Assembly (NCBI GenBank): GCA_030065975.1
Contig: JASJCN010000010.1
Span: 1 to 63,196 of the forward strand
Length of the DNA stretch: 63,196 bases
Direction: 5' to 3'
Source: Myxococcota bacterium
GTDB taxonomy: Bacteria; Myxococcota_A; UBA9160; UBA6930
Shown: in pieces, positions 1 through 63,196 of the stretch
How the letters are laid out: each line of letters opens with the position of its first letter
Numbering within the stretch: position 1 is the first letter of the stretch
Notes under the pieces: model-generated
Databases searched by the model: none
Seen by the model: the letters and a program-made list of their open reading frames with translations, nothing else
Told to the model about the DNA's origin: nothing
Position numbers and translations under genes: made by a program

Positions 1-48
1 CTTCAACCGGAGCTTCAACCGGAGCTTCAACCGGAGCTTCAACCGGAG
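1..48. repeat. 12-bp tandem repeat (CTTCAACCGGAG) x4
   Basis: Four exact copies at the window start. In the NrsF reading frame they encode STGA repeats. Confidence 0.9.
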
Positions 49-77
49 CCGCGGCCGAAGCCGCGGCCGAGCGCGAG

Positions 78-728
78 GTGCTCGACCTGATCGGCGACCT
101 GGCCGACGACCTCGAGCCCGTGACGCCGATTCCGCGCCTGCGCACGGTCGTGGGCGGGTTGCTCCTGTTGTGGGCGGCCGTCGCCGGACTCGGCATCGCG
201 ATGCGCGGGCTGCGACCGGACTTCCTCGAGATGCTGCTGCACGTGCGCGGCACCGCACTGATCTTCACGGGCCTGGGCGTGGCCGGGCTCGGCGGGCTCC
301 TGGCATCGCTGGCCCTCGGCGTTCCCGGACGCGAGGGGGCCGTCCGTTCGGGCTTCGTGGTGGCGGGCATCGGCATGGCGTTGGCCGCCGGGGTCGGGAC
401 CCTGCTCTTCCTGCAGAACCCCGTCTTCGACTCGCCGGTGCCCCTGCGCGCGGACCTCGACTGCCTGATCGTCAGCCTCTCCGTCGCGCTCCTTCCCGCC
501 CTCGGCATCTCCGTCTTCGGCGCACGCACCGTACCCCACCGCCCCCTCGTCCTGGTGCTGGCCGCGGCGGCGGCCATGGCGGCCATGGGTGGCGCCACGG
601 CACAGGCGACCTGTCCCGCCGACGATCCGCGCCACCTCATGCTCGGGCACGTCCTCGCTCCCGCCGTCGGAGCCCTCGTGCTGACCTTCCCGCTGCTCTT
701 CGCGTTGCGGCGAGCGCGCCGGCCGTGA
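78..728 (+). CDS. nrsF: NrsF/DUF1109-family anti-sigma factor, membrane protein (frame is open to the window edge, so the true start may lie upstream)
   Basis: N-terminal LIGDLADDLEPV, several TM segments, a conserved Cys and C-terminal CPADDPRHLMLGH typical of NrsF. Confidence 0.75.
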   Translation: MLDLIGDLADDLEPVTPIPRLRTVVGGLLLLWAAVAGLGIAMRGLRPDFLEMLLHVRGTALIFTGLGVAGLGGLLASLALGVPGREGAVRSGFVVAGIGMALAAGVGTLLFLQNPVFDSPVPLRADLDCLIVSLSVALLPALGISVFGARTVPHRPLVLVLAAAAAMAAMGGATAQATCPADDPRHLMLGHVLAPAVGALVLTFPLLFALRRARRP

Positions 729-1153
729 GCTCCGGGGAGTGGCGGGAGCGCTGGCTCCCGCGCGTCGCTCCCATCCTCCTGGTCGCGCTGGCCGGAATCC
801 AGATCGCCCTTGCGTTCGGCGTCGGGCTCTCTCCCTGGAAGGGCGGCGGCTTCGGCATGTTCGCCTCGACGGACCACAGCGGCTTCCGCCGCCTGGTCGC
901 GGTGTCGATCACGGAGGCCGGCGAGTCGCCACTGCGAGTGCCCGGAGAGCTCGATCGCGCGCGTCGCGCGGTGCGGCTCTTCCCCACGGAATCGCGGCTG
1001 CACGAGATCGCCCGTGCCTTGTCGGCGACCGCTCCGCTCGACACCCGCCGGATCCGCGTACGCGTCGAGCGCGGGCTCTTCGAGGGGCCGGAGCTCGCTC
1101 CGCGGTGGGAGCCGATCGCGAGCGTCGAGCACGTCGTGGACGCCGCACCGTGA
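725..1153 (+). CDS. Small membrane-anchored protein with GLSPWKGGGFGMF motif (HTTM-associated, SdpA-like position)
   Basis: GTG start overlaps the NrsF stop (GTGA). One TM helix, then WKGGGFGMFAS. Translationally coupled to the next gene. Confidence 0.6.
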   Translation: MSSGEWRERWLPRVAPILLVALAGIQIALAFGVGLSPWKGGGFGMFASTDHSGFRRLVAVSITEAGESPLRVPGELDRARRAVRLFPTESRLHEIARALSATAPLDTRRIRVRVERGLFEGPELAPRWEPIASVEHVVDAAP

Positions 1154-2010
1154 GCGCCTTCTCCCTCGGCTTGCGGCTGCTCGCGCTCACGCTCCTCCTC
1201 GACGCGTCGCTGCACTGGTTCGAGCGCGTCCCCGTGATGATGCTGGCCGGGACGGCGCTGCTCGTGCCGTGGCTACTGCAGTCGCGCGCGATCTGGATCG
1301 CGCTCACCCTCGCGACGGGCGCCTCGGTGATCTGGGACTTCCCCTTCGCCGACAACCACGACCACCTGATGGCCTTCAGCTGTCTGGCCGTCGTGTGCGC
1401 GCTCCACACCCGGGATCCCGAGCGCGCCTTCGCGACCAGCGCCCGGCTGCTGATCGGCCTCGCGTTCCTCTTCGCGGTGATCTGGAAGGTCGGCCTCTCG
1501 CCCGAGTTCCGTGACGGGCGCTTCTTTCGCGTCACCCTGCTCACCGACACCCGCTTCGCCGACCTCGCGGTGATGGCGGGCGGGCTCGATTGGGACCGCT
1601 GGGAGGCGAACGGCGACCTCCTCGCCGACACCCTCTCTGGCCGCGAGCCCTGGCCCGAGGGCGGCTTCGACGAGCCGCCGGCGCTGCGGCGCCTCGCCAC
1701 CTTCGCGACGGTCTACACCGGAGCGATCGAGGCCTTCGTCGCCCTCGCGTTCCTGCTGCCGCCCACCGGTCGCTTCGGGGGGCGGATCGCCCGCTTCCGC
1801 GATGCGTCGCTCCTGCTCTTCGCCGTCACCACCTACGCCTTCGCCACGGTGCGTGGCTTCGGCTGGCTCCTCATGGTGCTCGGCGTCTCCCAGTGCGAGA
1901 GCCGGCGCATGCGGGTGGCGTACGTGGCCACCTTCTTCCTGATCGAGGCCTACCGCAGCGTGCCGTGGAGCGACGCCGTGATCGCGCTCATGGGCCGCGG
2001 GCCCAGCTGA
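1150..2010 (+). CDS. HTTM/vitamin K-dependent carboxylase-like polytopic membrane protein
   Basis: GTGA overlap, multiple TM helices, DNHDHL and FAVIWK...FRDG motifs resembling the HTTM NH and AxxK..WxxG motifs. Confidence 0.55.
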   Translation: MSAFSLGLRLLALTLLLDASLHWFERVPVMMLAGTALLVPWLLQSRAIWIALTLATGASVIWDFPFADNHDHLMAFSCLAVVCALHTRDPERAFATSARLLIGLAFLFAVIWKVGLSPEFRDGRFFRVTLLTDTRFADLAVMAGGLDWDRWEANGDLLADTLSGREPWPEGGFDEPPALRRLATFATVYTGAIEAFVALAFLLPPTGRFGGRIARFRDASLLLFAVTTYAFATVRGFGWLLMVLGVSQCESRRMRVAYVATFFLIEAYRSVPWSDAVIALMGRGPS

Positions 2011-2018
2011 GGCGAGCG

Positions 2019-2633
2019 CTAGGCGGGAATCGCCATGCCCTTGGTGACGGCCGGCCGCTCGGCGATGCGCTCCATCCAGGCCACGACCCGCGGGCGGGTC
2101 ATCATCGGCGGTGCCTTCAGGTCGTAGACGAAGCGCAGCCAGGGGTAGTGCATGATGTCGCCGATGCTGTACGGGCCGGCCAGATGGTCGCGTCCATCCT
2201 CGAGGATGCGATCGATCACGCCGAGGAGGCGGTCCACCTCGCCGGAGAAGATGTCGATCATCTCCTGGTTCTTCTCGCCCTCCTTGCGGAGTGCCGCGCC
2301 GAGGCGGCCGAGGTTGGGCCCGATCCCGCCCGTCTGGAAGAAGGCGTACTGGATGGCGGCCATGCGCTGGGCCGGGTCCTTCGGGAGGATGCGACCCTCG
2401 GGATCGTGCCGTTCGCCCAGGTGGAGCAGGATGGCGCCCGACTCCCAGATCACCAGATCGTCGTCCTTCAACACGGGGATCTTGTGGTTGGGGTTCAGCG
2501 CCAGGAACTCGGGCTTCAGCTGCTCTTCGGCGGCCAGGTCGACGTGCACGAGCTCGTAGTCGATCCCGAGCTCTTCCAGGGCGACGCTGATCTTGCGTCC
2601 GTTGGGGGTCGTCGAGGTGTACAGGGTGATCAC
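2019..2633 (-). CDS. Glutathione S-transferase (YfcG/Ure2-like)
   Basis: TPNGRK, LNPNHKIP, WESGAIL and YSIGDI motifs. Confidence 0.9.
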   Translation of the reverse strand: MITLYTSTTPNGRKISVALEELGIDYELVHVDLAAEEQLKPEFLALNPNHKIPVLKDDDLVIWESGAILLHLGERHDPEGRILPKDPAQRMAAIQYAFFQTGGIGPNLGRLGAALRKEGEKNQEMIDIFSGEVDRLLGVIDRILEDGRDHLAGPYSIGDIMHYPWLRFVYDLKAPPMMTRPRVVAWMERIAERPAVTKGMAIPA

Positions 2634-2689
2634 GCGGGGATTCCTCTCGGGGGTCGGGCGCAGGAACGGGGAGCGGAGCCGGGTTCGCG

Positions 2690-3097
2690 TCAGGAGACGA
2701 CGGCGGTGGCCTCGAGCTCGATCAGGAACTCCGGGCTGGCCAGGCTGGCCACGCCGATCCAGGTCTGGGCCGGGGGCTCGCAGTCGCTGAAGAGGCCGCC
2801 GATGCCCTTGGCCACGTCGGCCGCCATCTCGGGGCTGTAGTTCACGATGTAGGCGCGCAGCAGCGTCACGTCCGCGGGGGAGGCGCCGCCGGCCGAGAGC
2901 GCGCGTCGCACGTTCTCGGCGGCCTGCTGAGCCTGTGCGGCGAGGTCGCCCACGCCGACGGTCTTGCCGTTCTCGTCCCAGGCGACCTGCCCGGAGAGGT
3001 AGAGGACGCGACCCGCGGCGGGCGCCGAGACGCCCTGGGAGAAGCCGAGCTTGCGGGAGTCGTAGAGATCCGAGGGGACGATTCGTTCGTTGGACAT
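2690..3097 (-). CDS. RidA/YjgF family protein
   Basis: LYLSGQV and PAQTWIGVASLASPEFLIELEA motifs. Confidence 0.88.
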   Translation of the reverse strand: MSNERIVPSDLYDSRKLGFSQGVSAPAAGRVLYLSGQVAWDENGKTVGVGDLAAQAQQAAENVRRALSAGGASPADVTLLRAYIVNYSPEMAADVAKGIGGLFSDCEPPAQTWIGVASLASPEFLIELEATAVVS

Positions 3098-3131
3098 GGC
3101 TTGCCTCGCGTCCTTCGTCGAAGGCCGGCGG

Positions 3132-3677
3132 TCAGCCGGCGGGAAGCTCGCTCCGGCCGTCCGTCGACCAGTAGCTCGCCGTGAGTTTCAGGCTCTGGAT
3201 GTCCGCGCGGCTCGAGATCTCCTCGTACACGCGCTTGTAGCCGGTGTGCTCGATGCGCCAGGCGCCGTCGCCGCCGCGCACGTACACGTCCTCGTAGAAC
3301 GCGGAGCCGCGGATCGTGATCTGGAACTTCGTCTCGATCACCACGTCGTCGAGCTTCCAGGTGCCGCGGGCGCGGTCCGGCCCGTCGAAGCGGATTTCCG
3401 GGTGCCCGGCGTGGTGGCTCGAGTGGAAGGTCTCGGCGCCCATCGAGCGCTTCAGGAAGTCGACGATGGCCGCACGCCCCTCGAAGGTGTACTTGCCCCC
3501 GCTGTAGGCGGCGGTGGCGTCGTCGGTGAAGCAGCCTTCGATGTCGTCCCAGTCCTTGGTGTCGAGGCAGCGCAGGTAGCGGTACTTCAGCCGCCGGATC
3601 GACTCGAGGGCGAGCAGATCCTCGAGCGAGGCCGCCTCTCCGTTCGTGCCCGAGCCACCGGCATCGGATCCCGTCAC
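3132..3677 (-). CDS. SnoaL/NTF2-like protein (BaiE-like dehydratase fold)
   Basis: IRRLKYRYLRCLDTKDW, HHAGHPEI and YEDVYVR...WRI motifs. Confidence 0.85.
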   Translation of the reverse strand: MTGSDAGGSGTNGEAASLEDLLALESIRRLKYRYLRCLDTKDWDDIEGCFTDDATAAYSGGKYTFEGRAAIVDFLKRSMGAETFHSSHHAGHPEIRFDGPDRARGTWKLDDVVIETKFQITIRGSAFYEDVYVRGGDGAWRIEHTGYKRVYEEISSRADIQSLKLTASYWSTDGRSELPAG

Positions 3678-3778
3678 GAGCCCTCCTCCACGGGCCTTGG
3701 ATGCGCGCCCGGCGACCGAGGATACACCGCCTCGTGCTAATCTCCGGATCTTTCCAGCTCCCAGTGGGTGGAGGGATC

Positions 3779-4444
3779 TTGACGAAGCTGCGTCGGAATC
3801 CGTCGAGTCGCAGTGCCCTTCTCAGGACCCTGACCGGGACCCTGACTGGGACCCTGGCTGGGACCCTGACCGGGACCCTGGCCGGGACCCTGCTCGGCGT
3901 GGCCCTCTCCTGCGGCGGAGCGGCGGCGCCCGAGGACGTGGCGACCACCTTCTGGTCTTCGCTTCGCGACGGTCGCATCGACGAGGCCCGTGCCATAGCC
4001 CTCCCCATCGACGCCGGTCGCCTGGAGGGCCTGACGGAGGGCACGTTGATCACGGCGGTCGAGCTCGGCGCGATCGAGCTGGGCGAAGACACGGCCCGGG
4101 TCGAGACGTCGCTGCCCTCGCCCCAGGGCGACGTGGTCTACCGCTTCCCGACCCACCTGACCCGGGTCCAGGGCGAGTGGCGGGTGGACGCCCAGAAGAC
4201 GCTCGGAAGCATGCGCGAGGCCGTCATCACCGCGAGCCTGGAGCAGGCGGGCGAAGCCCTGCGCGAGAGCGGGCGGATCTTCGGAGAGGCGCTCGGCAAG
4301 AGCGCCCGGGACGCGAGCCGCGCCATCGAGGAGGCGCTCGAAGAGTTCAGCCGCTCGCTGGAGGGCCCGCCGCCGCGCGCGCCCGCGGATCCCCCCGCGC
4401 CGGAGTCGCCTCCCGCAGAGCAACCCGGTGGAAGGCCGCTCTGA
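3779..4444 (+). CDS. Hypothetical lipoprotein
   Basis: GGAGG before a TTG at 3779, lipobox VALSC, then a helical C-terminal part and a Pro-rich tail. The start is uncertain (ORF open from 3701). Confidence 0.6.
   Translation: MTKLRRNPSSRSALLRTLTGTLTGTLAGTLTGTLAGTLLGVALSCGGAAAPEDVATTFWSSLRDGRIDEARAIALPIDAGRLEGLTEGTLITAVELGAIELGEDTARVETSLPSPQGDVVYRFPTHLTRVQGEWRVDAQKTLGSMREAVITASLEQAGEALRESGRIFGEALGKSARDASRAIEEALEEFSRSLEGPPPRAPADPPAPESPPAEQPGGRPL
3825..3892 (+). repeat. 12-bp tandem repeat (GGACCCTGRCYG) x5.7 encoding TL(T/A)G
   Basis: Visible tandem copies inside the predicted signal peptide. Confidence 0.9.
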
Positions 4445-5142
4445 TGGAGAAGCTCGTCTACGTCTTGTGGCCCGAGGCGGGCCAGGCCGCCGCCGACTTC
4501 GCGCTGCGCGCGCGCTCGGAGCTCGCGGCGCAGCTGATCGAGCTCGGCTGCCGCGGGCTCGCGCTCTCGCTCGTCGACGAGGATGCCGAGGCCGTACAGG
4601 GCTCGCGGCTCACGAAGATGGAGACCCCGATCGCCGGCCTCGCGTCGTTCTGGCTCGAGTCGGCCGAGGACCGTGGCCCTCACGAGGAGAGGCTCGAGGC
4701 CGCGTGCGGTCGCATCGCGGGCTACGCCGTCTCCGAGTCCGTCCCGCTGCTGCCGGAGTGGAAGGCCGGGACGCGCATCCCGGGCATCGACATGGTGGCG
4801 CTGCTGCAGCGCCCCGAACGGATCGAGCCGGCCGAGTGGCTGCATCGCTGGCTCGACCACCACCGGGTGGTCGCGCTCGAGACCCAGGCCACCTTCCTCT
4901 ACGTCCGGAACGTCGTGGTGCGGGCGCTCACCGAAGGGGCGCCGCCCTACGCCGGCATCGTGGAGGAGGGCTTCGCCACCGAGGCGATCGGCAATCCGGC
5001 GAAGTGGTACGACGCCGAGGGCGACCCGAAGAAGCTCGAGGCGAACGTCTCGCGCATGATCGAGAGCTGCAAGGCGTTCCTCGACCTCGGCGCCGTCGAG
5101 TCCCATCCGACCTCGCTGTTCGCCATTCAGGATCGCCCGTGA
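4444..5142 (+). CDS. EthD domain-containing protein (two dimeric alpha/beta-barrel units)
   Basis: MEKLVYVLW start overlapping the previous stop. WLDHH...ETQATFLYVRNVV...GIVEEGF pattern. Confidence 0.75.
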   Translation: MEKLVYVLWPEAGQAAADFALRARSELAAQLIELGCRGLALSLVDEDAEAVQGSRLTKMETPIAGLASFWLESAEDRGPHEERLEAACGRIAGYAVSESVPLLPEWKAGTRIPGIDMVALLQRPERIEPAEWLHRWLDHHRVVALETQATFLYVRNVVVRALTEGAPPYAGIVEEGFATEAIGNPAKWYDAEGDPKKLEANVSRMIESCKAFLDLGAVESHPTSLFAIQDRP

Positions 5143-5939
5143 GCACCGGGCGGCTGGCGGACAAGGTCGCGCTCGTGACGGGCGCGGCCCGGGGGACCGG
5201 AGAGCTCGTGGCCCGCCGCTTCGTGGCCGAGGGCGCGCGCGTCGTGCTCGGCGACGTGCTCGAGGCCGAGGCCGGGGCCGTCGCCAAGGATCTCGGCGAT
5301 GCGGCCTGCGCCCTGCGTCTCGACGTCACCTCCGAGGAGGACTGGCAGGCCGCGATCGAGACCACGAACGAACGCTTCGGTGGACTCGACGTGCTGGTGA
5401 ACAACGCCGCGATCCTGCACCTCGAGGCGCTGGTCGACACCCCGCCCGAACGCTTCCAGGCCCTGCTCCAGGTGAACCTCTACGGCCCCTTCCTCGGCAT
5501 CCGCGCGGCCGCCGGCGCGATGACCGAGCGGGGAGGCGGGTCGATCGTGAACGTCTGCTCCGTCGACGGCGTCCAGGGCAAGAACGGCGTCGCCGCCTAC
5601 GCCTCGAGCAAGTGGGGCCTGCGCGGGCTCACCCGGGTGGCGGCGGTCGAGCTCGGTCGCGCCGGCATCCGCGTGAACACCGTCTGCCCGGAGGCCGGCA
5701 GCACCCACATGATCGGGCCCTACGTGCCCGAGGGCGTGGATCCCGGCATCGTGCACGGCTTCGGACAGCCCTTCCTTCCGTACCAGCGCGAGCGCACCAA
5801 CGACGAGCGGCTCGGGGACATCGTGTCGATGATCCTCTTCCTGGCGTCCGACGAGAGCCGCTCCTCCACGGGCTCCGACTTCCTGGTGGACAGCGGCAAC
5901 ACCCAGCTCAAGCGCGTCAAGGGAGCGCCGGGCGCGTGA
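5139..5939 (+). CDS. SDR oxidoreductase (3-alpha/20-beta-hydroxysteroid dehydrogenase-like)
   Basis: TGAARGTG, NNAA and YASSK motifs; GTGA overlap. Confidence 0.88.
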   Translation: MSTGRLADKVALVTGAARGTGELVARRFVAEGARVVLGDVLEAEAGAVAKDLGDAACALRLDVTSEEDWQAAIETTNERFGGLDVLVNNAAILHLEALVDTPPERFQALLQVNLYGPFLGIRAAAGAMTERGGGSIVNVCSVDGVQGKNGVAAYASSKWGLRGLTRVAAVELGRAGIRVNTVCPEAGSTHMIGPYVPEGVDPGIVHGFGQPFLPYQRERTNDERLGDIVSMILFLASDESRSSTGSDFLVDSGNTQLKRVKGAPGA

Positions 5940-5968
5940 GCGCGCCGGGGCCGGCAGGAGCCTGAACC

Positions 5969-7411
5969 TTGCGGAGCGGGATCCGAAGGCGCGCCGAGCT
6001 GTCGCGCTTCGACGAAGAGTGCGACGTGATCGTCGTGGGCCTCGGCGCAGCGGGCGCCTCGGCCGCGATCGAGGCGCGGGCGCATGGCGCCGAGGTCGTG
6101 GTGCTGGAGCGCGCCGCCGCCGGAGGCGGGACCTCCGCGATGTCCGGCGGCGTCGTGTACCTGGGCGGCGGCACCGCGCTGCAGCGGGCGTGCGGCTTCG
6201 ACGACGATCCCGAGGAGATGTTCCGCTACCTGATGGCTTCCTGCGGAGAGGCGCCCGACGAGGCCAAGGTCCGCGACTACTGCGAAGGGAGCCCGGCCCA
6301 CTACGAGTGGCTCGTCGAGCAAGGCGTCCCCTTCAACCCCGTCTTCCACCACGGCTGCAGCGGGGAGCCGCCGAACGAGGACGGCCTCGTGTGGTCGGGA
6401 AGCGAGAACGTGTGGCCCTTCGACGGCATCGCGAAGCCCGCGCCGCGGGGGCACGTGCCGGCGCGGCCCCACCAGGCGGGACCCTTGCTGATGGAGAAGC
6501 TGGTCTCGGCGACCGAAGCCTGCGGCGCCGGGATTCGCACCGGCCATCGCGTCCTCGAGCTGGTGCTCGAGGACGACGGCCGGGTCGTCGGCTGCGTGGC
6601 CCGCGCCTTCGGGGAGGAGCGTGCGCTCGCCGCGCGCGGCGGCGTGGTGCTCACGACGGGCGGGTTCATCAACGACGACGCCATGCTCGAGGCCCACGCG
6701 CCCTGGCTGCGTCGCTGCAGCTTCCGGGTCGGCGCCGAGGGCGACGACGGCAGCGGCATCCGGCTCGGCATGGCCGCCGGAGCCGACACCCTGCACATGG
6801 AGGCGGGCTCGGTCTCCCTGCCCGTGACCCAGCCCTGGGGCCTCAAGCGCGGCATCCTGATCAACGCCCAGGGCCAGCGCTTCATCAACGAGGACGCCTA
6901 CTACGGCCGCCTCGGCGAGCACGCGCTGCTGCGGCAGGAAGGGCGTGCGTGGCTCGTCCTCGATGACGGCTGCTTCGAGCGCGTGACCTACCCGCGCGAC
7001 GTGGCGGCGGTGGGGGAGTCGCCGGCCGAGCTCGAGCAGGAGCTCGGGCTGCCGCCCGGGAGCCTCGTCGCGACCCTCGCTCTCTACAACGAGCACGCGC
7101 GCAAGCAACAGGACCCCGCCTTCCACAAGGGGCCCGACTACCTGACGCCCCTCGAGACCCCGCCCTTCGGCGCCTACGACTGCACCACCGAGGGCTCGCT
7201 GTACGCGGCCTTCACCCTCGGCGGGCTGCGCACCGATCCCTTCGGGCGCGTGCTCGATCCGGCCGGGGCCCCGATTCCGGGCCTGTTCGGAGCGGGGAGG
7301 GCAACCTCCGGGCTGGCCGTGCCCGGCTACTCGAGCGGCCTCTCGCTGGGTGACGGCACGTTCTTCGGGCGGCGCGCGGGGAAGGTGGCCGCGGCGGAGG
7401 CCTCCTCGTAG
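5969..7411 (+). CDS. FAD-dependent oxidoreductase, 3-ketosteroid dehydrogenase/FAD_binding_2 family
   Basis: VVGLGAAG, GGTSAMSGG, GQRFINED, FTLGGL and YSSGLSLGDG motifs; AGGAG upstream of TTG. Confidence 0.85.
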   Translation: MRSGIRRRAELSRFDEECDVIVVGLGAAGASAAIEARAHGAEVVVLERAAAGGGTSAMSGGVVYLGGGTALQRACGFDDDPEEMFRYLMASCGEAPDEAKVRDYCEGSPAHYEWLVEQGVPFNPVFHHGCSGEPPNEDGLVWSGSENVWPFDGIAKPAPRGHVPARPHQAGPLLMEKLVSATEACGAGIRTGHRVLELVLEDDGRVVGCVARAFGEERALAARGGVVLTTGGFINDDAMLEAHAPWLRRCSFRVGAEGDDGSGIRLGMAAGADTLHMEAGSVSLPVTQPWGLKRGILINAQGQRFINEDAYYGRLGEHALLRQEGRAWLVLDDGCFERVTYPRDVAAVGESPAELEQELGLPPGSLVATLALYNEHARKQQDPAFHKGPDYLTPLETPPFGAYDCTTEGSLYAAFTLGGLRTDPFGRVLDPAGAPIPGLFGAGRATSGLAVPGYSSGLSLGDGTFFGRRAGKVAAAEASS

Positions 7412-7455
7412 CCGACGGCCAGTCATCACTTCGGTTCGCGGAACCCCGATCTCTG

Positions 7456-7470
7456 ATAGATTCGGGATAT
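7456..7470. promoter_or_regulatory. Possible OxyR/LysR autoregulatory site (ATAG-N7-ATAT)
   Basis: ATAGATTCGGGATAT overlaps the oxyR start codon and resembles ATAG-N7-CTAT. Confidence 0.35.
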
Positions 7471-8428
7471 GGACGCTCTCCCCCTCCATCGGCCCTCGGT
7501 GCGTCAGCTCGAGTACCTGGTCGCCGTCGCCGACGAGCTGCACTTCGGCCGGGCCGCGCGCAGCTGCGCCGTGACCCAGCCCGCGCTCTCCGCCCAGGTG
7601 CGGCTCGTCGAGGAGCTGCTGGGCGTCCAGGTCTTCGAGCGCAGCAAGCGCCGGGTGCTGGTGACTCCCGCCGGAAGCCAGGTGATCGAGCACGCGCGCC
7701 GATGCCTCTCCGCCGTCGACGCGCTGGTGGAGGACGCGCGCCGCGCCTCCGAGCCGCTCTCCGGTCCGCTTCGCCTCGGCGTGATCCCGACGATCGCGCC
7801 CTACCTGCTCCCGGCGGTGCTGCCGCGCGTGCGCAAGCAGCACCCGAAGCTCGAGCTGGTGCTGCGCGAGGAGCAGACCCGCCATCTGGTCGAGTCCGTC
7901 GAGTCGGGAGCGCTGGACCTCGGGCTCCTGGCCCTGCCGGTCGAGGAGGCGGACCTGGTGGAGCTGCCTCTCTACGACGAGCCCTTCCAGCTGGTCGCTC
8001 GCGAGGACCATCCGCTGGTGCAGGACAAGGCGGCACGGATCCCCGAGTCGGCCCTCAAGGGCGAGGAGGTCCTGCTGCTCGAGGACGGCCACTGTCTGCG
8101 CGCCCAGGCTCTCGAGGTGTGCCGGCGGGCGGGGGTGAATGCGGGTCGCATCCAGGCGACGAGCTTGAACACCCTGGTCCAGATGGTGGCGGGAGGCCTC
8201 GGCGTGACGCTGCTTCCCGAGCGCGCCCAGGAGGTCGAGCTGCGCCACGGCTCGGGCCTGGCGTGCAAGGCGTTCCGCAAGCCGGAGCCCGTCCGGACCG
8301 TCGGCCTCGCCTGGCGGCAGGGGGCCGCGCGCGAGCACGAGTATCGACTGCTGGCCGAGACGCTGGCGGAGGCCGCCAGGCCGGTCGGACCGTCGGCCAG
8401 GAAGGCGCGGGCGCGCAAGTCCGCTTAG
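7469..8428 (+). CDS. oxyR: Hydrogen peroxide-inducible LysR regulator OxyR
   Basis: LysR HTH (HFGRAARSCAVTQPALS), GVIPTIAPYLLP, and LLEDGHCLRAQALEVC with both redox Cys. Confidence 0.9.
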   Translation: MDALPLHRPSVRQLEYLVAVADELHFGRAARSCAVTQPALSAQVRLVEELLGVQVFERSKRRVLVTPAGSQVIEHARRCLSAVDALVEDARRASEPLSGPLRLGVIPTIAPYLLPAVLPRVRKQHPKLELVLREEQTRHLVESVESGALDLGLLALPVEEADLVELPLYDEPFQLVAREDHPLVQDKAARIPESALKGEEVLLLEDGHCLRAQALEVCRRAGVNAGRIQATSLNTLVQMVAGGLGVTLLPERAQEVELRHGSGLACKAFRKPEPVRTVGLAWRQGAAREHEYRLLAETLAEAARPVGPSARKARARKSA

Positions 8429-11644
<3,216 letters not shown>

Positions 11645-11669
11645 CCGAAGAGCGCTCGAGGAGGACGCA

Positions 11670-12533
11670 ATGAACGACGCTTCGATGGCCGGGCGCGTGT
11701 GTCTGGTCACGGGATCGACCAACGGCATTGGCCGCTCGGCGGCCGAGACGCTCGCGCGCCGGGGCGCGAGCGTGGTGATGCTCGCCCGGAATCGCGGGCG
11801 GGGCGAGCGCGCGCGTGACGAGATCCGCTCTCGGACCGGCAACGACGACGTCACTCTGCTGCTCGCCGATCTCTCGTCCCAGGCCCAGATCCGCCGGGCC
11901 GCGGCCGAGTTCCTGGCGCTGGATCGGCCGCTCCACGTGCTGCTCAACAACGCGGGCGTCGTGAACCGGGTGCGCGAGGAGACCGAGGACGGCATCGAGG
12001 CGACCTTTGCCGTCAACCACCTGGCCTACTTCCAGCTCACGAACCTGCTCCTCGATCGGATGAAACGGAGCGCGCCCGGCCGCATCGTGAACGTCTCGTC
12101 CGATGCGCACCGCTTCGCGGGGGCCCTCGACTTCGATGATCTCGAGGCGCGGGGCCGCTACGCGTTCATGACCGTCTACGGCCGCTCGAAGCTCGCGAAC
12201 ATCCTGTTCACCCGGGAGCTGGCGCGCCGCCTCGAGGGCAGCGAGGTGACGGCCAACTGCCTGCACCCGGGCTTCGTGGGCAGCAACTTCGCCGCGAACA
12301 ACGGAACCCTTGCGGCGGGCCTGATGCGTCTGCTCCGTCCCTTCGCGCGCAGCACCGAGAAGGGCGCCGAGACGGCGGTCTACCTGTGCACGGCCGCCGA
12401 CGTCGAGGGGAAGACAGGCGGCTACTACTACGACTGCAAGCCCCACGCGCCCCGCGAAACGGCGCTGCGGGACGAGGACGCATCCCGCCTCTGGGACGTG
12501 AGCCTCCGGATGACGGCCGGCGAATCCGCCTGA
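11670..12533 (+). CDS. SDR oxidoreductase (retinol dehydrogenase-like)
   Basis: TGSTNGIG, NNAG, FAVNHL, YGRSKLAN and LHPG motifs; GGAGG RBS. Confidence 0.9.
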   Translation: MNDASMAGRVCLVTGSTNGIGRSAAETLARRGASVVMLARNRGRGERARDEIRSRTGNDDVTLLLADLSSQAQIRRAAAEFLALDRPLHVLLNNAGVVNRVREETEDGIEATFAVNHLAYFQLTNLLLDRMKRSAPGRIVNVSSDAHRFAGALDFDDLEARGRYAFMTVYGRSKLANILFTRELARRLEGSEVTANCLHPGFVGSNFAANNGTLAAGLMRLLRPFARSTEKGAETAVYLCTAADVEGKTGGYYYDCKPHAPRETALRDEDASRLWDVSLRMTAGESA

Positions 12534-12562
12534 AGGGGGAGCGGCCAGGCCACTCCCCCTTC
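12532..12562. terminator. Hairpin between convergent genes
   Basis: GAAGGGGGAG...CTCCCCCTTC inverted repeat. Confidence 0.6.
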
Positions 12563-12577
12563 CTTCGTCGCGCGCTC

Positions 12578-13399
12578 TCAGCTCATCCGGCGGGGGATCG
12601 GCAGCAGGCCGCGGACCCGTCGGCGGTACTGCTCGTAGTCCTCGCCGTGGAGCTCGACGAGCGTCTTCTCCTCGATGCGCACGCCCACGAGGATGTAGGC
12701 GGTGCAGGTGACGGCGAAGAGCAGGTGGCTCTGCGTCATGTGCGGGGTCGACCAGAAGGCAATCAGGAAGCCGACCATCAGCGGATGGCGGACCCAGCGG
12801 TAGAAGAGGATCTCCTTGAAGCGGGGCGCCACGTACTCGCGACCGAGGGCGTAGGTCACGGTCTGGCGCAGGCCGAAGAGATCGAAGTGATCGATGATGA
12901 AGGTCGAGGCCAGCACCACGCCCCAGCCGAGGAACGAGATTCCCAGGAGCAGCCAGGCGACGGGCCCTTCGACGTGCCACACGACCTCGGGGAGCGGCTG
13001 CCACAGCCACACCGTGGCGATCAGGATCACCGAGGTCACCAGCACGAAGGTGCTGCGCTCGGCGGCGGCCGGGATGATCTTCGTCCAGGCCCGCTTGAAG
13101 GCCGGGCGCGCCATGATCGTGTGCTGGATGCCGAACACACCCAGGCACAGCACGTTGATCAGGATGGCGGTCGCGAGGGGCCCGGACTGTCCCACCACGC
13201 CCGAGTCGAGGGTCTTCGGAACGACGAAGCCGCCGACGAAGCCGATCAGGTAGAGGAAGGTCGCGAAGAAGAGGACGTAGGCGAAGATGCCGTAGGCGAG
13301 GACGGCGGCGCGGCTCGCCGCCGATGCCGGCTGGGGCTGGCCTTCCGAGGCGGGCGAGGCGGGGGAGGGGGAGACGTCAGCGGTCGGGTTCATGGCCAT
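12578..13399 (-). CDS. mddA: Methanethiol S-methyltransferase MddA-like (NnrU/ICMT family)
   Basis: FGIQHTIMARPAFK...AERSTFVL, HFDLFGLRQ, YRWVRHPL and EEKTL motifs; AAGGAG RBS. Confidence 0.8.
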   Translation of the reverse strand: MAMNPTADVSPSPASPASEGQPQPASAASRAAVLAYGIFAYVLFFATFLYLIGFVGGFVVPKTLDSGVVGQSGPLATAILINVLCLGVFGIQHTIMARPAFKRAWTKIIPAAAERSTFVLVTSVILIATVWLWQPLPEVVWHVEGPVAWLLLGISFLGWGVVLASTFIIDHFDLFGLRQTVTYALGREYVAPRFKEILFYRWVRHPLMVGFLIAFWSTPHMTQSHLLFAVTCTAYILVGVRIEEKTLVELHGEDYEQYRRRVRGLLPIPRRMS

Positions 13400-13792
13400 G
13401 GAGGTGACTCCTTCGAGGGCGCCCATTCGGAGGGGCGCGTTGGGGTCGGGCGCGTTGGTGGGGCCGTTGCCGGCGTCCTCTCGGGCGCCGGGATCATCGG
13501 GGCGGGCTCGGCTCTCGAGCCCGTCGCGCGGGGCCTCCTCCCTCCGGGGCGGGCCTGATACCATCGCCGCCGTTCACTCAGCGGGAGGCTCGATCCGGGG
13601 TCCGGGCCGTCGCGTCGACGCCGTGGAGCATGGGCCGAGGGACGTCCTCGAACCTGACCGGAAGCTTCCCGTTTGGTGAATTCCACCGGAGTTCCGGGGG
13701 CTGCGCGATCTCCGGCGCCCATCCCGGGCTCGGAGCCGAGGGGCTCGGAGCGCAGGGGCTCGGCGGGGCGAGTCGAGGCGGAACGCAAGGGA

Positions 13793-15757
13793 ATGAGCGA
13801 CACCGGGCGCGAGACGAGGGGTTCGGGCTACGTCTTCGGGTCCTTCGTCCTGGACCTGACCCGCTTCGAGCTGCGCCGGGGCGAGCAGCGCGTGGAGCTG
13901 CAGCCGAAGGTCTTCGCGGTGCTGCGCCTCTTGGTGGAGGCCGCTCCGCGCACGGTTCCGAAGGAGGAGATCCTCGACACGGTCTGGGCCGACGTCGTGA
14001 CGGGCGATGAGGTCCTGACCAAGGCGATCAGCCAGGCGCGCCAGGCGCTGTCCCGCGTGTCACCCGGCGAGGAGGTGATCCGGACCGTCCGCGGCCGCGG
14101 CTACGGGATTGCCCTCGACGTGGCGCCCCTCGATGCCGCCGCGGATCCGGAGCTCGAAGCGAGCGCCGCGGCGCCGAGGGCTCCCGCCCCGGCGGAAGCC
14201 GTGGAGCCGCTGGCAGAGGCCCCGCGGCCCCCCCGCCGCTTCGGCCCGCTGCTCGTGGCCGGAGGGATCGGCGGCGCGGCCCTGGCCGTGCTGGTCGCAG
14301 CCGGCGTCTATCTGGCCCTTCCCACCGAGCTCCCCTTCGCTCCGGCCCGGCCGGCGGCCGGCCCCGGATCCGCGCCCCCGCCCACGGCGGTGGCCGTGCT
14401 GGCGTTCTCCGACCTGAGCCCCGAGGGAGATCACACCTATCTCGCCCACGGGATCAGCGAAGACCTGATCGCGAACCTGTCGCGCCAGGCCGACCTGCAC
14501 GTCGCTGCCCGGACCTCGGCCTTTGCGTTCGCGGACGAGCCCACCGCCATCACCGAGATCGGTCGGCGCCTCGGGGTCGGCTCGGTGGTCGAGGGGAGCG
14601 TCCGCGTGGTGGGAGATCGGCTGCGGGTGTCGGCCCAGCTGGTGCGCGCCCACGACGGCTTCCAGCTCTGGGGGGATCGCTTCGATCGGCCCCTCGACGA
14701 CGTGCTCGGCGTCCAGGACGACATCGCCAACCAGATTGCGCGCGAGCTCGAGGCGCGGCTCTCACCGGTCGTGCGCTCGCCGCGCCGCGACGGGAGCATG
14801 CAGGCCTACCTGCTGACCCTGCGCGGGAGAAAAGCGATCCTGAAGCGGACGCCCGAAGGCGTGGACGAGGCCATCGAGCTGTACGGTCAGGCCGTCGCCG
14901 CGGATCCCGGATCCGCCGAGGCCCAGGCGGGGCTCGCCAGCTCGCTCGGCTACAAGTGGGGCAGCTTCTCGGCCGAGCCGCGCACGAGCGAGCTCCTGGC
15001 TCGGGCCGAGGAGCACGCGCGGCTGGCCGTGGCGGCGGATCCGGCCAGTGCGACGGCCCACAAGCAGCTCGCCGTCGTGATGGAGGTGCGCCATCGGGAC
15101 TGGCCCGCGGCGCTCGCGCTCTACGATCGCGCGCTCGAGCTGAACCCCGGACACCACGACGCGCTCGTCGCCCGGGCGGGGCTCCTGTTGAAGCTCGGCC
15201 GCTTCGACGAGGCCCATCCCCTGCTGCTGCGTGCGGTCGAGCAGGACCCGCTCGGCGCGAGCGTCCATCAGATGCTCGGGCGGCTGCTCTTCTATCGCAC
15301 GGAGTACGACGCCGCGCTCACGTCGCTGCATCGTTCCTGGGCGATCTCGACCGGTCCGGACATCCCCTCGCTGCTCTCCAAGGCCTACGGGCGCAAGGGG
15401 ATGGAGCGCGAGAGCAGCGAGGCGCTGATGCTCGCCTTCCCGCCCGGGCAGCGCCCGGGCTTCCGCATCCTCGCGCGCACCTTGGGGACGGTGGGCTTCC
15501 TGCGCTTCATGATGGACGTCGTGGAGTGGCGCACCGGCTCGCGCTGCGGGACCGTCCCGTGGACCGGCTCCCACGTCTTCGCGTACACCGGCGAGGTCGA
15601 GCGCATGCTCGAGTGCCTGAACGAGGCCGAGCAGCGCCACTTCTGGTACGTCCGCGTCGAGCCCGCCTTCGATCCCTACCGCAAGGACCCGCGCTTCGTC
15701 GCCCTGCTCGAGCGCGCCGGGTTCGGCGACGACGCGATTGCCAGCGCCGGGCACTGA
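13793..15757 (+). CDS. Winged-helix (CadC/OmpR-type) regulator with TM helix, TolB-like domain and TPR repeats
   Basis: FGSFVLD...LQPKVF...IRTVRGRGY, a TM segment, VAVLAF/ARTSAFAF/EGSVR, then TPR helices. Confidence 0.85.
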   Translation: MSDTGRETRGSGYVFGSFVLDLTRFELRRGEQRVELQPKVFAVLRLLVEAAPRTVPKEEILDTVWADVVTGDEVLTKAISQARQALSRVSPGEEVIRTVRGRGYGIALDVAPLDAAADPELEASAAAPRAPAPAEAVEPLAEAPRPPRRFGPLLVAGGIGGAALAVLVAAGVYLALPTELPFAPARPAAGPGSAPPPTAVAVLAFSDLSPEGDHTYLAHGISEDLIANLSRQADLHVAARTSAFAFADEPTAITEIGRRLGVGSVVEGSVRVVGDRLRVSAQLVRAHDGFQLWGDRFDRPLDDVLGVQDDIANQIARELEARLSPVVRSPRRDGSMQAYLLTLRGRKAILKRTPEGVDEAIELYGQAVAADPGSAEAQAGLASSLGYKWGSFSAEPRTSELLARAEEHARLAVAADPASATAHKQLAVVMEVRHRDWPAALALYDRALELNPGHHDALVARAGLLLKLGRFDEAHPLLLRAVEQDPLGASVHQMLGRLLFYRTEYDAALTSLHRSWAISTGPDIPSLLSKAYGRKGMERESSEALMLAFPPGQRPGFRILARTLGTVGFLRFMMDVVEWRTGSRCGTVPWTGSHVFAYTGEVERMLECLNEAEQRHFWYVRVEPAFDPYRKDPRFVALLERAGFGDDAIASAGH

Positions 15758-15798
15758 GCGCGCGAATCGGTGCGCGTGCCGCGTGGTACGCTCGCGGC

Positions 15799-17427
15799 AT
15801 GTCCTTCGACCTGATCCTCAAGGGCGGTGCCGTCCTCGACGGCACCGGTGCCGACGCCGAGCCCGTCTCCATCGGCGTTCGCCAGGGCCGCATCGCCGCC
15901 GTCGGAGATCTCGACGCCGCCGAGGCCACCCGCGAGATCGACTGCAGCGGGCTCACGATCACCCCGGGCTTCATCGACATGCACTCCCACAGCGACTGGG
16001 TGCTGCCCCAGCCCGGGCACGGCGAGGTGCTGGCCCCTCTGGTGGAGCAGGGCATCACGACCCTCGTGGGCGGGAACTGTGGAAGCTCGCCCGCTCCCTG
16101 CTGTGGCCAGAACGAGCAGCTGCTCCCGCTGATGGCGAAGCTCCTGCACGACGACGAGCTCGACTACGAGTGGAGCGGGATGGGCGAGTTCCTGGGCGCC
16201 CTGGACGAGCGGGGCGTGGCCCTGAACGTGGCACAGCTCGCCGGCCACGGCGCGATCCGCAGCGCCATCAAGGGCCTCGACCCCAGGCCCTCGACGCCGG
16301 ACGAGCGCGCGCAGATGGCGGACCTCGCGCGCGCGTGTCTCGACCAGGGCGCCATCGGCCTCTCGACGGGCCTCGGCTATGCCCCGGGGATCTTCGCCGA
16401 CGTGGGCGAGCTGGTGGACGTGACGGCGCCCCTGGCCGAGCGCGGCGGCGTCTACACCTCCCACGCCCGCAGCTACGTGGCGCTCGCCGCGAGGGGCCAG
16501 GACGAAGAGACCCCGTCCAATCAGCTCGCCCTCGACGAGACGGCGGCCATCCACCGGGCCCACGGCGTTCCGGTGCAGCACTCGCACCTGATCTTCGTCG
16601 GCGACGCCACCTGGCCCTCCACCGATCGGATCCTCGAGCACCTCGACGCCCTGCGCGGCGAGGTCGACATCGCGGTGGACGCCTTCCCCTACGTGGGCGG
16701 CAACACCACCCTGATCGTGTTCCTGCCGCCCTGGGCCCTGGCCGACATGCAGACGGCCCTCGACCCCGGAGGCGATCGCGAGCGGCTCCTGCGCGCGGTC
16801 GATCGAACCTTCGAGCGCGTGGGCATGCGCTGGGAGGACACGCAGATCCTATGGGTGCCCCGGCGCGAGCACGCCGACTACGAAGGGCAGACGGTCGCCG
16901 AGATCGCTCGCGAGCGCGGCCGCTCGGGAACCGAGACCTACCTCGACCTGGTGGCCGAGCTCGGCGGGAGCACCCGCATCATCAACTGGAACTACAGCGG
17001 GCGGGACGACGAGGAGACCAGCCTGCGCAAGGTGCTGTCGCACCCGCTCACCTGCTTCGAGACCGACACGATCCTGACGGGCCACGGCGTCGACAACCCG
17101 GCCTCCTTCGGGACCTTTCCGCGGGTGCTGGGGCGCTACGTGCGCGAGCTCGGGCTCTTCTCGCTGCCCGAGGCGGTCCGCCGCATGACGTCGCTCTCCG
17201 CCGAGCGCATGGGGCTACGCGATCGCGGGCGCATCGCGGAGGGACTGGCCGCGGACCTCGTGGTCTTCGACGCCGGGGAGGTGGGCGATCGCGCGACGCG
17301 CCACGATCCGAGCGCGCGCAGCGTCGGCATCGATCGGGTGCTGATCAATGGCCAGGTGGTCGTCGAAGGCGGTCGCTTCGACGCGAGCTCGCGCGCCGGC
17401 GCGGTCCTGCGCCGCGACGCTTCCTAG
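15799..17427 (+). CDS. N-acyl-D-amino-acid deacylase family amidohydrolase
   Basis: PGFIDMHSHSD, GNCG, LSTGLGYAPG, FGTFPRVLGRYVRE and ADLVVFD motifs. Confidence 0.88.
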   Translation: MSFDLILKGGAVLDGTGADAEPVSIGVRQGRIAAVGDLDAAEATREIDCSGLTITPGFIDMHSHSDWVLPQPGHGEVLAPLVEQGITTLVGGNCGSSPAPCCGQNEQLLPLMAKLLHDDELDYEWSGMGEFLGALDERGVALNVAQLAGHGAIRSAIKGLDPRPSTPDERAQMADLARACLDQGAIGLSTGLGYAPGIFADVGELVDVTAPLAERGGVYTSHARSYVALAARGQDEETPSNQLALDETAAIHRAHGVPVQHSHLIFVGDATWPSTDRILEHLDALRGEVDIAVDAFPYVGGNTTLIVFLPPWALADMQTALDPGGDRERLLRAVDRTFERVGMRWEDTQILWVPRREHADYEGQTVAEIARERGRSGTETYLDLVAELGGSTRIINWNYSGRDDEETSLRKVLSHPLTCFETDTILTGHGVDNPASFGTFPRVLGRYVRELGLFSLPEAVRRMTSLSAERMGLRDRGRIAEGLAADLVVFDAGEVGDRATRHDPSARSVGIDRVLINGQVVVEGGRFDASSRAGAVLRRDAS

Positions 17428-20009
17428 TCCCAGTCGACGTTCAGGTCGATCTCGACGTCGACGCTCTTCTCGGAGGTGCCGGTCTCGGCGTCGCCCAGAT
17501 CGTCTTCGCCGGAGCCGTCGTCGTCTTCGGACTCCTCCGACGAGGCGGAGTCGGCCGCCGCGTCCGAGTTCCCGTGCGAAGTCGCGTCCTGAGTCGCCGG
17601 GTCCGCTCCGGCATCGGACTCGCCCGGCTCGTCCGCCTCGGCCTCCGAGCTCTCGCTCGTCGGCGTCGATGCTTCGATGGTCTCGGGGGCCGGAGCCTCG
17701 GGTGACACCGCTGCAGCGGCAGCAGCAGCGGGTGCCGCAGCGGCCACCGTTCCCGCGGCGGGGGCGGCGGCGGAGGGAGCGGCCTCGGCCTCGTCCTCCG
17801 GGGTCGCCGGCGGGTCGACCTCGGGCATGGACTCGAAGGCCTCGCGGATGCGCTCGAAGAGACGCTCGAAGCGCGGCCGGGTCGGGCCGGCGAGCAGGGC
17901 GCCCACGTTGCGCTCGCTGCCGTTGGCGATGAACTTGGCCGGCCGCGAGCGCTGGAACAGCACGCCCAGCGCCCCCATCGCGGACTCGTAGCGGGCCACC
18001 TGGTTCGGGATCGAGGCATCGAACTCGGGCTCGCGACCCGCGAGCTCGTCGCCGTAGGCCACACGCATGAAGCGCTCGTAGGTGGTCGGATCGATCAGGT
18101 CCTCGATCTCGAAGCGGCCGGAGGGCGTGTCCTCGTGCGCCGAGCCCACGTGCACGTAGGCGTGCATCGCGCGCTTGGGGAGCTCGCCCAGGGCGGCCTC
18201 GACCTCGGCCGGCGGGCGGCTGCCCACCACCACGATCGGGTGCTCGTTCCCCTGACGCGCCAGGCGGGCCAGGATGCCGAGGTAGGCCGCGCCGCCGGCG
18301 GGCACCGGCACGATGTCGTTGGGAAGGCCGGCTCGGCCATCGTTCACCAGGTGCTCGGAGGTGGCGCGCAGGTACCAGAGGTCGGAGACGTTCTCGACCA
18401 GGATCATGGGGCCGTCTCCGACGAGACCGCGGATCATCTGCTCGGCCGCGGCCTCGAGGGTGTGCGTCACGACCAGCGGCTCGGGATCCGGCGTCTCCTC
18501 CGTGGCGGCCTGGAAGAGCGCGTCGACCAGCTCGTCGTCGTCGGCCTCGACCGGCGGCGCCGTGAGGTCGCCATCGGCCGACTCGCTGGCCGCGGCCTCC
18601 GCGGGCGCGGTCTGCGGAGCCGCCGCCGGCGCGGCCAGTGCGTCCGGCCCGACATCCGGCCCGGCATCCGGCCCGACATTCCGGAGGAAGCCCGCCGCCG
18701 CCGGTGCGACGCGGGTTCCGCCCTCGGCCTCGTAGGACACGGCGAGCACCGCGGCGTTGGGGCCGCTCGGCTGGAGCGCGGGGGCCTGGGTCGTGAGCAC
18801 GGTGGGCGACTCGAGCTCGCACAGGTACTGCACGAGATCCCGCTGTCCGACGGGATGCAGCTGCAGGCCCGGCTCGTCGAGCAGCAGGAGCGCGTTGCCT
18901 CCGTCCTCGTCGTGGGAGGCGGAGAGGATCACGAAGAAGGAGAAGAACCAGCGGAAGCCCTGGCTGCGCTGGTTCAGGTTGACCTCGATGTCCGAGAAGT
19001 CGGTCGGGTCGCACACCAGGGTGTTGAGCTGGTCGCCGTCGAGGTGGAAGCGCACCTTGAGCGGGCGGTCCCGCCACAGCTTGCGGATCTTGCGCGTGAC
19101 GGCGCCACCCGCCTGGCTCACGGCCTGGCGGCGAAGCTCGCTGTCGCCCGAGAGGATCTCCTCCAGCACGGTGTCGTCGATGCCGGCCATCTGGAGCAGG
19201 AGGCCGAACTCGAAGTCGCCCTCCTGCAGGTTGCCCTCGCGGATGCGCTGCTGGAAGGCCCGCAGGTCCATCTGGCCATCGAGGTCCGGGACCTCGTCGA
19301 CGAAGACGAAGGAGGGCAGGCGGTCGATCACGAAGCGCTCGCCCGCAGTGCGGTCGGCCGAATCAGGGGCCCCCGGGTTCGCCAGCTCGCGCAGGTCGTC
19401 GAGGGCCTCGCGGGTCTCGTCCGTGACCTCGGTCCGGGTGAGCTTGGCGGCGGCATCGAGGTTCTCGACCGCCGTCTTCATCTCCTCCAACCAGGCGGCC
19501 TCGTCCTCGATGGGCTCTGCGCTGGACGTCGTGACGCGCCCGAGTGCGACCTCGAGGGGCGGCTGGTCGGCCGCGGCGGCCGCGAGGCTGGCCTCGATGC
19601 GACGCCCGAGCTCCTTGGCCCGCTCGCCCACGGACTGCGCGTCCTCGGCGGCCGGGAAGTGCACGCGGGGCGGCCCCGCATAGCATCGCGCGACCTCGAC
19701 CCAGGGAAGGGTCGCCGCTTCGGGCATGATGGCCGTCAGGTCGGCGCGCTCGCGCTGACTCAAGAGCCAGCGCGTCTCGACCACCGGAAGATCGTCGGCG
19801 TACTCGCTTCGCAGCCGGTCGGCCGGGAAGTCGCGCACGCGAGTGAAGACGGGCTCGAAGCTGGGTGCCGTCAGCTGGCTCAGAGCGGTCACCAGATTGG
19901 TCTTGCCGCTCTCGTTGTGTCCGACCAGGGCGGTGGTGTGGGCCAGGTCGATCCAACCGCTGTCGTGGATGTTGCGGAAGTGCGTGACCCGGAACTTGTC
20001 CAGCTTCAT
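17424..20009 (-). CDS. OLD-family-like ABC ATPase plus degenerate TOPRIM domain, with acidic disordered insert and tail
   Basis: FRNIHDS, Walker A GHNESGKT, RSQGFRWFFSF, Walker B LLLDEPGLQLHP, VENVSD, PAGG and EIEDL motifs. Confidence 0.78.
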   Translation of the reverse strand: MKLDKFRVTHFRNIHDSGWIDLAHTTALVGHNESGKTNLVTALSQLTAPSFEPVFTRVRDFPADRLRSEYADDLPVVETRWLLSQRERADLTAIMPEAATLPWVEVARCYAGPPRVHFPAAEDAQSVGERAKELGRRIEASLAAAAADQPPLEVALGRVTTSSAEPIEDEAAWLEEMKTAVENLDAAAKLTRTEVTDETREALDDLRELANPGAPDSADRTAGERFVIDRLPSFVFVDEVPDLDGQMDLRAFQQRIREGNLQEGDFEFGLLLQMAGIDDTVLEEILSGDSELRRQAVSQAGGAVTRKIRKLWRDRPLKVRFHLDGDQLNTLVCDPTDFSDIEVNLNQRSQGFRWFFSFFVILSASHDEDGGNALLLLDEPGLQLHPVGQRDLVQYLCELESPTVLTTQAPALQPSGPNAAVLAVSYEAEGGTRVAPAAAGFLRNVGPDAGPDVGPDALAAPAAAPQTAPAEAAASESADGDLTAPPVEADDDELVDALFQAATEETPDPEPLVVTHTLEAAAEQMIRGLVGDGPMILVENVSDLWYLRATSEHLVNDGRAGLPNDIVPVPAGGAAYLGILARLARQGNEHPIVVVGSRPPAEVEAALGELPKRAMHAYVHVGSAHEDTPSGRFEIEDLIDPTTYERFMRVAYGDELAGREPEFDASIPNQVARYESAMGALGVLFQRSRPAKFIANGSERNVGALLAGPTRPRFERLFERIREAFESMPEVDPPATPEDEAEAAPSAAAPAAGTVAAAAPAAAAAAAVSPEAPAPETIEASTPTSESSEAEADEPGESDAGADPATQDATSHGNSDAAADSASSEESEDDDGSGEDDLGDAETGTSEKSVDVEIDLNVDWD
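18643..18678. repeat. 12-bp tandem repeat x3 in the ATPase-TOPRIM linker
   Basis: TCCGGCCCGRCA x3, encoding (V/A)GPD units on the minus strand. Confidence 0.8.
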
Positions 20010-20270
20010 GTTTCCCTCGCTGTCGCGATCCGGCCGGGCGAGACCCGAGGGCGAACCGCATTCGATCGCAGGGAGACGCATCCCGAGCGGCTGTTGCCGC
20101 CAAGTTGCGCGTCCCAGAAGGTGGATCGGGCGGGAGGCGAGGGGGCTTGAGGGGAAGCTGCGACCGGCTCCCGGGCCCAGGCGGAGTGAGGGCGAAAGCC
20201 CGCATTTCCGCATCCCGTCCGCGGATTCCACGCGCCCGAGCGCGTCTCGCGCACCGCTAGTCTCCCGCTC

Positions 20271-20771
20271 ATGGCGGCGGATGCTCCGGACGTGGGTGCC
20301 TGGCTGGCGAAGCTCGGCGCGTGCTGGGACGAGCCGGCTCTGGCGGCCCGGCTGCACGTCGCCCCGAGCCGCCGCATGACGCGGACGCTCGGCTGCTACG
20401 ACCTGCGGCGGCGCGAGATCCGCATCGCGGCGTGGCTGCTCGAGGCCCCCTCTTCGCGGGACGACCTGCGGCGCGAGGTGCTGTGTCACGAGGCGGCTCA
20501 CGCGGTGGTCCACGAGCGCCACGGCGAGGCCGCGCGGCCCCACGGAGCGGAGTGGCGCGCGCTCATGCGGCGCGCCGGCTACGCGCCGCGCGTGCGCATC
20601 CCGGGGATCGACGCGGGCGAGGCCGCGCGCCGCGCGGGGCGCGCCTTCGAGCACCGCTGCCCCGTCTGCGACAAGGCGCGGATCCTCTCCTCGCGTCAGC
20701 GGCGGCTTCGCTGCCGCGCCTGCGTCGAGTCGGGACGCAGCGGCGAGCTCGCGATCGCGCTCCTCTCCTAG
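20271..20771 (+). CDS. SprT-like zinc metalloprotease
   Basis: RMTRTLG, HEAAH, HGAEW and C-terminal CPVC...CRAC zinc ribbon. Confidence 0.85.
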   Translation: MAADAPDVGAWLAKLGACWDEPALAARLHVAPSRRMTRTLGCYDLRRREIRIAAWLLEAPSSRDDLRREVLCHEAAHAVVHERHGEAARPHGAEWRALMRRAGYAPRVRIPGIDAGEAARRAGRAFEHRCPVCDKARILSSRQRRLRCRACVESGRSGELAIALLS

Positions 20772-20784
20772 GCCGCGTGTCCGC

Positions 20785-23700
20785 CTAGGCGCTCGCCGGC
20801 AGCGCGGCCGCCGGGGCCTCGCTTCGCTCTTCGCCCCGGCTGCGTCGTCGCTGGATCAGTACGAAGCCCGCCGGGACGAACACCGTCGCGAGGATCGTCG
20901 CGCCCGCGACGCCGCCGGCCAGCACGATGGCCAGAGGCGGCCAGAAGTCTCCTCCCACGAAGAGCAGGAGCGGCAGGAAGCCGCCGATGGTCGTGAAGGT
21001 CGTCGAGAGCACGTGGCGCCCGCAGCCGAGCACCGCATCGACGATGGCGTCGAGATCGCCCGCGCGCGCCGCCTCGTCGTCCCGGATCGCCGCCAGCACG
21101 ACGATCGAGTCGTTCAGGGCGACGCCGATCAGGCCGGCCGTGCCGAGGATGGAGTTGAAGCTGAAGGGGTAGCCGCTCACCCAAGTGGCCAGCAGCCCGA
21201 CGCCGGCCGAGAGGCCCGCGACCGAGAAGAGCAGCGCGGCCAGCGCGGCGCTCCGGAACGAGAGCACCACAGTCGCGACCATCAAGACGCCCAGCACCGG
21301 CGCATAGGTCAGCAGGCTCGAGACCGCTGCCGCCTGCTCCTCGGAGTCGCCGCCGACGCGCAGGGAGTAGCCGGCCGGCAGGCTGAAGCCCCCTTCTTCG
21401 AGGCTCTCCATCACGGCGTTGCTCACGTCGATGGGAAGCGAGCCCGCGCGCAGGAAGGCGCGGACCTGGTTGCAGCGCACGCCATCGCAGCGGGTGATGC
21501 CGCCGATCTCCGGGCGCAGCTCGAGCTCGCCGAGGGCCGAGAGCGGCAGCCAGTCGTTGCCGCCCGCGGCGAGCAGCTGGGTGTCCGCGACGCCGGCGCG
21601 ATCGCCGCGCTCGGCGTCCCGCGTGCGGATGCGCACCGGGAGCTCCTCGAAGCTCTCGACGACCGAGCCGCCGGTGCGTCCCTCGAGGCGTCCCTCGAGC
21701 TGGGCGGCCACGTCGCGCAGGGACAGGCCGGCGAGCCGGGCCTCGTCCTCGTCGACGTCGACCCACAGCTTGGGCTCGCCGCGCTCGAGGGTGGCCTGGG
21801 TGTGCAGCACCTCCGGCTGCTCGGTCAGACGCTGTCGGATCTCCTCGCCCAGCTCCTGGAGCGTGGCGAGCGCCGGGCCCCGCAGCTCGAGCTCGATCTC
21901 CGCCTCGACGGGTGGCCCCTGCCCGAACGAGCGCACCACCACCTGCGCTCCCGGTACCCGCGCGTCGATCTCGTCCTGGAGCACCGGAAGCAGGGCCTTC
22001 ACCTCCGCCGCCGTCCCGGTCTCGACCATGCCCCGGGCGTAGTAGGACGCGTCGTCCCGGCTCATCAGCAGGTTGTAGAAGACGCTCGGGAAGCTCCCGC
22101 CGAGCATCCAGGCCACGTGCTCCACCTCGTCGTGGCCGCGGATGACGTCCTCGATCTCGGCGACCGTACTGCGCGTCCGCTCCAGGGAGGCGTCCCGGGG
22201 GAGCCACACCTGCACGTCGAACATGTTGCGATCCACGGGCGGGAAGAACTGGCTTCCGAGGGTCGGCGCGAGCGCGAAGCCGAGCACCGGCAACGCCATG
22301 GCCACGGCGAGCCCGAGCGCCGGCCGCCGTAGGAGCTGGTGCAGGCCGCTGCGTGCTGCCGCGCTGAGCCGAGGGGACTGGATGCCGTGATGCCACCAGC
22401 GCGCCGGGCGCTCCCCGGGCTCGGGTCGCCGCAGCAGCAGACCGGCGAGCGCCGGCACGAGGGTCATGGCCACGACGAAGGACGCGATCAGCGCCAGGAT
22501 CACGGAGACCCCGATCGGCCCGACGAAGTCGCCGACGTTGCCGATCAAGAGGGGGATCGGCGCGAACGAGAGCAGGGTCGTGAGCGTCGAGGCCAGCAGC
22601 GGCGAGAACAGATGCGCCACCGACTGGGTGACGGCCGCGGGCCGATTGATCCCGCGCTGAAGCCGGGCGCTCACCTCGTCGACGACGACGATCGCGTTGT
22701 CGATCAGCAGTCCCAGCGCCATCATCATCCCGAAGATCGACATCTGCTGGAGCGTGCCGCCGCTCGCGAGCAGCGCGAAGAGCGCCAGGGCGACGCTGAT
22801 CGGAAGGGCTGCGCCGACGATCAGACCGGCGCGCAGGCCCATCGTGAGCAGCAGCACCACGACCACCACCGCCGCGCCGAGCACCAGGTTCTCGGCGAGG
22901 GTGCCGAGCCGCTCGACGGTGTAGTGGCTCTGGTCGAAGACGACGCGCAGATCGACCGGCCCGCCGACCTCGGCGCGGAAGCGGTCGGTGATGGCGCGCG
23001 CGCGCTCCGCCCAGGCGTCGGCCTGCTCCCGCGGCTCCATCCGCGCTGCGACGAAGATCGCGCGTCGGCCGTCGACCAGGCCGATCTCGGTGGTGGGCTC
23101 GCGCCAGCGCCGCGTGACCTCGGCCACGTCCCCGACCCGGACGAGAGAGCCGGAAAGCGCCCGGCGCAACGGGACCTCGCGCACGCGCTCGAGGGAGTCG
23201 AGCTCGCCTCGCACCTCGAGCACGAGATCGCTTCCGGGGCTGCGCAGGCGGCCGCTCGGTGTCTTCGCGTCGGCGGCGCGGAGCGCCTGGGCCACGTCCC
23301 GGGTGGTGAGGCCCAGGGCCGCGAGCTCCCGGTCGTCGACGAGGGCGGTGAGCTCCTCCTCCGGCTCGGCGTAGATGCGCACGAGCTCCGTTCCCGGAGC
23401 CGACCGCAGTCGATCGGCCAGATCCTCGGAGAGACGCGAGAGGATGCCCAGCTGACTCTCGTCCTCGGTGGTGAACGCGACGATCCAGGAGAAGGCGGTG
23501 GCGCCGCGCTTGTCGTCGAAGACCGGCGCGCTCGCCTCGGGCGGGAGCAGGGGCACCGCGGCCGCGACCTGGTCGCGGATCTCCGAGAAGACCTCGTCGG
23601 TGTCGTACACGTGGTCGTGCAGGGTGATCGCCACCACCGAGATCCCGGCCCGCGACGTCGAGTCGACCTCGCGGATCTCGGGGATCTCCTTCAGCTTCTC

Positions 23701-23910
23701 CTCGATCTTCTCGGAGACGAGGGCCTCCACGCGCTCGGGCGAGGCGCCGGGCAGCCGCGTCAGCACGATCGGCGCGCGCATGGTGATGCGCGGGTCCTCG
23801 GTGCGCGGCAGGGAGAACAGCGAGCTCACGCCCGCTGCCATCACGACCAGGAGCACCATCACCAGCAGGTGTCGGTTCTGCATGAGCGAGAGGGCGCCGC
23901 GCGAGATCAT
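20785..23910 (-). CDS. RND efflux permease (AcrB/AcrD/AcrF family)
   Basis: About 1041 aa; LPRTEDP, GLLIDNAIVVVDE, STLTT, GVALNDSIV and TTFTTIGGFLPL motifs. Confidence 0.92.
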   Translation of the reverse strand: MISRGALSLMQNRHLLVMVLLVVMAAGVSSLFSLPRTEDPRITMRAPIVLTRLPGASPERVEALVSEKIEEKLKEIPEIREVDSTSRAGISVVAITLHDHVYDTDEVFSEIRDQVAAAVPLLPPEASAPVFDDKRGATAFSWIVAFTTEDESQLGILSRLSEDLADRLRSAPGTELVRIYAEPEEELTALVDDRELAALGLTTRDVAQALRAADAKTPSGRLRSPGSDLVLEVRGELDSLERVREVPLRRALSGSLVRVGDVAEVTRRWREPTTEIGLVDGRRAIFVAARMEPREQADAWAERARAITDRFRAEVGGPVDLRVVFDQSHYTVERLGTLAENLVLGAAVVVVVLLLTMGLRAGLIVGAALPISVALALFALLASGGTLQQMSIFGMMMALGLLIDNAIVVVDEVSARLQRGINRPAAVTQSVAHLFSPLLASTLTTLLSFAPIPLLIGNVGDFVGPIGVSVILALIASFVVAMTLVPALAGLLLRRPEPGERPARWWHHGIQSPRLSAAARSGLHQLLRRPALGLAVAMALPVLGFALAPTLGSQFFPPVDRNMFDVQVWLPRDASLERTRSTVAEIEDVIRGHDEVEHVAWMLGGSFPSVFYNLLMSRDDASYYARGMVETGTAAEVKALLPVLQDEIDARVPGAQVVVRSFGQGPPVEAEIELELRGPALATLQELGEEIRQRLTEQPEVLHTQATLERGEPKLWVDVDEDEARLAGLSLRDVAAQLEGRLEGRTGGSVVESFEELPVRIRTRDAERGDRAGVADTQLLAAGGNDWLPLSALGELELRPEIGGITRCDGVRCNQVRAFLRAGSLPIDVSNAVMESLEEGGFSLPAGYSLRVGGDSEEQAAAVSSLLTYAPVLGVLMVATVVLSFRSAALAALLFSVAGLSAGVGLLATWVSGYPFSFNSILGTAGLIGVALNDSIVVLAAIRDDEAARAGDLDAIVDAVLGCGRHVLSTTFTTIGGFLPLLLFVGGDFWPPLAIVLAGGVAGATILATVFVPAGFVLIQRRRSRGEERSEAPAAALPASA

Positions 23911-25058
23911 CGGGAACCCTCCAGCCGGGCCGACGCGGTCGGGCTCTCGACGCTCGGGGAGAGGTGGACGAGCTGGCCGGGGACCAGACGGTGGACGCCT
24001 CGCTGGACCACCGGCTCGCCCTCCCGCAGCGCGCCCCGCACGTACACCCGCTCGCCGGCCTCGTGGAGCAGCTCCACGGGCCGGCGGTCGAGCCGCGCGT
24101 GGCCGTCCGCGTCGGGCGTGGCCACGTAGGCCACCCACAGCCCGCGGCTGCCCTCGGTGAGGGCCGCTCGGGGCAGCCAGAAGCCGGGCGCGTCCACCGG
24201 CTCGCGCCAGCGCAGCACCGCCAGATCGCCCTGGCGGATCCGCTGATCCGGCTCCTCGATCCGGGCGCGCACCGACACGGTCCGGGTGTCGCCGTGGCGC
24301 TCGGGGAGAACGGCCAGGACGCGTCCGGCGTAGGGGATCGCGTCGATCTCGAGGCTCACGCGCTCGCCGACCGAGAGCTCCGCCGCCACCGCGCGCGAGA
24401 CGCCCACGCGGACCTCGGCCCGGGCCGTCTCGAGCAGGCGCAAGATCGGCTCGCCTCCGCCGACGACCACGCCGGCGTCCACGTGACGTGCCGAGACCTC
24501 CCCCGCAAAGGGCGCGCGCAGCACCGACTTCGCAAGGTCGACGTCGACGCTCGCGATCTGGGCGCGGACGCGGGCCAGGGCGGCCGCGCGGGCAGCCGCC
24601 TCGAGGCGGGTGTCGTCGGCCTGCTGCGGAGCGATCACGTCCTCGTCGAGCAGGAAGCGCGCGCGTCCGTCGCGCAGCTCGGCGAGCTCGAGCAGCGATC
24701 GGGCCTCGACCCGGGCCGCCACCAGCTCGGCGCGGCGGGCGCGCAGGCGCTCGGTGTCGAGCTCTGCGACCGCGGCTCCGGCCTCGACCCGGTCGCCCTC
24801 GTCGATCAGGACCCGTGCCACCTTGCCGCCGAGCTCGAAGGAGAGATCCGAGGCCTGGGCGAACTCGACGCGACCGACGAAGCGCTGGCTCCGCTCGTAG
24901 CCGCTCTCGAGGGCCGCGCGCGCGGCGTCGACGCCGAGGGGCCGCCCGGGGGTGGGCTCGGGCTCGCTGGCCGCGAGGCGCCGTGCGCCGGCGATGCCGG
25001 CGGCGGTGAGGAGGACGAGGAGGATCGCGGTCCAGCGGCTCTTTAGATGCATATACAT
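23907..25058 (-). CDS. RND periplasmic adaptor (MFP) subunit
   Basis: N-terminal anchor, FELGGKV..VLIDEGDRV, LRAPFAG; overlaps the permease start. Confidence 0.9.
   Translation of the reverse strand: MYMHLKSRWTAILLVLLTAAGIAGARRLAASEPEPTPGRPLGVDAARAALESGYERSQRFVGRVEFAQASDLSFELGGKVARVLIDEGDRVEAGAAVAELDTERLRARRAELVAARVEARSLLELAELRDGRARFLLDEDVIAPQQADDTRLEAAARAAALARVRAQIASVDVDLAKSVLRAPFAGEVSARHVDAGVVVGGGEPILRLLETARAEVRVGVSRAVAAELSVGERVSLEIDAIPYAGRVLAVLPERHGDTRTVSVRARIEEPDQRIRQGDLAVLRWREPVDAPGFWLPRAALTEGSRGLWVAYVATPDADGHARLDRRPVELLHEAGERVYVRGALREGEPVVQRGVHRLVPGQLVHLSPSVESPTASARLEGSR
25047..25058. promoter_or_regulatory. Putative MarR operator 2 (ATGCATATACAT)
   Basis: Near-palindrome over the MFP start codon; its core matches the site upstream of marR. 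Confidence 0.6.
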
Positions 25059-25083
25059 GTATTAGCTCCGAAGAAACGATCGT

Positions 25084-25563
25084 CTAGGGCGCGCGTCGAG
25101 ACAGACTCTGGTCGGCGAGGGTCTTGAAGGCTTCGGCTCCGTCGGGCCCCAGGGCCTCTCGGGCCCGGGCCTGCGCCTTGCGCCAGAGCGGGATCGCCTC
25201 GTTGTAGAGGGCCGCGCCCGCGTCGGTCAGCCGCACGAGGCGAGCGCGCTCGTCGGCGGGGTCGGGCAGCATCTCCACCCACTCGTTGCGACGCAGCACG
25301 TCGACGATCCGCGACAGCGAGGAGGGCTCGAGGGCGATCATGTCGGCCACCTCGGAGAGGCGCGCCTCGCCCCGGGCGGCGATCGCCGTCATCACGTTCA
25401 TCTGGGTCGGCTTGAGCCCGAGGGGCCGGAGCGGCTCCTCGTAGAGGCTGGTGAGCGTCCGGCTCAGCGCGCGGACCCGGAACAGGAGGCACTCCCCGGC
25501 GGTCTGCCGGGCCGTGCGCTGGGCCTGCTCGCGGAGGTCGCGTCGCTTCTTCGGGGCTGCCAT
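25084..25563 (-). CDS. MarR family transcriptional regulator
   Basis: CLLFRVRALSR..YEEPLRPLGL and D.ADERARLVRLTDAG motifs. Confidence 0.9.
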   Translation of the reverse strand: MAAPKKRRDLREQAQRTARQTAGECLLFRVRALSRTLTSLYEEPLRPLGLKPTQMNVMTAIAARGEARLSEVADMIALEPSSLSRIVDVLRRNEWVEMLPDPADERARLVRLTDAGAALYNEAIPLWRKAQARAREALGPDGAEAFKTLADQSLSRRAP

Positions 25564-25571
25564 CGAGGCCG

Positions 25572-25589
25572 ATTATATTGCATATGCAA
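25572..25589 (-). promoter_or_regulatory. marR promoter: -10 TATAAT adjacent to palindromic operator TTGCATATGCAA
   Basis: Consensus TATAAT 8 nt before the ATG, and a perfect 12-bp AT-rich palindrome in GC-rich DNA. Confidence 0.7.
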
Positions 25590-25679
25590 GTGGGCGCAAG
25601 CCGGCGCACGGAGGCCCCCGGGGCGCTTGGCCCCTCTTCCCCGCGCGATTACCCTCCTCGGGCGCCCCACGGAGACCCC

Positions 25680-26699
25680 ATGAGCACTGCCCCGACCGAC
25701 GCCGCGGACCCCATCGACCAGGATCTCGAGACGATCCTCACCTCCTTCGACACCAACTACGCCTGGAACTACGGCTCGGTGAAGGAGGGGCTCCGGGACC
25801 TGTACGAGAAGGCCAAGCGCGAGCAGTGGAACTCCACCAGCCAGCTGGCCTGGGACACCGACGTCGACCCCGAGGGCGACATCCTGCCCCAGGGGATCAA
25901 TCCCCTCACCGGCTACGGCCCCTTCGAGAAGCTCGACGCCAAGGAGCGGGCCAAGCTGCGCCACGCCCAGGTGTCGCTGCAGCTCTCCCAGTTCCTGCAC
26001 GGCGAGCAGGGCGCCCTGATCGTGGCCTCGCAGCTGGTGGGCGGCGTTCCGTGGATGGACGCCAAGTACTACGCCGGCTCCCAGACCATGGACGAGGCGC
26101 GGCACGTCGAGGTCTTCAGCAAGTACGTCAACGAGAAGCTCGAGTGGGAGTGGCCGATCAACAAGAACCTGAAGGAGCTGCTCGACGCCACCCTCACCGA
26201 CAGCCGCTGGGACTTCAAGTACCTCGGCATGCAGATCATGATCGAGGGTCTGGCCATGGCGGCCTTCGGCAACCTGTTCCAGGTGTGCCAGGAGCCGCTC
26301 CTGAAGGACCTGCTCAAGTACGTGATGCGCGACGAGTCGCGACACGTGGCGTTCGGCGTGGTCTCGCTCCGCGACTACTACAAGGACATGCCCGAGAACG
26401 AGCTGTCGGACCGTGAGGACTTCATCATCTACTCGGCCGAGCTGATGCGGAACCGCCTGATCGGCGACGACATCGCGCGGGCCATGGGCTGGAACCCCAA
26501 GGAGGTCCAGGAGGTCGTGCTGACCTCGGAGATCGGCCAGGCCTTCCGGGCCATGCTCTTCCAGCGCGTGGTGCCCAACCTGAAGAAGCTCGGTCTGCTC
26601 ACGCCGAAGGTGCGCAAGGCCTTCACGGACCTCGACATCATCCGCTTCGAGGACTTCGACACGGACGCCGCCGACCGCGCGCTGGGCTTCGACGCCTAG
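25680..26699 (+). CDS. Ferritin-like di-iron protein (AurF/oxygenase-like)
   Basis: HGEQGA, DEARH, IEGLA and DESRH di-iron ligand pattern. Confidence 0.82.
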   Translation: MSTAPTDAADPIDQDLETILTSFDTNYAWNYGSVKEGLRDLYEKAKREQWNSTSQLAWDTDVDPEGDILPQGINPLTGYGPFEKLDAKERAKLRHAQVSLQLSQFLHGEQGALIVASQLVGGVPWMDAKYYAGSQTMDEARHVEVFSKYVNEKLEWEWPINKNLKELLDATLTDSRWDFKYLGMQIMIEGLAMAAFGNLFQVCQEPLLKDLLKYVMRDESRHVAFGVVSLRDYYKDMPENELSDREDFIIYSAELMRNRLIGDDIARAMGWNPKEVQEVVLTSEIGQAFRAMLFQRVVPNLKKLGLLTPKVRKAFTDLDIIRFEDFDTDAADRALGFDA

Positions 26700-26835
26700 G
26701 CCCTCGGGCCCTCCCTGGGCTTCGACGCCCAGGGGCCATGACGGGGCTTCGGCGGCCCGTTGAACATCGTGCGCCGCGATTGAACGCCTGGGGTCGATGC
26801 TCCGGGCCTTCTCGCCAGGCGGGCTGGAACATCCG

Positions 26836-26870
26836 GGGCCTCCCGCAAGGTGCGGGGGGCCCTTTGTGTT
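26836..26870 (+). terminator. Rho-independent terminator
   Basis: GGGCCTCCCGCA/TGCGGGGGGCCC stem followed by TTTGTGTT. Confidence 0.65.
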
Positions 26871-26895
26871 GCCCCTCGGGGATGGGCGGCTCTCG

Positions 26896-28077
26896 TTAGC
26901 TCCCCTGGTGGCAGACGCCGGCCTCGCGCGCCGCCTCCGCCACCGCCTCGGCGACCCGCACGGCGACCTGTCGGTCGAAGGGGGAGGGCAGGATCCGATG
27001 GGCCGTCGGCTCCTCGACGCAGTGCACGATCGCGTCGATCGCCGCGCGCTTCATGGAGGGCGTGAAGCGGGTGGCGCGCGCCTCGAGCGCTCCGCGGAAG
27101 AGCCCCGGGAAGGCCAGCACGTTGTTCACCTGGTTGGGGAAGTCGCTCCGGCCCGTGCCCACGATCGCCGCCCCCGCCGCCTCGGCGACGTCGGGCATGA
27201 TCTCGGGCGTGGGGTTGGCCATGGCCAGCACGATCGGGTCGTCGGCCATGCTCTCGATGTCCTCGCCGGTCAGGAGGTTGCCGCGCGAGACGCCGATGAA
27301 GACGTCGGCACCGCGCAGGGCGTCGCGCAGGTCTCCACTCTGGCCCTCGGGATTCGTGAGCTTCGCGATCTGCTCCTTGCTCGCGTCGTTTCCGGCGCGG
27401 CCCGGGTGGAGGATGCCCTTGGAGTCGCAAACCCGAAGGCTTCCCTGGTGCGGGCTCTCGTCCGTTCCGGAGAGCAAGAGCGCGATGGCGCGGCCGGCCG
27501 CGCCGGCCCCGTTCACCACGATGTCGAGCTCGTCGATCGGCCGGCCCACGACGCGGGCCGCGTTGGTCATGGCGGCCAGCAGCACGATGGCGGTGCCGTG
27601 CTGGTCGTCGTGCAGGACGGGGATCCCGATGTCCTGCAGGCGCTCCTCGATCTCGAAGCAGCGCGGGGCCGAGATGTCCTCGAGATTGACGCCGCCGAAG
27701 GTCGGCGCGATGGCCTTCACGATCGCGACGATCTCGTCGGGCTCGTGCGCGTCGATCACGACGGGGACGGCATCCACGCCGGCGAACTCGTGGAACAGCA
27801 CGGCCTTGCCCTCCATCACCGGGAGCGAGGCGGTAGGGCCGATGTCGCCGAGGCCGAGCACCGCGGACCCGTCGGAGACCACGGCCACGGTGCGGCCCCG
27901 CCAGGTGAGATCCCAGCCCGCGGCGGGGTCCTTGGCGATCTCCTCGCACGGCCGCGCGACGCCCGGGGTGTACGCCAGGCTCAGATCCTCCTGGGTTTCG
28001 AGTCGCATCCGCGAGCGGACCTCGATCTTGCCTCGGGTCTTGCGGTGAAGCAAAAGCGACTGCTCGAACGCGTCCAT
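26896..28077 (-). CDS. NAD(P)-dependent malic enzyme (short type)
   Basis: YTPGVA, DGSAVLGLG, VMEGKA, NLEDI, HDDQHGTA, MANPTPE and NQVNNVLAFPG motifs; GAGGAGG RBS. Confidence 0.93.
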   Translation of the reverse strand: MDAFEQSLLLHRKTRGKIEVRSRMRLETQEDLSLAYTPGVARPCEEIAKDPAAGWDLTWRGRTVAVVSDGSAVLGLGDIGPTASLPVMEGKAVLFHEFAGVDAVPVVIDAHEPDEIVAIVKAIAPTFGGVNLEDISAPRCFEIEERLQDIGIPVLHDDQHGTAIVLLAAMTNAARVVGRPIDELDIVVNGAGAAGRAIALLLSGTDESPHQGSLRVCDSKGILHPGRAGNDASKEQIAKLTNPEGQSGDLRDALRGADVFIGVSRGNLLTGEDIESMADDPIVLAMANPTPEIMPDVAEAAGAAIVGTGRSDFPNQVNNVLAFPGLFRGALEARATRFTPSMKRAAIDAIVHCVEEPTAHRILPSPFDRQVAVRVAEAVAEAAREAGVCHQGS

Positions 28078-28284
28078 TGCGACCTCCTCGTGACCGGGGC
28101 GTACCGCCGACGACCCTATCACGAATGAACGATCGGGTTGCAGGCTCTGTGTGCGAACTGCAACAGACGGGCAGGTTCCGGCGGCGCGGCGTCGAAAATC
28201 CTCGTAACGAACGGCGCACTCCTTCATCCTAGGCGGGAGCGGCACGCAGGCTGCGGCTCTCGTGAGCACAAGCGGAGGGCGTCG

Positions 28285-28971
28285 ATGAATCGACTGATCC
28301 GGCTCTTCGGTACGTCGATCGGCCGGAAGCTGGTCATGGCCGTCACCGGGGTCCTGCTGATCGGCTTCCTGATCAGCCACATGCTCGGGAACATGACGGT
28401 GTTCCAGGGCCAGGAGTCCATGAACTACTACGCGGCCTGGCTCAAGAAGCATCCCTTCCTGTGGGTCGCGCGCGCCGGTCTGCTCACCATCTTCGGTCTC
28501 CACGTCGTGACGGCGATCTCGCTCGCCATCGAGAACAACGCGGCCAGACCGGAGGGCTACCGGAAGAAGAGTGCGGTGGCCGCGACGCTCTCGTCCCGAT
28601 ACATCGTCGTGAGCGGCCTGCTGGTGCTCGCCTTCCTGATCTACCACCTGGCGCACTTCACCTTCGGGTGGGTGCAGCCCGACCTCTACCACTTCGTGGA
28701 CGAGAAGGCGCGCCATGACGTCTACCGGATGGTGGTGCTCGGGTTCCAGAACCCGATCGTCACCGGGAGCTACGTGGCCGCGATGCTGCTCCTCGGCTTC
28801 CACCTGCACCACGGGGCGCGGAGCCTCGTGCAGACGATCGGCTTGAACCACGAGAGCTACAACACGCTCATCCGGATCGGCAGCAACACCCTGGTGGCGG
28901 CGCTGGTGATCGGGAACTGCTCGATTCCGCTGATGATCCTGGCGGGCTTCGTGGACCCGGCGGCCAAGTGA
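28285..28971 (+). CDS. sdhC: Succinate dehydrogenase/fumarate reductase cytochrome b subunit
   Basis: [22 protein letters not shown] and HLHHG heme-ligand pattern; lies upstream of sdhA. Confidence 0.9.
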
Positions 28972-29014
28972 AGACTCCGGCAGGGACTCCGGCCGGGAGA
29001 GGGAGGCGCGGCTG

Positions 29015-30928
<1,914 letters not shown>

Positions 30929-30959
30929 TCCTTCCGAACCCCCCGAGCCGGAGCGACTC

Positions 30960-31763
30960 GTGAACGACGAAGAGACGATGGACCTGCGCCTGCACGTGTG
31001 GCGCCAGAAGGACTCGAAGTCTCCCGGCAAGATGGTGACCTACCGGGCGAACGGCATCAGCCCGGACATGTCCTTCCTCGAGATGCTCGACGTCGTGAAC
31101 GAGGAGCTCGTGACGGCCGGGAAGCCCCCGATCGCCTTCGACCACGATTGCCGCGAGGGGATCTGCGGCATGTGCTCGCTGGTGATCAACGGCGTGCCCC
31201 ACGGCCCCCAGCAGGGCACCACCGCCTGTCAGCTCCACATGCGGCACTTCCGGCACGGCGACGAGATCACCATCGAGCCCTGGCGGGCCCGGGCCTTCCC
31301 GGTGATCCGGGATCTCGTCGTCGATCGACGCTCGCTAGACCGGGTGCTCCAGGCCGGCGGCTACGTCTCCGTCAACACGGGGTCCGCGCCCGACGCGAAC
31401 GCCATTCCCGTACCCCAGGACAACGCCGAGGCGGCCTTCGACGCCGCCGCCTGCATCGGCTGCGGAGCCTGCGTCGCGGCTTGCCCCAACGCCTCGGCGT
31501 CGCTCTTCGTTGCGGCGAAGGCGCAGCAGCTCTCGCTGCTTCCCCAGGGCCAGCCCGAGCGGGAGAAGCGGGCGATCCACATGGTCGAGGCCATGGACCG
31601 CGAGGGCTTCGGGGGCTGCACGAACCACTACGAGTGCGAGGCGGTCTGCCCGAAGGGCATTCCCGTCCGCTACATCGCGGACCTGAACCGCGACTTCCTG
31701 CGCTCGGCTCTCACGAGCCGGGAGGTGAAGCCGCTCCCTCCGGCCGTCGACGCGGAGGAGTAG
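30960..31763 (+). CDS. sdhB: Succinate dehydrogenase/fumarate reductase Fe-S subunit
   Basis: [22 protein letters not shown] and [12 protein letters not shown] motifs. Confidence 0.95.
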
Positions 31764-33996
31764 CTCCGCCTCCGCCCGGGATGCCCGACCAGTTGCGCTC
31801 GTCCCGCGGGCCGGCCGCGGGCGTGACCCGCACGGGAATGCCGGTCATGCGCGACATGCCCGACACGCGCTCGACGGCCTCGGGCCCGTCCGCCGCCAGG
31901 AGGTTCACGTTCACGCCGGCGGTGCGCCCCGCCACGGAGAGCCCGCGCGCGTGCTGGTGCCCCCAGCCGTGAGGCAGGGCCACCGCGCCCGGCACCAGAT
32001 CGTCGAGGATGCGCACGGGGAGACGCACACAGCCGCTCTCGGACTCGACGTCGGCGAGGTCGCCGCTCGAGAGGCCGCGGGCCCGTGCGTCGGACGAATG
32101 CATGTAGAGGTGGTTGGTGTCGCCCTCGCCGCGGACGAAGCCCTCGGCGTTGTGCGTCCACGAGTTGTGGGTCTTGACGTAGCGCTTGGTGATGAGCCGC
32201 AGGTCCGAAGGCGTGTCGAGCTCCGCATCGAAGTCGGCCTCGAGGCTCTCGGCCTGCTGCAGCAGCTCGGGAGGGGCCAGGTGGAGCTTCCCGTCGTCGG
32301 TCACCAGCCGCTGCCCGAGGAAGTCGCCGCCCTGATGGTCCGGGCGCAGCCGGCCCTCGGGTGAGCGCAGGAGCGCATCGAAGCTGCCATTGCCGCTGGC
32401 TCGCAGGATCCAGGAGAGGAGCAGACGCTGGGGCAGGGCGCGCAGGCCGCTCGGGTGCTTCGGGCCCAGAAGACGCTGCAGCGCCGTGAACACGCCCTGG
32501 GCGATGCGCGAGCCGAAGAGCGGCGTGCCCGCCGCCCGGCACAGCTCGAGATACATCGTCGCCTCGTCGAGGGCAAAGCCCGCCGGCGGCACCACGGCGT
32601 CGGTGGCCTGCAGGTAGGGATGCGCCTGGAGGCCCAGCATCAGCGGGAACACGAAGGGCAGGTCGGGTCGCTCGAAGGGCGTCGTGGCCGGAAGCACGTA
32701 GTGGGCCAGGGAAGCCGTCTCGTTCAGGAAGATGTCGGTCACCACCAGCAGCTCGAGCTCGCCGAGGGCCTCGCGCAGGCGGCCCGCGCCCGCCATGGTG
32801 ATGAGCGGGTTGCCTCCGGTCACGAAGAGCCCGCGGATCTGCTCGGGCCCCGGCGTCTGGATCTCGTCGGGCAGGATCGCGCCGGGCAGGATGTCGTTCA
32901 CCGCGGGGAAGTCGCCGATCCGCGAACGCACCTTCGTGGTGAGAGCTCCGCCGCGGGTGCTCAGCTTGGGGAAGTCCACGATGCCATGGCCCACCAGGGT
33001 TCCGCCGCGCCGGTCGAGGTTTCCGGAGACGGCGTTGATCACCTCCTGGATCCAGAAGGCGACGGCGCCGTTCCCGCCCATGTTCACGCCCGTCGAGCAG
33101 TAGAGTGCGGCGCCTCCGGCCTCCCCGCTGCACTCGCGGTAGACGCCGACCATGCGGCGCAGGGTCTCCGCCGGAATGCCCGTGACTCGCGCCGTGCGCT
33201 CCGGGCTCCACTCCTTCGCGAGGGCCTCGATCGCGTCGAAGCCGGTCATGAACGCATCGACGCGCTCGCGCTCTACGCCCCCCTTTGCGATCAGCTCGTT
33301 CAGGAAGCCGAGGTAGAAGAAGGCGTCGGTTCCCGGCCGGATCGGGACGTGCTCGCCCGCGACCTTGGCCGTCTCGGTGCGCCGCGGGTCGACGACGAAG
33401 ACCCGCCCGCCCCGTTCCTCGATCGCGCGGAGCTTCCGGCCCGGGTTCGGGACCTGCAGGAAGCTCCACTTCGACACCATCGGGTTCGCCCCCACCATGA
33501 TCAGGCAGCGCGTGCGCTCGACGTCGGGGAAGGTCAGCGTGAAGGGGAAGCCGTAGAGGTGGGTCGAGACGCTGAACTTGTTGGCGCAGTCCTGGGTGGA
33601 CGAGCCGTACATGTTGCGCGAGCCGATCGCGTCCATGAAGCCCTTGGCGAAGATCGGGTGCAGCACGCCGAAGCCGGCCGCCGTCCCGATGTACATGGCC
33701 AGCGAGTGGGGCGAGTGGTCGCTGCGCAGCTGCGCGGTCTTGGCGCCGATCTCGGAGATGGCCTGGCGCCACGAGATGGGCTCGAAGCCAGAGCCCTTGC
33801 GCTTGAGCGGACGAGTGAGACGGTCCTTCGACTGGTACAGCCCCATCTGCTTCAGGCCCTTCACGCAGCCGAAGCCTTCGGTGGCCACGTGGTCCGGGTT
33901 GGGACGGATCTCGGTGATGCGGTCGCCCTCGCGGGTGACCTCGAGGCCGCAGAGGGCCTCGCAGATGCGGCAGAAGGAGGCCTGGGTCTCGGGCAT
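31711..33996 (-). CDS. Molybdopterin (DMSO reductase family) oxidoreductase, cytoplasmic, with N-terminal 4Fe-4S
   Basis: CRICEALC...[32 protein letters not shown] and LPHGWGH motifs. Confidence 0.9.
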
Positions 33997-34039
33997 CCGC
34001 GAAGTGTAGGGCCTGTGCGCACCTTGGCCCGGGGCGAGC

Positions 34040-34954
34040 CTAGTCCCCGCGGCCGTCCTCCTCGCTCGTCAGGGTCTGGACGCTGTCCGGATGGGCCAGG
34101 TCGAACTCGCGGGCGTGCTGCAGGTGCTCGGGGTCGAATCCCGCCTGGCGGGCCCGGGCCACCAGCTCGGAGAACCCGTCGCTCTGCTTGGTGCGCGTCG
34201 AGAGCGCGGTGCCCGGCGCATGCAGTCGCTGGTCGGAGACGATCTTGGCGCCGCGCTCGGCGCTCACCCCGCGATCGTCCCGGTAGTACTGGGACAGGAC
34301 GAGCAGGCGCGAGCCCAGGAAGGCGGCCTCCTCGAGATCGTGGGTGACGAAGAAGATCGTCATGCCGTGGGTCTCCCACAGCTCGAGCAGGAAGAGCTGG
34401 ACGTCCTCCCGGGTGCTCGGATCCAGCGCACCGAAGGGCTCGTCCATCAGCAGGATCTTCGGCTGCAGGATCAACGACTGCGCCACCGCCACTCGCTGCT
34501 GCATGCCTCCCGAGAGCTCGTGGGGATGCTTGTGCCCGTGCCCGGTGAGCCCGACCTCGGCGAGGTACCCGTTGGCCTCTTCCTCGAACTCGGCGCGGCG
34601 CTTCCGGAACTCGAGCCAGCCGCAGCGCAGCCGCCGCCCGAGGGTCACGTTCTCGAGCACGGTCAAGTGCGGGAAGAGCGAGTAGCGCTGGTAGACCACG
34701 CCGCGATCGACTCCGGGCCAGCCGACGGGCCCGCCCTCGATGCGGATCTCCCCGCCCGTCACGCGCTCCTGTCCCAGGATCAGCCGCAACAGCGTCGACT
34801 TCCCGCATCCGGAAGGCCCGATCACGCAGCACAGCTCGCCCTTTGCGACCGTGAGATCGATGTTGTCGAGCACCAGCTTGTCGCCGTAGCTCTTGTAGAC
34901 GTCGCGGACCTCGAGGAAGGGGGCGCCGTCGCCATTCGGAGTCGCGTCGCTCAC
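34040..34954 (-). CDS. ABC transporter ATP-binding protein (NitT/TauT type)
   Basis: GPSGCGKS, LSGGMQQR, LLMDEPFGALD and VTHD motifs; GTGA overlap with the permease. Confidence 0.9.
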   Translation of the reverse strand: MSDATPNGDGAPFLEVRDVYKSYGDKLVLDNIDLTVAKGELCCVIGPSGCGKSTLLRLILGQERVTGGEIRIEGGPVGWPGVDRGVVYQRYSLFPHLTVLENVTLGRRLRCGWLEFRKRRAEFEEEANGYLAEVGLTGHGHKHPHELSGGMQQRVAVAQSLILQPKILLMDEPFGALDPSTREDVQLFLLELWETHGMTIFFVTHDLEEAAFLGSRLLVLSQYYRDDRGVSAERGAKIVSDQRLHAPGTALSTRTKQSDGFSELVARARQAGFDPEHLQHAREFDLAHPDSVQTLTSEEDGRGD

Positions 34955-35781
34955 GTTCGCGTCGCCTCGTACCAGCCGAAGCGCCGGGCCACGATGGTAC
35001 GCAGGGTCCAGTCGAGCACGAAGCCGAGCAGGGTGATCCAGAGCACGTAGGGCAGGATCACGTCCATGGCGAGATAGCGGCGCATCAGGAAGATCCGGTA
35101 GCCGAGGCCGTCCGTGGAGGCGATGGCTTCCGCCGCGATCAGGAAGAGCCAGCCGGCGCCGAGGGTGAGGCGCACCGTGTCGAGCAGCCGCGGCAGCACC
35201 TGGGGCAGCACCACCTGGGTCGCGACCGCCAGGTGGGTGGCGCCCAGGGTGAGCGCCTTGGTGATCTGCTCGGCCGGGATCGCGCGCGTGGTGAGATAGA
35301 CGTCGCGCGTGATCACGAAGACCGTCCCCAGGAAGATCAGCACCACCTTGGACAGCTCGTCCACGCCGAAGCTGATGAACAGGATCGGCAGCAGCGCCAA
35401 GGGTGGGATGATCGACAGGAACGTGACGACCGCGAGCAGCAGTGATCGCAGGCCTGGATACAGCCCCACCGGGAGCCCGACCGCGAGGCCCACCAGGGCG
35501 GCCAGCCCGACGCCGATGCCGAGGCGACGCAGGCTCGAGAGCGTGTCCTGCCAGAACACGTAGCCCCCCGAGCGCTTGTCCTCGGTGAAGGCCAGCCGGT
35601 GCATCGACTCGGCCATGGTCGAGAAGGCCGGGAGGAGCTTGTCGTTCGGGTTCTCGGCCAGCCGCGCGCTCGACGCCATCCAGTACCCGCCCACGATCAG
35701 GACGAACGGAATCGCGGCGAGGAGCAGCGCCAGGCCGCGCCCGGGGCTCGCGTGGAGGCCGAGGAGGCGAGGCGCGCGCAT
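34951..35781 (-). CDS. ABC transporter permease (NitT/TauT, urea carboxylase-associated-like)
   Basis: RLAENPNDKLLP, IPPLALLPILFI and WLFLIAAEAIASTDGLGYRIFL.RRYLAMDVI motifs. Confidence 0.88.
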   Translation of the reverse strand: MRAPRLLGLHASPGRGLALLLAAIPFVLIVGGYWMASSARLAENPNDKLLPAFSTMAESMHRLAFTEDKRSGGYVFWQDTLSSLRRLGIGVGLAALVGLAVGLPVGLYPGLRSLLLAVVTFLSIIPPLALLPILFISFGVDELSKVVLIFLGTVFVITRDVYLTTRAIPAEQITKALTLGATHLAVATQVVLPQVLPRLLDTVRLTLGAGWLFLIAAEAIASTDGLGYRIFLMRRYLAMDVILPYVLWITLLGFVLDWTLRTIVARRFGWYEATRT

Positions 35782-35994
35782 CAGCGAGCCATCCGCGAGA
35801 GGTCCGGGGCGGGGCGAACCGCCCCGCTCGGGCGCGGGACTCCACGCCGCCTTCCAGCCCAGAGCGTCTTCGAAGCCGCCATCCCCTCCCCCCGAGCTTC
35901 CCGAGCGAGCGCTTCGGTACGAGGCGCCTCGAGAGGCCCCCTCGGCGGCCCACAGTACCCGAATCCGTGCCTTCCCGAGAGTCCGTGAGGAGTT

Positions 35995-36702
35995 GTGTTC
36001 CGATCTGGTGTATTGTCAGAAACGTCCCCGGTAGAGAACCTGGCCGTGAGCATTCCCAAGCAAGAGCCTCCCCTAGTCGGCGTCGACGCCGTGCGGGCGC
36101 CCAGCACCTCGGGCTCGAACCCCGACATGGTGGAGTGGATCCTCGAGGCCGGCCTGCGCATCCTCGAGGCCGAGGGCCCCCCCGGTCTCACGGTGCAGCA
36201 CCTGGCCGAGCGCGCGGGTGTCGCCGTCGGCTCCTTGTATCGCCACTTCAAGAACAAGGAAGACATCATCGAGGCCGTCTACCGTCGGCAGCTCGACCAG
36301 GAGCTGAGCGCGATGGAGGAAGGTCAGGATGCCATCGCGAGCCTGCCCATCGAGGACTCCGTCCGCCTCTCGATGGAGCACGCCGTCGCACGCCACCGTC
36401 GGCTGCATCGCCTGCATCCCAAGTTCTACGAAGACAACGCCGCGCGCCTCTCGATCAGCACGTACAACCCCGACGCGAGCAACCGCGCGCGCGCGATGAT
36501 CGAGCAGTCGATCCGCAACCACCTCGACGAGGTGCGCTCCGATCTCGACGTCGACATGGCCTGCTTCATGATCCTCGAGGGTGTGAATGCCATCCTGCGC
36601 TCGGCCGTCGAGTCGCGGCACGACATCCTCGAACACCCGGAGTTCGCCGACGAGCTGGTGCGCCTGTTCACGGGCTACCTGACCAGCCGACCCGTCGAGT
36701 AG
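35995..36702 (+). CDS. TetR/AcrR family regulator
   Basis: ILEAG...LAERAGVAVGSLYRHFKNKE. The start is uncertain. Confidence 0.85.
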   Translation: MFRSGVLSETSPVENLAVSIPKQEPPLVGVDAVRAPSTSGSNPDMVEWILEAGLRILEAEGPPGLTVQHLAERAGVAVGSLYRHFKNKEDIIEAVYRRQLDQELSAMEEGQDAIASLPIEDSVRLSMEHAVARHRRLHRLHPKFYEDNAARLSISTYNPDASNRARAMIEQSIRNHLDEVRSDLDVDMACFMILEGVNAILRSAVESRHDILEHPEFADELVRLFTGYLTSRPVE

Positions 36703-37000
36703 GCTCGCCGCGCCGCGCCGCGCCGCGTCGCGCCGCGTCGGGTGGGACTGAACGCCCCGCTCCCAGGGGTCTCGCGGCCGCCCGCCGTCTCTCCCCAAGC
36801 CCTCGTCGCGCAAGCGCTTTCCCGATCGGCGGGCGACGCCTTCGGAATGGAGTGCGGGGCCCGCTTCGCTCATCCATGATCAGAGTACCCGCCAGCTCAC
36901 GTCATCCGGACGGGTGCCCGTGTGTGTATGGAGCCTCCTCGAGAACCTCTCGAGTCTATGCTGATCGTGGGTCGCCCGGAACGCGCGTCGGACTGAGGGG

Positions 37001-37030
37001 GAGCGGGCGCGCCCGGCGGCGCGCCCGCTC
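37001..37030. terminator. Perfect 13-bp GC hairpin
   Basis: GAGCGGGCGCGCC-CGGC-GGCGCGCCCGCTC in a convergent intergenic region. Confidence 0.55.
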
Positions 37031-37092
37031 GATCCATCGGGCCCCGTTCCCTCCGAGAGCCTGGCTGCGTCCGCGGCGTCAGCCTGCCCGCG

Positions 37093-37716
37093 CTAGAGCT
37101 GGGTGCGCGTGTTCTCGTCGATGGCCGCGTCGATCGCCTTCACGCCGTCCTCGTCGACGCCGAGGCGCTCCTTCAGGATCGAGCCGAACGACACGCGGTA
37201 GCGTTCGCCCCAGCGATCGGGCTTCCACAGGGCGGAGCGCACGAACGCCTTGGCGCAGTGGAAGAACACCTCTTCGGTGTGGATGCGCATGGCCAGCAGC
37301 GCCGGCTTGCCGCGCTCGTCGGTGAGCGACGCGAGCAGCTCCGGGTCCCGGGTGAGCTCCGCGCGGCCGTTCACGCGCAGGGTCTCGCTGGTTCCCGGCA
37401 CCAGGAAGAGCAGGCCGACCCGCGGGTTGGCCAGCACGTTCTGCAGGCCCATCGCGAGCTGGTTGCCGCGCCGCTCGGGGAACACCAGGGTGTGTGGGTC
37501 CTCGACGCGCACGAAGCCCGGAGCGTCGCCCTTCGGCGATGCGTCCAGCCGCCCCGCGGCGTCGCTCGTGGACATCACCAGGAAGGGAGAACGCGCGATG
37601 AAGCCGATGGCGGTCTCGTCGAGGTGATCGAAGATCTTGAGCGCCGTCACCGGACTCGGGCCGGGAAGGATCTCGCGCAGCGCTTCGGCGTCGGGGATTC
37701 GATGGGGGTCGGACAC
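37093..37716 (-). CDS. FMN-binding pyridoxamine 5'-phosphate oxidase-like protein (MSMEG_1061 family)
   Basis: DASPKGDAPGFV, RRGN, NPRVGLLFLVPG, ETLRVNGRA and FHCAKAF.RS.LW motifs. Confidence 0.88.
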   Translation of the reverse strand: MSDPHRIPDAEALREILPGPSPVTALKIFDHLDETAIGFIARSPFLVMSTSDAAGRLDASPKGDAPGFVRVEDPHTLVFPERRGNQLAMGLQNVLANPRVGLLFLVPGTSETLRVNGRAELTRDPELLASLTDERGKPALLAMRIHTEEVFFHCAKAFVRSALWKPDRWGERYRVSFGSILKERLGVDEDGVKAIDAAIDENTRTQL

Positions 37717-37771
37717 GGTGCTCCTCCAGTGGCGAGAGGCTAGCGTCCGGATCTGGTATCACTGCCCGGCC

Positions 37772-39418
37772 ATGTCGCTGCCCCGCGTCCTTCTCGTGTT
37801 CCCGATTCTGTGCCTCGGGCTCGTGGGGCTCGGCTGCGCGGACGACGGAGAGGGCGGGCCGGGCGCTCGCGCCACCACGGCGGCCGGCACCCTGCGGGTC
37901 ACCGCGCACGGGGCTGGCGTGCGCTCGTCGGACGCCGTCGTCCATCGCACGACCTGGGTCCGCGGCCCCGACTACGACGCCATGGAGGACAACGACCTGC
38001 GCGGCTTCCTCGACGGCCGCTTCGTCTACGGCTGGAACCAGCCGACCCAGGTCCACTCGCGCCTCGGCCGCCGGGGTACGCGGCCGCGCTGGGGCGAGAC
38101 CGAGCTCTTCCGCACGTTGGTCCGCTGGGACGAGATCTCGTTGCCGGCCGGCGCCCGGGTTCGGGACGCGAGCCTGACCCTCGCCGTCGAGAAGGGCCCA
38201 CGCCGCGGCCTCGACGTGATGCTCTATGCGGTGCGGCGCGACTGGAATCCGGGAGACGGCGGGGAGCAGCGCAACAACACGAGCCCGCCGAAGCCCGGCG
38301 AGTCGTGGTGGAACGCGGCCCGCGAGGGCAGCGAGCCCTGGGGACACCCCGGTGTCGGCTTCGCCTCGGACACCCATCCCGACGCCGACACCGGGGCGAT
38401 GGTGCTGGCGGAGACCCACTGGACTCCGGGGGAGGACCGTCTCGTGTTCCGCTCGACGGCGCTGGCGCGCCTGATCGAGGAGCGCGCCACGGCCGGCCAT
38501 CCCATCGGCCTGCTGGTCAAGCTCAGCGACGCGCTCGAGGACACGCCCGACACCGTGCTCTACCTCTACACCGGGAACTACGGCGACTTCCGAAACCCCG
38601 CACGGCGCCCGGTGCTCGAGGCGAGCTGGGAGGCGCCCCATGCGCTGGCCTCGCTCGAGCAGCCGATCCGGCTCGAGCTCGGCCGCAGCGTCGTGTTCGA
38701 TCGCCTGGCGGCCCCGGGCGCGCGCTTCGTGGCCGCGAGCTTCGAGCCCGATGAGTCCGGCGAGGCGCCCTTCGTCGAGGTGCGGGGCGCGCGCGAGGGC
38801 GATCCGCCCGGGCCGTGGCGCCCGGTGATCCACCCCCAGGCCGTCGAGTGGGACTGGCTCGAGGTGCGCGCCACGGCCGGCCACGACCCGGTCGCCCTCG
38901 GCGATGCGTTCGAGACGCGATTGCGCGACACCTGGGTGCGTACTGCGCCGCCGGAGGAGCAGGAGGTGGTCTTCTCCTTCGAGTCGCCGAGCGGAACGGA
39001 GACGCGGGTCCCGGCGACGTACGAGGGCGACTACACCTGGAGCGTCCGCTTCGTGCCAGACGAGATCGGTCGCTGGCGCTATCGCTATCGATCGCGCTTC
39101 GTGAAGCTCGAGGACCAGAGCCCCTACGGGCGCTTCGACGTGGTGGCGGCCGAGCTGCCGCGCGTGCGGTCGAGCCTCGAGCGGCTGCTCGCACGCTTGC
39201 GGAGCGAGTACCCCGAGCTCGACGACTCGCAGGTGCAGCCCCTCGCGCCGACGTTCTGGCGTCTCGAGCGAGCCGTGCACCAGCTGGCCACGCCGGACGA
39301 GCTCGCGAGCCCGGACGGGCGCGAGATCTACGCGCTGCTGACGGAGATCCGGCAGGCTCTCTCGGGACGCCGGGTGCCGGAGAAGGCCCGCGCGACGCCG
39401 ATGCGTCGGGAGTACTAG
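37772..39418 (+). CDS. Putative lipoprotein with DNRLRE-like and DUF5060-like domains
   Basis: Lipobox GLGC; RTLVRWD..LP.GARV.DA.LTL, WN...PW..PG; later WSVRFVPDEIGRWRYR. Confidence 0.6.
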   Translation: MSLPRVLLVFPILCLGLVGLGCADDGEGGPGARATTAAGTLRVTAHGAGVRSSDAVVHRTTWVRGPDYDAMEDNDLRGFLDGRFVYGWNQPTQVHSRLGRRGTRPRWGETELFRTLVRWDEISLPAGARVRDASLTLAVEKGPRRGLDVMLYAVRRDWNPGDGGEQRNNTSPPKPGESWWNAAREGSEPWGHPGVGFASDTHPDADTGAMVLAETHWTPGEDRLVFRSTALARLIEERATAGHPIGLLVKLSDALEDTPDTVLYLYTGNYGDFRNPARRPVLEASWEAPHALASLEQPIRLELGRSVVFDRLAAPGARFVAASFEPDESGEAPFVEVRGAREGDPPGPWRPVIHPQAVEWDWLEVRATAGHDPVALGDAFETRLRDTWVRTAPPEEQEVVFSFESPSGTETRVPATYEGDYTWSVRFVPDEIGRWRYRYRSRFVKLEDQSPYGRFDVVAAELPRVRSSLERLLARLRSEYPELDDSQVQPLAPTFWRLERAVHQLATPDELASPDGREIYALLTEIRQALSGRRVPEKARATPMRREY

Positions 39419-39424
39419 CCCCGA

Positions 39425-39766
39425 CTAGCCCAGCAGCTCGCCGAAGACCTCTTCGTTGAAGCCGACGATGACGTTCTTGCCGCTTCGAAGCGTCGGTGCA
39501 CGGAGGTTGCCCGTGGGCCCGAGCATGGCGTCCACCACGGCCTTCGGCGCCTTTCCGCCGGGCTCGAAGCGATCGACCTTCTTGCCCTTGGCGACGACGA
39601 CCTGGCGCGCCTCCTTCGCGAGCGCGGCCGCGTCGCTGCGTCCGAGCTTGCGGGATGCGGGAACGACTTCCTTCGCCTCGATTCCGCTGGCATCCAAGAA
39701 CTTGGATGCTCGAGTGCAGGACGTTCAGCCCTTGCGGTGGTAGTACCAGTCGACTCGCTTGGCCAT
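39425..39766 (-). CDS. ArsC/Spx-like thioredoxin-fold selenoprotein (U14-T-S-C17), 113 aa
   Basis: GGAGG RBS and ATG at 39766; MAKRVDWYYHRKG-TGA(39725-27)-TSC reads in frame into LGPTGNLRAPTLR..GFN; SECIS-like hairpin downstream. Confidence 0.88.
39690..39709 (-). promoter_or_regulatory. Candidate bacterial SECIS
   Basis: GCAUCCAA-GUUC-UUGGAUGC, an 8-bp stem starting at +16 after the UGA. Confidence 0.7.
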
Positions 39767-39897
39767 GAGGGGTCCTCCGTTCGAAGCCCAGGATCGCGTG
39801 CGGCAGCCCATGCGCAAGCGCGCCGCAGCCGGGTGCAGCCCGCGCGCAAGGACGCCGGGCGGTCGTCGAGTGCCCCGTTGCGAAACACCCCGAGGGC

Positions 39898-39924
39898 TAA
39901 AGGACCCGACTGTGCCGCCGATGA
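39898..39924 (+). promoter_or_regulatory. Sigma-28 (FliA/WhiG)-type promoter
   Basis: TAAA-N15-GCCGATGA versus the consensus TAAA-N15-GCCGATAA. Confidence 0.65.
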
Positions 39925-40017
39925 GACAGGGCGAGATCCTTTCGAGTTACCGTGCGCTTGAGCCACCCGGAGCGAAGGTCGCTCCCTCGGCCCAGACAGC
40001 TGCGGACCGGAAAGGGC

Positions 40018-40194
40018 ATGACAATGCGGATCCTGAACGTGGCCGTCATGGCGGCCATCCTGCTCTTGAGCACTGCCGCCTGGGCAGCTCAGGCCACGAC
40101 GGGCGTGGCCGAGACCCAGTCGACCCTCCTGATGGGAGCGGGCCTCGCCGGTCTCGTGATCGCCGGGAACCCGAGGGCAAGCGAGCAGGGCTGA
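40018..40194 (+). CDS. 58-aa mini-protein: signal peptide plus PEP-CTERM-like membrane segment
   Basis: Purine-rich GGAAAGGG before the ATG; signal peptide ending AWA; then VAETQSTLLMGAGLAGLVIAGNPR; a hairpin follows the stop. Confidence 0.6.
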   Translation: MTMRILNVAVMAAILLLSTAAWAAQATTGVAETQSTLLMGAGLAGLVIAGNPRASEQG

Positions 40195-40231
40195 TCCAAA
40201 GCGGGCTTCGCCCGCCTTGCGGGCCGGTCGT

Positions 40232-40717
40232 CTACTCGACGTCCGGCTCGCCCTCGTAGTAAGGGCGGATCTTCAGCAGCGCGCCCCCGACGGCCGTGGC
40301 CTTCGCCATGATGTCCTCGGGGATCGCGGCCTTGCGTCCTTCCTCGGCCGCGCTGTTCCGCAGCAGCGAGATCCGCTTGTAGATCGGGTGGGTCTCGTCG
40401 CGGCCCTCGCCGTCCTTCAGGCGCGCCAGGAGCCGCTTCGCCGAGCTGTTCATGACCCGGATGTCGTCGCGCGCCTGGTAGAAGGCGCGCTGGTTCACCT
40501 GGGTGACGTAGGTCGGCCGCGCAGCGAGGGAGCCGTCGAGCTCCGAGCAGGCGGCCACGAGCTCCTCGGCGTACTGGGTGACGCGCGCCTGGTCCCACGT
40601 TGCCGGCTCGCTGGCCGAAGCCGCCCCCGCGCTCAGCAGCAGGAGCGCCGCGGCCCCCAGGAAAAGGCTCATCCGGCGGGCGTTCCGCACGGGCTCGACA
40701 CGAAGAAACAAGCGCAT
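40232..40717 (-). CDS. Hypothetical secreted helical protein
   Basis: Signal peptide (LFLGAAALLLLSAGAASA) and typical codon usage. The start may be 40672. Confidence 0.7.
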   Translation of the reverse strand: MRLFLRVEPVRNARRMSLFLGAAALLLLSAGAASASEPATWDQARVTQYAEELVAACSELDGSLAARPTYVTQVNQRAFYQARDDIRVMNSSAKRLLARLKDGEGRDETHPIYKRISLLRNSAAEEGRKAAIPEDIMAKATAVGGALLKIRPYYEGEPDVE

Positions 40718-40834
40718 TCCATCCCCTCCACGGTTGCCGGCTGGGCCTGCCCCAACCCACCCCGTGGGATCGTATCACGCTCCCGTCCCACTGGGGCATA
40801 CACGGCGCTGGGGCGTGCACGGCTGGGGCCTGCA

Positions 40835-42067
40835 CTATTGGGCCTGATCGGGCCCGGGCAGCACCTTCATCTCGAGCTCGCGCTTCTGGATCCGGCGCCG
40901 CTCCTCCATCTGTCGCCACAGCTCGAGCTCCTCGGAGCGTCGCCGCAGCGCCTCGAGCAGGCGTCGTCGGTCGTCCTCGTTGCTGTCGGTCCCGGCGTCG
41001 TAGACCACGGCGCGCTCGGCGCTCGAGTCCTCGCCGTCCTCGCTGCGGGCCTCGACCCGTAGGAGATTCCGCCCGGGAGCGAGCCCCAGCAGGCCGTCGA
41101 AGGAGCCGTCCGGGAAGAGCCGCAGGGCCCGGGCGGGCTGGTCCGTGGTCTCGTTGCGCACGGTGAGCGACTCGATGCGTGCCAGGTCGAGGTTTCGCAG
41201 CCGCGCGATCAGCTCGGCCGGCCGGACGATCGACTCCGCCGTTCCTCCCGACAGCTCGGTCATCCGTTCGAGCAGAGGGATCGCCTCGGCGCCGTCGCGG
41301 CCCAGGGCGAAGGCGTAGAGCTGCACGTTCGCGAGCCCGGCGACCGCGGCCGACTCGATGGCGCGATCGTGGGCGCGCGTCGAATGCACCGGGAGGGTCG
41401 GGGCCCCGTCGGAGAGGAACACGATCCCGAGTCGCCGCTCGTAGCCGTCGCGCGTTCCGTGCTGGCCGCGGAGGCCCGGGCGCAGCGCCATCACGGAGCC
41501 GTCGATGGCCTTCGAGAAGTCGGTTCCGCCGAGACCGTGGGGGAAGTCCACTCGGATCGTGTCGAGGGCCGCCAGCAGCTCCTCCCGGGAGCTCCCGACC
41601 GGCGCGGCCAGGCGCACCGCATCCGAGAACGTGACGATGCCGACGCGGAAGCGGCGCGGGTCGAGGCGCTCGATCAGCGCCTTGGCCGCCTCGATCTCGC
41701 TGGCCAGGATGGTGTCGTCGAAGTCGCGCTTCTCGCCGAGCAGCCGAAGGGTGTGGGGGCGGATCGCGGGATGGCGCGCCAGGTCCGTGAGCAGCGCTGG
41801 ATCGGTTCTGCCCTCGGGGCCGTCCCCGTCGACGTCCACTCCGGTGTCGTGCAGCACGCTGTCCGAGATGTCGATGGCGATCACCAGGTCGTGGCGCACG
41901 CCCGCCGCCGAGCCCGCGCGGCCGCGGATCTCGATGAGCTCGGTCCCCACCTCGCGGGTCGAGGCGGTCGGCTCGTCGATCTCCACCTTGAAGCCGGCGC
42001 CGCGGCCAGGGCCCGGCACGAACGACAGGGTCAGCAGGATCGGGAGGAGCATCGCGAGCCCGCGCAT
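40835..42067 (-). CDS. Secreted VWA-domain protein (paralog 1)
   Basis: Signal peptide, MIDAS DISDS, GGT, FLSDG; DVDGDG insert. Confidence 0.8.
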   Translation of the reverse strand: MRGLAMLLPILLTLSFVPGPGRGAGFKVEIDEPTASTREVGTELIEIRGRAGSAAGVRHDLVIAIDISDSVLHDTGVDVDGDGPEGRTDPALLTDLARHPAIRPHTLRLLGEKRDFDDTILASEIEAAKALIERLDPRRFRVGIVTFSDAVRLAAPVGSSREELLAALDTIRVDFPHGLGGTDFSKAIDGSVMALRPGLRGQHGTRDGYERRLGIVFLSDGAPTLPVHSTRAHDRAIESAAVAGLANVQLYAFALGRDGAEAIPLLERMTELSGGTAESIVRPAELIARLRNLDLARIESLTVRNETTDQPARALRLFPDGSFDGLLGLAPGRNLLRVEARSEDGEDSSAERAVVYDAGTDSNEDDRRRLLEALRRRSEELELWRQMEERRRIQKRELEMKVLPGPDQAQ

Positions 42068-42117
42068 CCGTACAAGGATGCGGAAGCTTCGGGATCCCGT
42101 CACCCTCGCTGCCGCCC

Positions 42118-43101
42118 ATGTCCCCCGACTTCCGCCCCTTCGTCGAGGCACTCGAGGCTCGCCTCCCGCAGCACGCGCTGGCGGAGCCGGGCGCCCACGC
42201 GCGCTGGCGCGGCGGCACGGCCCCCGATCCGTACGGCTGTGCGGACGCCGCGAACATCCTCCACACCCTGGGAGCGCTGCCCCGGGACCCGGCCCTGCGC
42301 GCGGGCTTCGTGCGCCAGCTCCGGGCGTTGCAGGACCCGGAGACCGGGCGCTTCGTGGAGGGAAGCCACCATCCCACCCACACGACGGCCCACTGTCTCG
42401 GTGCCCTCCAGCTCTTCGACGCGCGCCCGCTGCACGCCCTCGCGAGCCTCGCCGAGCTGGAGGCGGCGGATGCCCTCGAGTCGTTCCTCGAGGGGCTCGA
42501 CTGGCGGGACGATCCGTGGCTGGCCTCGCACCAGGGGGCGGGCGCCTACGCGGCGCGAGTGCTGGCCGGCGAGGCCACGGCCTCCTTCGAGGACCGCTAC
42601 TTCGCGTGGCTGGCGCGGACCTGCGACCCGGCCACGGGGCTCTGGCGCGTAGGCTGCGTGACGCCTCCCTTCCGTTGGGGTGAGACGCGCTTCCCCCACC
42701 TCGCCGGCACCTTCCACTACCTGTTCAACCACGAGCACGCCCGGCGACCGCACCCGTACCCGGGCCCGCTGGTCGACACCTGCCTCGAGATGGAGGCGTC
42801 GGCGGAGTGGCCCTTCTCGCGAATGCTCGGCTTCGCCGAGATCGACTGGGTCTACTGCACCACCCGCGCCCTTCAGCAGAGCGGACACCGCGCGGCGGAT
42901 TGCCGGGCGGCTCTGCTTCGCTTCGCCGCGGCGCAGGCCGCCTTCCTCGCCGAGCTCGACTGGGAGCGCGACGACGCCCGGGATCTCCACGCGCTCTTCG
43001 GGGCGCTCTGCTCGGTGGCGGAGCTCCAGCGGGTGCTGCCCGCCGAGGTCGAGGTGGGGCGGCCGCTCTACCTGGTGTTGGACCGCCGCCCCTTCGTCTG
43101 A
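42118..43101 (+). CDS. Hypothetical protein (possibly prenyltransferase-like alpha/alpha toroid)
   Basis: Repeated LQDPETGRF and CDPATGLW QW-like motifs; His-rich conserved-looking segments. Confidence 0.55.
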   Translation: MSPDFRPFVEALEARLPQHALAEPGAHARWRGGTAPDPYGCADAANILHTLGALPRDPALRAGFVRQLRALQDPETGRFVEGSHHPTHTTAHCLGALQLFDARPLHALASLAELEAADALESFLEGLDWRDDPWLASHQGAGAYAARVLAGEATASFEDRYFAWLARTCDPATGLWRVGCVTPPFRWGETRFPHLAGTFHYLFNHEHARRPHPYPGPLVDTCLEMEASAEWPFSRMLGFAEIDWVYCTTRALQQSGHRAADCRAALLRFAAAQAAFLAELDWERDDARDLHALFGALCSVAELQRVLPAEVEVGRPLYLVLDRRPFV

Positions 43102-43117
43102 CCGTGCGCTCGAGGCG

Positions 43118-44170
43118 CTAGGCGATGCGGCTCCAGTCCTCGGCTCGCACCTCGTGCTGCAGCGGCTTGCCGGCCACGAAGCGCTCGATCTCGTCGATCG
43201 CGAGATCCACCATGCGCTCGCGCTCGGTGCCCAGCGCGCCCGCGATGTGCGGCGTGAGGAAGACGTTGTCGAGCTCGTAGAGCGGCGACTCCGGGGGCAG
43301 GATCTCCGGGTCGGTCGTGTCGATCACGGCATCCAGACGCCCGGACACGAGCTCGCGTTCGAGGGCCTCGCCGTCGACCAGGTGGCCCCGGGCCGTGTTG
43401 ATCAGCACGGCGCCGTCGGGCATCCGCGCGAGCCCGGTCGCATCGATCATGTGGCGCGTCTCGGGGAGCGCGGGTGCGTGCAGGCTCACCACGTCCGCGC
43501 GGGCGAGCAGCTCGTCGAGCGGCAGGGGCACGACGCCGAGGGCGCGCGCGTCGTCGTCCGAGAGGGTCGGGTCGTGGAGCAGGCACTCGAGGTCGAAAGG
43601 GCGCAGCAGCTCGATCACCCGGCGCCCGATGTGGGAGGCGCCGACGATGCCCACCCGTTTGCGATAGGCGCTCGGGTCGGGCACCTCGCGCGACCAGAGG
43701 CGGAATGTGCGCAGCTCGCGGTAGCGCCGCTGCAGGCGGAAGACGCGCTTGGTCGCGAAGAGGATGGCCGCGAGCGTGTACTCGGCGACGGGCAGGGCGT
43801 TGGCGGCGGCCGCCGACGTGACGCGGAGCCCGCGCTCGAAGCAGGCGTCGGTGACGTGGTTCTTCACGGTCCCGCTGGCGTGCATCACGGCCCGCAGGGA
43901 CGGGGCGCGATCGAGCACCTCGGGGGTGAGGGGCGGGCACCCCCAGGCCGTGAGCAGGATCTCCGCCCGGGCGAGCAGGGCCTCGGCCCGGGCGTCGGCG
44001 AGGTCGGTCAGGGGCTCCGGGTCGGGCAGCTCGCAGAGCCCCCGTAGCCGCTCGAGGTGCGCGCTGCGCACCATCCCCGCGGTGAGTGCGGGGGACATGA
44101 CGAGGACGGCGACCGGGCTGCTCAAGCGGCCTCCGGGGGCATGGGAGGGGCCGGGCAGGGTACCGCTCAC
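43118..44170 (-). CDS. D-2-hydroxyacid dehydrogenase family protein
   Basis: GIVGASHIG, VSLHAP, INTARG and TPHIAG motifs. Confidence 0.9.
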   Translation of the reverse strand: MSGTLPGPSHAPGGRLSSPVAVLVMSPALTAGMVRSAHLERLRGLCELPDPEPLTDLADARAEALLARAEILLTAWGCPPLTPEVLDRAPSLRAVMHASGTVKNHVTDACFERGLRVTSAAAANALPVAEYTLAAILFATKRVFRLQRRYRELRTFRLWSREVPDPSAYRKRVGIVGASHIGRRVIELLRPFDLECLLHDPTLSDDDARALGVVPLPLDELLARADVVSLHAPALPETRHMIDATGLARMPDGAVLINTARGHLVDGEALERELVSGRLDAVIDTTDPEILPPESPLYELDNVFLTPHIAGALGTERERMVDLAIDEIERFVAGKPLQHEVRAEDWSRIA

Positions 44171-44289
44171 CGGCCCTCAGACCACGCGATTCCCGTCCTC
44201 GAGACACCCTGTTCGGGACACCCATATGGGGGAAATCGCCCTCTCTGCGGGACCTACAGGGTTGCTCCCAACCGGTCGATGGTACCAGC

Positions 44290-46416
44290 GTGAGTGAATC
44301 CGAACGACTCCAGCCCGGAGTGCTGGTGGCCTCGGAGGATGCCGAGCTGCGGGCGCAGATGCGTTCGGAGCTGGGAGCCCGTGGTCACGAGGTCGCCGAG
44401 GTCGCCGACGCCGAAGCCGCGCGGTCGGCCTACCAGGCCGATCGGCACGGGCTCGTGATCGTGGACGCCGACCTCCCCCATGGCGGTGCGTACGCACTCT
44501 GCCGCGATCTGCGCGAGGCGGCGGGCAAGGGCACCCAACCGCTCTTCCTGCTCCACGACGCGCGGGATCGCGAGGCGCCGTCGGCCGCCTACGAGGCGGG
44601 CGCGAGCGACGTGCTGACCAAGCCCATCGACTGGGAGCGCCTCTTCGACCGGCTGCCCTTCCTGGCGCGCCGGGTCCACGGCGTGGCCGAGCTGCGCCGC
44701 GAGCTCACCAGCCTGAAGAACGCCCAGCGCCTCGCCGGGCTCGGAAACTTCGAGCTGCACTACGCCACGCGCAGCATGCGCTGGTCGGACGAGGTCTACC
44801 GGATCCTGGGTCTCTCGCCCGAGGAGACGGCGGCGGACGCCAAGCGCTGGTGGAGCCACGTGCACCCCGCCGATCGCGACCGGGTGCAGCAGGGGGTTCG
44901 CGAGGCGCTCGAGGACGAGGGCAGCTACGTGATCGAGCATCGGGTGGTGACGCCCGACGGTCGCGTCCGCCACGTGCGCCAGCAGGCCGAGCTCGTGATC
45001 GGTGGGCGGACCGAGGATCGCTGGCTGGTGGGCACCCTGCAGGACGTCACCGAGCAGAAGCTCGCGAGCCACCAGATCTGGTACCTGGCCAACTTCGACC
45101 ACCTGACCGGGCTCGCCAATCGGCGTCAGTTCCACCACGAGTTCGAGGAGGCGATCGCCCGGGCCCGGCGCTCCGGCCGACGGGTGGGCCTGCTCTACCT
45201 CGACCTCGACGACTTCAAGCGGGTCAACGACTCGATCGGCCACTCGGCCGGGGATCGCCTGCTGCGCCACGTGGGCGACCTGCTGCGCGGCCGCGTGCGC
45301 GCCTCGGACCTGGTGGCGCGCCCGGTCGAGGACGAGGCCCCGCTCACCATCTCGCGCCTCGGCGGCGACGAGTTCACCGTGCTGCTCACCGACATGGAGT
45401 CCCAGCACGAGCCCGCCGAGGTGGCCGAGCGCATCCTGGGCGCGCTCCAGAGCCCGATCCCGATCGAGGGCCAGGACGTCGCCGCCCTCGGCAGCATCGG
45501 CATCGCCGTCTTCCCGGACGACGGCAACGACGTCGAGACGCTGATGAAGTCGGCCGACACCGCGATGTACCACGCCAAGGAGAAGGGCCGGAACCGCTTC
45601 GAGTTCTTCCGCCCCTCCATGACCGAGGCGCTGGTGCGACGCCTCGAGCTCGAGCGACGCCTGCGGACCGCCATCGAGAGCGGCGGCATGAGCGTGCACT
45701 TCCAGGCGAAGATCGACCTGCGCACCCAGCGGGTGTGCGGCGCCGAGGCGCTCCTGCGCTGGCAGGACGAGAACCTCGGAGTCGTCTCGCCCGGCGAGAT
45801 CATTCCGGTTGCCGAGGAGACGGGCCTGATCGTCGCCCTCGGCCAGCGCGTGCTCGAGGAGGCCACGTCGGCCGCGGCGCGCTGGGCCCAGGAGGGCCAC
45901 GTGGGAATCCCCGTGGCCGTGAACTTCTCGCCCCTGCAGCTGTGTCGCGAGGATGCCGGAGAGGGCGTGACGGCCGCCCTGCAGACCACCGGGCTCGCGC
46001 CCTCGAGCCTCGAGATCGAGATCACCGAGAGCGTGCTGATGCAGGACGACGACCGCGTGGCCACGATGCTCCGGGACCTTCGGGCGATGGGCATCCGCGT
46101 GGCCCTCGACGACTTCGGCACCGGCTACTCCTCGCTCAGCTATCTCACGCGCTTCCCCCTCGACGTGCTCAAGCTCGACCGCTGCTTCACCCGGGACGTC
46201 GACACGGATCCCGCCGGCGAGGGCGTGGTGCGCGCCGTCGTCGGCATCGCCCACAGCCTCGGGCTCTCGGTCGTCGCCGAGGGCATCGACTCCGAGGATC
46301 AGGCGCGGGTGCTGCGCCGTCTCGGCTGCGAGGAGGGCCAGGGCTTCCACTTCAGCCCGGCCCTTCCCTACGACGAGTTCCTGGCCTTCCTGCAGTCGCG
46401 GGAGTCCCTGGAGTAG
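44290..46416 (+). CDS. REC-PAS-GGDEF-EAL diguanylate cyclase/phosphodiesterase
   Basis: Receiver (TKP), PAS (WSDE..VHPADR), DLDDFK.VND, GGDEF, EALLRW and DDFGTGYSSL motifs. Confidence 0.92.
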   Translation: MSESERLQPGVLVASEDAELRAQMRSELGARGHEVAEVADAEAARSAYQADRHGLVIVDADLPHGGAYALCRDLREAAGKGTQPLFLLHDARDREAPSAAYEAGASDVLTKPIDWERLFDRLPFLARRVHGVAELRRELTSLKNAQRLAGLGNFELHYATRSMRWSDEVYRILGLSPEETAADAKRWWSHVHPADRDRVQQGVREALEDEGSYVIEHRVVTPDGRVRHVRQQAELVIGGRTEDRWLVGTLQDVTEQKLASHQIWYLANFDHLTGLANRRQFHHEFEEAIARARRSGRRVGLLYLDLDDFKRVNDSIGHSAGDRLLRHVGDLLRGRVRASDLVARPVEDEAPLTISRLGGDEFTVLLTDMESQHEPAEVAERILGALQSPIPIEGQDVAALGSIGIAVFPDDGNDVETLMKSADTAMYHAKEKGRNRFEFFRPSMTEALVRRLELERRLRTAIESGGMSVHFQAKIDLRTQRVCGAEALLRWQDENLGVVSPGEIIPVAEETGLIVALGQRVLEEATSAAARWAQEGHVGIPVAVNFSPLQLCREDAGEGVTAALQTTGLAPSSLEIEITESVLMQDDDRVATMLRDLRAMGIRVALDDFGTGYSSLSYLTRFPLDVLKLDRCFTRDVDTDPAGEGVVRAVVGIAHSLGLSVVAEGIDSEDQARVLRRLGCEEGQGFHFSPALPYDEFLAFLQSRESLE

Positions 46417-46476
46417 GACCGGCGGCTCTGCGCGCCTTCATGGTCGCGACGGAGGGCCTCTGCTAACCCCGCCCCC

Positions 46477-47592
46477 ATGCCGCAGGGGATGCAGGAGGCG
46501 CAGGGGACGCAGGAGAGCCTGTCGGAGAGCGTCGGGCGCGTGGCCCAGGGCTTCGAGTTCTCGGACTTCCGGGCCCGGGTGACGCTCGACGACGTGCCCG
46601 AGGTGCCGGGCATGATCGCCCAGCCGACCCAGGCCTACTACAAGTGGCTCACCTCCGAGTCGCTTGCGGGCCGCGGTGCCGTGGTGGAGATCGGGACCTT
46701 CCTCGGGCGCTCGACGGTCCACCTCGCAGCCGGGCTGCGCCTGCGTCGGGACGAGCCCGTCCTGCACTGCTTCGATCGCTTCGTGTGGCGACCCGAGCAC
46801 GCCGACACGGTGGCGCTCCCTCTCCAGGCCGGGGAGAGCTTCGAGGCGATCTTCCTCGACAACGTCCGCGCCGTGTACCCCAACGTTCGCACCCACGCCG
46901 GCGAGATCCGCGACATCGCCTGGTCCGGCGAACCGATCGAGCTGCTCGTCCTCGATGCGCCCAAGCAGCTGCCGGATCTCTCGACGGTTCTCTCGGTGTT
47001 CGGGCCGTCGCTGCTCGAGGGCGGCCGCATCGTGCTCGAGGACTTCCTCTACTTCCCCGCCTATCCGATCGCGTGCGTCCTCTCGCGGCTCGGCGACGTG
47101 CTCGCCTACGAGCACGTGGTCGATCGCAGCCACACCGTGGCGCTTCGGGTGGAGGCGCCGCTCGCGTGCGGTGACGCCCAGCCCCTCGACTGGGATCCGT
47201 CGCGCTGGAGCCCGGCGGAGGTGCGCGCGCGCTGGGACGCGATCCTCGAGCCGCTGCCGGAGCCGGCGCGGCGGCGCCTCGCGCCCGGACGCTGGCTCCA
47301 CCTGCACGATCTCGGTGCCGTCGACGAGGCCTGCGCCGGCGTGCGCGGCCTCGACCTGAATCGCGACGAGCAGGCGCTCTGGGAACGACTGGCCCAGACC
47401 CACCTGCACGATCGCTATGCGCCGCTCTTCGCCGCGCTCGGTCTGCGCCGGCGCTTCGACCCGCGCCGCCCGAAGGACCGCACCCGCGCGCGCCGGGAGC
47501 TTCGCCGCGCCTGGCGGCGCGCCTACCTCGGGAGCCGCCGCTTCGGCCGCCGCATGCTGGATGCGATCCAGCCCGGGAGCCAGGGCAGCTAG
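46477..47592 (+). CDS. Class I SAM-dependent methyltransferase
   Basis: VVEIGTFLGRST, CFDRF, LLVLDAPK and GGRIVLEDF motifs. Confidence 0.75.
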   Translation: MPQGMQEAQGTQESLSESVGRVAQGFEFSDFRARVTLDDVPEVPGMIAQPTQAYYKWLTSESLAGRGAVVEIGTFLGRSTVHLAAGLRLRRDEPVLHCFDRFVWRPEHADTVALPLQAGESFEAIFLDNVRAVYPNVRTHAGEIRDIAWSGEPIELLVLDAPKQLPDLSTVLSVFGPSLLEGGRIVLEDFLYFPAYPIACVLSRLGDVLAYEHVVDRSHTVALRVEAPLACGDAQPLDWDPSRWSPAEVRARWDAILEPLPEPARRRLAPGRWLHLHDLGAVDEACAGVRGLDLNRDEQALWERLAQTHLHDRYAPLFAALGLRRRFDPRRPKDRTRARRELRRAWRRAYLGSRRFGRRMLDAIQPGSQGS

Positions 47593-48908
47593 GAGCCGGA
47601 GCCCCCCTGCGGCGGGTCCTCGACCCGGAGCTCCAGATCCTTCTCCTGCTGCGCGCGACGGGCCTCGACGTCGGCCCAGGCCTCGAGCTCCGCGGTGCGC
47701 TGGCGGAGCGCCTCGAGCAGCGCCGCCTCCCCCTCGCCGGGCGGATCGCCCGCCGAGCCGACGGAGGGGCTCGAGCCTTCCTTCGAGTCCCTCTTCACGC
47801 CCGGCTGGTAGGAGATCTCCCGCTCGATCCGATGGGATCCGCCGTCCGCGTCGCGCGCCTCGAAGACGAGGCGGTTCCGGCCGGGAGCCAGGGAGACGAA
47901 GCCGTCGAAGGAGCCGTCCGGGAACGCGCGCAGGGCCCGCGCCTCTTCGCCCGTGGTCTGGTTGGAGACCGCGAGGTCGGCGAGTCCGACCAGGTCGAGA
48001 TGGCGGAGGCGCGAGACCACCCGTGCCGGGCTCTTGACCGATTCGACCCGGCCCGCGGTCCAGGTCGTCATGTTCTCCATCACCGCGATGCCGGCCTCGG
48101 CCTCGGGACCGATGGCGAAGGCGAAGAGCCGGATTCCGTCGTAGCCGGCGTCGATGGCGGCGCGCACGGCATAGCGCTCGGCGCGGTCGCCGTGGACGGG
48201 GCGCGTGGGCGCACCGTCGGTCAGGAACACGATGGAGCGCAGGCGATCGGCGGGCGCGCCGTCGGCTGCCACCAGCATGTCGTGTGCGCGGGAGACGGCC
48301 GCGCCGAAGTGCGTTCCCACCTGGCTCGAGTGGAAGTCGTAGAGGATGGTGTCGAGGGCGCGGTCGAGCTCCTCGCGGGAGCTTCCGATGGGCGCCAGCT
48401 CCCGCGCGTCGTCGGCGAATGTCACGATCCCGACCCGGAAGCGGCCCGGGTCGAGCCGGGCTACCAGGGCGCGCGCCGCCTCGATCTCGGCGGCCAGGAC
48501 CGTGTCGTCGAAGTCGTGGCGGCGCAGCTTGCGCAGCACCCGGGACGACACGCCTTCGGCCTCGAGCTCGAGGATCAGGGTCGGCCGGGTGCGCGCCCCG
48601 GCGCCGTCCCCGTCGAGATCGATGCCCGAGTCCTCGAGGGTGCTCCCGGACACGTCGAGCACGATCACCAGGTCGTGGCCGGCACCTCGGCGTCGCCCCC
48701 CGTGTCCCAGCACCTCGTAGAGCGGGGAGTCGACGGGCGCCGCGCCGGGCTTCGGGGCGTCCACCTCGAGCCAGGGCACCTCTTCGCCCGGGGCCGGAGA
48801 GGGGACCGGGGGTTCCGGAAGCTCCGAGGCCCACGGGCCGATCGCCCCGAGGAGCAGGACCAGGCCGAGCAGCCCGAGGGGCGCGGCGATCGAGGCGGGG
48901 CGCGTCAC
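47589..48908 (-). CDS. Secreted VWA-domain protein (paralog 2)
   Basis: Signal peptide, MIDAS DVSGS, FLTDG; DLDGDG insert; colinear with 40835-42067. Confidence 0.8.
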   Translation of the reverse strand: MTRPASIAAPLGLLGLVLLLGAIGPWASELPEPPVPSPAPGEEVPWLEVDAPKPGAAPVDSPLYEVLGHGGRRRGAGHDLVIVLDVSGSTLEDSGIDLDGDGAGARTRPTLILELEAEGVSSRVLRKLRRHDFDDTVLAAEIEAARALVARLDPGRFRVGIVTFADDARELAPIGSSREELDRALDTILYDFHSSQVGTHFGAAVSRAHDMLVAADGAPADRLRSIVFLTDGAPTRPVHGDRAERYAVRAAIDAGYDGIRLFAFAIGPEAEAGIAVMENMTTWTAGRVESVKSPARVVSRLRHLDLVGLADLAVSNQTTGEEARALRAFPDGSFDGFVSLAPGRNRLVFEARDADGGSHRIEREISYQPGVKRDSKEGSSPSVGSAGDPPGEGEAALLEALRQRTAELEAWADVEARRAQQEKDLELRVEDPPQGGSGS

Positions 48909-49022
48909 GACGGGGCAGTATCGCGATCGCACCCCACCGGCGCCCGTTGCACGCCCCACTCCGTCCCGCGCACTTCGTCCCCGCGGGTTGGGTAGACTCG
49001 CGCCTCATCCAATGGAGCCCGC

Positions 49023-49814
49023 GTGAGGCGCGACTTCCCTTCGTCTGGTGCACCCCTGGGTCGGACCTCTGCGCGGGTCCCGCGCCGGGTGTGGGTGCGT
49101 CTGCTGGGGACGCTGTGCCTGGCCGGGGCCCTGGCCCACGGCTCTCCGAGCGGGGCAGAGACCCGAGACGCCGAGAGCGTGGGCACCGGTGAGCTGCGCG
49201 GCAGCGTGCGCATCCTGAAGAAGCGCCTCTTCGGCGGCGTGCGCCCGGCACGCACGCACGGCGACGTGTTGCTCAGCGTGCGCGGGTTCGGCGCGGCGCC
49301 ACCCGAGGCGCTCGCCGAGCTGCGCCAGCGGAACAAGCGCTTCGAGCCCCGCGTCCTTCCGGTGGTGGTGGGGCAGCGCGTGCGCTTTCCCAACGACGAC
49401 GACATCTACCACAACGTGTTCTCGGTCTCGCCCCACGCGCGCTTCGATCTCGGCCACTACAAGGGGAGCGACCCACCTGGAGAGGTCGCGTTCGACGCGC
49501 CCGGCATCGTTCCGATCTACTGCAACATCCACCCCGAGATGCTCGCCTACGTGGTCGTGCTCGAGAACGCGGCCTTCACCTTCAGCGACGGCGAGGGCGG
49601 CTTCCGACTCGAGGGCCTGCCCGCGGGCTCGTTGCAGCTGGACGCCTGGATTCCCGGCGCCGAGATGGTGAGCCTCCCCATCGAGATCATCGAAGGCGCC
49701 GTGACCGAGGTCGAGCTCGAGGTGGAGCAGGTGCAGAAGATCCCGGCCCACCGCCGCAAGGACGGCAGCCACTACCCGCCGCCCGACGACGATTTCTACG
49801 ACGAGGAAGGCTAG
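49023..49814 (+). CDS. Secreted cupredoxin-like protein with C-terminal beta-sandwich
   Basis: FPNDDDIYHNVFS and YCNIHPEM (His/Cys/His/Met type-1 copper pattern). Confidence 0.78.
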   Translation: MRRDFPSSGAPLGRTSARVPRRVWVRLLGTLCLAGALAHGSPSGAETRDAESVGTGELRGSVRILKKRLFGGVRPARTHGDVLLSVRGFGAAPPEALAELRQRNKRFEPRVLPVVVGQRVRFPNDDDIYHNVFSVSPHARFDLGHYKGSDPPGEVAFDAPGIVPIYCNIHPEMLAYVVVLENAAFTFSDGEGGFRLEGLPAGSLQLDAWIPGAEMVSLPIEIIEGAVTEVELEVEQVQKIPAHRRKDGSHYPPPDDDFYDEEG

Positions 49815-51824
49815 ATGGCCGTGCGCCCGCGCTCGTTCCGCACGCGGCTGAGCCTGGTGATGCTCGCGCTGCTCTTCGTGGCGCTGGGGCTCGTGATGGG
49901 GCTCGTGCAGGACGTGACCGCACGGCGTGTGGAGAGCGAGTTCGCCGCGCGCTTCGACCGGGCGGTGGCGGCGCTGCGCCAGGTCCAGGCGCTGACCGGC
50001 GAGCTGGTGGAGCGCGAGCTGGTCTCCCTGTGCTCGGGCAACCCGCGCTTCCGCACGGTGCTCGCGACGGCGTCGCTCCCGGGGACCAACCATCCCGAAG
50101 CGCTCGAGGAAGCGAACCTGTGGGTCCGCTCGCTGCTTCCCACCCTTCCCCTGGCGGCCGAGAGCGACGTCTTCATCGTCTCCGACGCGGCCGGCGAGCT
50201 GGTCTTCACGAAGACCGACGCCCGGCGCGTCGGCGACGACCTGACCGCCCTCCCGGTGCTGCGCGAGGCCGCCGAGCGGGGCCGCGCCTCGGGCGTCTGG
50301 GTGGCGGGGACGCCGCTTCCGGCCGGCCTCTCCTCCGCGCTCTTCCCCGATGCCGTGGGCGTGGTGCAGGTCTGGGTCGAGGCGGTCGCCTACGACGGCG
50401 AGATCCAGGGCTTCGTGATCGCGGGCGAACGGCTGGACGACGCGCTGCTCGGGCGACTGCGAGAGCTCTCGGGCCTGGATCTCGCCCTGGTCGGGGGCGG
50501 GCGGCTGCACGCTTCGACGCTGGTGGTGCGGGTGCAGGACGACCTGCGGGCGCGTGCGGCCGGCACCCCCGCTGAGCGGGGCGCGGATCGTCGGGAGTGG
50601 CTCGGCGGACAGCGCTTCGTCGTGCAGTCGGCCGAGGCCGTGCCCGGAGCCGGCGAAGAGGCGGTGGCCCTGCTGGTGCTGCAGAACCTGGACGCGGAGC
50701 TCGCCTTCCTCGGCTCGTTGCGTCGCACGGCTCTCGCTCTGGGCCTGGGCGTCGGTCTGGTCGCACTGCTGGTGGCCCTGGGCGTCGCGGGCGGCGTGAC
50801 GCGTCCCGTCTCGGAGCTGGCTTCCGCTGCGCGCCGGCTGGGAGCCGGCGAGCTCTCGGCCCGCGTCCGGGTCACGACGGGCGACGAGCTCGAAGACCTG
50901 GGCGACGCCTTCAACGAGATGGCCGAGGGCCTCGAGGAGCGTGAGCGGATCCGCCGCACCTTCGAGCGCTACGTCACGCCCGGCGTCGCGCGCCAGGTGC
51001 TCGAGCGGGAGGAGAGCGGCGGGCCGGCCGCCGACCGGCGCGACATCACCGTCGTGTTCTTCGACCTGGCCGGGTACACCAGCATGGCCGAGCGGCTCGA
51101 GCCCGAGCAGACCCTCGACCGCCTGAACCAGTACTTCGAGATCGTGCACGAGGCGGTCGCAGCCGAGCAGGGGACCGTCAACCAGTTCTTCGGAGACGGG
51201 GTGCTGGCCTTCTGGGGAGCCCCCGAGGCCATGCCCGACCACGCGCTGCGCGCCTGTCGGGCCGCCTCCTCGGCGCTCGAGAGCCTGGCCGCGCGCTCGC
51301 CCGAGTGGGAGCGTCAGGGGCTGCCGCCGATCCGCTGTCGTATCGGCATCCACACCGGAGAGTGTCTGGTGGGCGAGCTCGGCGCGGCGGAGCGCCGCGC
51401 CTACGGGGCCGTCGGTGACGCCATGAATCTCGCCAGCCGGCTCGAGGGGGCGAACAAGATCTACGGGACGTGCATCCTGGCTTCGGAGACCACGGTGCAG
51501 GCGGCCGGCCCGGAGCTCTTCGTCCGAGAGCTCGACTGGCTGCGCGTCGTGGGGCGGCGCGGCCGGGTGACGCTCTACGAGGTGCTGCCCGCCCTCGACG
51601 GCGCCTCTGCCTCGCGTCGCAAGCAGGTCCACATCCTCTACGAGCGCGGGCTCTCCGCCTGGCGGGCCCGTGACTTCGCCACCGCCCGCGAGGCCTTCCA
51701 GCAGGCCGTGGCCCTCGATCCCGAGGACGGCCCCTCGCGGACCTTCCTGCGCCGCTTCGACGATCTGCCCGAGAACCGGCTGCCCGAGGACTGGTCGCCC
51801 GTGCACGAGGCCGCCGAGAAATAG
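49815..51824 (+). CDS. Membrane class III nucleotidyl cyclase (2 TM, periplasmic sensor, HAMP, cyclase, TPR tail)
   Basis: HAMP DELEDLGDAFNEM; FFDLAGYT, GDG, RIGIHTG and GDAMNLASRLEG motifs. Confidence 0.88.
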   Translation: MAVRPRSFRTRLSLVMLALLFVALGLVMGLVQDVTARRVESEFAARFDRAVAALRQVQALTGELVERELVSLCSGNPRFRTVLATASLPGTNHPEALEEANLWVRSLLPTLPLAAESDVFIVSDAAGELVFTKTDARRVGDDLTALPVLREAAERGRASGVWVAGTPLPAGLSSALFPDAVGVVQVWVEAVAYDGEIQGFVIAGERLDDALLGRLRELSGLDLALVGGGRLHASTLVVRVQDDLRARAAGTPAERGADRREWLGGQRFVVQSAEAVPGAGEEAVALLVLQNLDAELAFLGSLRRTALALGLGVGLVALLVALGVAGGVTRPVSELASAARRLGAGELSARVRVTTGDELEDLGDAFNEMAEGLEERERIRRTFERYVTPGVARQVLEREESGGPAADRRDITVVFFDLAGYTSMAERLEPEQTLDRLNQYFEIVHEAVAAEQGTVNQFFGDGVLAFWGAPEAMPDHALRACRAASSALESLAARSPEWERQGLPPIRCRIGIHTGECLVGELGAAERRAYGAVGDAMNLASRLEGANKIYGTCILASETTVQAAGPELFVRELDWLRVVGRRGRVTLYEVLPALDGASASRRKQVHILYERGLSAWRARDFATAREAFQQAVALDPEDGPSRTFLRRFDDLPENRLPEDWSPVHEAAEK

Positions 51825-51921
51825 GCAGGCCGCCGAGAAATAGGCAGGCTGCCGAGAAATAGGCAGGCCGCCGAAGAACAGGCAGGCTGCCGAGGAGTAG
51901 GCGGGCCGCCGGGAAGTAGGC
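51808..51921. repeat. 19-bp tandem repeat x6, progressively degenerate (AGGCCGCCGAGAAATAGGC)
   Basis: The first copy contains the cyclase stop codon. There are no spacers. Confidence 0.85.
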
Positions 51922-51950
51922 GTCGGCGCGGGCACGGCTATTCTAGAGCG

Positions 51951-53489
51951 ATGCGTCTCTCCTCCCGTCTCGCCGACCTCGTCCTCTCGGACGACCGGGG
52001 CGAGGACGTGCGTCTCGGCGACCTGTGGCGCGAGCGGGCCGCGGTGCTCGTCTTCGTTCGCCACTTCGGCTGACTCTTCTGCCGCGAGCAGGTCGCCCAG
52101 TTGGGCGACGCACAGGACGAGATCGAGGCCGCCGGAGGCGACCTCGTGGTGATCGGGAACGGCGCCGCGCACTTCGCGAAGGCCTTCCGAGAGGACCTCG
52201 ACTTCCGCGGGACGCTGCTGGTCGACCCCGAGCTACGCGCCTATCGCGTGGCGGGTCTGCGACGCGGTCGGGTCGAGGTCCTGTCGCCGCGGCTCGGCTG
52301 GAACGCCCTGCGAGCCCTGGGCAAGGGACACCGGCAGGGCGCGATCGAGGGCGACCCGTGGCAGCTCGGGGGGGCCCTGGTGATCCGGCCGGGCGGCGAC
52401 CTCGCCTTCCGGCACGTGAGCACCGTGGCCGGGGATCACGCCGACCCCGAGGAGCTGATCGCCGCACTCGAGCCCGGCCTCGTGCCGTTGCCGGAGGGGG
52501 AGGGCGGGAGCGCTCTCGCCAGCGTGGCCCGGCCCCTCGGTCGCCTGGTCGATCCCCTGGTCCCGCTGTCCTTCTCGCGGCCCGGCTACGCGATCCGCGC
52601 GGCAGGCTTCGACCCCGACGATCTCGTCGTCGACCTGGGGGAGCAGCGCTGGCTCGTGACCGGCGCGAACTCCGGGATCGGCTTCGAGACGGCTCTGGCC
52701 CTCGCCGACCTCGGTGCCGAGGTCGAGCTCCTGTGCCGCAACCCCGAGCGCGGCGCCGAGGCCGCCGAGCGGATCGCGGACTCCACGGGAAACCGCCGGG
52801 TCCGGGCCCACGTGCTCGACGTCTCGAGCCTCGCCGACGTGGCCCAGGTCGCCGAGCAGCTGATCGATCGACCCGTCGACGGGATCGTCCACAACGCCGG
52901 GGTGCTTCCCGACGATCTGATCGAGAGTGCGGACGGCCTCGAGCTGACCTGGGCGACCCACGTAGCGGGCCCCCATCTGCTGACGCGGCTGCTGCGCCCC
53001 GCGCTCGAGGCGGCGCCGGCCGCGCGCGTGATCTTCGTCTCTTCCGGCGGGATGTACACCCGCGGCCTCGAGACCCGCGACCCCGACTGGCAGCGACGCC
53101 GCTACGACGGCGTGCTGGCCTACGCCGAGACCAAGCGCGCCCAGGTGGTGCTCGCGGAGCTCTGGGCGGAGGCGTTCGCCGAGACCGGGGTCACGTGCAA
53201 CTCCATGCATCCGGGCTGGGCGGAGACCCCGAGCGTCGAGAGCTCGCTGCCCCGCTTCCATCGCGTGACGAAGCCCTTCCTGCGGACACCGGCGGAAGGC
53301 GCCGACACGGTGGTGTGGCTCGCGGCAAGCCCGGCGGCGGCCGGGGAGACCGGCCGCTTCTTCTTCGACCGCCGGGCGGTCGGGACCCACTGGCTGCTCG
53401 GCACCCGCGAGAGCGCGAGCGAGCGGGCCTGGCTCTGGGAGCGCTGCGAGAAGCTCGCCGCGCCTTTCGTGGTGGTCCCCTCGGACTGA
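51951..53489 (+). CDS. Selenoprotein fusion: PRXL2/SelU-like (AhpC-TSA_2) UxxC domain plus DHRS12-like SDR, 512 aa
   Basis: ATG 51951 reads ...VFVRHFG-TGA(52071-73)-LFCRE in frame into WQLGGALVI; then TGANSGIG, HNAG, SSGGMY, YAETK and MHPGWAETP. Confidence 0.85.
52092..52109 (+). promoter_or_regulatory. Candidate bacterial SECIS
   Basis: GUCGCCC-AGUU-GGGCGAC stem starting at +19 after the UGA. Confidence 0.7.
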
Positions 53490-53496
53490 GGCCCGG

Positions 53497-54828
53497 CTAC
53501 GCGCGGGCCGAGCGCCGGCTCCGCAAGAGCCAGCCCTGGACGCGCGACCGGAGCTGGCTCGACTTGATCGGCCCGCTCAGGAAGTCGTGTGCGCCGGCGG
53601 CGAAGGCGCGCTCGGACGTGGCCGCCCGGGTCGGCTCGTGGGCGAGCACCAGCACGGACGCGCACGGGAGGGCCTCGCGAAGGGAGCGGCAGGCATCGGC
53701 CGCCGCCGGCTCGGAGCCGCGGCCGTCGAGCAGCACCAGGTCGGGCGGGGCGGCTCCGCCGCGCGTCGCCTCCTCCTCTCCGTGGGCGACCCGCAAGCGG
53801 ATGCCCTCGGGCTCGAGGGCCTCGGCCACGAGGTCGGCCGTCTCGCGATCGGCGTCGACCAGCAGGACGCACGGCGTCCGGGCCGACGCGTCGCCCGGGG
53901 GAGAGAGGCGCGCGTCGGGGGCCGTCGGCTGGTGTTGCGAGCCGGATCCTCGCAGCTCGAGCTCGCGGCCTTCGGCGGCGGCGAAGACGTCGAGGTCCGA
54001 GCCGACCCGGTCGACGCGCTTCCGGGCCCGCTCCTCGAGCTCGCGGATCGCGTCGTCGTTGCGGGTCGGGTCGTGGGAGAAGAGCGCGAGCCGGCGCGCA
54101 CCGGCGGCGAGCCCGTAGTCGACGGCCTGCTCCACCGGCGTGTGGCCCCAGCCGGCCTTCTCGGGGAACTCGGCCAGGGTGTACTGGGCATCGTGCACCA
54201 CGAGGTCGGCGTCGCGTAGGAATGCCACGTGACGCCGATCCTCGGCGTGGGCGGGCGCACTCCCCGGCGCGACGTCCGGGTCGAAGGCGGCGTGCGGCTC
54301 GTGGTCGGCGGCGTACACGAAGACGGCGCCGTCCACCTCGAGCCGATAGCCGAGGGTGAGCGCCGTGTGCTTCAGCAGCTGGGTCGTCACGCGGATGCTC
54401 CCGAGCTGGAGCGAGCCCTCCTGCAGATCCTCGAAACGCGGCGAGCTGGCGAGGCTCTGCAGCACCACGGGATGGTGTTCGTACGACATCTGCCCCGACA
54501 GCGAACGCTCGGTCTGATGGCGACGAGCGCCCGGAGCGCGGACGGTCCAGTGCTGGCCGGGCTCGAAGAGCGGGCTGAAGAAGGGGAAGCCCTGGATGTG
54601 ATCCCAGTGGGTGTGGCTCACCAGCAGGTGGGAGCGCGCCTCGGGTCCCGATTCCGGGGCCGAGCCCAGGGCCGCGGCCAGGGCGTGGGCGCCGGTGCCG
54701 CAGTCGATCACGACGCGAGTGCCGTCGTCGGCCACCACCTCGAGACACGAGGTGTTGCCGCCATAACGCACCGTCTCCGGTCCGGGCTTCGGAATCGAGC
54801 CGCGCGTACCCCAGAATCGAACCCGCAA
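53497..54828 (-). CDS. MBL-fold metallohydrolase with C-terminal receiver-like domain
   Basis: FWGTRGSIP, YGGNTSC, SHTHWDHIQG, WGHT and SHDP motifs; C-terminal VLLVDAD..VLLD. Confidence 0.87.
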   Translation of the reverse strand: MRVRFWGTRGSIPKPGPETVRYGGNTSCLEVVADDGTRVVIDCGTGAHALAAALGSAPESGPEARSHLLVSHTHWDHIQGFPFFSPLFEPGQHWTVRAPGARRHQTERSLSGQMSYEHHPVVLQSLASSPRFEDLQEGSLQLGSIRVTTQLLKHTALTLGYRLEVDGAVFVYAADHEPHAAFDPDVAPGSAPAHAEDRRHVAFLRDADLVVHDAQYTLAEFPEKAGWGHTPVEQAVDYGLAAGARRLALFSHDPTRNDDAIRELEERARKRVDRVGSDLDVFAAAEGRELELRGSGSQHQPTAPDARLSPPGDASARTPCVLLVDADRETADLVAEALEPEGIRLRVAHGEEEATRGGAAPPDLVLLDGRGSEPAAADACRSLREALPCASVLVLAHEPTRAATSERAFAAGAHDFLSGPIKSSQLRSRVQGWLLRSRRSARA

Positions 54829-54854
54829 GGACTGCTCCCGCGCCCCCCCAAAAC

Positions 54855-54884
54855 GGCGCTGACCGGCGCTGACTGGCGCTGACT
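54855..54884. repeat. 10-bp direct repeat x3 (GGCGCTGACY)
   Basis: Exact tandem copies upstream of the MBL gene. Confidence 0.8.
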
Positions 54885-55045
54885 CCTATGGGATCGCCTC
54901 CCCCGGCCGGCAGGATGTGAGGAGCCTCACACTCCGGGTCGATCGGCAGAAAAACGGCTCCCGCGCGCAACTCGGGCTCTTCCCTGCGCGTAGCGGGCCA
55001 CATCGGTGCGTGAATCGACACTCACTCTGGAGGCTTCTCGTCCGC

Positions 55046-55077
55046 CATGACGCGACGCGTCTGGGTCATGACGCGAC
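55046..55077 (+). promoter_or_regulatory. Direct repeat CATGACGCGAC x2 at 21-bp period (putative regulator site)
   Basis: Two exact 11-mers about two helical turns apart, upstream of the di-heme protein gene. Confidence 0.45.
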
Positions 55078-55176
55078 TTGCCTTACCGTGTGGACGGTTA
55101 CGTTCCGTGGTAGTTTGCCCGAGGCTCTCCCGACCGATCGTCCGATCGGCGCGGCCAGACCAGAAGGAGCTCTCCT

Positions 55177-58100
55177 TTGCCCGGCTTCCCGACCCTCCCG
55201 GTGCGCGCCCTGTTCTTCGCGCTGCTGATCTCGGCCTCTGCCCAGGCCCAGACGCCCTCGTTCATCACGTTCGAGACGGGGCCCGTCCGCCCCATCGGCG
55301 TCTCCGAGGACGGCAATCGCGTCTTCGTCGTGAACACGCCCGACGCCCGACTCGAGGTGTTCGCCGCCGATGCCGTGGGGCTGACCCACACCGCCTCGAT
55401 CCCCGTCGGCCTCGAGCCCGACGCGCTCGCGGTGCGCGGAAACGACGAAGTGTGGGTCGTGAACCACCTGTCGGACTCGGTGAGCATCGTCGACGTGACC
55501 CTGGGCCGGGTGAAGAAGACCCTGCTCGTGGGCGACGAGCCCCGCGACATCGTCTTCGCGAACGACCGCGCCTTCATCACCACCGCCCACCGCGGACAGC
55601 ACCGCACCGACGCCTCGGTCGCCGGGGTCCCCGGTGTCGGCGATCCGCAGCTCACGACGCCCGGCGTCGGTCGCGCCGACGTCTGGGTCTTCGACGCGGA
55701 CGCGCCCGGCGACTCCCTGGGCGGCGATCCCGTAGCGGTCCTGACCCTCTTCGCCGACACACCCCGAGCCCTGGCCGTGAGCCCCGACGGCGGAACCGTC
55801 TACGCCGCGGCCTTCCACAGCGGCAACCAGACGACCGTGATCTCCGAGGGGCTCGTCTGCAACGGCTTCGACCCCGCGACCCCCTGCCAGATCGGGCCGA
55901 CCCCGGTGCCCGGCGGCAACCCCGGCCCGGCGACCAACCACGAGGGCGTCCCCGCTCCCGAGGTCGGCATCATCGTCCGGCTGAACCCCGCCACCGGCAA
56001 GTGGGAGGACGAGCTCGGCCGCGACTGGAGCGCCGCCGTTCGCTTCGACCTCCCGGACAAGGACGTCTTCGCCATCGATGCGGAGACCCTGCAGACCACC
56101 GAGGAGATCTCCGGCGTCGGCACCATCCTCTTCAACATGGTGGCCAACCCGCGCACCGGCGCGATCTACGTGTCCAACACCGAGGCGCGCAACGAGGTGC
56201 GCTTCGAGGGCCCGGGCGAGTTCTTCGACTCGACGGTCCAGGGCCGCCTGCACGAGTCGCGCATCACGGTGATCAAGGACGGCCAGGTCCTGCCCCGGCA
56301 TCTGAACAAGCACATCGACTACGACGTGCGCCCGGCGCCCCCGGGCACGAAGGACCACAGCCTCGCCACGCCCCTCGACATGGTGATCGACAAGGGCGGA
56401 CGCTTCCTCTACGTGGCCGCGTTCGGCTCGTCCAAGATCGGCGTCTACCGCACCAGCCGCCTCGAGAACGACAGCTTCGATCCCGAGACGGCCAGCGCCC
56501 GGCACATCGACGTCTCCGGTGGCGGCCCGAGCGGCCTGGTGATCGACGATGCCCGCCGGCGCCTCTACGTGGCGACGCGCTTCGACAACGGCGTCTCCGT
56601 GGTGGACCTGCGCAGCCTGCGCGAGGTCGACCACGTGTCCCTCCACAACCCGGAGCCCGACTCCGTGGTCGCGGGCCGCCCCGTCCTCTACGACGCCTTC
56701 AACACCTCGAGCAACGGCGAGGCCTCGTGCTCCTCGTGCCACGTGTTCGGCGACCTCGACTCCCTGGCCTGGGATCTCGGCGACCCGGACGGCGGCGTGG
56801 GCCGGAACCCGATGGTCGTGAACCTGGACACCGCCGTCTTCCTGGCCCGCGATCTCTTCGACGCCGACTTCTTCAGCGGGCTGAACGGCGAGGGCAACCT
56901 CGACGACTTCAGCCCGATGAAGGGGCCGATGACGACCCAGACCTTCCGCGGAATGGTCAACTCGGGCCACATGCACTGGCGGGGCGACCGCGCCGACGGC
57001 TTCTTCGGCTTCGACGCCGGCAACACCAACGACTCGGAGCTCTCCTTCAAGAACTTCATCGTGGCGTTCCCGGGCCTGCTCGGCTCCGAGCGCAGCGTGA
57101 ACGATGCGGATCTGCAGCAGGACATGCAGGCATTCACGGACTTCACCCTCCAGATCGCCCTGCCGCCGAACCCGATCCGGAACCTCGACAACTCCGACAC
57201 GCCGGCCCAGGCCCGCGGACGCGACTTCTTCTTCGGCGGCCCGGACGGCACCCAGCTCTCGGACGGCCTCCCGCTGATCCCCGGGGCCACGGGCTTCACC
57301 TGCAACGGCTGCCACGACCTCGATCCGTCGAAGGGCTTCTTCGGGACGGGTGGCGACTCGAGCTTCGAGTTCGAGGAGCAGACCATGAAGGTCCCGCACA
57401 TGCGCAACCTCTATCAGAAGGTCGGCATGTTCGGGATGGCGCCCGTGCCCAACTTCTTCCTCTTCGGTGACAACGGCCACCAGGGCGACCAGATCCGCGG
57501 CTTCGGCTTCCTGCACGACGGCAGCTCGGACACCCTGTTCCGCTTCTTCCGCTCGATCGTGTTCGATCCGGACACCTTCAGCATCCCGGAGTTCGGCATC
57601 GTGGGTGGCGGCTTCACCGGCGGCAACCCGCAGCGGCGCGACATGGAGGCCTTCGCCCTGGCGTTCCCCTCGGATCTGGCACCCATCGTGGGCCAGCAGG
57701 TCACCCTGACCGCGACCTCCGGGGCCGACGTCGACGCCCGCGTCCAGCTCCTGATGGAGCGCGCCGAGGCGCCCTTCACCTCGAAGTTCCTGGGCGGGGA
57801 CGTGACCGAGTGCGACCTGATCGCCAAGACCAGCCTCCTCGGCGCCCCGCGCGGCTACTTCTATACCGGGGCCGGCACGTTCCTGGCCGACGACGGCAGC
57901 ACGCTCTCCGACGCGGAGCTGCGCGCGATCGCCGACACCAACGACGTGACCTACACCTGCATGCCGCCCGGATCGGGCATGCGCGCCGGGGTGGACCGGG
58001 ACGAGGACGACGTGCTCGACGGCCTCGACAACTGCCCGGCCGTGGCCAACGCCGGCCAGGCCGACGGCGACGTCGACGGCCTGGGCGACGCGTGCGATGA

Positions 58101-58221
58101 CGCCAACGCCCTCGTGCTCGTGGCCAGCAGCGGCACGGGCGCTTGCGGTCTGGGCTTCGAGGCCGTGCTTCCGCTGGCCGCAGCCTTCTGGATGCGCCGC
58201 CGCCGGACGCTTCGCGCCTAA
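55177..58221 (+). CDS. Secreted YncE/YVTN beta-propeller plus di-heme cytochrome c peroxidase-like protein, with TSP3-like repeats and a C-terminal sorting signal
   Basis: AAGGAG RBS, signal peptide, propeller blades, CSSCH and CNGCH, HWRGDR, KVPHMRNLYQK, DNCP..N..Q.D.D.DG.GDACD, and ACGLGFE-TM-RRRR. Confidence 0.85.
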   Translation: MPGFPTLPVRALFFALLISASAQAQTPSFITFETGPVRPIGVSEDGNRVFVVNTPDARLEVFAADAVGLTHTASIPVGLEPDALAVRGNDEVWVVNHLSDSVSIVDVTLGRVKKTLLVGDEPRDIVFANDRAFITTAHRGQHRTDASVAGVPGVGDPQLTTPGVGRADVWVFDADAPGDSLGGDPVAVLTLFADTPRALAVSPDGGTVYAAAFHSGNQTTVISEGLVCNGFDPATPCQIGPTPVPGGNPGPATNHEGVPAPEVGIIVRLNPATGKWEDELGRDWSAAVRFDLPDKDVFAIDAETLQTTEEISGVGTILFNMVANPRTGAIYVSNTEARNEVRFEGPGEFFDSTVQGRLHESRITVIKDGQVLPRHLNKHIDYDVRPAPPGTKDHSLATPLDMVIDKGGRFLYVAAFGSSKIGVYRTSRLENDSFDPETASARHIDVSGGGPSGLVIDDARRRLYVATRFDNGVSVVDLRSLREVDHVSLHNPEPDSVVAGRPVLYDAFNTSSNGEASCSSCHVFGDLDSLAWDLGDPDGGVGRNPMVVNLDTAVFLARDLFDADFFSGLNGEGNLDDFSPMKGPMTTQTFRGMVNSGHMHWRGDRADGFFGFDAGNTNDSELSFKNFIVAFPGLLGSERSVNDADLQQDMQAFTDFTLQIALPPNPIRNLDNSDTPAQARGRDFFFGGPDGTQLSDGLPLIPGATGFTCNGCHDLDPSKGFFGTGGDSSFEFEEQTMKVPHMRNLYQKVGMFGMAPVPNFFLFGDNGHQGDQIRGFGFLHDGSSDTLFRFFRSIVFDPDTFSIPEFGIVGGGFTGGNPQRRDMEAFALAFPSDLAPIVGQQVTLTATSGADVDARVQLLMERAEAPFTSKFLGGDVTECDLIAKTSLLGAPRGYFYTGAGTFLADDGSTLSDAELRAIADTNDVTYTCMPPGSGMRAGVDRDEDDVLDGLDNCPAVANAGQADGDVDGLGDACDDANALVLVASSGTGACGLGFEAVLPLAAAFWMRRRRTLRA

Positions 58222-58244
58222 CGCTCGCCGACCCGACGAAACAG

Positions 58245-58274
58245 GGCGGGCGGGCCCATGCGGCCCCGCCCGCC
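58245..58274. terminator. Hairpin between convergent genes
   Basis: GGCGGGCGGG...CCCGCCCGCC 10-bp stem. Confidence 0.55.
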
Positions 58275-58294
58275 ATTCGCTCTGTCGTTCGCCG

Positions 58295-58879
58295 CTACTC
58301 GCTCGGCGGGGGCGGAGCCGCGGAGCCGGCTCGCGGGAACGCCAGCTCGTCGAGCTTGTCGGCGATGTCCTGGCCCGCCGTCGAGACGTCGACGGCCTTG
58401 TCCACGTGGCGGACGATGCCGTCGGAGTCGACGTAGAAGGTCCATCGCTTCGCGAAGAAGCCGCCGAATCCCGCGACGCCGTAGGCCTTGGCGGCCTCGG
58501 CCTCGGGGTCGGAGAGGAGCACGTGCTTGGCTTCCAGGGACTCGGCGAAGTCGCGGTTCTTTTCGACGTCGTCGAGGCTCACCATGTAGACGGCGACGTC
58601 GAAGGCCTGAAGGGCTTCGGCGCTGTCACGCAGCGCCTCGAGCTCCTGCGTTCAGCCAGGCGTGAAGGCCTTGGGGAACCAGGCCAGCACCACGCCCCGC
58701 TTGCCCAGGTGGTCGGAGAGGGCGTGGGTGCGGCCGTCCGAGCCGGCCAGTGAGAAGGCGGGCGCCTTGTCGCCCACCTCGGGCGCTGCCTGCGCGCCGA
58801 GGGGCACGGCGAGGAGCAGCGCGGCCAGGGATCCGCCCAGGAATCCGGCCAGGGCCGGCAAGCGTCGTGTGCGCGTCAT
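58295..58879 (-). CDS. BCP/PrxQ peroxiredoxin selenoprotein with signal peptide (U76), 194 aa
   Basis: WFPKAFTPG-TGA(58652-54)-TQE joins two in-frame ORFs; LLSD and AKRWTF (conserved Arg) follow; SECIS-like hairpin downstream. Confidence 0.9.
58619..58637 (-). promoter_or_regulatory. Candidate bacterial SECIS
   Basis: GGCGCUG-CGUGA-CAGCGCC, a 7-bp stem starting at +15 after the UGA. Confidence 0.65.
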
Positions 58880-58910
58880 GGCTCTAGGCTAGCCCCGGCG
58901 CCGACCGGGG

Positions 58911-59654
58911 CTACTCGACGGCCGCCGGGCCCTTGTTTCCGATGTTGGCCGCGATCAGCGTCCGGGTCCGGTCCGCCAGCGACTCCGGCGTTTCGTCCTG
59001 GAAGGACGCGTAGGGCATCGGCTCGAGCACGGTGATGGTCACGGGGTGTCGGCCGCGCAGCACGAGCCCCTTCTTGGGCAGCGCGTGGGAGGTGCCCTCC
59101 ACGACGACGGGCAGGATCGGCGCCTTGGCCTCCAGAGCGACCTGGAAGGCGCCGGGCTTGAAGGGGCGCATCTCGCCCGTGTCCGAGCGGGTGCCCTCCG
59201 GGAACATGAAGATCGAGCTGCCTGCGGCGATCGCCTCGCGACACAGGCCGAGCATCTCGATCACGCTCTCGCGGTCGCCGCGCTTGAGCGGGATGTAGCG
59301 GTTCAGGCGCATGTTCCAGCCGATGAAGGGGATCGAGAAGTTCTCGATCTTCGAGACCCACTTGAAGTGGATGAAGAGCCGGAAGAGCACCACGATGTCG
59401 AGCATCGACAGGTGGTTGGCCACGATCACGTAGGCCTCGTTCGGGTCGACGCGCTCCCGCCCCACGACGCGCGTCGGCCACACGGGGCTGCCCCAGCTGA
59501 AGATGGCGGCCCAGAAGCACGTGAAGCGATGCAGCAGCCACAGCCGCCGGTCGAAGGGCCCGGTCACCAGCCGGATCACCGCGGCGATCGGGTAGAAGAG
59601 CACCGACACGCCGATGATGAGGGTCCAGATCATGCCCGACACGATCACGTTCAT
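58911..59654 (-). CDS. plsC: Lysophospholipid acyltransferase (PlsC family)
   Basis: NHLSMLD, FPEGTRS and PFKPGAF motifs. Confidence 0.88.
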   Translation of the reverse strand: MNVIVSGMIWTLIIGVSVLFYPIAAVIRLVTGPFDRRLWLLHRFTCFWAAIFSWGSPVWPTRVVGRERVDPNEAYVIVANHLSMLDIVVLFRLFIHFKWVSKIENFSIPFIGWNMRLNRYIPLKRGDRESVIEMLGLCREAIAAGSSIFMFPEGTRSDTGEMRPFKPGAFQVALEAKAPILPVVVEGTSHALPKKGLVLRGRHPVTITVLEPMPYASFQDETPESLADRTRTLIAANIGNKGPAAVE

Positions 59655-59758
59655 GCGCCGGGATTGTAGGCGACCGCGCCGCCGGGGGAGAGCCTCGGGC
59701 CGGGGACGATTCCGAGCCGCGGAGGGGACGGATCGGCCGGGCGGGATACACTTCCCCC

Positions 59759-60190
59759 ATGCACAACGTGATCGTCCTCGCCGCCGTCTCCGTCTTCTTC
59801 CTGCTCTCCTCGCCGGTTCTCGGGCAGGGCCTCGAGCCGATCCCGGCACCGGAGGGCGCCCGCGTCTACGTGATCGCGCCGACCGACGGCGCGACCGTCA
59901 AGAGCCCGGTCACCGTGCGCTTCGGCCTCGAGGGAATGGGCGTGGCGCCCGCGGGCGTCGACCACCCGAAGACGGGGCATCACCACCTGCTGATCGACGT
60001 GCCGCTTCCGCCCGCCGGCCTGCCGGTTCCAGCGGACGCGAACCACATCCACTTCGGCGGCGGACAGACGGAGACCACGGTGGAGCTCGCGCCGGGCAAG
60101 CACACCCTGCAGCTGATCCTCGGTGACTTCCGCCACGTTCCCCACGAGCCGCCGGTGGTGTCCGAGGTGGTGACGATCACCGTCGAGTAG
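59759..60190 (+). CDS. DUF4399 family secreted protein
   Basis: GMGVAPAG, TGHHHLLID, IHFGGGQTE and LAPGKHTLQL motifs. Confidence 0.88.
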   Translation: MHNVIVLAAVSVFFLLSSPVLGQGLEPIPAPEGARVYVIAPTDGATVKSPVTVRFGLEGMGVAPAGVDHPKTGHHHLLIDVPLPPAGLPVPADANHIHFGGGQTETTVELAPGKHTLQLILGDFRHVPHEPPVVSEVVTITVE

Positions 60191-60205
60191 AGGGGCCGCA
60201 GCGCT

Positions 60206-60694
60206 CTAGCGAGCGTCTCCCAGCTCTGCATTCATCGTCGGCTCTTCGAGCCAGGTGGCGATGTCCTGGCCGATCGCGCGGGTCGTGCGCCCGATGATGC
60301 TGCAGGTCCCCTTGAAGGTCGCGAAGGCGCCGCCGGTCGAGAAGCGCTTCGCCCGGAAGCTGCCGAGCTTCTTGCCGTTCTCGCTCAGCGTGCCCGTCAC
60401 CTCGAGCCACTTGGGGCCGGAGAAGGCGCCGCCGCCGGGTGCGTGAACCTCGGTGATCGCCATCTCGATCTTGCGGCCCTTGCCGAGGCCGTCGACCAGC
60501 TTGACCTGGGAGGAATACTCGGCGAGGAAGCTCGGGACCTTCGTCTGGAGCTCGCACTCCTCGCGGACGGCCTTGGGCACGGCGGACTTGAACGGGATCT
60601 CCCGCAGCACCTGGACCGAGCCCTCGGCACCGGCCGTCGCTCCCGGGAGGAGCAGGCCGAGGAGCGCGAGAAGGGGGAGCGCGGAGCGAAGCAT
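60206..60694 (-). CDS. Hypothetical secreted protein
   Basis: Signal peptide, GGAFSGPK, two Cys; GGAGG RBS. Confidence 0.72.
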   Translation of the reverse strand: MLRSALPLLALLGLLLPGATAGAEGSVQVLREIPFKSAVPKAVREECELQTKVPSFLAEYSSQVKLVDGLGKGRKIEMAITEVHAPGGGAFSGPKWLEVTGTLSENGKKLGSFRAKRFSTGGAFATFKGTCSIIGRTTRAIGQDIATWLEEPTMNAELGDAR

Positions 60695-60775
60695 GGGAGG
60701 TCCTCCTGGCGTCGCAGGACGCCGGTGCGAGCGAATCGGGAGCGCGCCGGATCGCGGACGATCGGCCGCGGGACT

Positions 60776-62464
60776 CTAGCGGACCAGCAGCTTGTAGCGG
60801 TGGCTCGCGAGCTCTCGTCCGCCGGCCATCACCCGGAGCTTCATGTCGTACTCGCCGGGCACGAGCTGGCTCTTGAGGTCGGCCACCCGGTGCTTGCTCT
60901 GGTAGCGGCCGTTCCCGCGCTCGGTCGACGACACGGTCGTCTTCATGACCAGCCGCCCGTTCTCACGGGCCTCGAGGACCTCGTCGATGCGCACGGGCTT
61001 CGACGTCCGCAGGTCGACGGCCATGTTGTAGCCCGCCGGCCGGTTGAGCCGGCCGAGGCGCATCGAGCGGTGCACGTCGATCTTGACGATCTTCGCCCGC
61101 ACCGAGGGCCTGGGCGCCGCAGCAGTCTTCGGAGGCGGAGCGGGCTTCTCGACGGTCGCCGAGGGGGTCGGCGGCGCGATCGCGGTCTGCGAGCCCGCCG
61201 GAGGCGAACCCGTGGGAGGCGAGCCGGTCGTCTGCGGCGGGGCCGCCGCGGCCGTCTGCTGGGAGGCATCCGGCGTCTGGGTCGCCCCGGCTGCCGCCGT
61301 ACCGACTGTCGCCGTGCCTGCCGCCGTGCCGGTTGCGGCACCGATCGCCGTGCCCGGGGGCTGGCTGGCTCCGCCACCTGCCGTCGGACCCGCGACCGCG
61401 GTCGGCGGACCGGGTACGGGCGGCTGCGTCTGGGCAACGGTCGGCGGTGCGACCGGCGGGCCCGCCGGATCGGCCTCACCCCGCGGCCAGAGCAGGATCG
61501 CGGCGAGGATCACCGCCAGCAGACCGGCGGTGGCGGCCGCGTAGTGGACCGGCGTGAGCTCCTCGAGGGCACCGCGGATGCGGTCGCCCCACTCGGCGCT
61601 GGCCGGCCGCTTGCGAACGACGGTGGCGGCCGCCGCGGCGGAGACCGCGGGGGCGGTCCCGGTCGGGTGCCCCAGGGCCTGGGCGAACTCCTCGGCCGTG
61701 GCGAAGCGCTCCGAGGTGTCCTTGGCGAGGGCGCGGTAGATGGCGTCCTGGACCGGCTGGGGCACGTCCGGCTTGAAGGTCGTGATGTCCCGCGGCTGCT
61801 CTTCCAGGTGGGCCCGCATGGCCTCGAAGTCCGACTGGGCCTCGAAGGGGAGCTTCCCGGTGAGCATCTCGTAGAAGACGATGCCGAGGGAGTAGAGGTC
61901 CGTGCGCGGGTCGACGTCGTGGCCGCGCACCTGCTCGGGAGCCATGTAGGCCGGGGTGCCGACCGCCATGCCGGTCTTGGTCATGCGCGCCGAGCCCACG
62001 AGGTGGGCGATGCCGAAGTCGAGGACCTTCACGAGTCCGCGCTCTCCGATCATCAGGTTGGACGGCTTCAGATCGCGGTGGACGACGCCCTGTTGGTGGG
62101 CGTAGCCGATTCCGGCGAGCGCCTGCCCGAAGAGCGGAACCGCCTCGTCCACGGCGAGGCCCTTGCCGCGCATGATGTCGCCGAAGTCCTCGCCGTCGAC
62201 GTACTCCATCACCAGGAAGAGCTGGTCCTCGCGCTCGAAGAAGCGGTAGACCGTCGCCACGTTCGGGTGATGGAGCTTCGCCAGCATGCGGGCCTCGGCG
62301 CGGAAGCGCGCCGCCAGCTCGTCGCGGCCGGAGAGCTCCCGGCGCATGCACTTGACCGCCACCTCGCGCTCGAGCTCGATGTCGACGGCCTTGTAGACCT
62401 CGCCCATGCCGCCGGCACCGAGCTGCTCGGTGATCCGGTAGTTCTCGATGACGGTGCCGATCAT
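60776..62464 (-). CDS. Hanks-type Ser/Thr protein kinase with TM helix, Pro/Thr/Ala-rich linker and small extracytoplasmic domain
   Basis: GAGGMG, VAVK, HRDLKPSN, DFG and GTPAYMAPE motifs. Confidence 0.92.
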   Translation of the reverse strand: MIGTVIENYRITEQLGAGGMGEVYKAVDIELEREVAVKCMRRELSGRDELAARFRAEARMLAKLHHPNVATVYRFFEREDQLFLVMEYVDGEDFGDIMRGKGLAVDEAVPLFGQALAGIGYAHQQGVVHRDLKPSNLMIGERGLVKVLDFGIAHLVGSARMTKTGMAVGTPAYMAPEQVRGHDVDPRTDLYSLGIVFYEMLTGKLPFEAQSDFEAMRAHLEEQPRDITTFKPDVPQPVQDAIYRALAKDTSERFATAEEFAQALGHPTGTAPAVSAAAAATVVRKRPASAEWGDRIRGALEELTPVHYAAATAGLLAVILAAILLWPRGEADPAGPPVAPPTVAQTQPPVPGPPTAVAGPTAGGGASQPPGTAIGAATGTAAGTATVGTAAAGATQTPDASQQTAAAAPPQTTGSPPTGSPPAGSQTAIAPPTPSATVEKPAPPPKTAAAPRPSVRAKIVKIDVHRSMRLGRLNRPAGYNMAVDLRTSKPVRIDEVLEARENGRLVMKTTVSSTERGNGRYQSKHRVADLKSQLVPGEYDMKLRVMAGGRELASHRYKLLVR

Positions 62465-62639
62465 GGACTGCGCTGCCTCGGATCCTCGTTGTCTGCGTGG
62501 GTTCTTGTCGGCGAACCGGCCTGGGGGAGAGAGTCCGGCTCCGCCGGAGGTACGCAAGCCCTCGGGGGGTGGATGGGGCTGGGCCCCATCGAGGCATCTG
62601 GATGACGCTCCGGTGTCCAAAGCTAGTATCGCCATCGAG

Positions 62640-63196
62640 GTGAAGGCAGCCAGCAACCCCCGTTCCCGCTCCGATCGCCCGGAGCCGTGTCGGCTGCGCG
62701 CCCTCGGGCTGGTGAGCCCCCTGGGCGGCGATGCCGCGTCCGCCTGGCCCCGATTCGTGGCCGGCGACCTCGGCGGCCTGCGCGAGCGCTCGGATCTCGT
62801 GCCCGGGCAGACGCTCTGGGTCGGCGAGGTATGTGGTGAATTACCTACGATTCCACCGCCCCTGTCTCGCTTCGCCTGTCGCAACAACGCCCTGGCCCTG
62901 GCCGCCCTCGAGGGGCTGCGGCCGGAGTGGGAGGCGGTCCAGGGCGTGGCTCCCGAGCGCATCGGCGTGGTGGTCGGGACGAGCACCTCGGGCGTCTCGG
63001 ACGCCGAGACGGCGCTGGCCACCCACCTCGAGACGCAGGCCTTCACGCCGGACTTCGACTACGCCCAGCTCGAGTTCGGCGGCCTGGCGGGATTCGTCGC
63101 CGCCTGTGTCGGGGCTCGGGGGCCGGCCTACACCCTGTCGAAGGCCTGCTCGAGCGGAGCCCGTGCGCTGGCGAGCGCGCGCTCCCTGCTGCGGCT
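62640..63196 (+). CDS. Beta-ketoacyl-ACP synthase, aryl-polyene ApeO/FabB-like (3' truncated by the window)
   Basis: Manual translation gives RNNALAL, RIGVVVGTSTSG, FDYAQLEFG and GPAYTLSKACSS (catalytic Cys). The start is approximate. Confidence 0.82.
   Translation, partial: MKAASNPRSRSDRPEPCRLRALGLVSPLGGDAASAWPRFVAGDLGGLRERSDLVPGQTLWVGEVCGELPTIPPPLSRFACRNNALALAALEGLRPEWEAVQGVAPERIGVVVGTSTSGVSDAETALATHLETQAFTPDFDYAQLEFGGLAGFVAACVGARGPAYTLSKACSSGARALASARSLLR

Follow-up and report, generated by a model that had tools for sequence, protein, structure and literature searches.

Three genes in a 63,196-nucleotide stretch of DNA from a Myxococcota bacterium (contig JASJCN010000010.1 of assembly GCA_030065975.1; the whole stretch is called the window here) carry an in-frame TGA. 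They are almost certainly three independent, unlinked selenoprotein genes that are decoded by the standard bacterial selenocysteine (Sec) pathway. Family domains span each TGA, and the TGA is kept in orthologs. The hairpins that follow exceed chance expectation, bear marks of selection at the RNA level and agree with the published bacterial SECIS consensus. The reading also rests on tRNA-Sec and SelD in the same genome, on SelA and SelB in relatives, and on 17 further selenoprotein genes with hairpins. The finding is real but ordinary, since the system is already well described, and it leaves unchanged the understanding of how bacterial Sec decoding works. Its practical value lies in annotation, where gene callers treat the UGA as the end of these genes.

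Table 1. Predicted selenoprotein genes of the window with their putative Sec codons and SECIS hairpins (window coordinates).
Feature	Position	Strand	Description
ArsC-like selenoprotein gene	39425-39766	-	113 codons plus stop; U is codon 14, motif U-T-S-C
Sec-UGA of ArsC-like gene	39725-39727	-	TGA at aligned codon in 30/30 ortholog loci
ArsC-like SECIS hairpin	39690-39709	-	15 nt spacer, 8 bp stem, loop GTTC
SelL-related redox domain fused to SDR (SelL-SDR)	51951-53489	+	512 codons; U41, motif U-L-F-C
Sec-UGA of SelL-SDR	52071-52073	+	TGA at aligned codon in 30/30 ortholog loci
SelL-SDR SECIS hairpin	52092-52109	+	18 nt spacer, 7 bp stem, loop AGTT
PrxQ/BCP-type peroxiredoxin selenoprotein gene	58295-58879	-	194 codons; U76 at peroxidatic position, T-P-G-U
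Sec-UGA of PrxQ	58652-58654	-	TGA in 25/30, TGC in 5/30 ortholog loci
PrxQ SECIS hairpin	58619-58637	-	14 nt spacer, 7 bp stem, loop CGTGA

The Selenoprotein Genes

The TGA lies at the redox-active Cys position in all three genes, as the initial annotation had proposed. The motif is UxxC in the ArsC-like and SelL-related proteins and TxxU, at the peroxidatic position, in the PrxQ-type peroxiredoxin. Thirty ortholog loci per gene were taken from 121 genomes of the order (25 of the PrxQ loci are Sec forms), and the TGA proved to be conserved at the aligned codon (Table 1).

The ArsC-like gene is a member of NF041106, 'ArsC family (seleno)protein', scoring 114.4 bits (cut-off 85). The full length of the model (positions 1-107) is matched, the UxxC motif is present, and no difference from the family was found. 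Matches occur in 68 of the 121 genomes, most with orthologs having one in-frame TGA. The start is probably the ATG at 39766, with GGAGG just before it; the mechanical ORF begins at a TTG (39817) upstream of the conserved part, and ortholog alignments to this long ORF start near residues 17-18. An 'Arsenate reductase-like protein, UxxC' is an entry in Table 1 of PMC13188914, and an 'Arsenate reductase 2, UxxC' is one in the GOS marine survey (PMC2398784). The GC content of the gene (65.5%) is below the genome norm, and its codon usage is atypical for the genome.

The peroxiredoxin matches PF00578 (AhpC/TSA) with 106.5 bits (cut-off 26) and NF006960 with 84 bits. Table 1 of PMC13188914 has Prx selenoproteins (PF00578, TxxU) among those with experimental support, and the protein of the window resembles them in its PrxQ/BCP-like sequence and in the predicted Sec at the peroxidatic Cys of a T-x-x-U motif. 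Unlike them, it has a hydrophobic, signal-like segment at the N-terminus. Sec and Cys forms alternate among its close relatives (25 versus 5 of 30 loci).

In SelL-SDR, residues 9-172 match NF040769 with 128.8 bits (cut-off 120), with the Sec/Cys pair at the first redox position; further domain matches are PF13911, PF00106 and PF13561. Full-length matches number 42, spread over 41 other genomes of the order, and every one contains exactly one TGA. A Cys homolog, P0013, has C aligned to the U.

Hairpins Downstream of the UGA Codons

The hairpin arms are GCATCCAA and TTGGATGC in the ArsC-like gene, GTCGCCC and GGGCGAC in SelL-SDR, and GGCGCTG and CAGCGCC in PrxQ. Given the spacers in Table 1, the first stem nucleotide falls at +16, +19 and +15 relative to the UGA (in the same order), and the loop G is at +24, +27 and +23, all as originally claimed. 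The UGA-to-loop distances are 23, 25 and 21 nt, and the MFE values of the bare hairpins are -10.2, -12.9 and -12.1 kcal/mol. The hairpin, like the TGA, persists in 25-30 ortholog loci per gene, and the loop G is retained in all 85 aligned orthologous Sec-form rows of the three genes together.

Whether such hairpins are equally frequent after true stops had been raised as a possible objection, and they are not. With a strict definition (12-22 nt spacer, perfect stem of at least 7 bp, 4-5 nt loop containing GT), a hairpin follows 2 of 922 TGAs that resemble true stops, versus all three here; for TGA trinucleotides in all frames the figure is 88 of 83,627. Folding energy by itself stands out only modestly against the GC-rich background: z is -1.55 (ArsC-like), -1.94 (SelL-SDR) and -2.61 (PrxQ). 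Shuffled sequences folded as well in 13, 13 and 1 of 200 cases, respectively.

The Genomic Selenoproteome and the SECIS Consensus

A large selenoproteome had been predicted, and at least 20 genes were found in the genome, 19 of them firm and one weak. The 17 outside the window are of known families and have a post-UGA hairpin in every case. The total is a lower bound, as genes with Sec near the C-terminus or an atypical SECIS may escape the scans. All selenoprotein families here are known marine-type selenoproteins. Both the MAG and the order to which it belongs have a selenoproteome of marine type, with about 20 genes, in which thioredoxin folds dominate. Across the 20 genes, spacers are 9-18 nt and loops 3-5 nt long; the loops include GUUC, AGUU, CGUGA, GGC, GCC and GUG, with GU absent from GGC and GCC. 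Eighteen genes have an uninterrupted stem of 6-8 bp, a 3-5 nt loop with G at position 1 or 2 and a UGA-to-loop distance of 16-25 nt. The exceptions are a bulged stem (C177) and a weak element (C186).

As a means of finding selenoproteins, the strict pattern derived from the initial annotation disappointed. Its 88 genomic matches took in only 5 of the 20 genes: the three in the window, a deiodinase-like gene (C178) and a SelW-like gene (C72). The remaining matches had a poor coding score on one or both flanks (one flank was positive for C34, C114 and C210). Coding-potential scans with a paralog check yielded 103 relaxed candidates, 24 of which were family-scanned; C187 and C329 had no family match in that scan. 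Five candidates (C105, C150, C207, C228 and C190) were rejected, each being two adjacent genes in the same frame. A looser hairpin-plus-coding scan gave 54 further rows, none with a redox motif.

PMC13188914 summarises the bacterial SECIS consensus (bSECISearch, Zhang & Gladyshev 2005) as follows: the loop has 3-9 nt and the upper stem 4-16 bp, one or both of the two leading loop nucleotides are G (usually then G or U), the UGA-to-loop distance is 16-37 nt and the MFE is at most -7.5 kcal/mol. The three hairpins conform to this summary in loop length, stem, loop G, UGA-to-loop distance and MFE. They lie inside the ORF just after the UGA and have the loop G at position 1 or 2, then U. Nothing in them falls outside the summarised ranges, of which they occupy the compact, perfectly paired end. 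The initial annotation had offered one compact, bulge-less geometry as a SECIS model for the organism. As a new or lineage-specific model it is not supported: hairpins that fit the published consensus are not a new SECIS type, and spacers and loops vary over the genome.

The E. coli fdhF SECIS reportedly has a minimal upper stem-loop of 17 nt that is placed 11 nt after the UGA. A bulged U is required in that element. The window hairpins resemble it in being small apical stem-loops that have G-U in the loop and follow the UGA at a short, fixed distance, and the winged-helix domains at the C-terminus of SelB presumably bind them as well. They differ from it in the stem, which has no bulged U, and in spacing (14-18 nt in the window and 9-18 nt genome-wide, versus 11 nt).

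It is rather improbable that the lineage has a distinct, minimal SECIS (a bulge-less stem of 6-8 bp, a 3-5 nt G-loop and tolerant spacing) read by a SelB whose specificity is unlike the E. coli type. The 18 regular elements would suit such a system, as would the fact that the bulged U of fdhF is seen in none. However, every value is within the general consensus as summarised in PMC13188914, and two elements out of the 20 have a bulge or are otherwise imperfect. The spacing spans 9 nt and the loops differ, so there is no single geometry, and the SelB of a same-genus relative has the ordinary wing_2 and wing_3 domains.

Selenocysteine Machinery

The standard bacterial pathway requires components that were found in part. 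The tRNA-Sec is present on contig C123 (c[3444,3542] by ARAGORN; Rfam RF01852, 71.5 bits, gathering score 47) and SelD on C16 (TIGR00476, 247.6 bits, cut-off 125). In the assembly, which is 85.5% complete, selA and selB were not found with the TIGR00474, PF03841, TIGR00475 and PF09107 profiles or with a same-genus SelB protein as query. A SelB-like fragment at the start of C92 belongs not to SelB but to a second copy of EF-Tu, of which it forms the N-terminus. The initial annotation had named a lack of tRNA-Sec or SelB in a near-complete genome as grounds for giving up the Sec reading. Taken at face value, half of this applies, since neither selA nor selB is in the assembly; the tRNA-Sec is there. 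Among relatives, SelB exceeds the cut-off in 17 of 20 and SelA in 19 of 20, and within the same family both do so in 12 of 12. A same-genus relative has a SelA and a canonical SelB; the C-terminal domain of the latter, whose inspection had been recommended, is of the ordinary type (SelB-wing_2 plus SelB-wing_3).

The failure to detect selA and selB would also be expected if the Sec machinery had been lost and the TGA genes were recent pseudogenes or ended at the UGA. This is very unlikely. tRNA-Sec and SelD have been kept, and all 20 TGA genes have frames that are otherwise open and hairpins that are intact. Synteny with the same-genus genome indicates assembly gaps instead. The genes that flank selA there have their counterparts on contig C300, whose end falls within the gene adjoining selA; selA and the next three ORFs of the locus have no match, and the following ORF is found on another contig. 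At the selB locus, no match was found in the assembly for selB, for the essential gene serS next to it or for two more flanking ORFs. Against the Sec reading, it is somewhat unlikely that two separate loci would be missing by chance alone from a genome of this completeness. Both selA and selB probably lie in the unassembled part of the genome.

Selection on RNA Structure

The peptides encoded by the hairpins (ASKFLDA, VAQLRD/VAQLGD and ALRDSA) are strongly conserved, and shuffled GC-rich sequence folds almost as well. Both would be expected if the hairpins were not selected as RNA but arose incidentally, in DNA rich in GC, from conservation at the protein level (the helix after the CxxC motif). 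This has hardly any probability in view of the synonymous positions. Third-codon-position identity is far higher in the hairpin than outside it: 0.90 versus 0.68 in the ArsC-like gene, 0.96 versus 0.69 in SelL-SDR and 0.90 versus 0.61 in PrxQ. Rare codons are also fixed where the structure or the loop needs them. TTG, GCA and CGT, which had been singled out as atypical, occur only 1.97, 4.07 and 4.25 times per 1000 codons in 1060 long ORFs of the genome, and the TTG in the SelL-SDR loop is invariant in 30/30 loci. That these codons reflect selection on RNA, as had been suggested, is supported by the frozen third positions, by covariation, and by the loop codons of Sec- versus Cys-form PrxQ.

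Covariation had been proposed as a check, and pairs altered on both sides occur in all three stems. In the SelL-SDR alignment (A2) the stem is paired in 99.5% of cells, with three pairs altered on both sides, which was reached by 0 of 500 shuffles. The PrxQ alignment (A3, 25 Sec forms) has 98.3% of cells paired and two pairs, with five cells, altered on both sides. In the ArsC-like alignment (A1) the paired cells amount to 91.7%, and the covariation is a single double change that was equalled in 85 of 500 shuffles; the GCA...GAT of the window's hairpin represents a change from G-C to A-U, with G-U intermediates in four orthologs. As a control, pairing falls to 59% or less once the stem partner is slid by 1-3 columns. 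Compensatory changes keep the pairing even where the amino acid changes. For example, an R-to-G replacement in the window is accompanied by GCG to GCC, and in L059 an A-to-T replacement by CGC to CGT.

The Cys forms of PrxQ encode similar peptides. Their loop Arg codon is the common CGC in 5/5, versus CGT or CGG in 25/25 Sec forms; the loop U/G is absent in all five, and in three the stem is gone as well. The three alignments are clean natural examples of how an RNA structure limits the choice of codons, and even of amino acids, within a coding region, to which PrxQ adds the Sec-versus-Cys contrast.

Cys can be inserted at Sec codons. Recoding of the UGA not, or not only, as Sec (Cys or Trp via near-cognate read-through, or Cys-tRNA-Sec under selenium limitation) is nonetheless most improbable, with tRNA-Sec, SelD and SECIS hairpins present, the positions being classic Sec/Cys sites and TGA otherwise an ordinary stop (922 clear cases).

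Decoding by the standard bacterial pathway would proceed as follows. The tRNA-Sec would be charged with serine and then converted by SelA to Sec-tRNA, with selenophosphate supplied by SelD. SelB would bring the Sec-tRNA to the ribosome, where its C-terminal winged-helix domains would grip the in-ORF hairpin 14-18 nt after the UGA and recognise the G(U) exposed in the 4-5 nt loop. This contact would let the ribosome translate the UGA as Sec, which would then occupy the redox-active position in an enzyme with a thioredoxin fold. Actual Sec insertion at the three UGAs is a prediction from sequence, as are the binding of SelB to the hairpins and the need for the hairpins in UGA read-through, for which conservation, covariation and the loss in Cys forms are indirect evidence.

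A SelL-Related Domain Fused to a Reductase

The SelL-SDR fusion, publicly annotated short at its TGA, is the most interesting by-product of the analysis. The N-terminal 172 residues are above the NF040769 cut-off, with U first at the CxxC position. In contrast to SelL, this part is fused to an SDR domain of roughly 300 residues, and the motif is UxxC, whereas that of eukaryotic selenoprotein L is UxxU. SelL is described as 'a Prx-like protein' in PMC2398784. No mention of the fusion was found in main-text passages and full-text term searches of a set of selenoproteome papers.

The window's gene is on public record as a 462-residue protein that lacks the active-site selenocysteine, and 118 of the 119 other listed relatives look cut in the same way. 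Among the 120 database relatives listed, 119 span only 86-92% of the query, as would be seen if the genes had been called from a start after the UGA; the only one with full query coverage is P0013, the Cys form. The source labels of the closest proteins name Myxococcota or Deltaproteobacteria. SelL-SDR may, tentatively, be an undescribed and widespread selenoenzyme, in which a thioredoxin-fold domain with a Sec UxxC motif would be wired to an NAD(P)H-dependent reductase to form a self-contained selenol-based reductase or peroxidase. Retention of the UGA and SECIS in 41 other genomes and the partial coverage of the listed relatives argue for this, as do the lineage's 20 genes read via minimal hairpins whose spacing is tolerant over 9 nt.

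A search of genome contigs for related loci gave seven, all relatives of the SDR domain only; the best was in an Acidobacteriota MAG, with 57% identity.

Selenoprotein genes in the window

Three redox genes of the window carry an in-frame TGA and are new members of known selenoprotein families with, very probably, standard bacterial Sec decoding. The initial annotation had proposed that the TGAs encode selenocysteine, that the RNA is under selection and that the selenoproteome is large, all of which hold, and one compact, bulge-less SECIS geometry, which as a single or novel type does not. Gene models obtained by translating through the TGA recover the coordinates first proposed for all three genes.

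Sec-TGA genes of the window, each read through its TGA, with the perfectly paired hairpin that follows
Gene product	Coordinates	Strand	Sec-TGA	Motif	Spacer after UGA (nt)	Stem (bp)	Loop
ArsC-like protein	39425-39766	-	39725-39727	U-T-S-C	15	8	GTTC
SelL-related redox domain + short-chain dehydrogenase fusion (SelL-SDR), 512 codons	51951-53489	+	52071-52073	U-L-F-C	18	7	AGTT
PrxQ/BCP-type peroxiredoxin, signal-like N-terminus	58295-58879	-	58652-58654	T-P-G-U	14	7	CGTGA

In family scans the TGA lies inside the family domain in all three. The ArsC-like protein matches NF041106, 'ArsC family (seleno)protein' (114.4 bits, cut-off 85), SelL-SDR matches NF040769, 'SelL-related redox protein' (128.8 bits, cut-off 120), together with SDR models, and PrxQ matches PF00578, AhpC/TSA (106.5 bits). 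A Pfam scan of the translated ArsC-like gene gave no match, so its fold assignment depends on the NCBIfam model. The true start of this gene is probably the ATG downstream of GGAGG. Its GC content is 65.5% (genome, 70.8%) and, unlike SelL-SDR and PrxQ, its codon-usage score is about zero or negative 3' of the UGA; the AT-richer hairpin accounts for part of this anomaly. The PrxQ N-terminus is Arg-rich, followed by a hydrophobic stretch ending A-Q-A. This segment resembles an export signal, in which case the Sec-peroxiredoxin would be exported; PrxQ ortholog matches start only at about residues 17-30.

Database records of the fusion differ from the gene model. Among the 120 closest matches listed, 119, including the window's own record (462 aa), have 445-595 residues and 86-92% query coverage, and are annotated, for example, as 'SDR family NAD(P)-dependent oxidoreductase'. 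Among these listed matches a Cys form (P0013) alone covers the whole query, its C aligned to U. The shorter records appear N-terminally truncated, consistent with gene calls that start past an unrecognised Sec codon. The SDR fusion, SelL and NF040769 go unmentioned in the main texts of PMC13188914, PMC13326102 and PMC12013277, as does the SDR fusion in the fusion section of PMC2398784, and a literature search linking selenoproteins with 'short-chain dehydrogenase' found no paper.

ARAGORN also called a 92-nt 'tRNA-Asp' in the window (11469-11560, +, anticodon atc). Rfam gave no tRNA or other family at gathering score within the window, and the call is probably a false positive.

Hairpins and chance

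The stems start at +16, +19 and +15 (ArsC-like, SelL-SDR and PrxQ) with the loop G at +23 to +27, exactly as first described. A strict pattern (12-22 nt spacer, perfect stem of at least 7 bp, 4-5 nt loop containing GT) is present in all three genes. It follows 2 of 922 'true-stop-like' TGAs (those preceded by 60 open, well-scoring codons and followed by non-coding sequence) and 88 of the 83,627 TGA trinucleotides in all frames of the genome. Its presence in three genes out of three thus far exceeds what chance would give. Taken by itself, folding energy sets the hairpins apart less clearly from this GC-rich background: z against shuffles is -1.55 (ArsC-like), -1.94 (SelL-SDR) and -2.61 (PrxQ), with 13, 13 and 1 of 200 shuffles, respectively, folding as well. 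The codons TTG, GCA and CGT, thought atypical, are indeed rare: a count over 1060 long ORFs gives 1.97, 4.07 and 4.25 per 1000 codons.

Conservation and covariation

The ortholog search covered 121 genomes belonging to the same order. SelL-SDR is matched over its full length 42 times, in 41 other genomes, with exactly one in-frame TGA in each match, and matches without a TGA cover the SDR part only. The ArsC-like protein is matched in 68 of the 121 genomes, nearly always with one TGA, and PrxQ in 53 (the genome under study counted in both). Thirty loci were retrieved for each gene. At the aligned codon, all 30 ArsC-like, all 30 SelL-SDR and 25 PrxQ loci have TGA; the remaining five PrxQ loci (L117, L120, L123, L124 and L126) have TGC. 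Sec-to-Cys or Cys-to-Sec switches occur inside a single PrxQ ortholog group of this order.

Over the 48 nt from the TGA onward, with the five Cys-form PrxQ rows excluded, 91.7% (ArsC-like), 99.5% (SelL-SDR) and 98.3% (PrxQ) of stem cells are paired. A slide of the 3' partner by 1-3 columns drops pairing to 10-59%. In SelL-SDR three pairs are changed on both sides, which none of 500 shuffles attains; one of the three is a G-C to C-G exchange in the window itself, at the price of an Arg-to-Gly change. In PrxQ two pairs and five cells are changed on both sides, the cell count and covariation score being attained by 0 of 500 shuffles and the pair count by 62. Covariation is weak in the ArsC-like gene because 85 of 500 shuffles attain its one double-changed pair, GCA...GAT of the window itself (G-C replaced synonymously by A-U, with G-U intermediates in four orthologs).

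Selection on the RNA, as initially proposed, is borne out by these paired stems and by codon choice. Third-codon-position identity in the hairpin versus outside is 0.90 vs 0.68 (ArsC-like), 0.96 vs 0.69 (SelL-SDR) and 0.90 vs 0.61 (PrxQ), and the rare TTG of the SelL-SDR loop is unchanged in 30 of 30 loci. The PrxQ loop codon is CGT or CGG in all 25 Sec forms and the common CGC in all five Cys forms, where the stem is absent in three and the loop U/G in five. These Cys-form genes serve as a natural control.

Size of the selenoproteome

A census (coding-potential scan, hairpin scan and paralog check, then family scans of 24 fetched loci) adds 17 selenoprotein genes on 17 other contigs, so that the genome has at least 20, large as claimed and well under the maxima of 57 and 63 given in PMC13188914. 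The 17 comprise six Prx-like genes with W-U-P-x-C (that on C231 weakly: PF00578, 26.6 bits vs 26), three deiodinase-related (NF038285), three PrdB-like (TIGR04483), and one each of PrxQ, AhpC/PrxU-like, SelW/T/H (TIGR02174), UGSC (NF041046, 152 bits vs 125) and AhpD-related (NF041238, 452.8 bits vs 175). The family list closely parallels the marine GOS selenoproteome as described in PMC2398784.

Other in-frame TGAs were set aside. On contig C190 (4326-5321) the terminal TGA of a glyoxalase/VOC gene is in frame with the next, GFA-family gene; these are read as two genes, not a selenoprotein. The arrangement recurs near C104 7259, its stop aligned with the C190 locus. Candidates at C187 7896-9026 (-) and C329 593-1243 (-) had no match in the family scans. 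The former has C-G-U, then a membrane-like C-terminal half; the latter has a poor coding score and, on C47, a paralog of 66% identity whose aligned residue is Cys.

Ordinary bacterial SECIS elements

A post-UGA hairpin is found in all 20 selenoprotein genes. In 18 it has an uninterrupted 6-8 bp stem and a 3-5 nt loop with G within the first two positions; the exceptions are the C177 PrxQ, whose stem is interrupted by a bulge of 2 nt, and the deiodinase-like gene on C186, whose element is weak. Spacers range over 9-18 nt and UGA-to-loop distances over 16-25 nt, and loops include GGC, GCC and GUG besides those containing GU. In the bacterial consensus as given in PMC13188914, a stem of 4-16 bp carries a loop of 3-9 nt that lies 16-37 nt from the UGA and has G within its first two positions, with MFE <= -7.5 kcal/mol. 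Each of the three hairpins of the window falls within all of these limits. They are thus ordinary bSECIS elements, among the more compact of those known. A simplified no-bulge consensus model accepts 17 of 20 selenoprotein genes and 79 of 922 true stops, a narrower genome-fitted model 14 and 24, and the strict pattern recovers 5 of 20 genes. With such varied spacing and loops, a single geometry usable as a special SECIS model is not upheld. A lineage-specific SelB preference is an unlikely possibility that nothing here requires; SelB of the same-genus genome G001 has ordinary SelB-wing_2 and SelB-wing_3 domains.

Sec machinery

The assembly (5.54 Mb, 369 contigs, 70.8% GC, estimated completeness 85.5%), in which the window is contig C195, has tRNA-Sec on C123 (ARAGORN; Rfam RF01852, 71.5 bits vs 47) and SelD on C16 (247.6 bits, cut-off 125). 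SelA and SelB went undetected in it by four models and by a same-genus SelB query. Lack of tRNA-Sec or SelB in a near-complete genome had been named as evidence against Sec decoding; the first is present, and absence of the second from an 85.5%-complete assembly is traced to a likely gap. Among 20 relatives, SelB scores exceed the cut-off in 17 and SelA scores in 19; all 12 same-family genomes, G001 included, have both. Five G001 ORFs on one side of selA correspond to C300 in the same order (51-85% identity), and C300 stops at its base 1 within the gene adjoining selA; selA and three further G001 ORFs have no match in the assembly, and the subsequent ORF lies on a different contig. In G001 selB adjoins serS (TIGR00414, 425 bits), and selB, serS and two flanking ORFs likewise have no match. 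Because the essential serS is missing too, the lack of selB points to an assembly gap rather than gene loss. An apparent SelB fragment at C92 1-110 (-) is a second EF-Tu copy, just past the end of an EF-G gene and running off the contig start.

Gene neighbourhood

In a post-hoc simulation, the probability that three of the 20 genes fall inside 19.5 kb is 0.017. The three window genes lie on different strands with unrelated genes in between, and their proximity is read as an inherited neighbourhood rather than an operon. In some relatives, ArsC-like and PrxQ genes are about 13 kb apart (G003, C1 3.19-3.20 Mb), SelL-SDR and PrxQ about 10.5 kb apart (G119, C14 152-165 kb), and an SDR-only homolog is 0.3 kb (G055, C118 4.2-5.7 kb) or 5 kb (G019, C1 998-1004 kb) from the ArsC-like gene.

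Follow-up and report, generated by a model that had tools for sequence, protein, structure and literature searches.

Does the stretch from 51951 to 53489 of the window (the whole piece of DNA analysed here, 63,196 nucleotides from a Myxococcota bacterium) encode a single protein, in which a selenocysteine-containing redox domain is followed by a short-chain dehydrogenase/reductase (SDR), and what could such a protein do? An earlier note on this DNA had claimed that an ATG at 51951, missed by the ORF track, opens a frame that reads RHFG-UGA-LFC and continues without a stop to the end of the SDR. Our examination of the frame agrees with this. The ORF list holds only 52101..53489 in the frame (462 aa from a TTG start) and lacks the 5' part, and translation with TGA as U gives R37-H38-F39-G40-U41-L42-F43-C44, with the TGA at 52071-52073, within an open frame of 512 residues that has a single internal U at codon 41 and no other stop before 53487-53489. 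The gene itself terminates with TGA; the organism therefore uses TGA as an ordinary stop, and codon 41 alone would be recoded. Taken jointly, the data make it highly probable that 51951-53489 encodes one selenoprotein with a hairpin-aided Sec41, which is composed of a SelL/PRXL2 domain and an NADP(H)-type SDR and belongs to a fusion held by one clade. The features referred to below are the following:

51951..53489, + strand: whole coding sequence of the predicted fused selenoprotein; with TGA read as U, 512 residues and then a TGA stop
51951..51953, + strand: ATG start codon, aligned with the first residue of the orthologues (M or a GTG-encoded Val, then R..TRLAGIEL)
51975..52466, + strand: SelL-related/PRXL2-like thioredoxin-fold domain, residues 9-172 (NF040769, PF13911, PRXL2B 9us9)
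52071..52073, + strand: UGA putatively read as selenocysteine, U41; the TGA is conserved and aligns with Cys forms
52080..52082, + strand: TGC codon of Cys44, the second residue of UxxC; invariant in alignment A1 and aligned with Cys47 of human PRXL2B
52092..52109, + strand: SECIS-type hairpin, stems 52092-52098 / 52103-52109, loop AGUU 52099-52102
52101..52103, + strand: TTG codon (Leu51) within the hairpin loop, the false start of the gene callers (ORF 52101..53489; the window's own database protein P0002, 462 aa)
52467..52508, + strand: linker, about residues 173-186, poorly conserved (A1 columns 175-195)
52509..52646, + strand: conserved helical N-terminal extension of the SDR, residues 187-232 (LVDP..SFDRxGF..F.P.DL.VDL; conserved in alignments A1 and A2)
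52647..53486, + strand: classical SDR domain, residues 233-512 (PF00106 at residues 235-431, PF13561 at 238-468)
52659..52682, + strand: cofactor motif TGANSGIG, residues 237-244; G238, G242 and G244 invariant in 98 sequences
53121..53135, + strand: catalytic YAETK, residues 391-395; Y391 and K395 invariant
53487..53489, + strand: TGA stop codon, which ends the 512-residue frame

The reading of codon 41 can be judged from its relatives. TGA occupies the identical codon in 23/23 full-length orthologues and the Sec codon in 17 of the 18 stand-alone relatives that were read, the eighteenth having TGC. The earlier note had asked whether the UGA aligns with Cys, and it does: the position of U41 is taken by Cys in a natural 509-aa form (P0021, alignment of database homologues), by TGC in the stand-alone gene L092 and by the nucleophilic Cys44 in human PRXL2B. 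The 40 residues upstream of the UGA are kept as protein in 23/23 genes, and the FCREQVAQLRD that follows it is likewise conserved in all of them. Judged from these alignments, 51951-53489 is a genuine selenoprotein gene, with the UGA presumably decoded as selenocysteine.

The GU-loop hairpin that had been proposed at +19 is found at 52092-52109. It reads GUCGCCC-AGUU-GGGCGAC, begins 19 nt past the A of the UGA and contains G-U in the loop. Across the 23 genes the pairing is kept in 98.8% of 161 cells, and compensatory changes on both sides occur in 3 of the 7 pairs, which was matched by 0 of 500 shuffles; the window's own hairpin bears one such change (GCC/GGC). The Leu codon of the loop is TTG in 23/23 genes, compared to 68 of 1357 Leu codons (5.0%) elsewhere in these genes. 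The same hairpin is present in many stand-alone SelL-related members of the phylum and is absent from the Cys form L092. The folding energy of 52065-52140 is ordinary (MFE -31 kcal/mol, z = -0.35, equalled by 72 of 200 shuffles), and a search of the whole window with Rfam at gathering thresholds gave no matches, the curated bacterial SECIS models being silent. The support for the hairpin is thus conservation and covariation, without help from the folding energy.

The machinery for selenocysteine, which the earlier note wanted to see confirmed in the genome, was recovered in part. The tRNA-Sec gene (selC, 71.5 bits; called SeC with anticodon tca by ARAGORN) and selD (247.6 bits) are present, whereas selA had no match and selB none above the cut-off in this genome, which is 85.5% complete and consists of 369 contigs. 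Among 40 relatives selA exceeds the cut-off in 38 and selB in 32, and a genome of the same genus (G001) has both. The window itself carries a second TGA-containing gene, for a peroxiredoxin with FTPGUT.

It could be argued that the UGA is a true stop, that the 40-codon piece at the 5' end is a relic and that the SDR protein begins downstream, at TTG 52101 or a similar codon. All gene callers indeed place the start downstream, and the missing selA and selB matches count on the same side. However, the residues ahead of the UGA are not only conserved as protein in every gene compared but also complete the thioredoxin fold, the UGA lines up with a catalytic Cys, the hairpin downstream of it covaries, the presumed TTG start is nothing else than the loop of this hairpin, and a protein started there would be devoid of the active-site residue. 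We therefore regard a true stop as very improbable. The chance that we are dealing with an artefact of assembly or sequencing, or with a pseudogene of one genome only, is smaller still and practically negligible. The genome is metagenome-assembled, and the stretch was found in one sequencing run only, X1, a marine sediment metagenome that is its probable source and is kept as contigs; but the contig of a second assembler from the same run is identical to the stretch over 51800-53131 without gaps, and the identical TGA and frame are present in 22 further genomes.

The N-terminal domain had been described as PRXL2/SelU-like with a WQLGG motif, and this assignment holds. AhpC-TSA_2 (PF13911) matches with 52.1 bits against a cut-off of 27, WQLGG is found at residues 137-141, and NF040769, the 'SelL-related redox protein', reaches 128.7 bits with the protein, above its curated cut-off of 120, and 123.4 bits on the DNA. 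The stand-alone NF040769 proteins (about 173 aa, Sec or Cys) occur in the same phylum and have the same RHFG-U-xxC site; in contrast to their single-domain format, the domain here is residues 9-172, the first third of 512 residues, and is followed by an SDR. It is therefore best filed under NF040769/PF13911 as a fused variant. A typical peroxiredoxin has the peroxidatic site PxxxT/SxxC (PF00578), whereas the site here is V-R-H-F-G-U, without T/S-x-x-U and unlike the FTPGUT of the other Sec gene in the window, and PF00578 gives only a partial match (residues 8-100, 33.5 bits). The eukaryotic PRXL2/SelU and SelL selenoproteins are, as we presume, close kin of this domain. Human PRXL2B (9us9) matches residues 16-172 with an E of 3.6e-15, and its R-x-F-G-C-x-x-C-R aligns with R-H-F-G-U-L-F-C-R of our protein. 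According to the available text of PMC12938796, human PRXL2B, the prostamide/prostaglandin F synthase, is a single-domain Cys protein that forms a homodimer, unlike the fused Sec protein considered here, and its Cys44 faces the peroxide of PGH2.

The second half is a complete SDR with TGxxxGxG and YxxxK, as had been noticed from the sequence: adh_short (PF00106) scores 83 bits against a cut-off of 26.6, the two motifs are TGANSGIG and YAETK, and S365 as well as N315 in HNAG (H314-N315-A316-G317) are invariant or nearly so in alignments of 24 and 98 sequences. R263, which stands after strand 2, is invariant in the 98 sequences, and this suggests, by what is generally known of SDRs, a cofactor of the NADP(H) type. 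The SDR half stays under every NCBIfam curated cut-off (134 vs 414 for PRK06196), and its nearest solved structures are 3rd5 and the light-dependent protochlorophyllide reductases, with a Foldseek TM of at most 0.84 on the target. It has TGxxxGxG, HNAG, Ser and YxxxK in common with DHRS12-type / PRK06196-like SDRs and differs from them in the additional N-terminal helical extension and the Sec domain; 'DHRS12' is to be understood here as the name given by JGI to some homologues.

The AlphaFold2 model of the whole protein has a mean pLDDT of 91.8 and a pTM of 0.87. It places helices at 188-200, 204-207 and 210-217 in the SDR extension, and the pLDDT drops to 71 in the block of residues 181-190, in the linker region. 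The linker is of conserved length and open in frame throughout alignment A1, and in stand-alone SDR relatives the match starts at query residue about 185-200. A Foldseek search of the whole model against the PDB returned SDR chains only (query TM at most 0.47) and no solved chain that spans both domains.

The recurrence of the fusion in relatives, for which the earlier note had suggested a search, is clear: within the same order or class, 22 further genomes carry the full-length gene with exactly one internal TGA at the same codon, and identity across the order is about 60% throughout the fusion (alignment A1). G022 had looked 'split', but its two matches lie in different frames of a single stretch, and we interpret it as a fusion gene with a change of frame rather than as two genes. 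Outside this order or class, within the phylum, the halves are separate genes, and in four genomes these are adjacent: G147 and G155 have the SDR followed by SelL(Sec), and G177 and G308 have SelL(Cys) followed by the SDR with 4-nt overlaps. Thus the earlier concern that all relatives might encode two separate genes is true outside the order or class and fails within it. The fusion originated inside a single order or class of Myxococcota, which has retained it with its UGA.

The architecture is not rare, as each of the best 120 database homologues contains both Pfam domains. Apart from one, these entries are N-terminally truncated, with an annotated start past the UGA, the database homologues opening with MRDR... 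or MFCREQ...; because of this start the truncated entries lack the catalytic residue, and they carry the plain name 'SDR oxidoreductase'. A contig search with the fused protein gave 16 loci with the SDR half only, from residue 189 (Acidobacteriota, Actinomycetota and others), with search patterns that were too specific. A close SDR match (E <= 1e-55) was present in 58 non-fusion genomes, 20 of which have a SelL-related match too, counts that are softened by kinship. With this co-occurrence, the coupling of the SelL and SDR halves is not obligatory.

Several multidomain selenoproteins have been reported. In its available text, the GOS survey (PMC2398784) names Prx-PP2C and Prx-like fusions and calls SelL only 'a Prx-like protein', and the corresponding text of a 2026 review (PMC13188914) names fusions of arsenite methyltransferase with AhpD and of rhodanese with a DsbD-like domain. 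These fusions resemble our protein in that a thioredoxin-fold Sec domain is accompanied by a second domain hinting at function. Unlike our protein, none of the fusions named in these portions of the two papers has an SDR or NAD(P)H domain, and the terms 'SDR', 'short-chain' and 'NADPH' have no occurrences in the available text of the review. The earlier note knew of no described example of the architecture, and our literature search likewise found no description of a SelL-SDR fusion in the texts available, although GOS Figure S1 and the tables of selenoproteome surveys might list one.

What would the fused protein do? The reading that we consider best as a whole, with a probability of roughly 0.6, comprises the gene, its selenium gating and a mechanism with a shared substrate. 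Codon 41 is very probably translated as selenocysteine with the aid of the hairpin starting 19 nt downstream, and U41, in the redox motif U41-x-x-C44, stands where human PRXL2B has its endoperoxide-attacking Cys. Since translation without Sec-tRNA would end at codon 41, by the known bacterial Sec mechanism, the SDR half is likely to be made only when selenium is at hand. More tentatively, and with somewhat less than even odds, both halves may act on one oxidised, hydrophobic, lipid-like substrate. By reducing a hydroperoxide or endoperoxide, the selenolate would become linked to C44 through a Se-S bond; a donor of the thioredoxin type would then recycle this centre, and the SDR half would use NADPH to reduce the carbonyl (or double bond) that accompanies damage of this kind. 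The gene would, in many relatives, be part of a light or photo-oxidative-stress gene set.

One could object that the fusion merely secures co-expression or selenium-gated expression and that the halves use unrelated substrates, for example as a general thiol/selenol peroxidase and an unconnected ketoreductase. This objection draws on the 38 of 58 genomes in which a close stand-alone SDR occurs and a SelL-related gene is absent, on the other N-terminal domains that are also paired with the SDR clade, and on the further SelL-related domain, a Cys paralogue in a gene of its own, that the same genome carries on C8. Nevertheless, we find it rather unlikely: three distinct arrangements by adjacency or fusion are met across several families, the fusion is kept over a whole order at about 60% identity, and the pTM suggests a single packed unit. 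Less likely again would be a self-sufficient, NADPH-driven selenoperoxidase, in which the SDR reduces the U41-C44 centre or a bound intermediate without thioredoxin or flavin. An SDR delivers its hydride to a C=O, C=C or C=N bond, and known NAD(P)H-to-disulfide enzymes use flavin; here neither a flavin nor an extra conserved Cys pair was seen, C262 near the cofactor site alone being conserved, and the Ser-Tyr-Lys residues of a carbonyl reductase are all retained. Such an enzyme would nonetheless make sense of an NADP(H) site joined to a centre that otherwise depends on an external donor; the high pTM is in line with it, as is NADPH being named the ultimate reductant for PRXL2B in the available text of PMC12938796. 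If it did exist, it would be a peroxide/endoperoxide reductase needing neither thioredoxin nor flavin, and animal PRXL2/SelU/SelL and DHRS12 would act as a pair.

The preferred reading, with a shared oxidised substrate, leans on the genomic context. Among 19 wide loci, nine contain a photolyase or a regulator of the MerR/B12 type at a distance of 0.4-6.6 kb, and genes for SRPBCC, lipocalin and NmrA/DUF2867 proteins are met in four loci each. Clustering within ±1.5 kb revealed no neighbour common to all 23 fusion loci, the largest cluster covering 5 loci, and for 15 loci of stand-alone SDRs the same clustering produced no group of more than 4 loci, that group being an SRPBCC gene. Longer members of the SDR clade carry an N-terminal SRPBCC domain of the lipid-binding type (6/7) or DUF2878 (1/7), and one further protein has HTH and B12-binding domains. 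In Pseudomonas, the light-induced clusters controlled by LitR contain a photolyase, an SDR, an FAD oxidoreductase and a furan-fatty-acid synthase (PMC9758184, available text). The relatives' genes, adjoining MerR/B12 regulators and photolyase, resemble such LitR/CarH (MerR + B12) clusters with their photolyase and SDR; in contrast, no selenoprotein is reported for the clusters in the available text of PMC9758184, and the window's own copy, whose flanking genes encode a HAMP-cyclase on one side and, in convergent orientation, a metallo-beta-lactamase/receiver protein on the other, has no light-response neighbours around it. The light-regulator and photolyase neighbours together with the lipid-binding fusions of the SDR clade point to repair of oxidised lipids, and the context favours an oxidised-lipid or light-stress role without proving it.

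The protein would be a new two-domain member of the bacterial selenoproteome, in which a whole downstream enzyme domain would be gated by selenium supply because of the UGA at codon 41. Fusion, and adjacency in both gene orders, tie the PRXL2/SelL-type family to the DHRS12-type family, which are poorly understood even in humans, and offer a testable idea for both, namely a shared handling of oxidised lipids. The MerR/B12 and photolyase neighbours suggest, in addition, that one branch of the response of bacteria to light stress depends on selenium.

As regards expression, no RNA run holding the stretch was present among the listed sequencing runs, and a promoter/terminator scan of 51700-53700 gave no promoter-like site and one terminator-like site, located within the coding region. 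Upstream of the gene lies a 19-nt repeat, whose array is unique to this place within the genome.

On sequence evidence, the in-frame UGA at codon 41 of the fusion gene is read as selenocysteine, and four lines of evidence agree on this: the codon is conserved, cysteine stands at this site elsewhere, a downstream hairpin is kept and the organism decodes selenocysteine. The earlier note had claimed an ATG-initiated frame reading RHFG-UGA-LFC that the ORF track missed, and the sequence confirms it; the mechanical ORF list holds in this frame only 52101..53489 (462 aa, TTG start). The features of the gene and its flanks are as follows:

49815-51824, + strand: HAMP, adenylate/guanylate cyclase and TPR protein, upstream flank
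51951, + strand: start ATG of the fusion gene, then 40 sense codons up to the TGA
52071-52073, + strand: in-frame TGA, codon 41, context RHFG-U-LFC
52092-52109, + strand: hairpin GUCGCCC-AGUU-GGGCGAC, beginning 19 nt past the UGA
53487-53489, + strand: stop TGA; frame open from codon 41 on, product of 512 residues
53497-54828, - strand: metallo-beta-lactamase-fold protein with response-regulator receiver domain, convergent, 8 nt past the fusion gene stop

The gene's own stop is also TGA; therefore the recoding at codon 41 is local, and a changed genetic code was ruled out as the cause of the internal TGA. Over 51800-53131, TGA and linker included, the sequence is letter for letter the same in a contig that a second assembler built from the probable source run, though such data are not independent.

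TGA occupies the same codon in all 22 full-length orthologues read from other genomes, and the protein is conserved in 22/22 both ahead of it (M/V-R-x-x-T-R-L-A-G-I-E-L ... V-L-V-F-I-R-H-F-G) and after it. Wherever position 41 is not TGA in the homologues compared, it is Cys, which answers the earlier note's question whether UGA aligns with Cys: the natural Cys form P0021 (509 aa), the sole full-length database homologue among the best 120, reads RHFGCIFC, a stand-alone relative has TGC at the TGA position, and the alignment with human PRXL2B (PDB 9us9, E 3.6e-15) places U41 opposite Cys44 and C44 opposite Cys47. Cys44 of PRXL2B adjoins the PGH2 endoperoxide and is preceded by Arg40/Arg41 (PMC12938796), comparable to R37-H38 before U41. 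Both Pfam domains are present in all 120 best database homologues, 118 of which are 445-483 aa long and match 86-91% of the query length; in the sequences inspected the N-termini are MFCREQ.../VFCREQ... or MRDR..., the annotated starts being the codon directly after the UGA or the TTG of the hairpin loop, and one homologue of 595 aa likewise begins after U. Sources label them 'SDR family NAD(P)-dependent oxidoreductase', 'DHRS12' or 'dehydrogenase/peroxiredoxin'.

The GU-loop hairpin, which had been noticed at +19, is present, and its pairing is conserved: across 23 genes, 161 cells were scored and 98.8% of them pair. Three of its seven pairs show compensatory, two-sided changes. The closing pair has twice become A-U from G-C, and of two other G-C pairs one has changed once to A-U and the other once, in the window's own copy, to C-G. 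None of 500 shuffles matched the observed pairing and covariation, pairing in slid registers drops to 10-55%, and the loop Leu codon is TTG in 23/23 genes, TTG making up 68 of their 1357 other Leu codons. The folding energy is ordinary for 71% G+C DNA (z = -0.35 versus shuffles), and an Rfam scan of the window gave zero matches. In alignments by eye, the same hairpin, with additional compensatory variants, occurs in 12 of 17 stand-alone Sec relatives, the remaining 5 have a hairpin with an AGGUC-type loop a few bases further upstream, and neither type was found in the stand-alone Cys form.

Of the Sec genes that the earlier note wished to see confirmed, tRNA-Sec (selC; 71.5 bits, SeC with anticodon tca by ARAGORN) and selD (247.6 bits) were found, but selA had no hit in this genome (85.5% complete, 369 contigs) and no selB hit there exceeded the cut-off. 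We attribute this gap to assembly incompleteness, because most relatives have matches over cut-off (selA 38/40, selB 32/40) and the same-genus genome has both. With its oxidoreductase-like half, selD is of the Ndh-SelD type that the GOS survey (PMC2398784) described. Related genes of this genome are:

C16:3322-4287: selD, fused behind a pyridine-nucleotide-disulfide-oxidoreductase-like half, C-G-G-C site
C8:4513-5007: Cys-type stand-alone SelL-related paralogue, 144.9 bits, no stop
window about 58879-58301, - strand: second likely selenoprotein, peroxiredoxin-type, TGA 58654-58652, reads AWFPKAFTPGUTQELEAL
C171:15580-16065, C83:15463-15756, C73:14056-14352, C183:11695-11985: further thioredoxin-fold-like matches, one in-frame TGA each

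The second gene in the window, a weak NF040769 match with one in-frame TGA, has a signal-like N-terminus and looks secreted; the last four may be other selenoproteins.

The proposed architecture, a PRXL2/SelU-like domain fused to a complete SDR, is upheld by Pfam (AhpC-TSA_2 on residues 51-156, adh_short on 235-431) and by NCBIfam, where NF040769 'SelL-related redox protein' covers residues 9-172 with 128.7 bits, its curated cut-off being 120; no NCBIfam model attains its curated cut-off on the SDR half. The SDR motifs T237-G-x-x-x-G-x-G244, HNAG, S365, Y391 and K395 are kept in alignments, and the invariant Arg263 after strand 2 presumably indicates NADP(H) as cofactor. An AlphaFold2 model built with 98 aligned sequences (mean pLDDT 91.8, pTM 0.87) predicts a thioredoxin-type fold for residues 1-172, a weak stretch around 181-190, three short helices at 188-217 belonging to a conserved N-terminal SDR extension, and a Rossmann fold for the rest. 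Foldseek matched SDR chains only (3rd5, light-dependent protochlorophyllide reductases) and found no solved chain spanning both halves.

The fusion recurs in 22 further genomes, and the closest named proteins among the best 120 come from Myxococcota. Among 40 relatives there are 11 complete, 2 contig-end-cut and 1 frame-changed fusions; the full fusion occurs in 18 of 300 genomes of a phylum sample (one with two copies), 17 of them in the same order and the other sharing the class only. The alternative of two separate genes in all relatives thus fails within the order and class but describes the rest of the phylum, where stand-alone SelL-related genes have about 180 aa, mostly with TGA, and stand-alone SDR genes about 310-340 aa. 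A SelL-related match at E <= 1e-25 occurs in 68/301 genomes. The halves are adjacent in G147 and G155 (SDR followed by a Sec-type SelL; in G147 they overlap by ATGA) and in G177 and G308 (SelL with Cys then SDR; 4-nt overlap). Judged by sequence, the fusion family is compact and young, since it forms a single representative (P0122, from profile position 42) among the best 150 matches in a sequence library clustered at 50% identity (1.84 billion representatives). Genome G310 carries two copies (C13:33273-36298 and C49:12547-14055); about 1 kb downstream of one of these lies a SelL-related gene that is stand-alone and of the Cys type.

The stand-alone Sec domain (curated family NF040769), the PRXL2B fold and ordinary SDRs are already known; new against the texts compared is the SelL-type Sec domain joined to an SDR, with UGA. 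In agreement with the earlier note, the paper texts searched do not name this fusion. The main text of a 2026 review (PMC13188914) has zero occurrences of NF040769, 'SDR', 'short-chain' and 'NADPH', the nearest of the table entries compared being a cd02970 Prx-like UxxS protein, and the selenoprotein fusions listed in the GOS survey (PMC2398784) are others than SelL-SDR.

The SDR clade appears to have repeatedly gained N-terminal partners that bind hydrophobic ligands. Seven of the 15 longer representatives in the best 150 were tested, giving six SRPBCC-SDR (SRPBCC/Polyketide_cyc2) and one DUF2878-SDR; a 609-aa protein has HTH and B12-binding domains N-terminal to the SDR. These eight proteins are P0123, P0135, P0158, P0185, P0211, P0234, P0142 and P0223. 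An SRPBCC gene also stands directly ahead of the SDR in the genome of the same genus. Across 19 loci (about ±9 kb; all 63 kb for the window's copy), a MerR-type regulator lies within 0.4-6 kb in 7, a photolyase within 0.7-6.6 kb in 4, either in 9, and NmrA/DUF2867, SRPBCC and lipocalin genes in 4 each. Three of the regulators, at L120, L128 and L031, proved on Pfam scanning to have B12-binding domains, whereas at L121 and L133 the MerR part alone matched. These neighbours look like a light-stress gene set, similar to the light-induced Pseudomonas LitR/CarH clusters with photolyase, SDR and furan-fatty-acid synthase (PMC9758184). At L118, L120, L121, L124, L125, L126, L128, L129 and L133 a fusion orthologue or split pair stands a few kb from such genes. 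The window's own copy, behind the HAMP-cyclase-TPR gene and facing the metallo-beta-lactamase/receiver gene, has no light-response neighbours within 63 kb.

Tentatively, with a probability of roughly 40%, we propose that the fusion enzyme repairs oxidised lipids in two steps, a reading favoured by the PRXL2B kinship, the hydrophobic-ligand partners and the light-stress-type neighbourhood. The Sec domain is related to human PRXL2B, which reduces a lipid endoperoxide by its first Cys (PMC12938796); the selenolate would reduce a hydroperoxide or endoperoxide, a thioredoxin-type donor would recycle the selenium centre, and the SDR half would reduce the accompanying carbonyl with NADPH. Alternatively, the halves would function independently, having been joined for co-expression, which we consider unlikely; in its favour, coupling is not universal (of 58 genomes that lack the fusion but have a close SDR match, 20 also have a SelL-related one). 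Direct NADPH-to-Sec coupling within the protein would be a new kind of chemistry for an SDR and is quite improbable. Since UGA stands at codon 41, selenium would, by the established bacterial Sec mechanism, gate synthesis of the SDR half; the aligned linker has no conserved Met or start, though a GTG may serve as one.

Upstream, at 51808-51921, a 19-nt unit (AGGCCGCCGAGAAATAGGC, 86% matches) is repeated head to tail six times, across the stop of the cyclase gene and up to 30 nt before the fusion gene ATG; a genome-wide search found no other occurrence of the array. Downstream, at the locus L068 (G128:C11), the frame beyond the fusion gene's TGA stop continues into a region with ...NHSSWSDILL..., which we take to be an acyltransferase-like motif.
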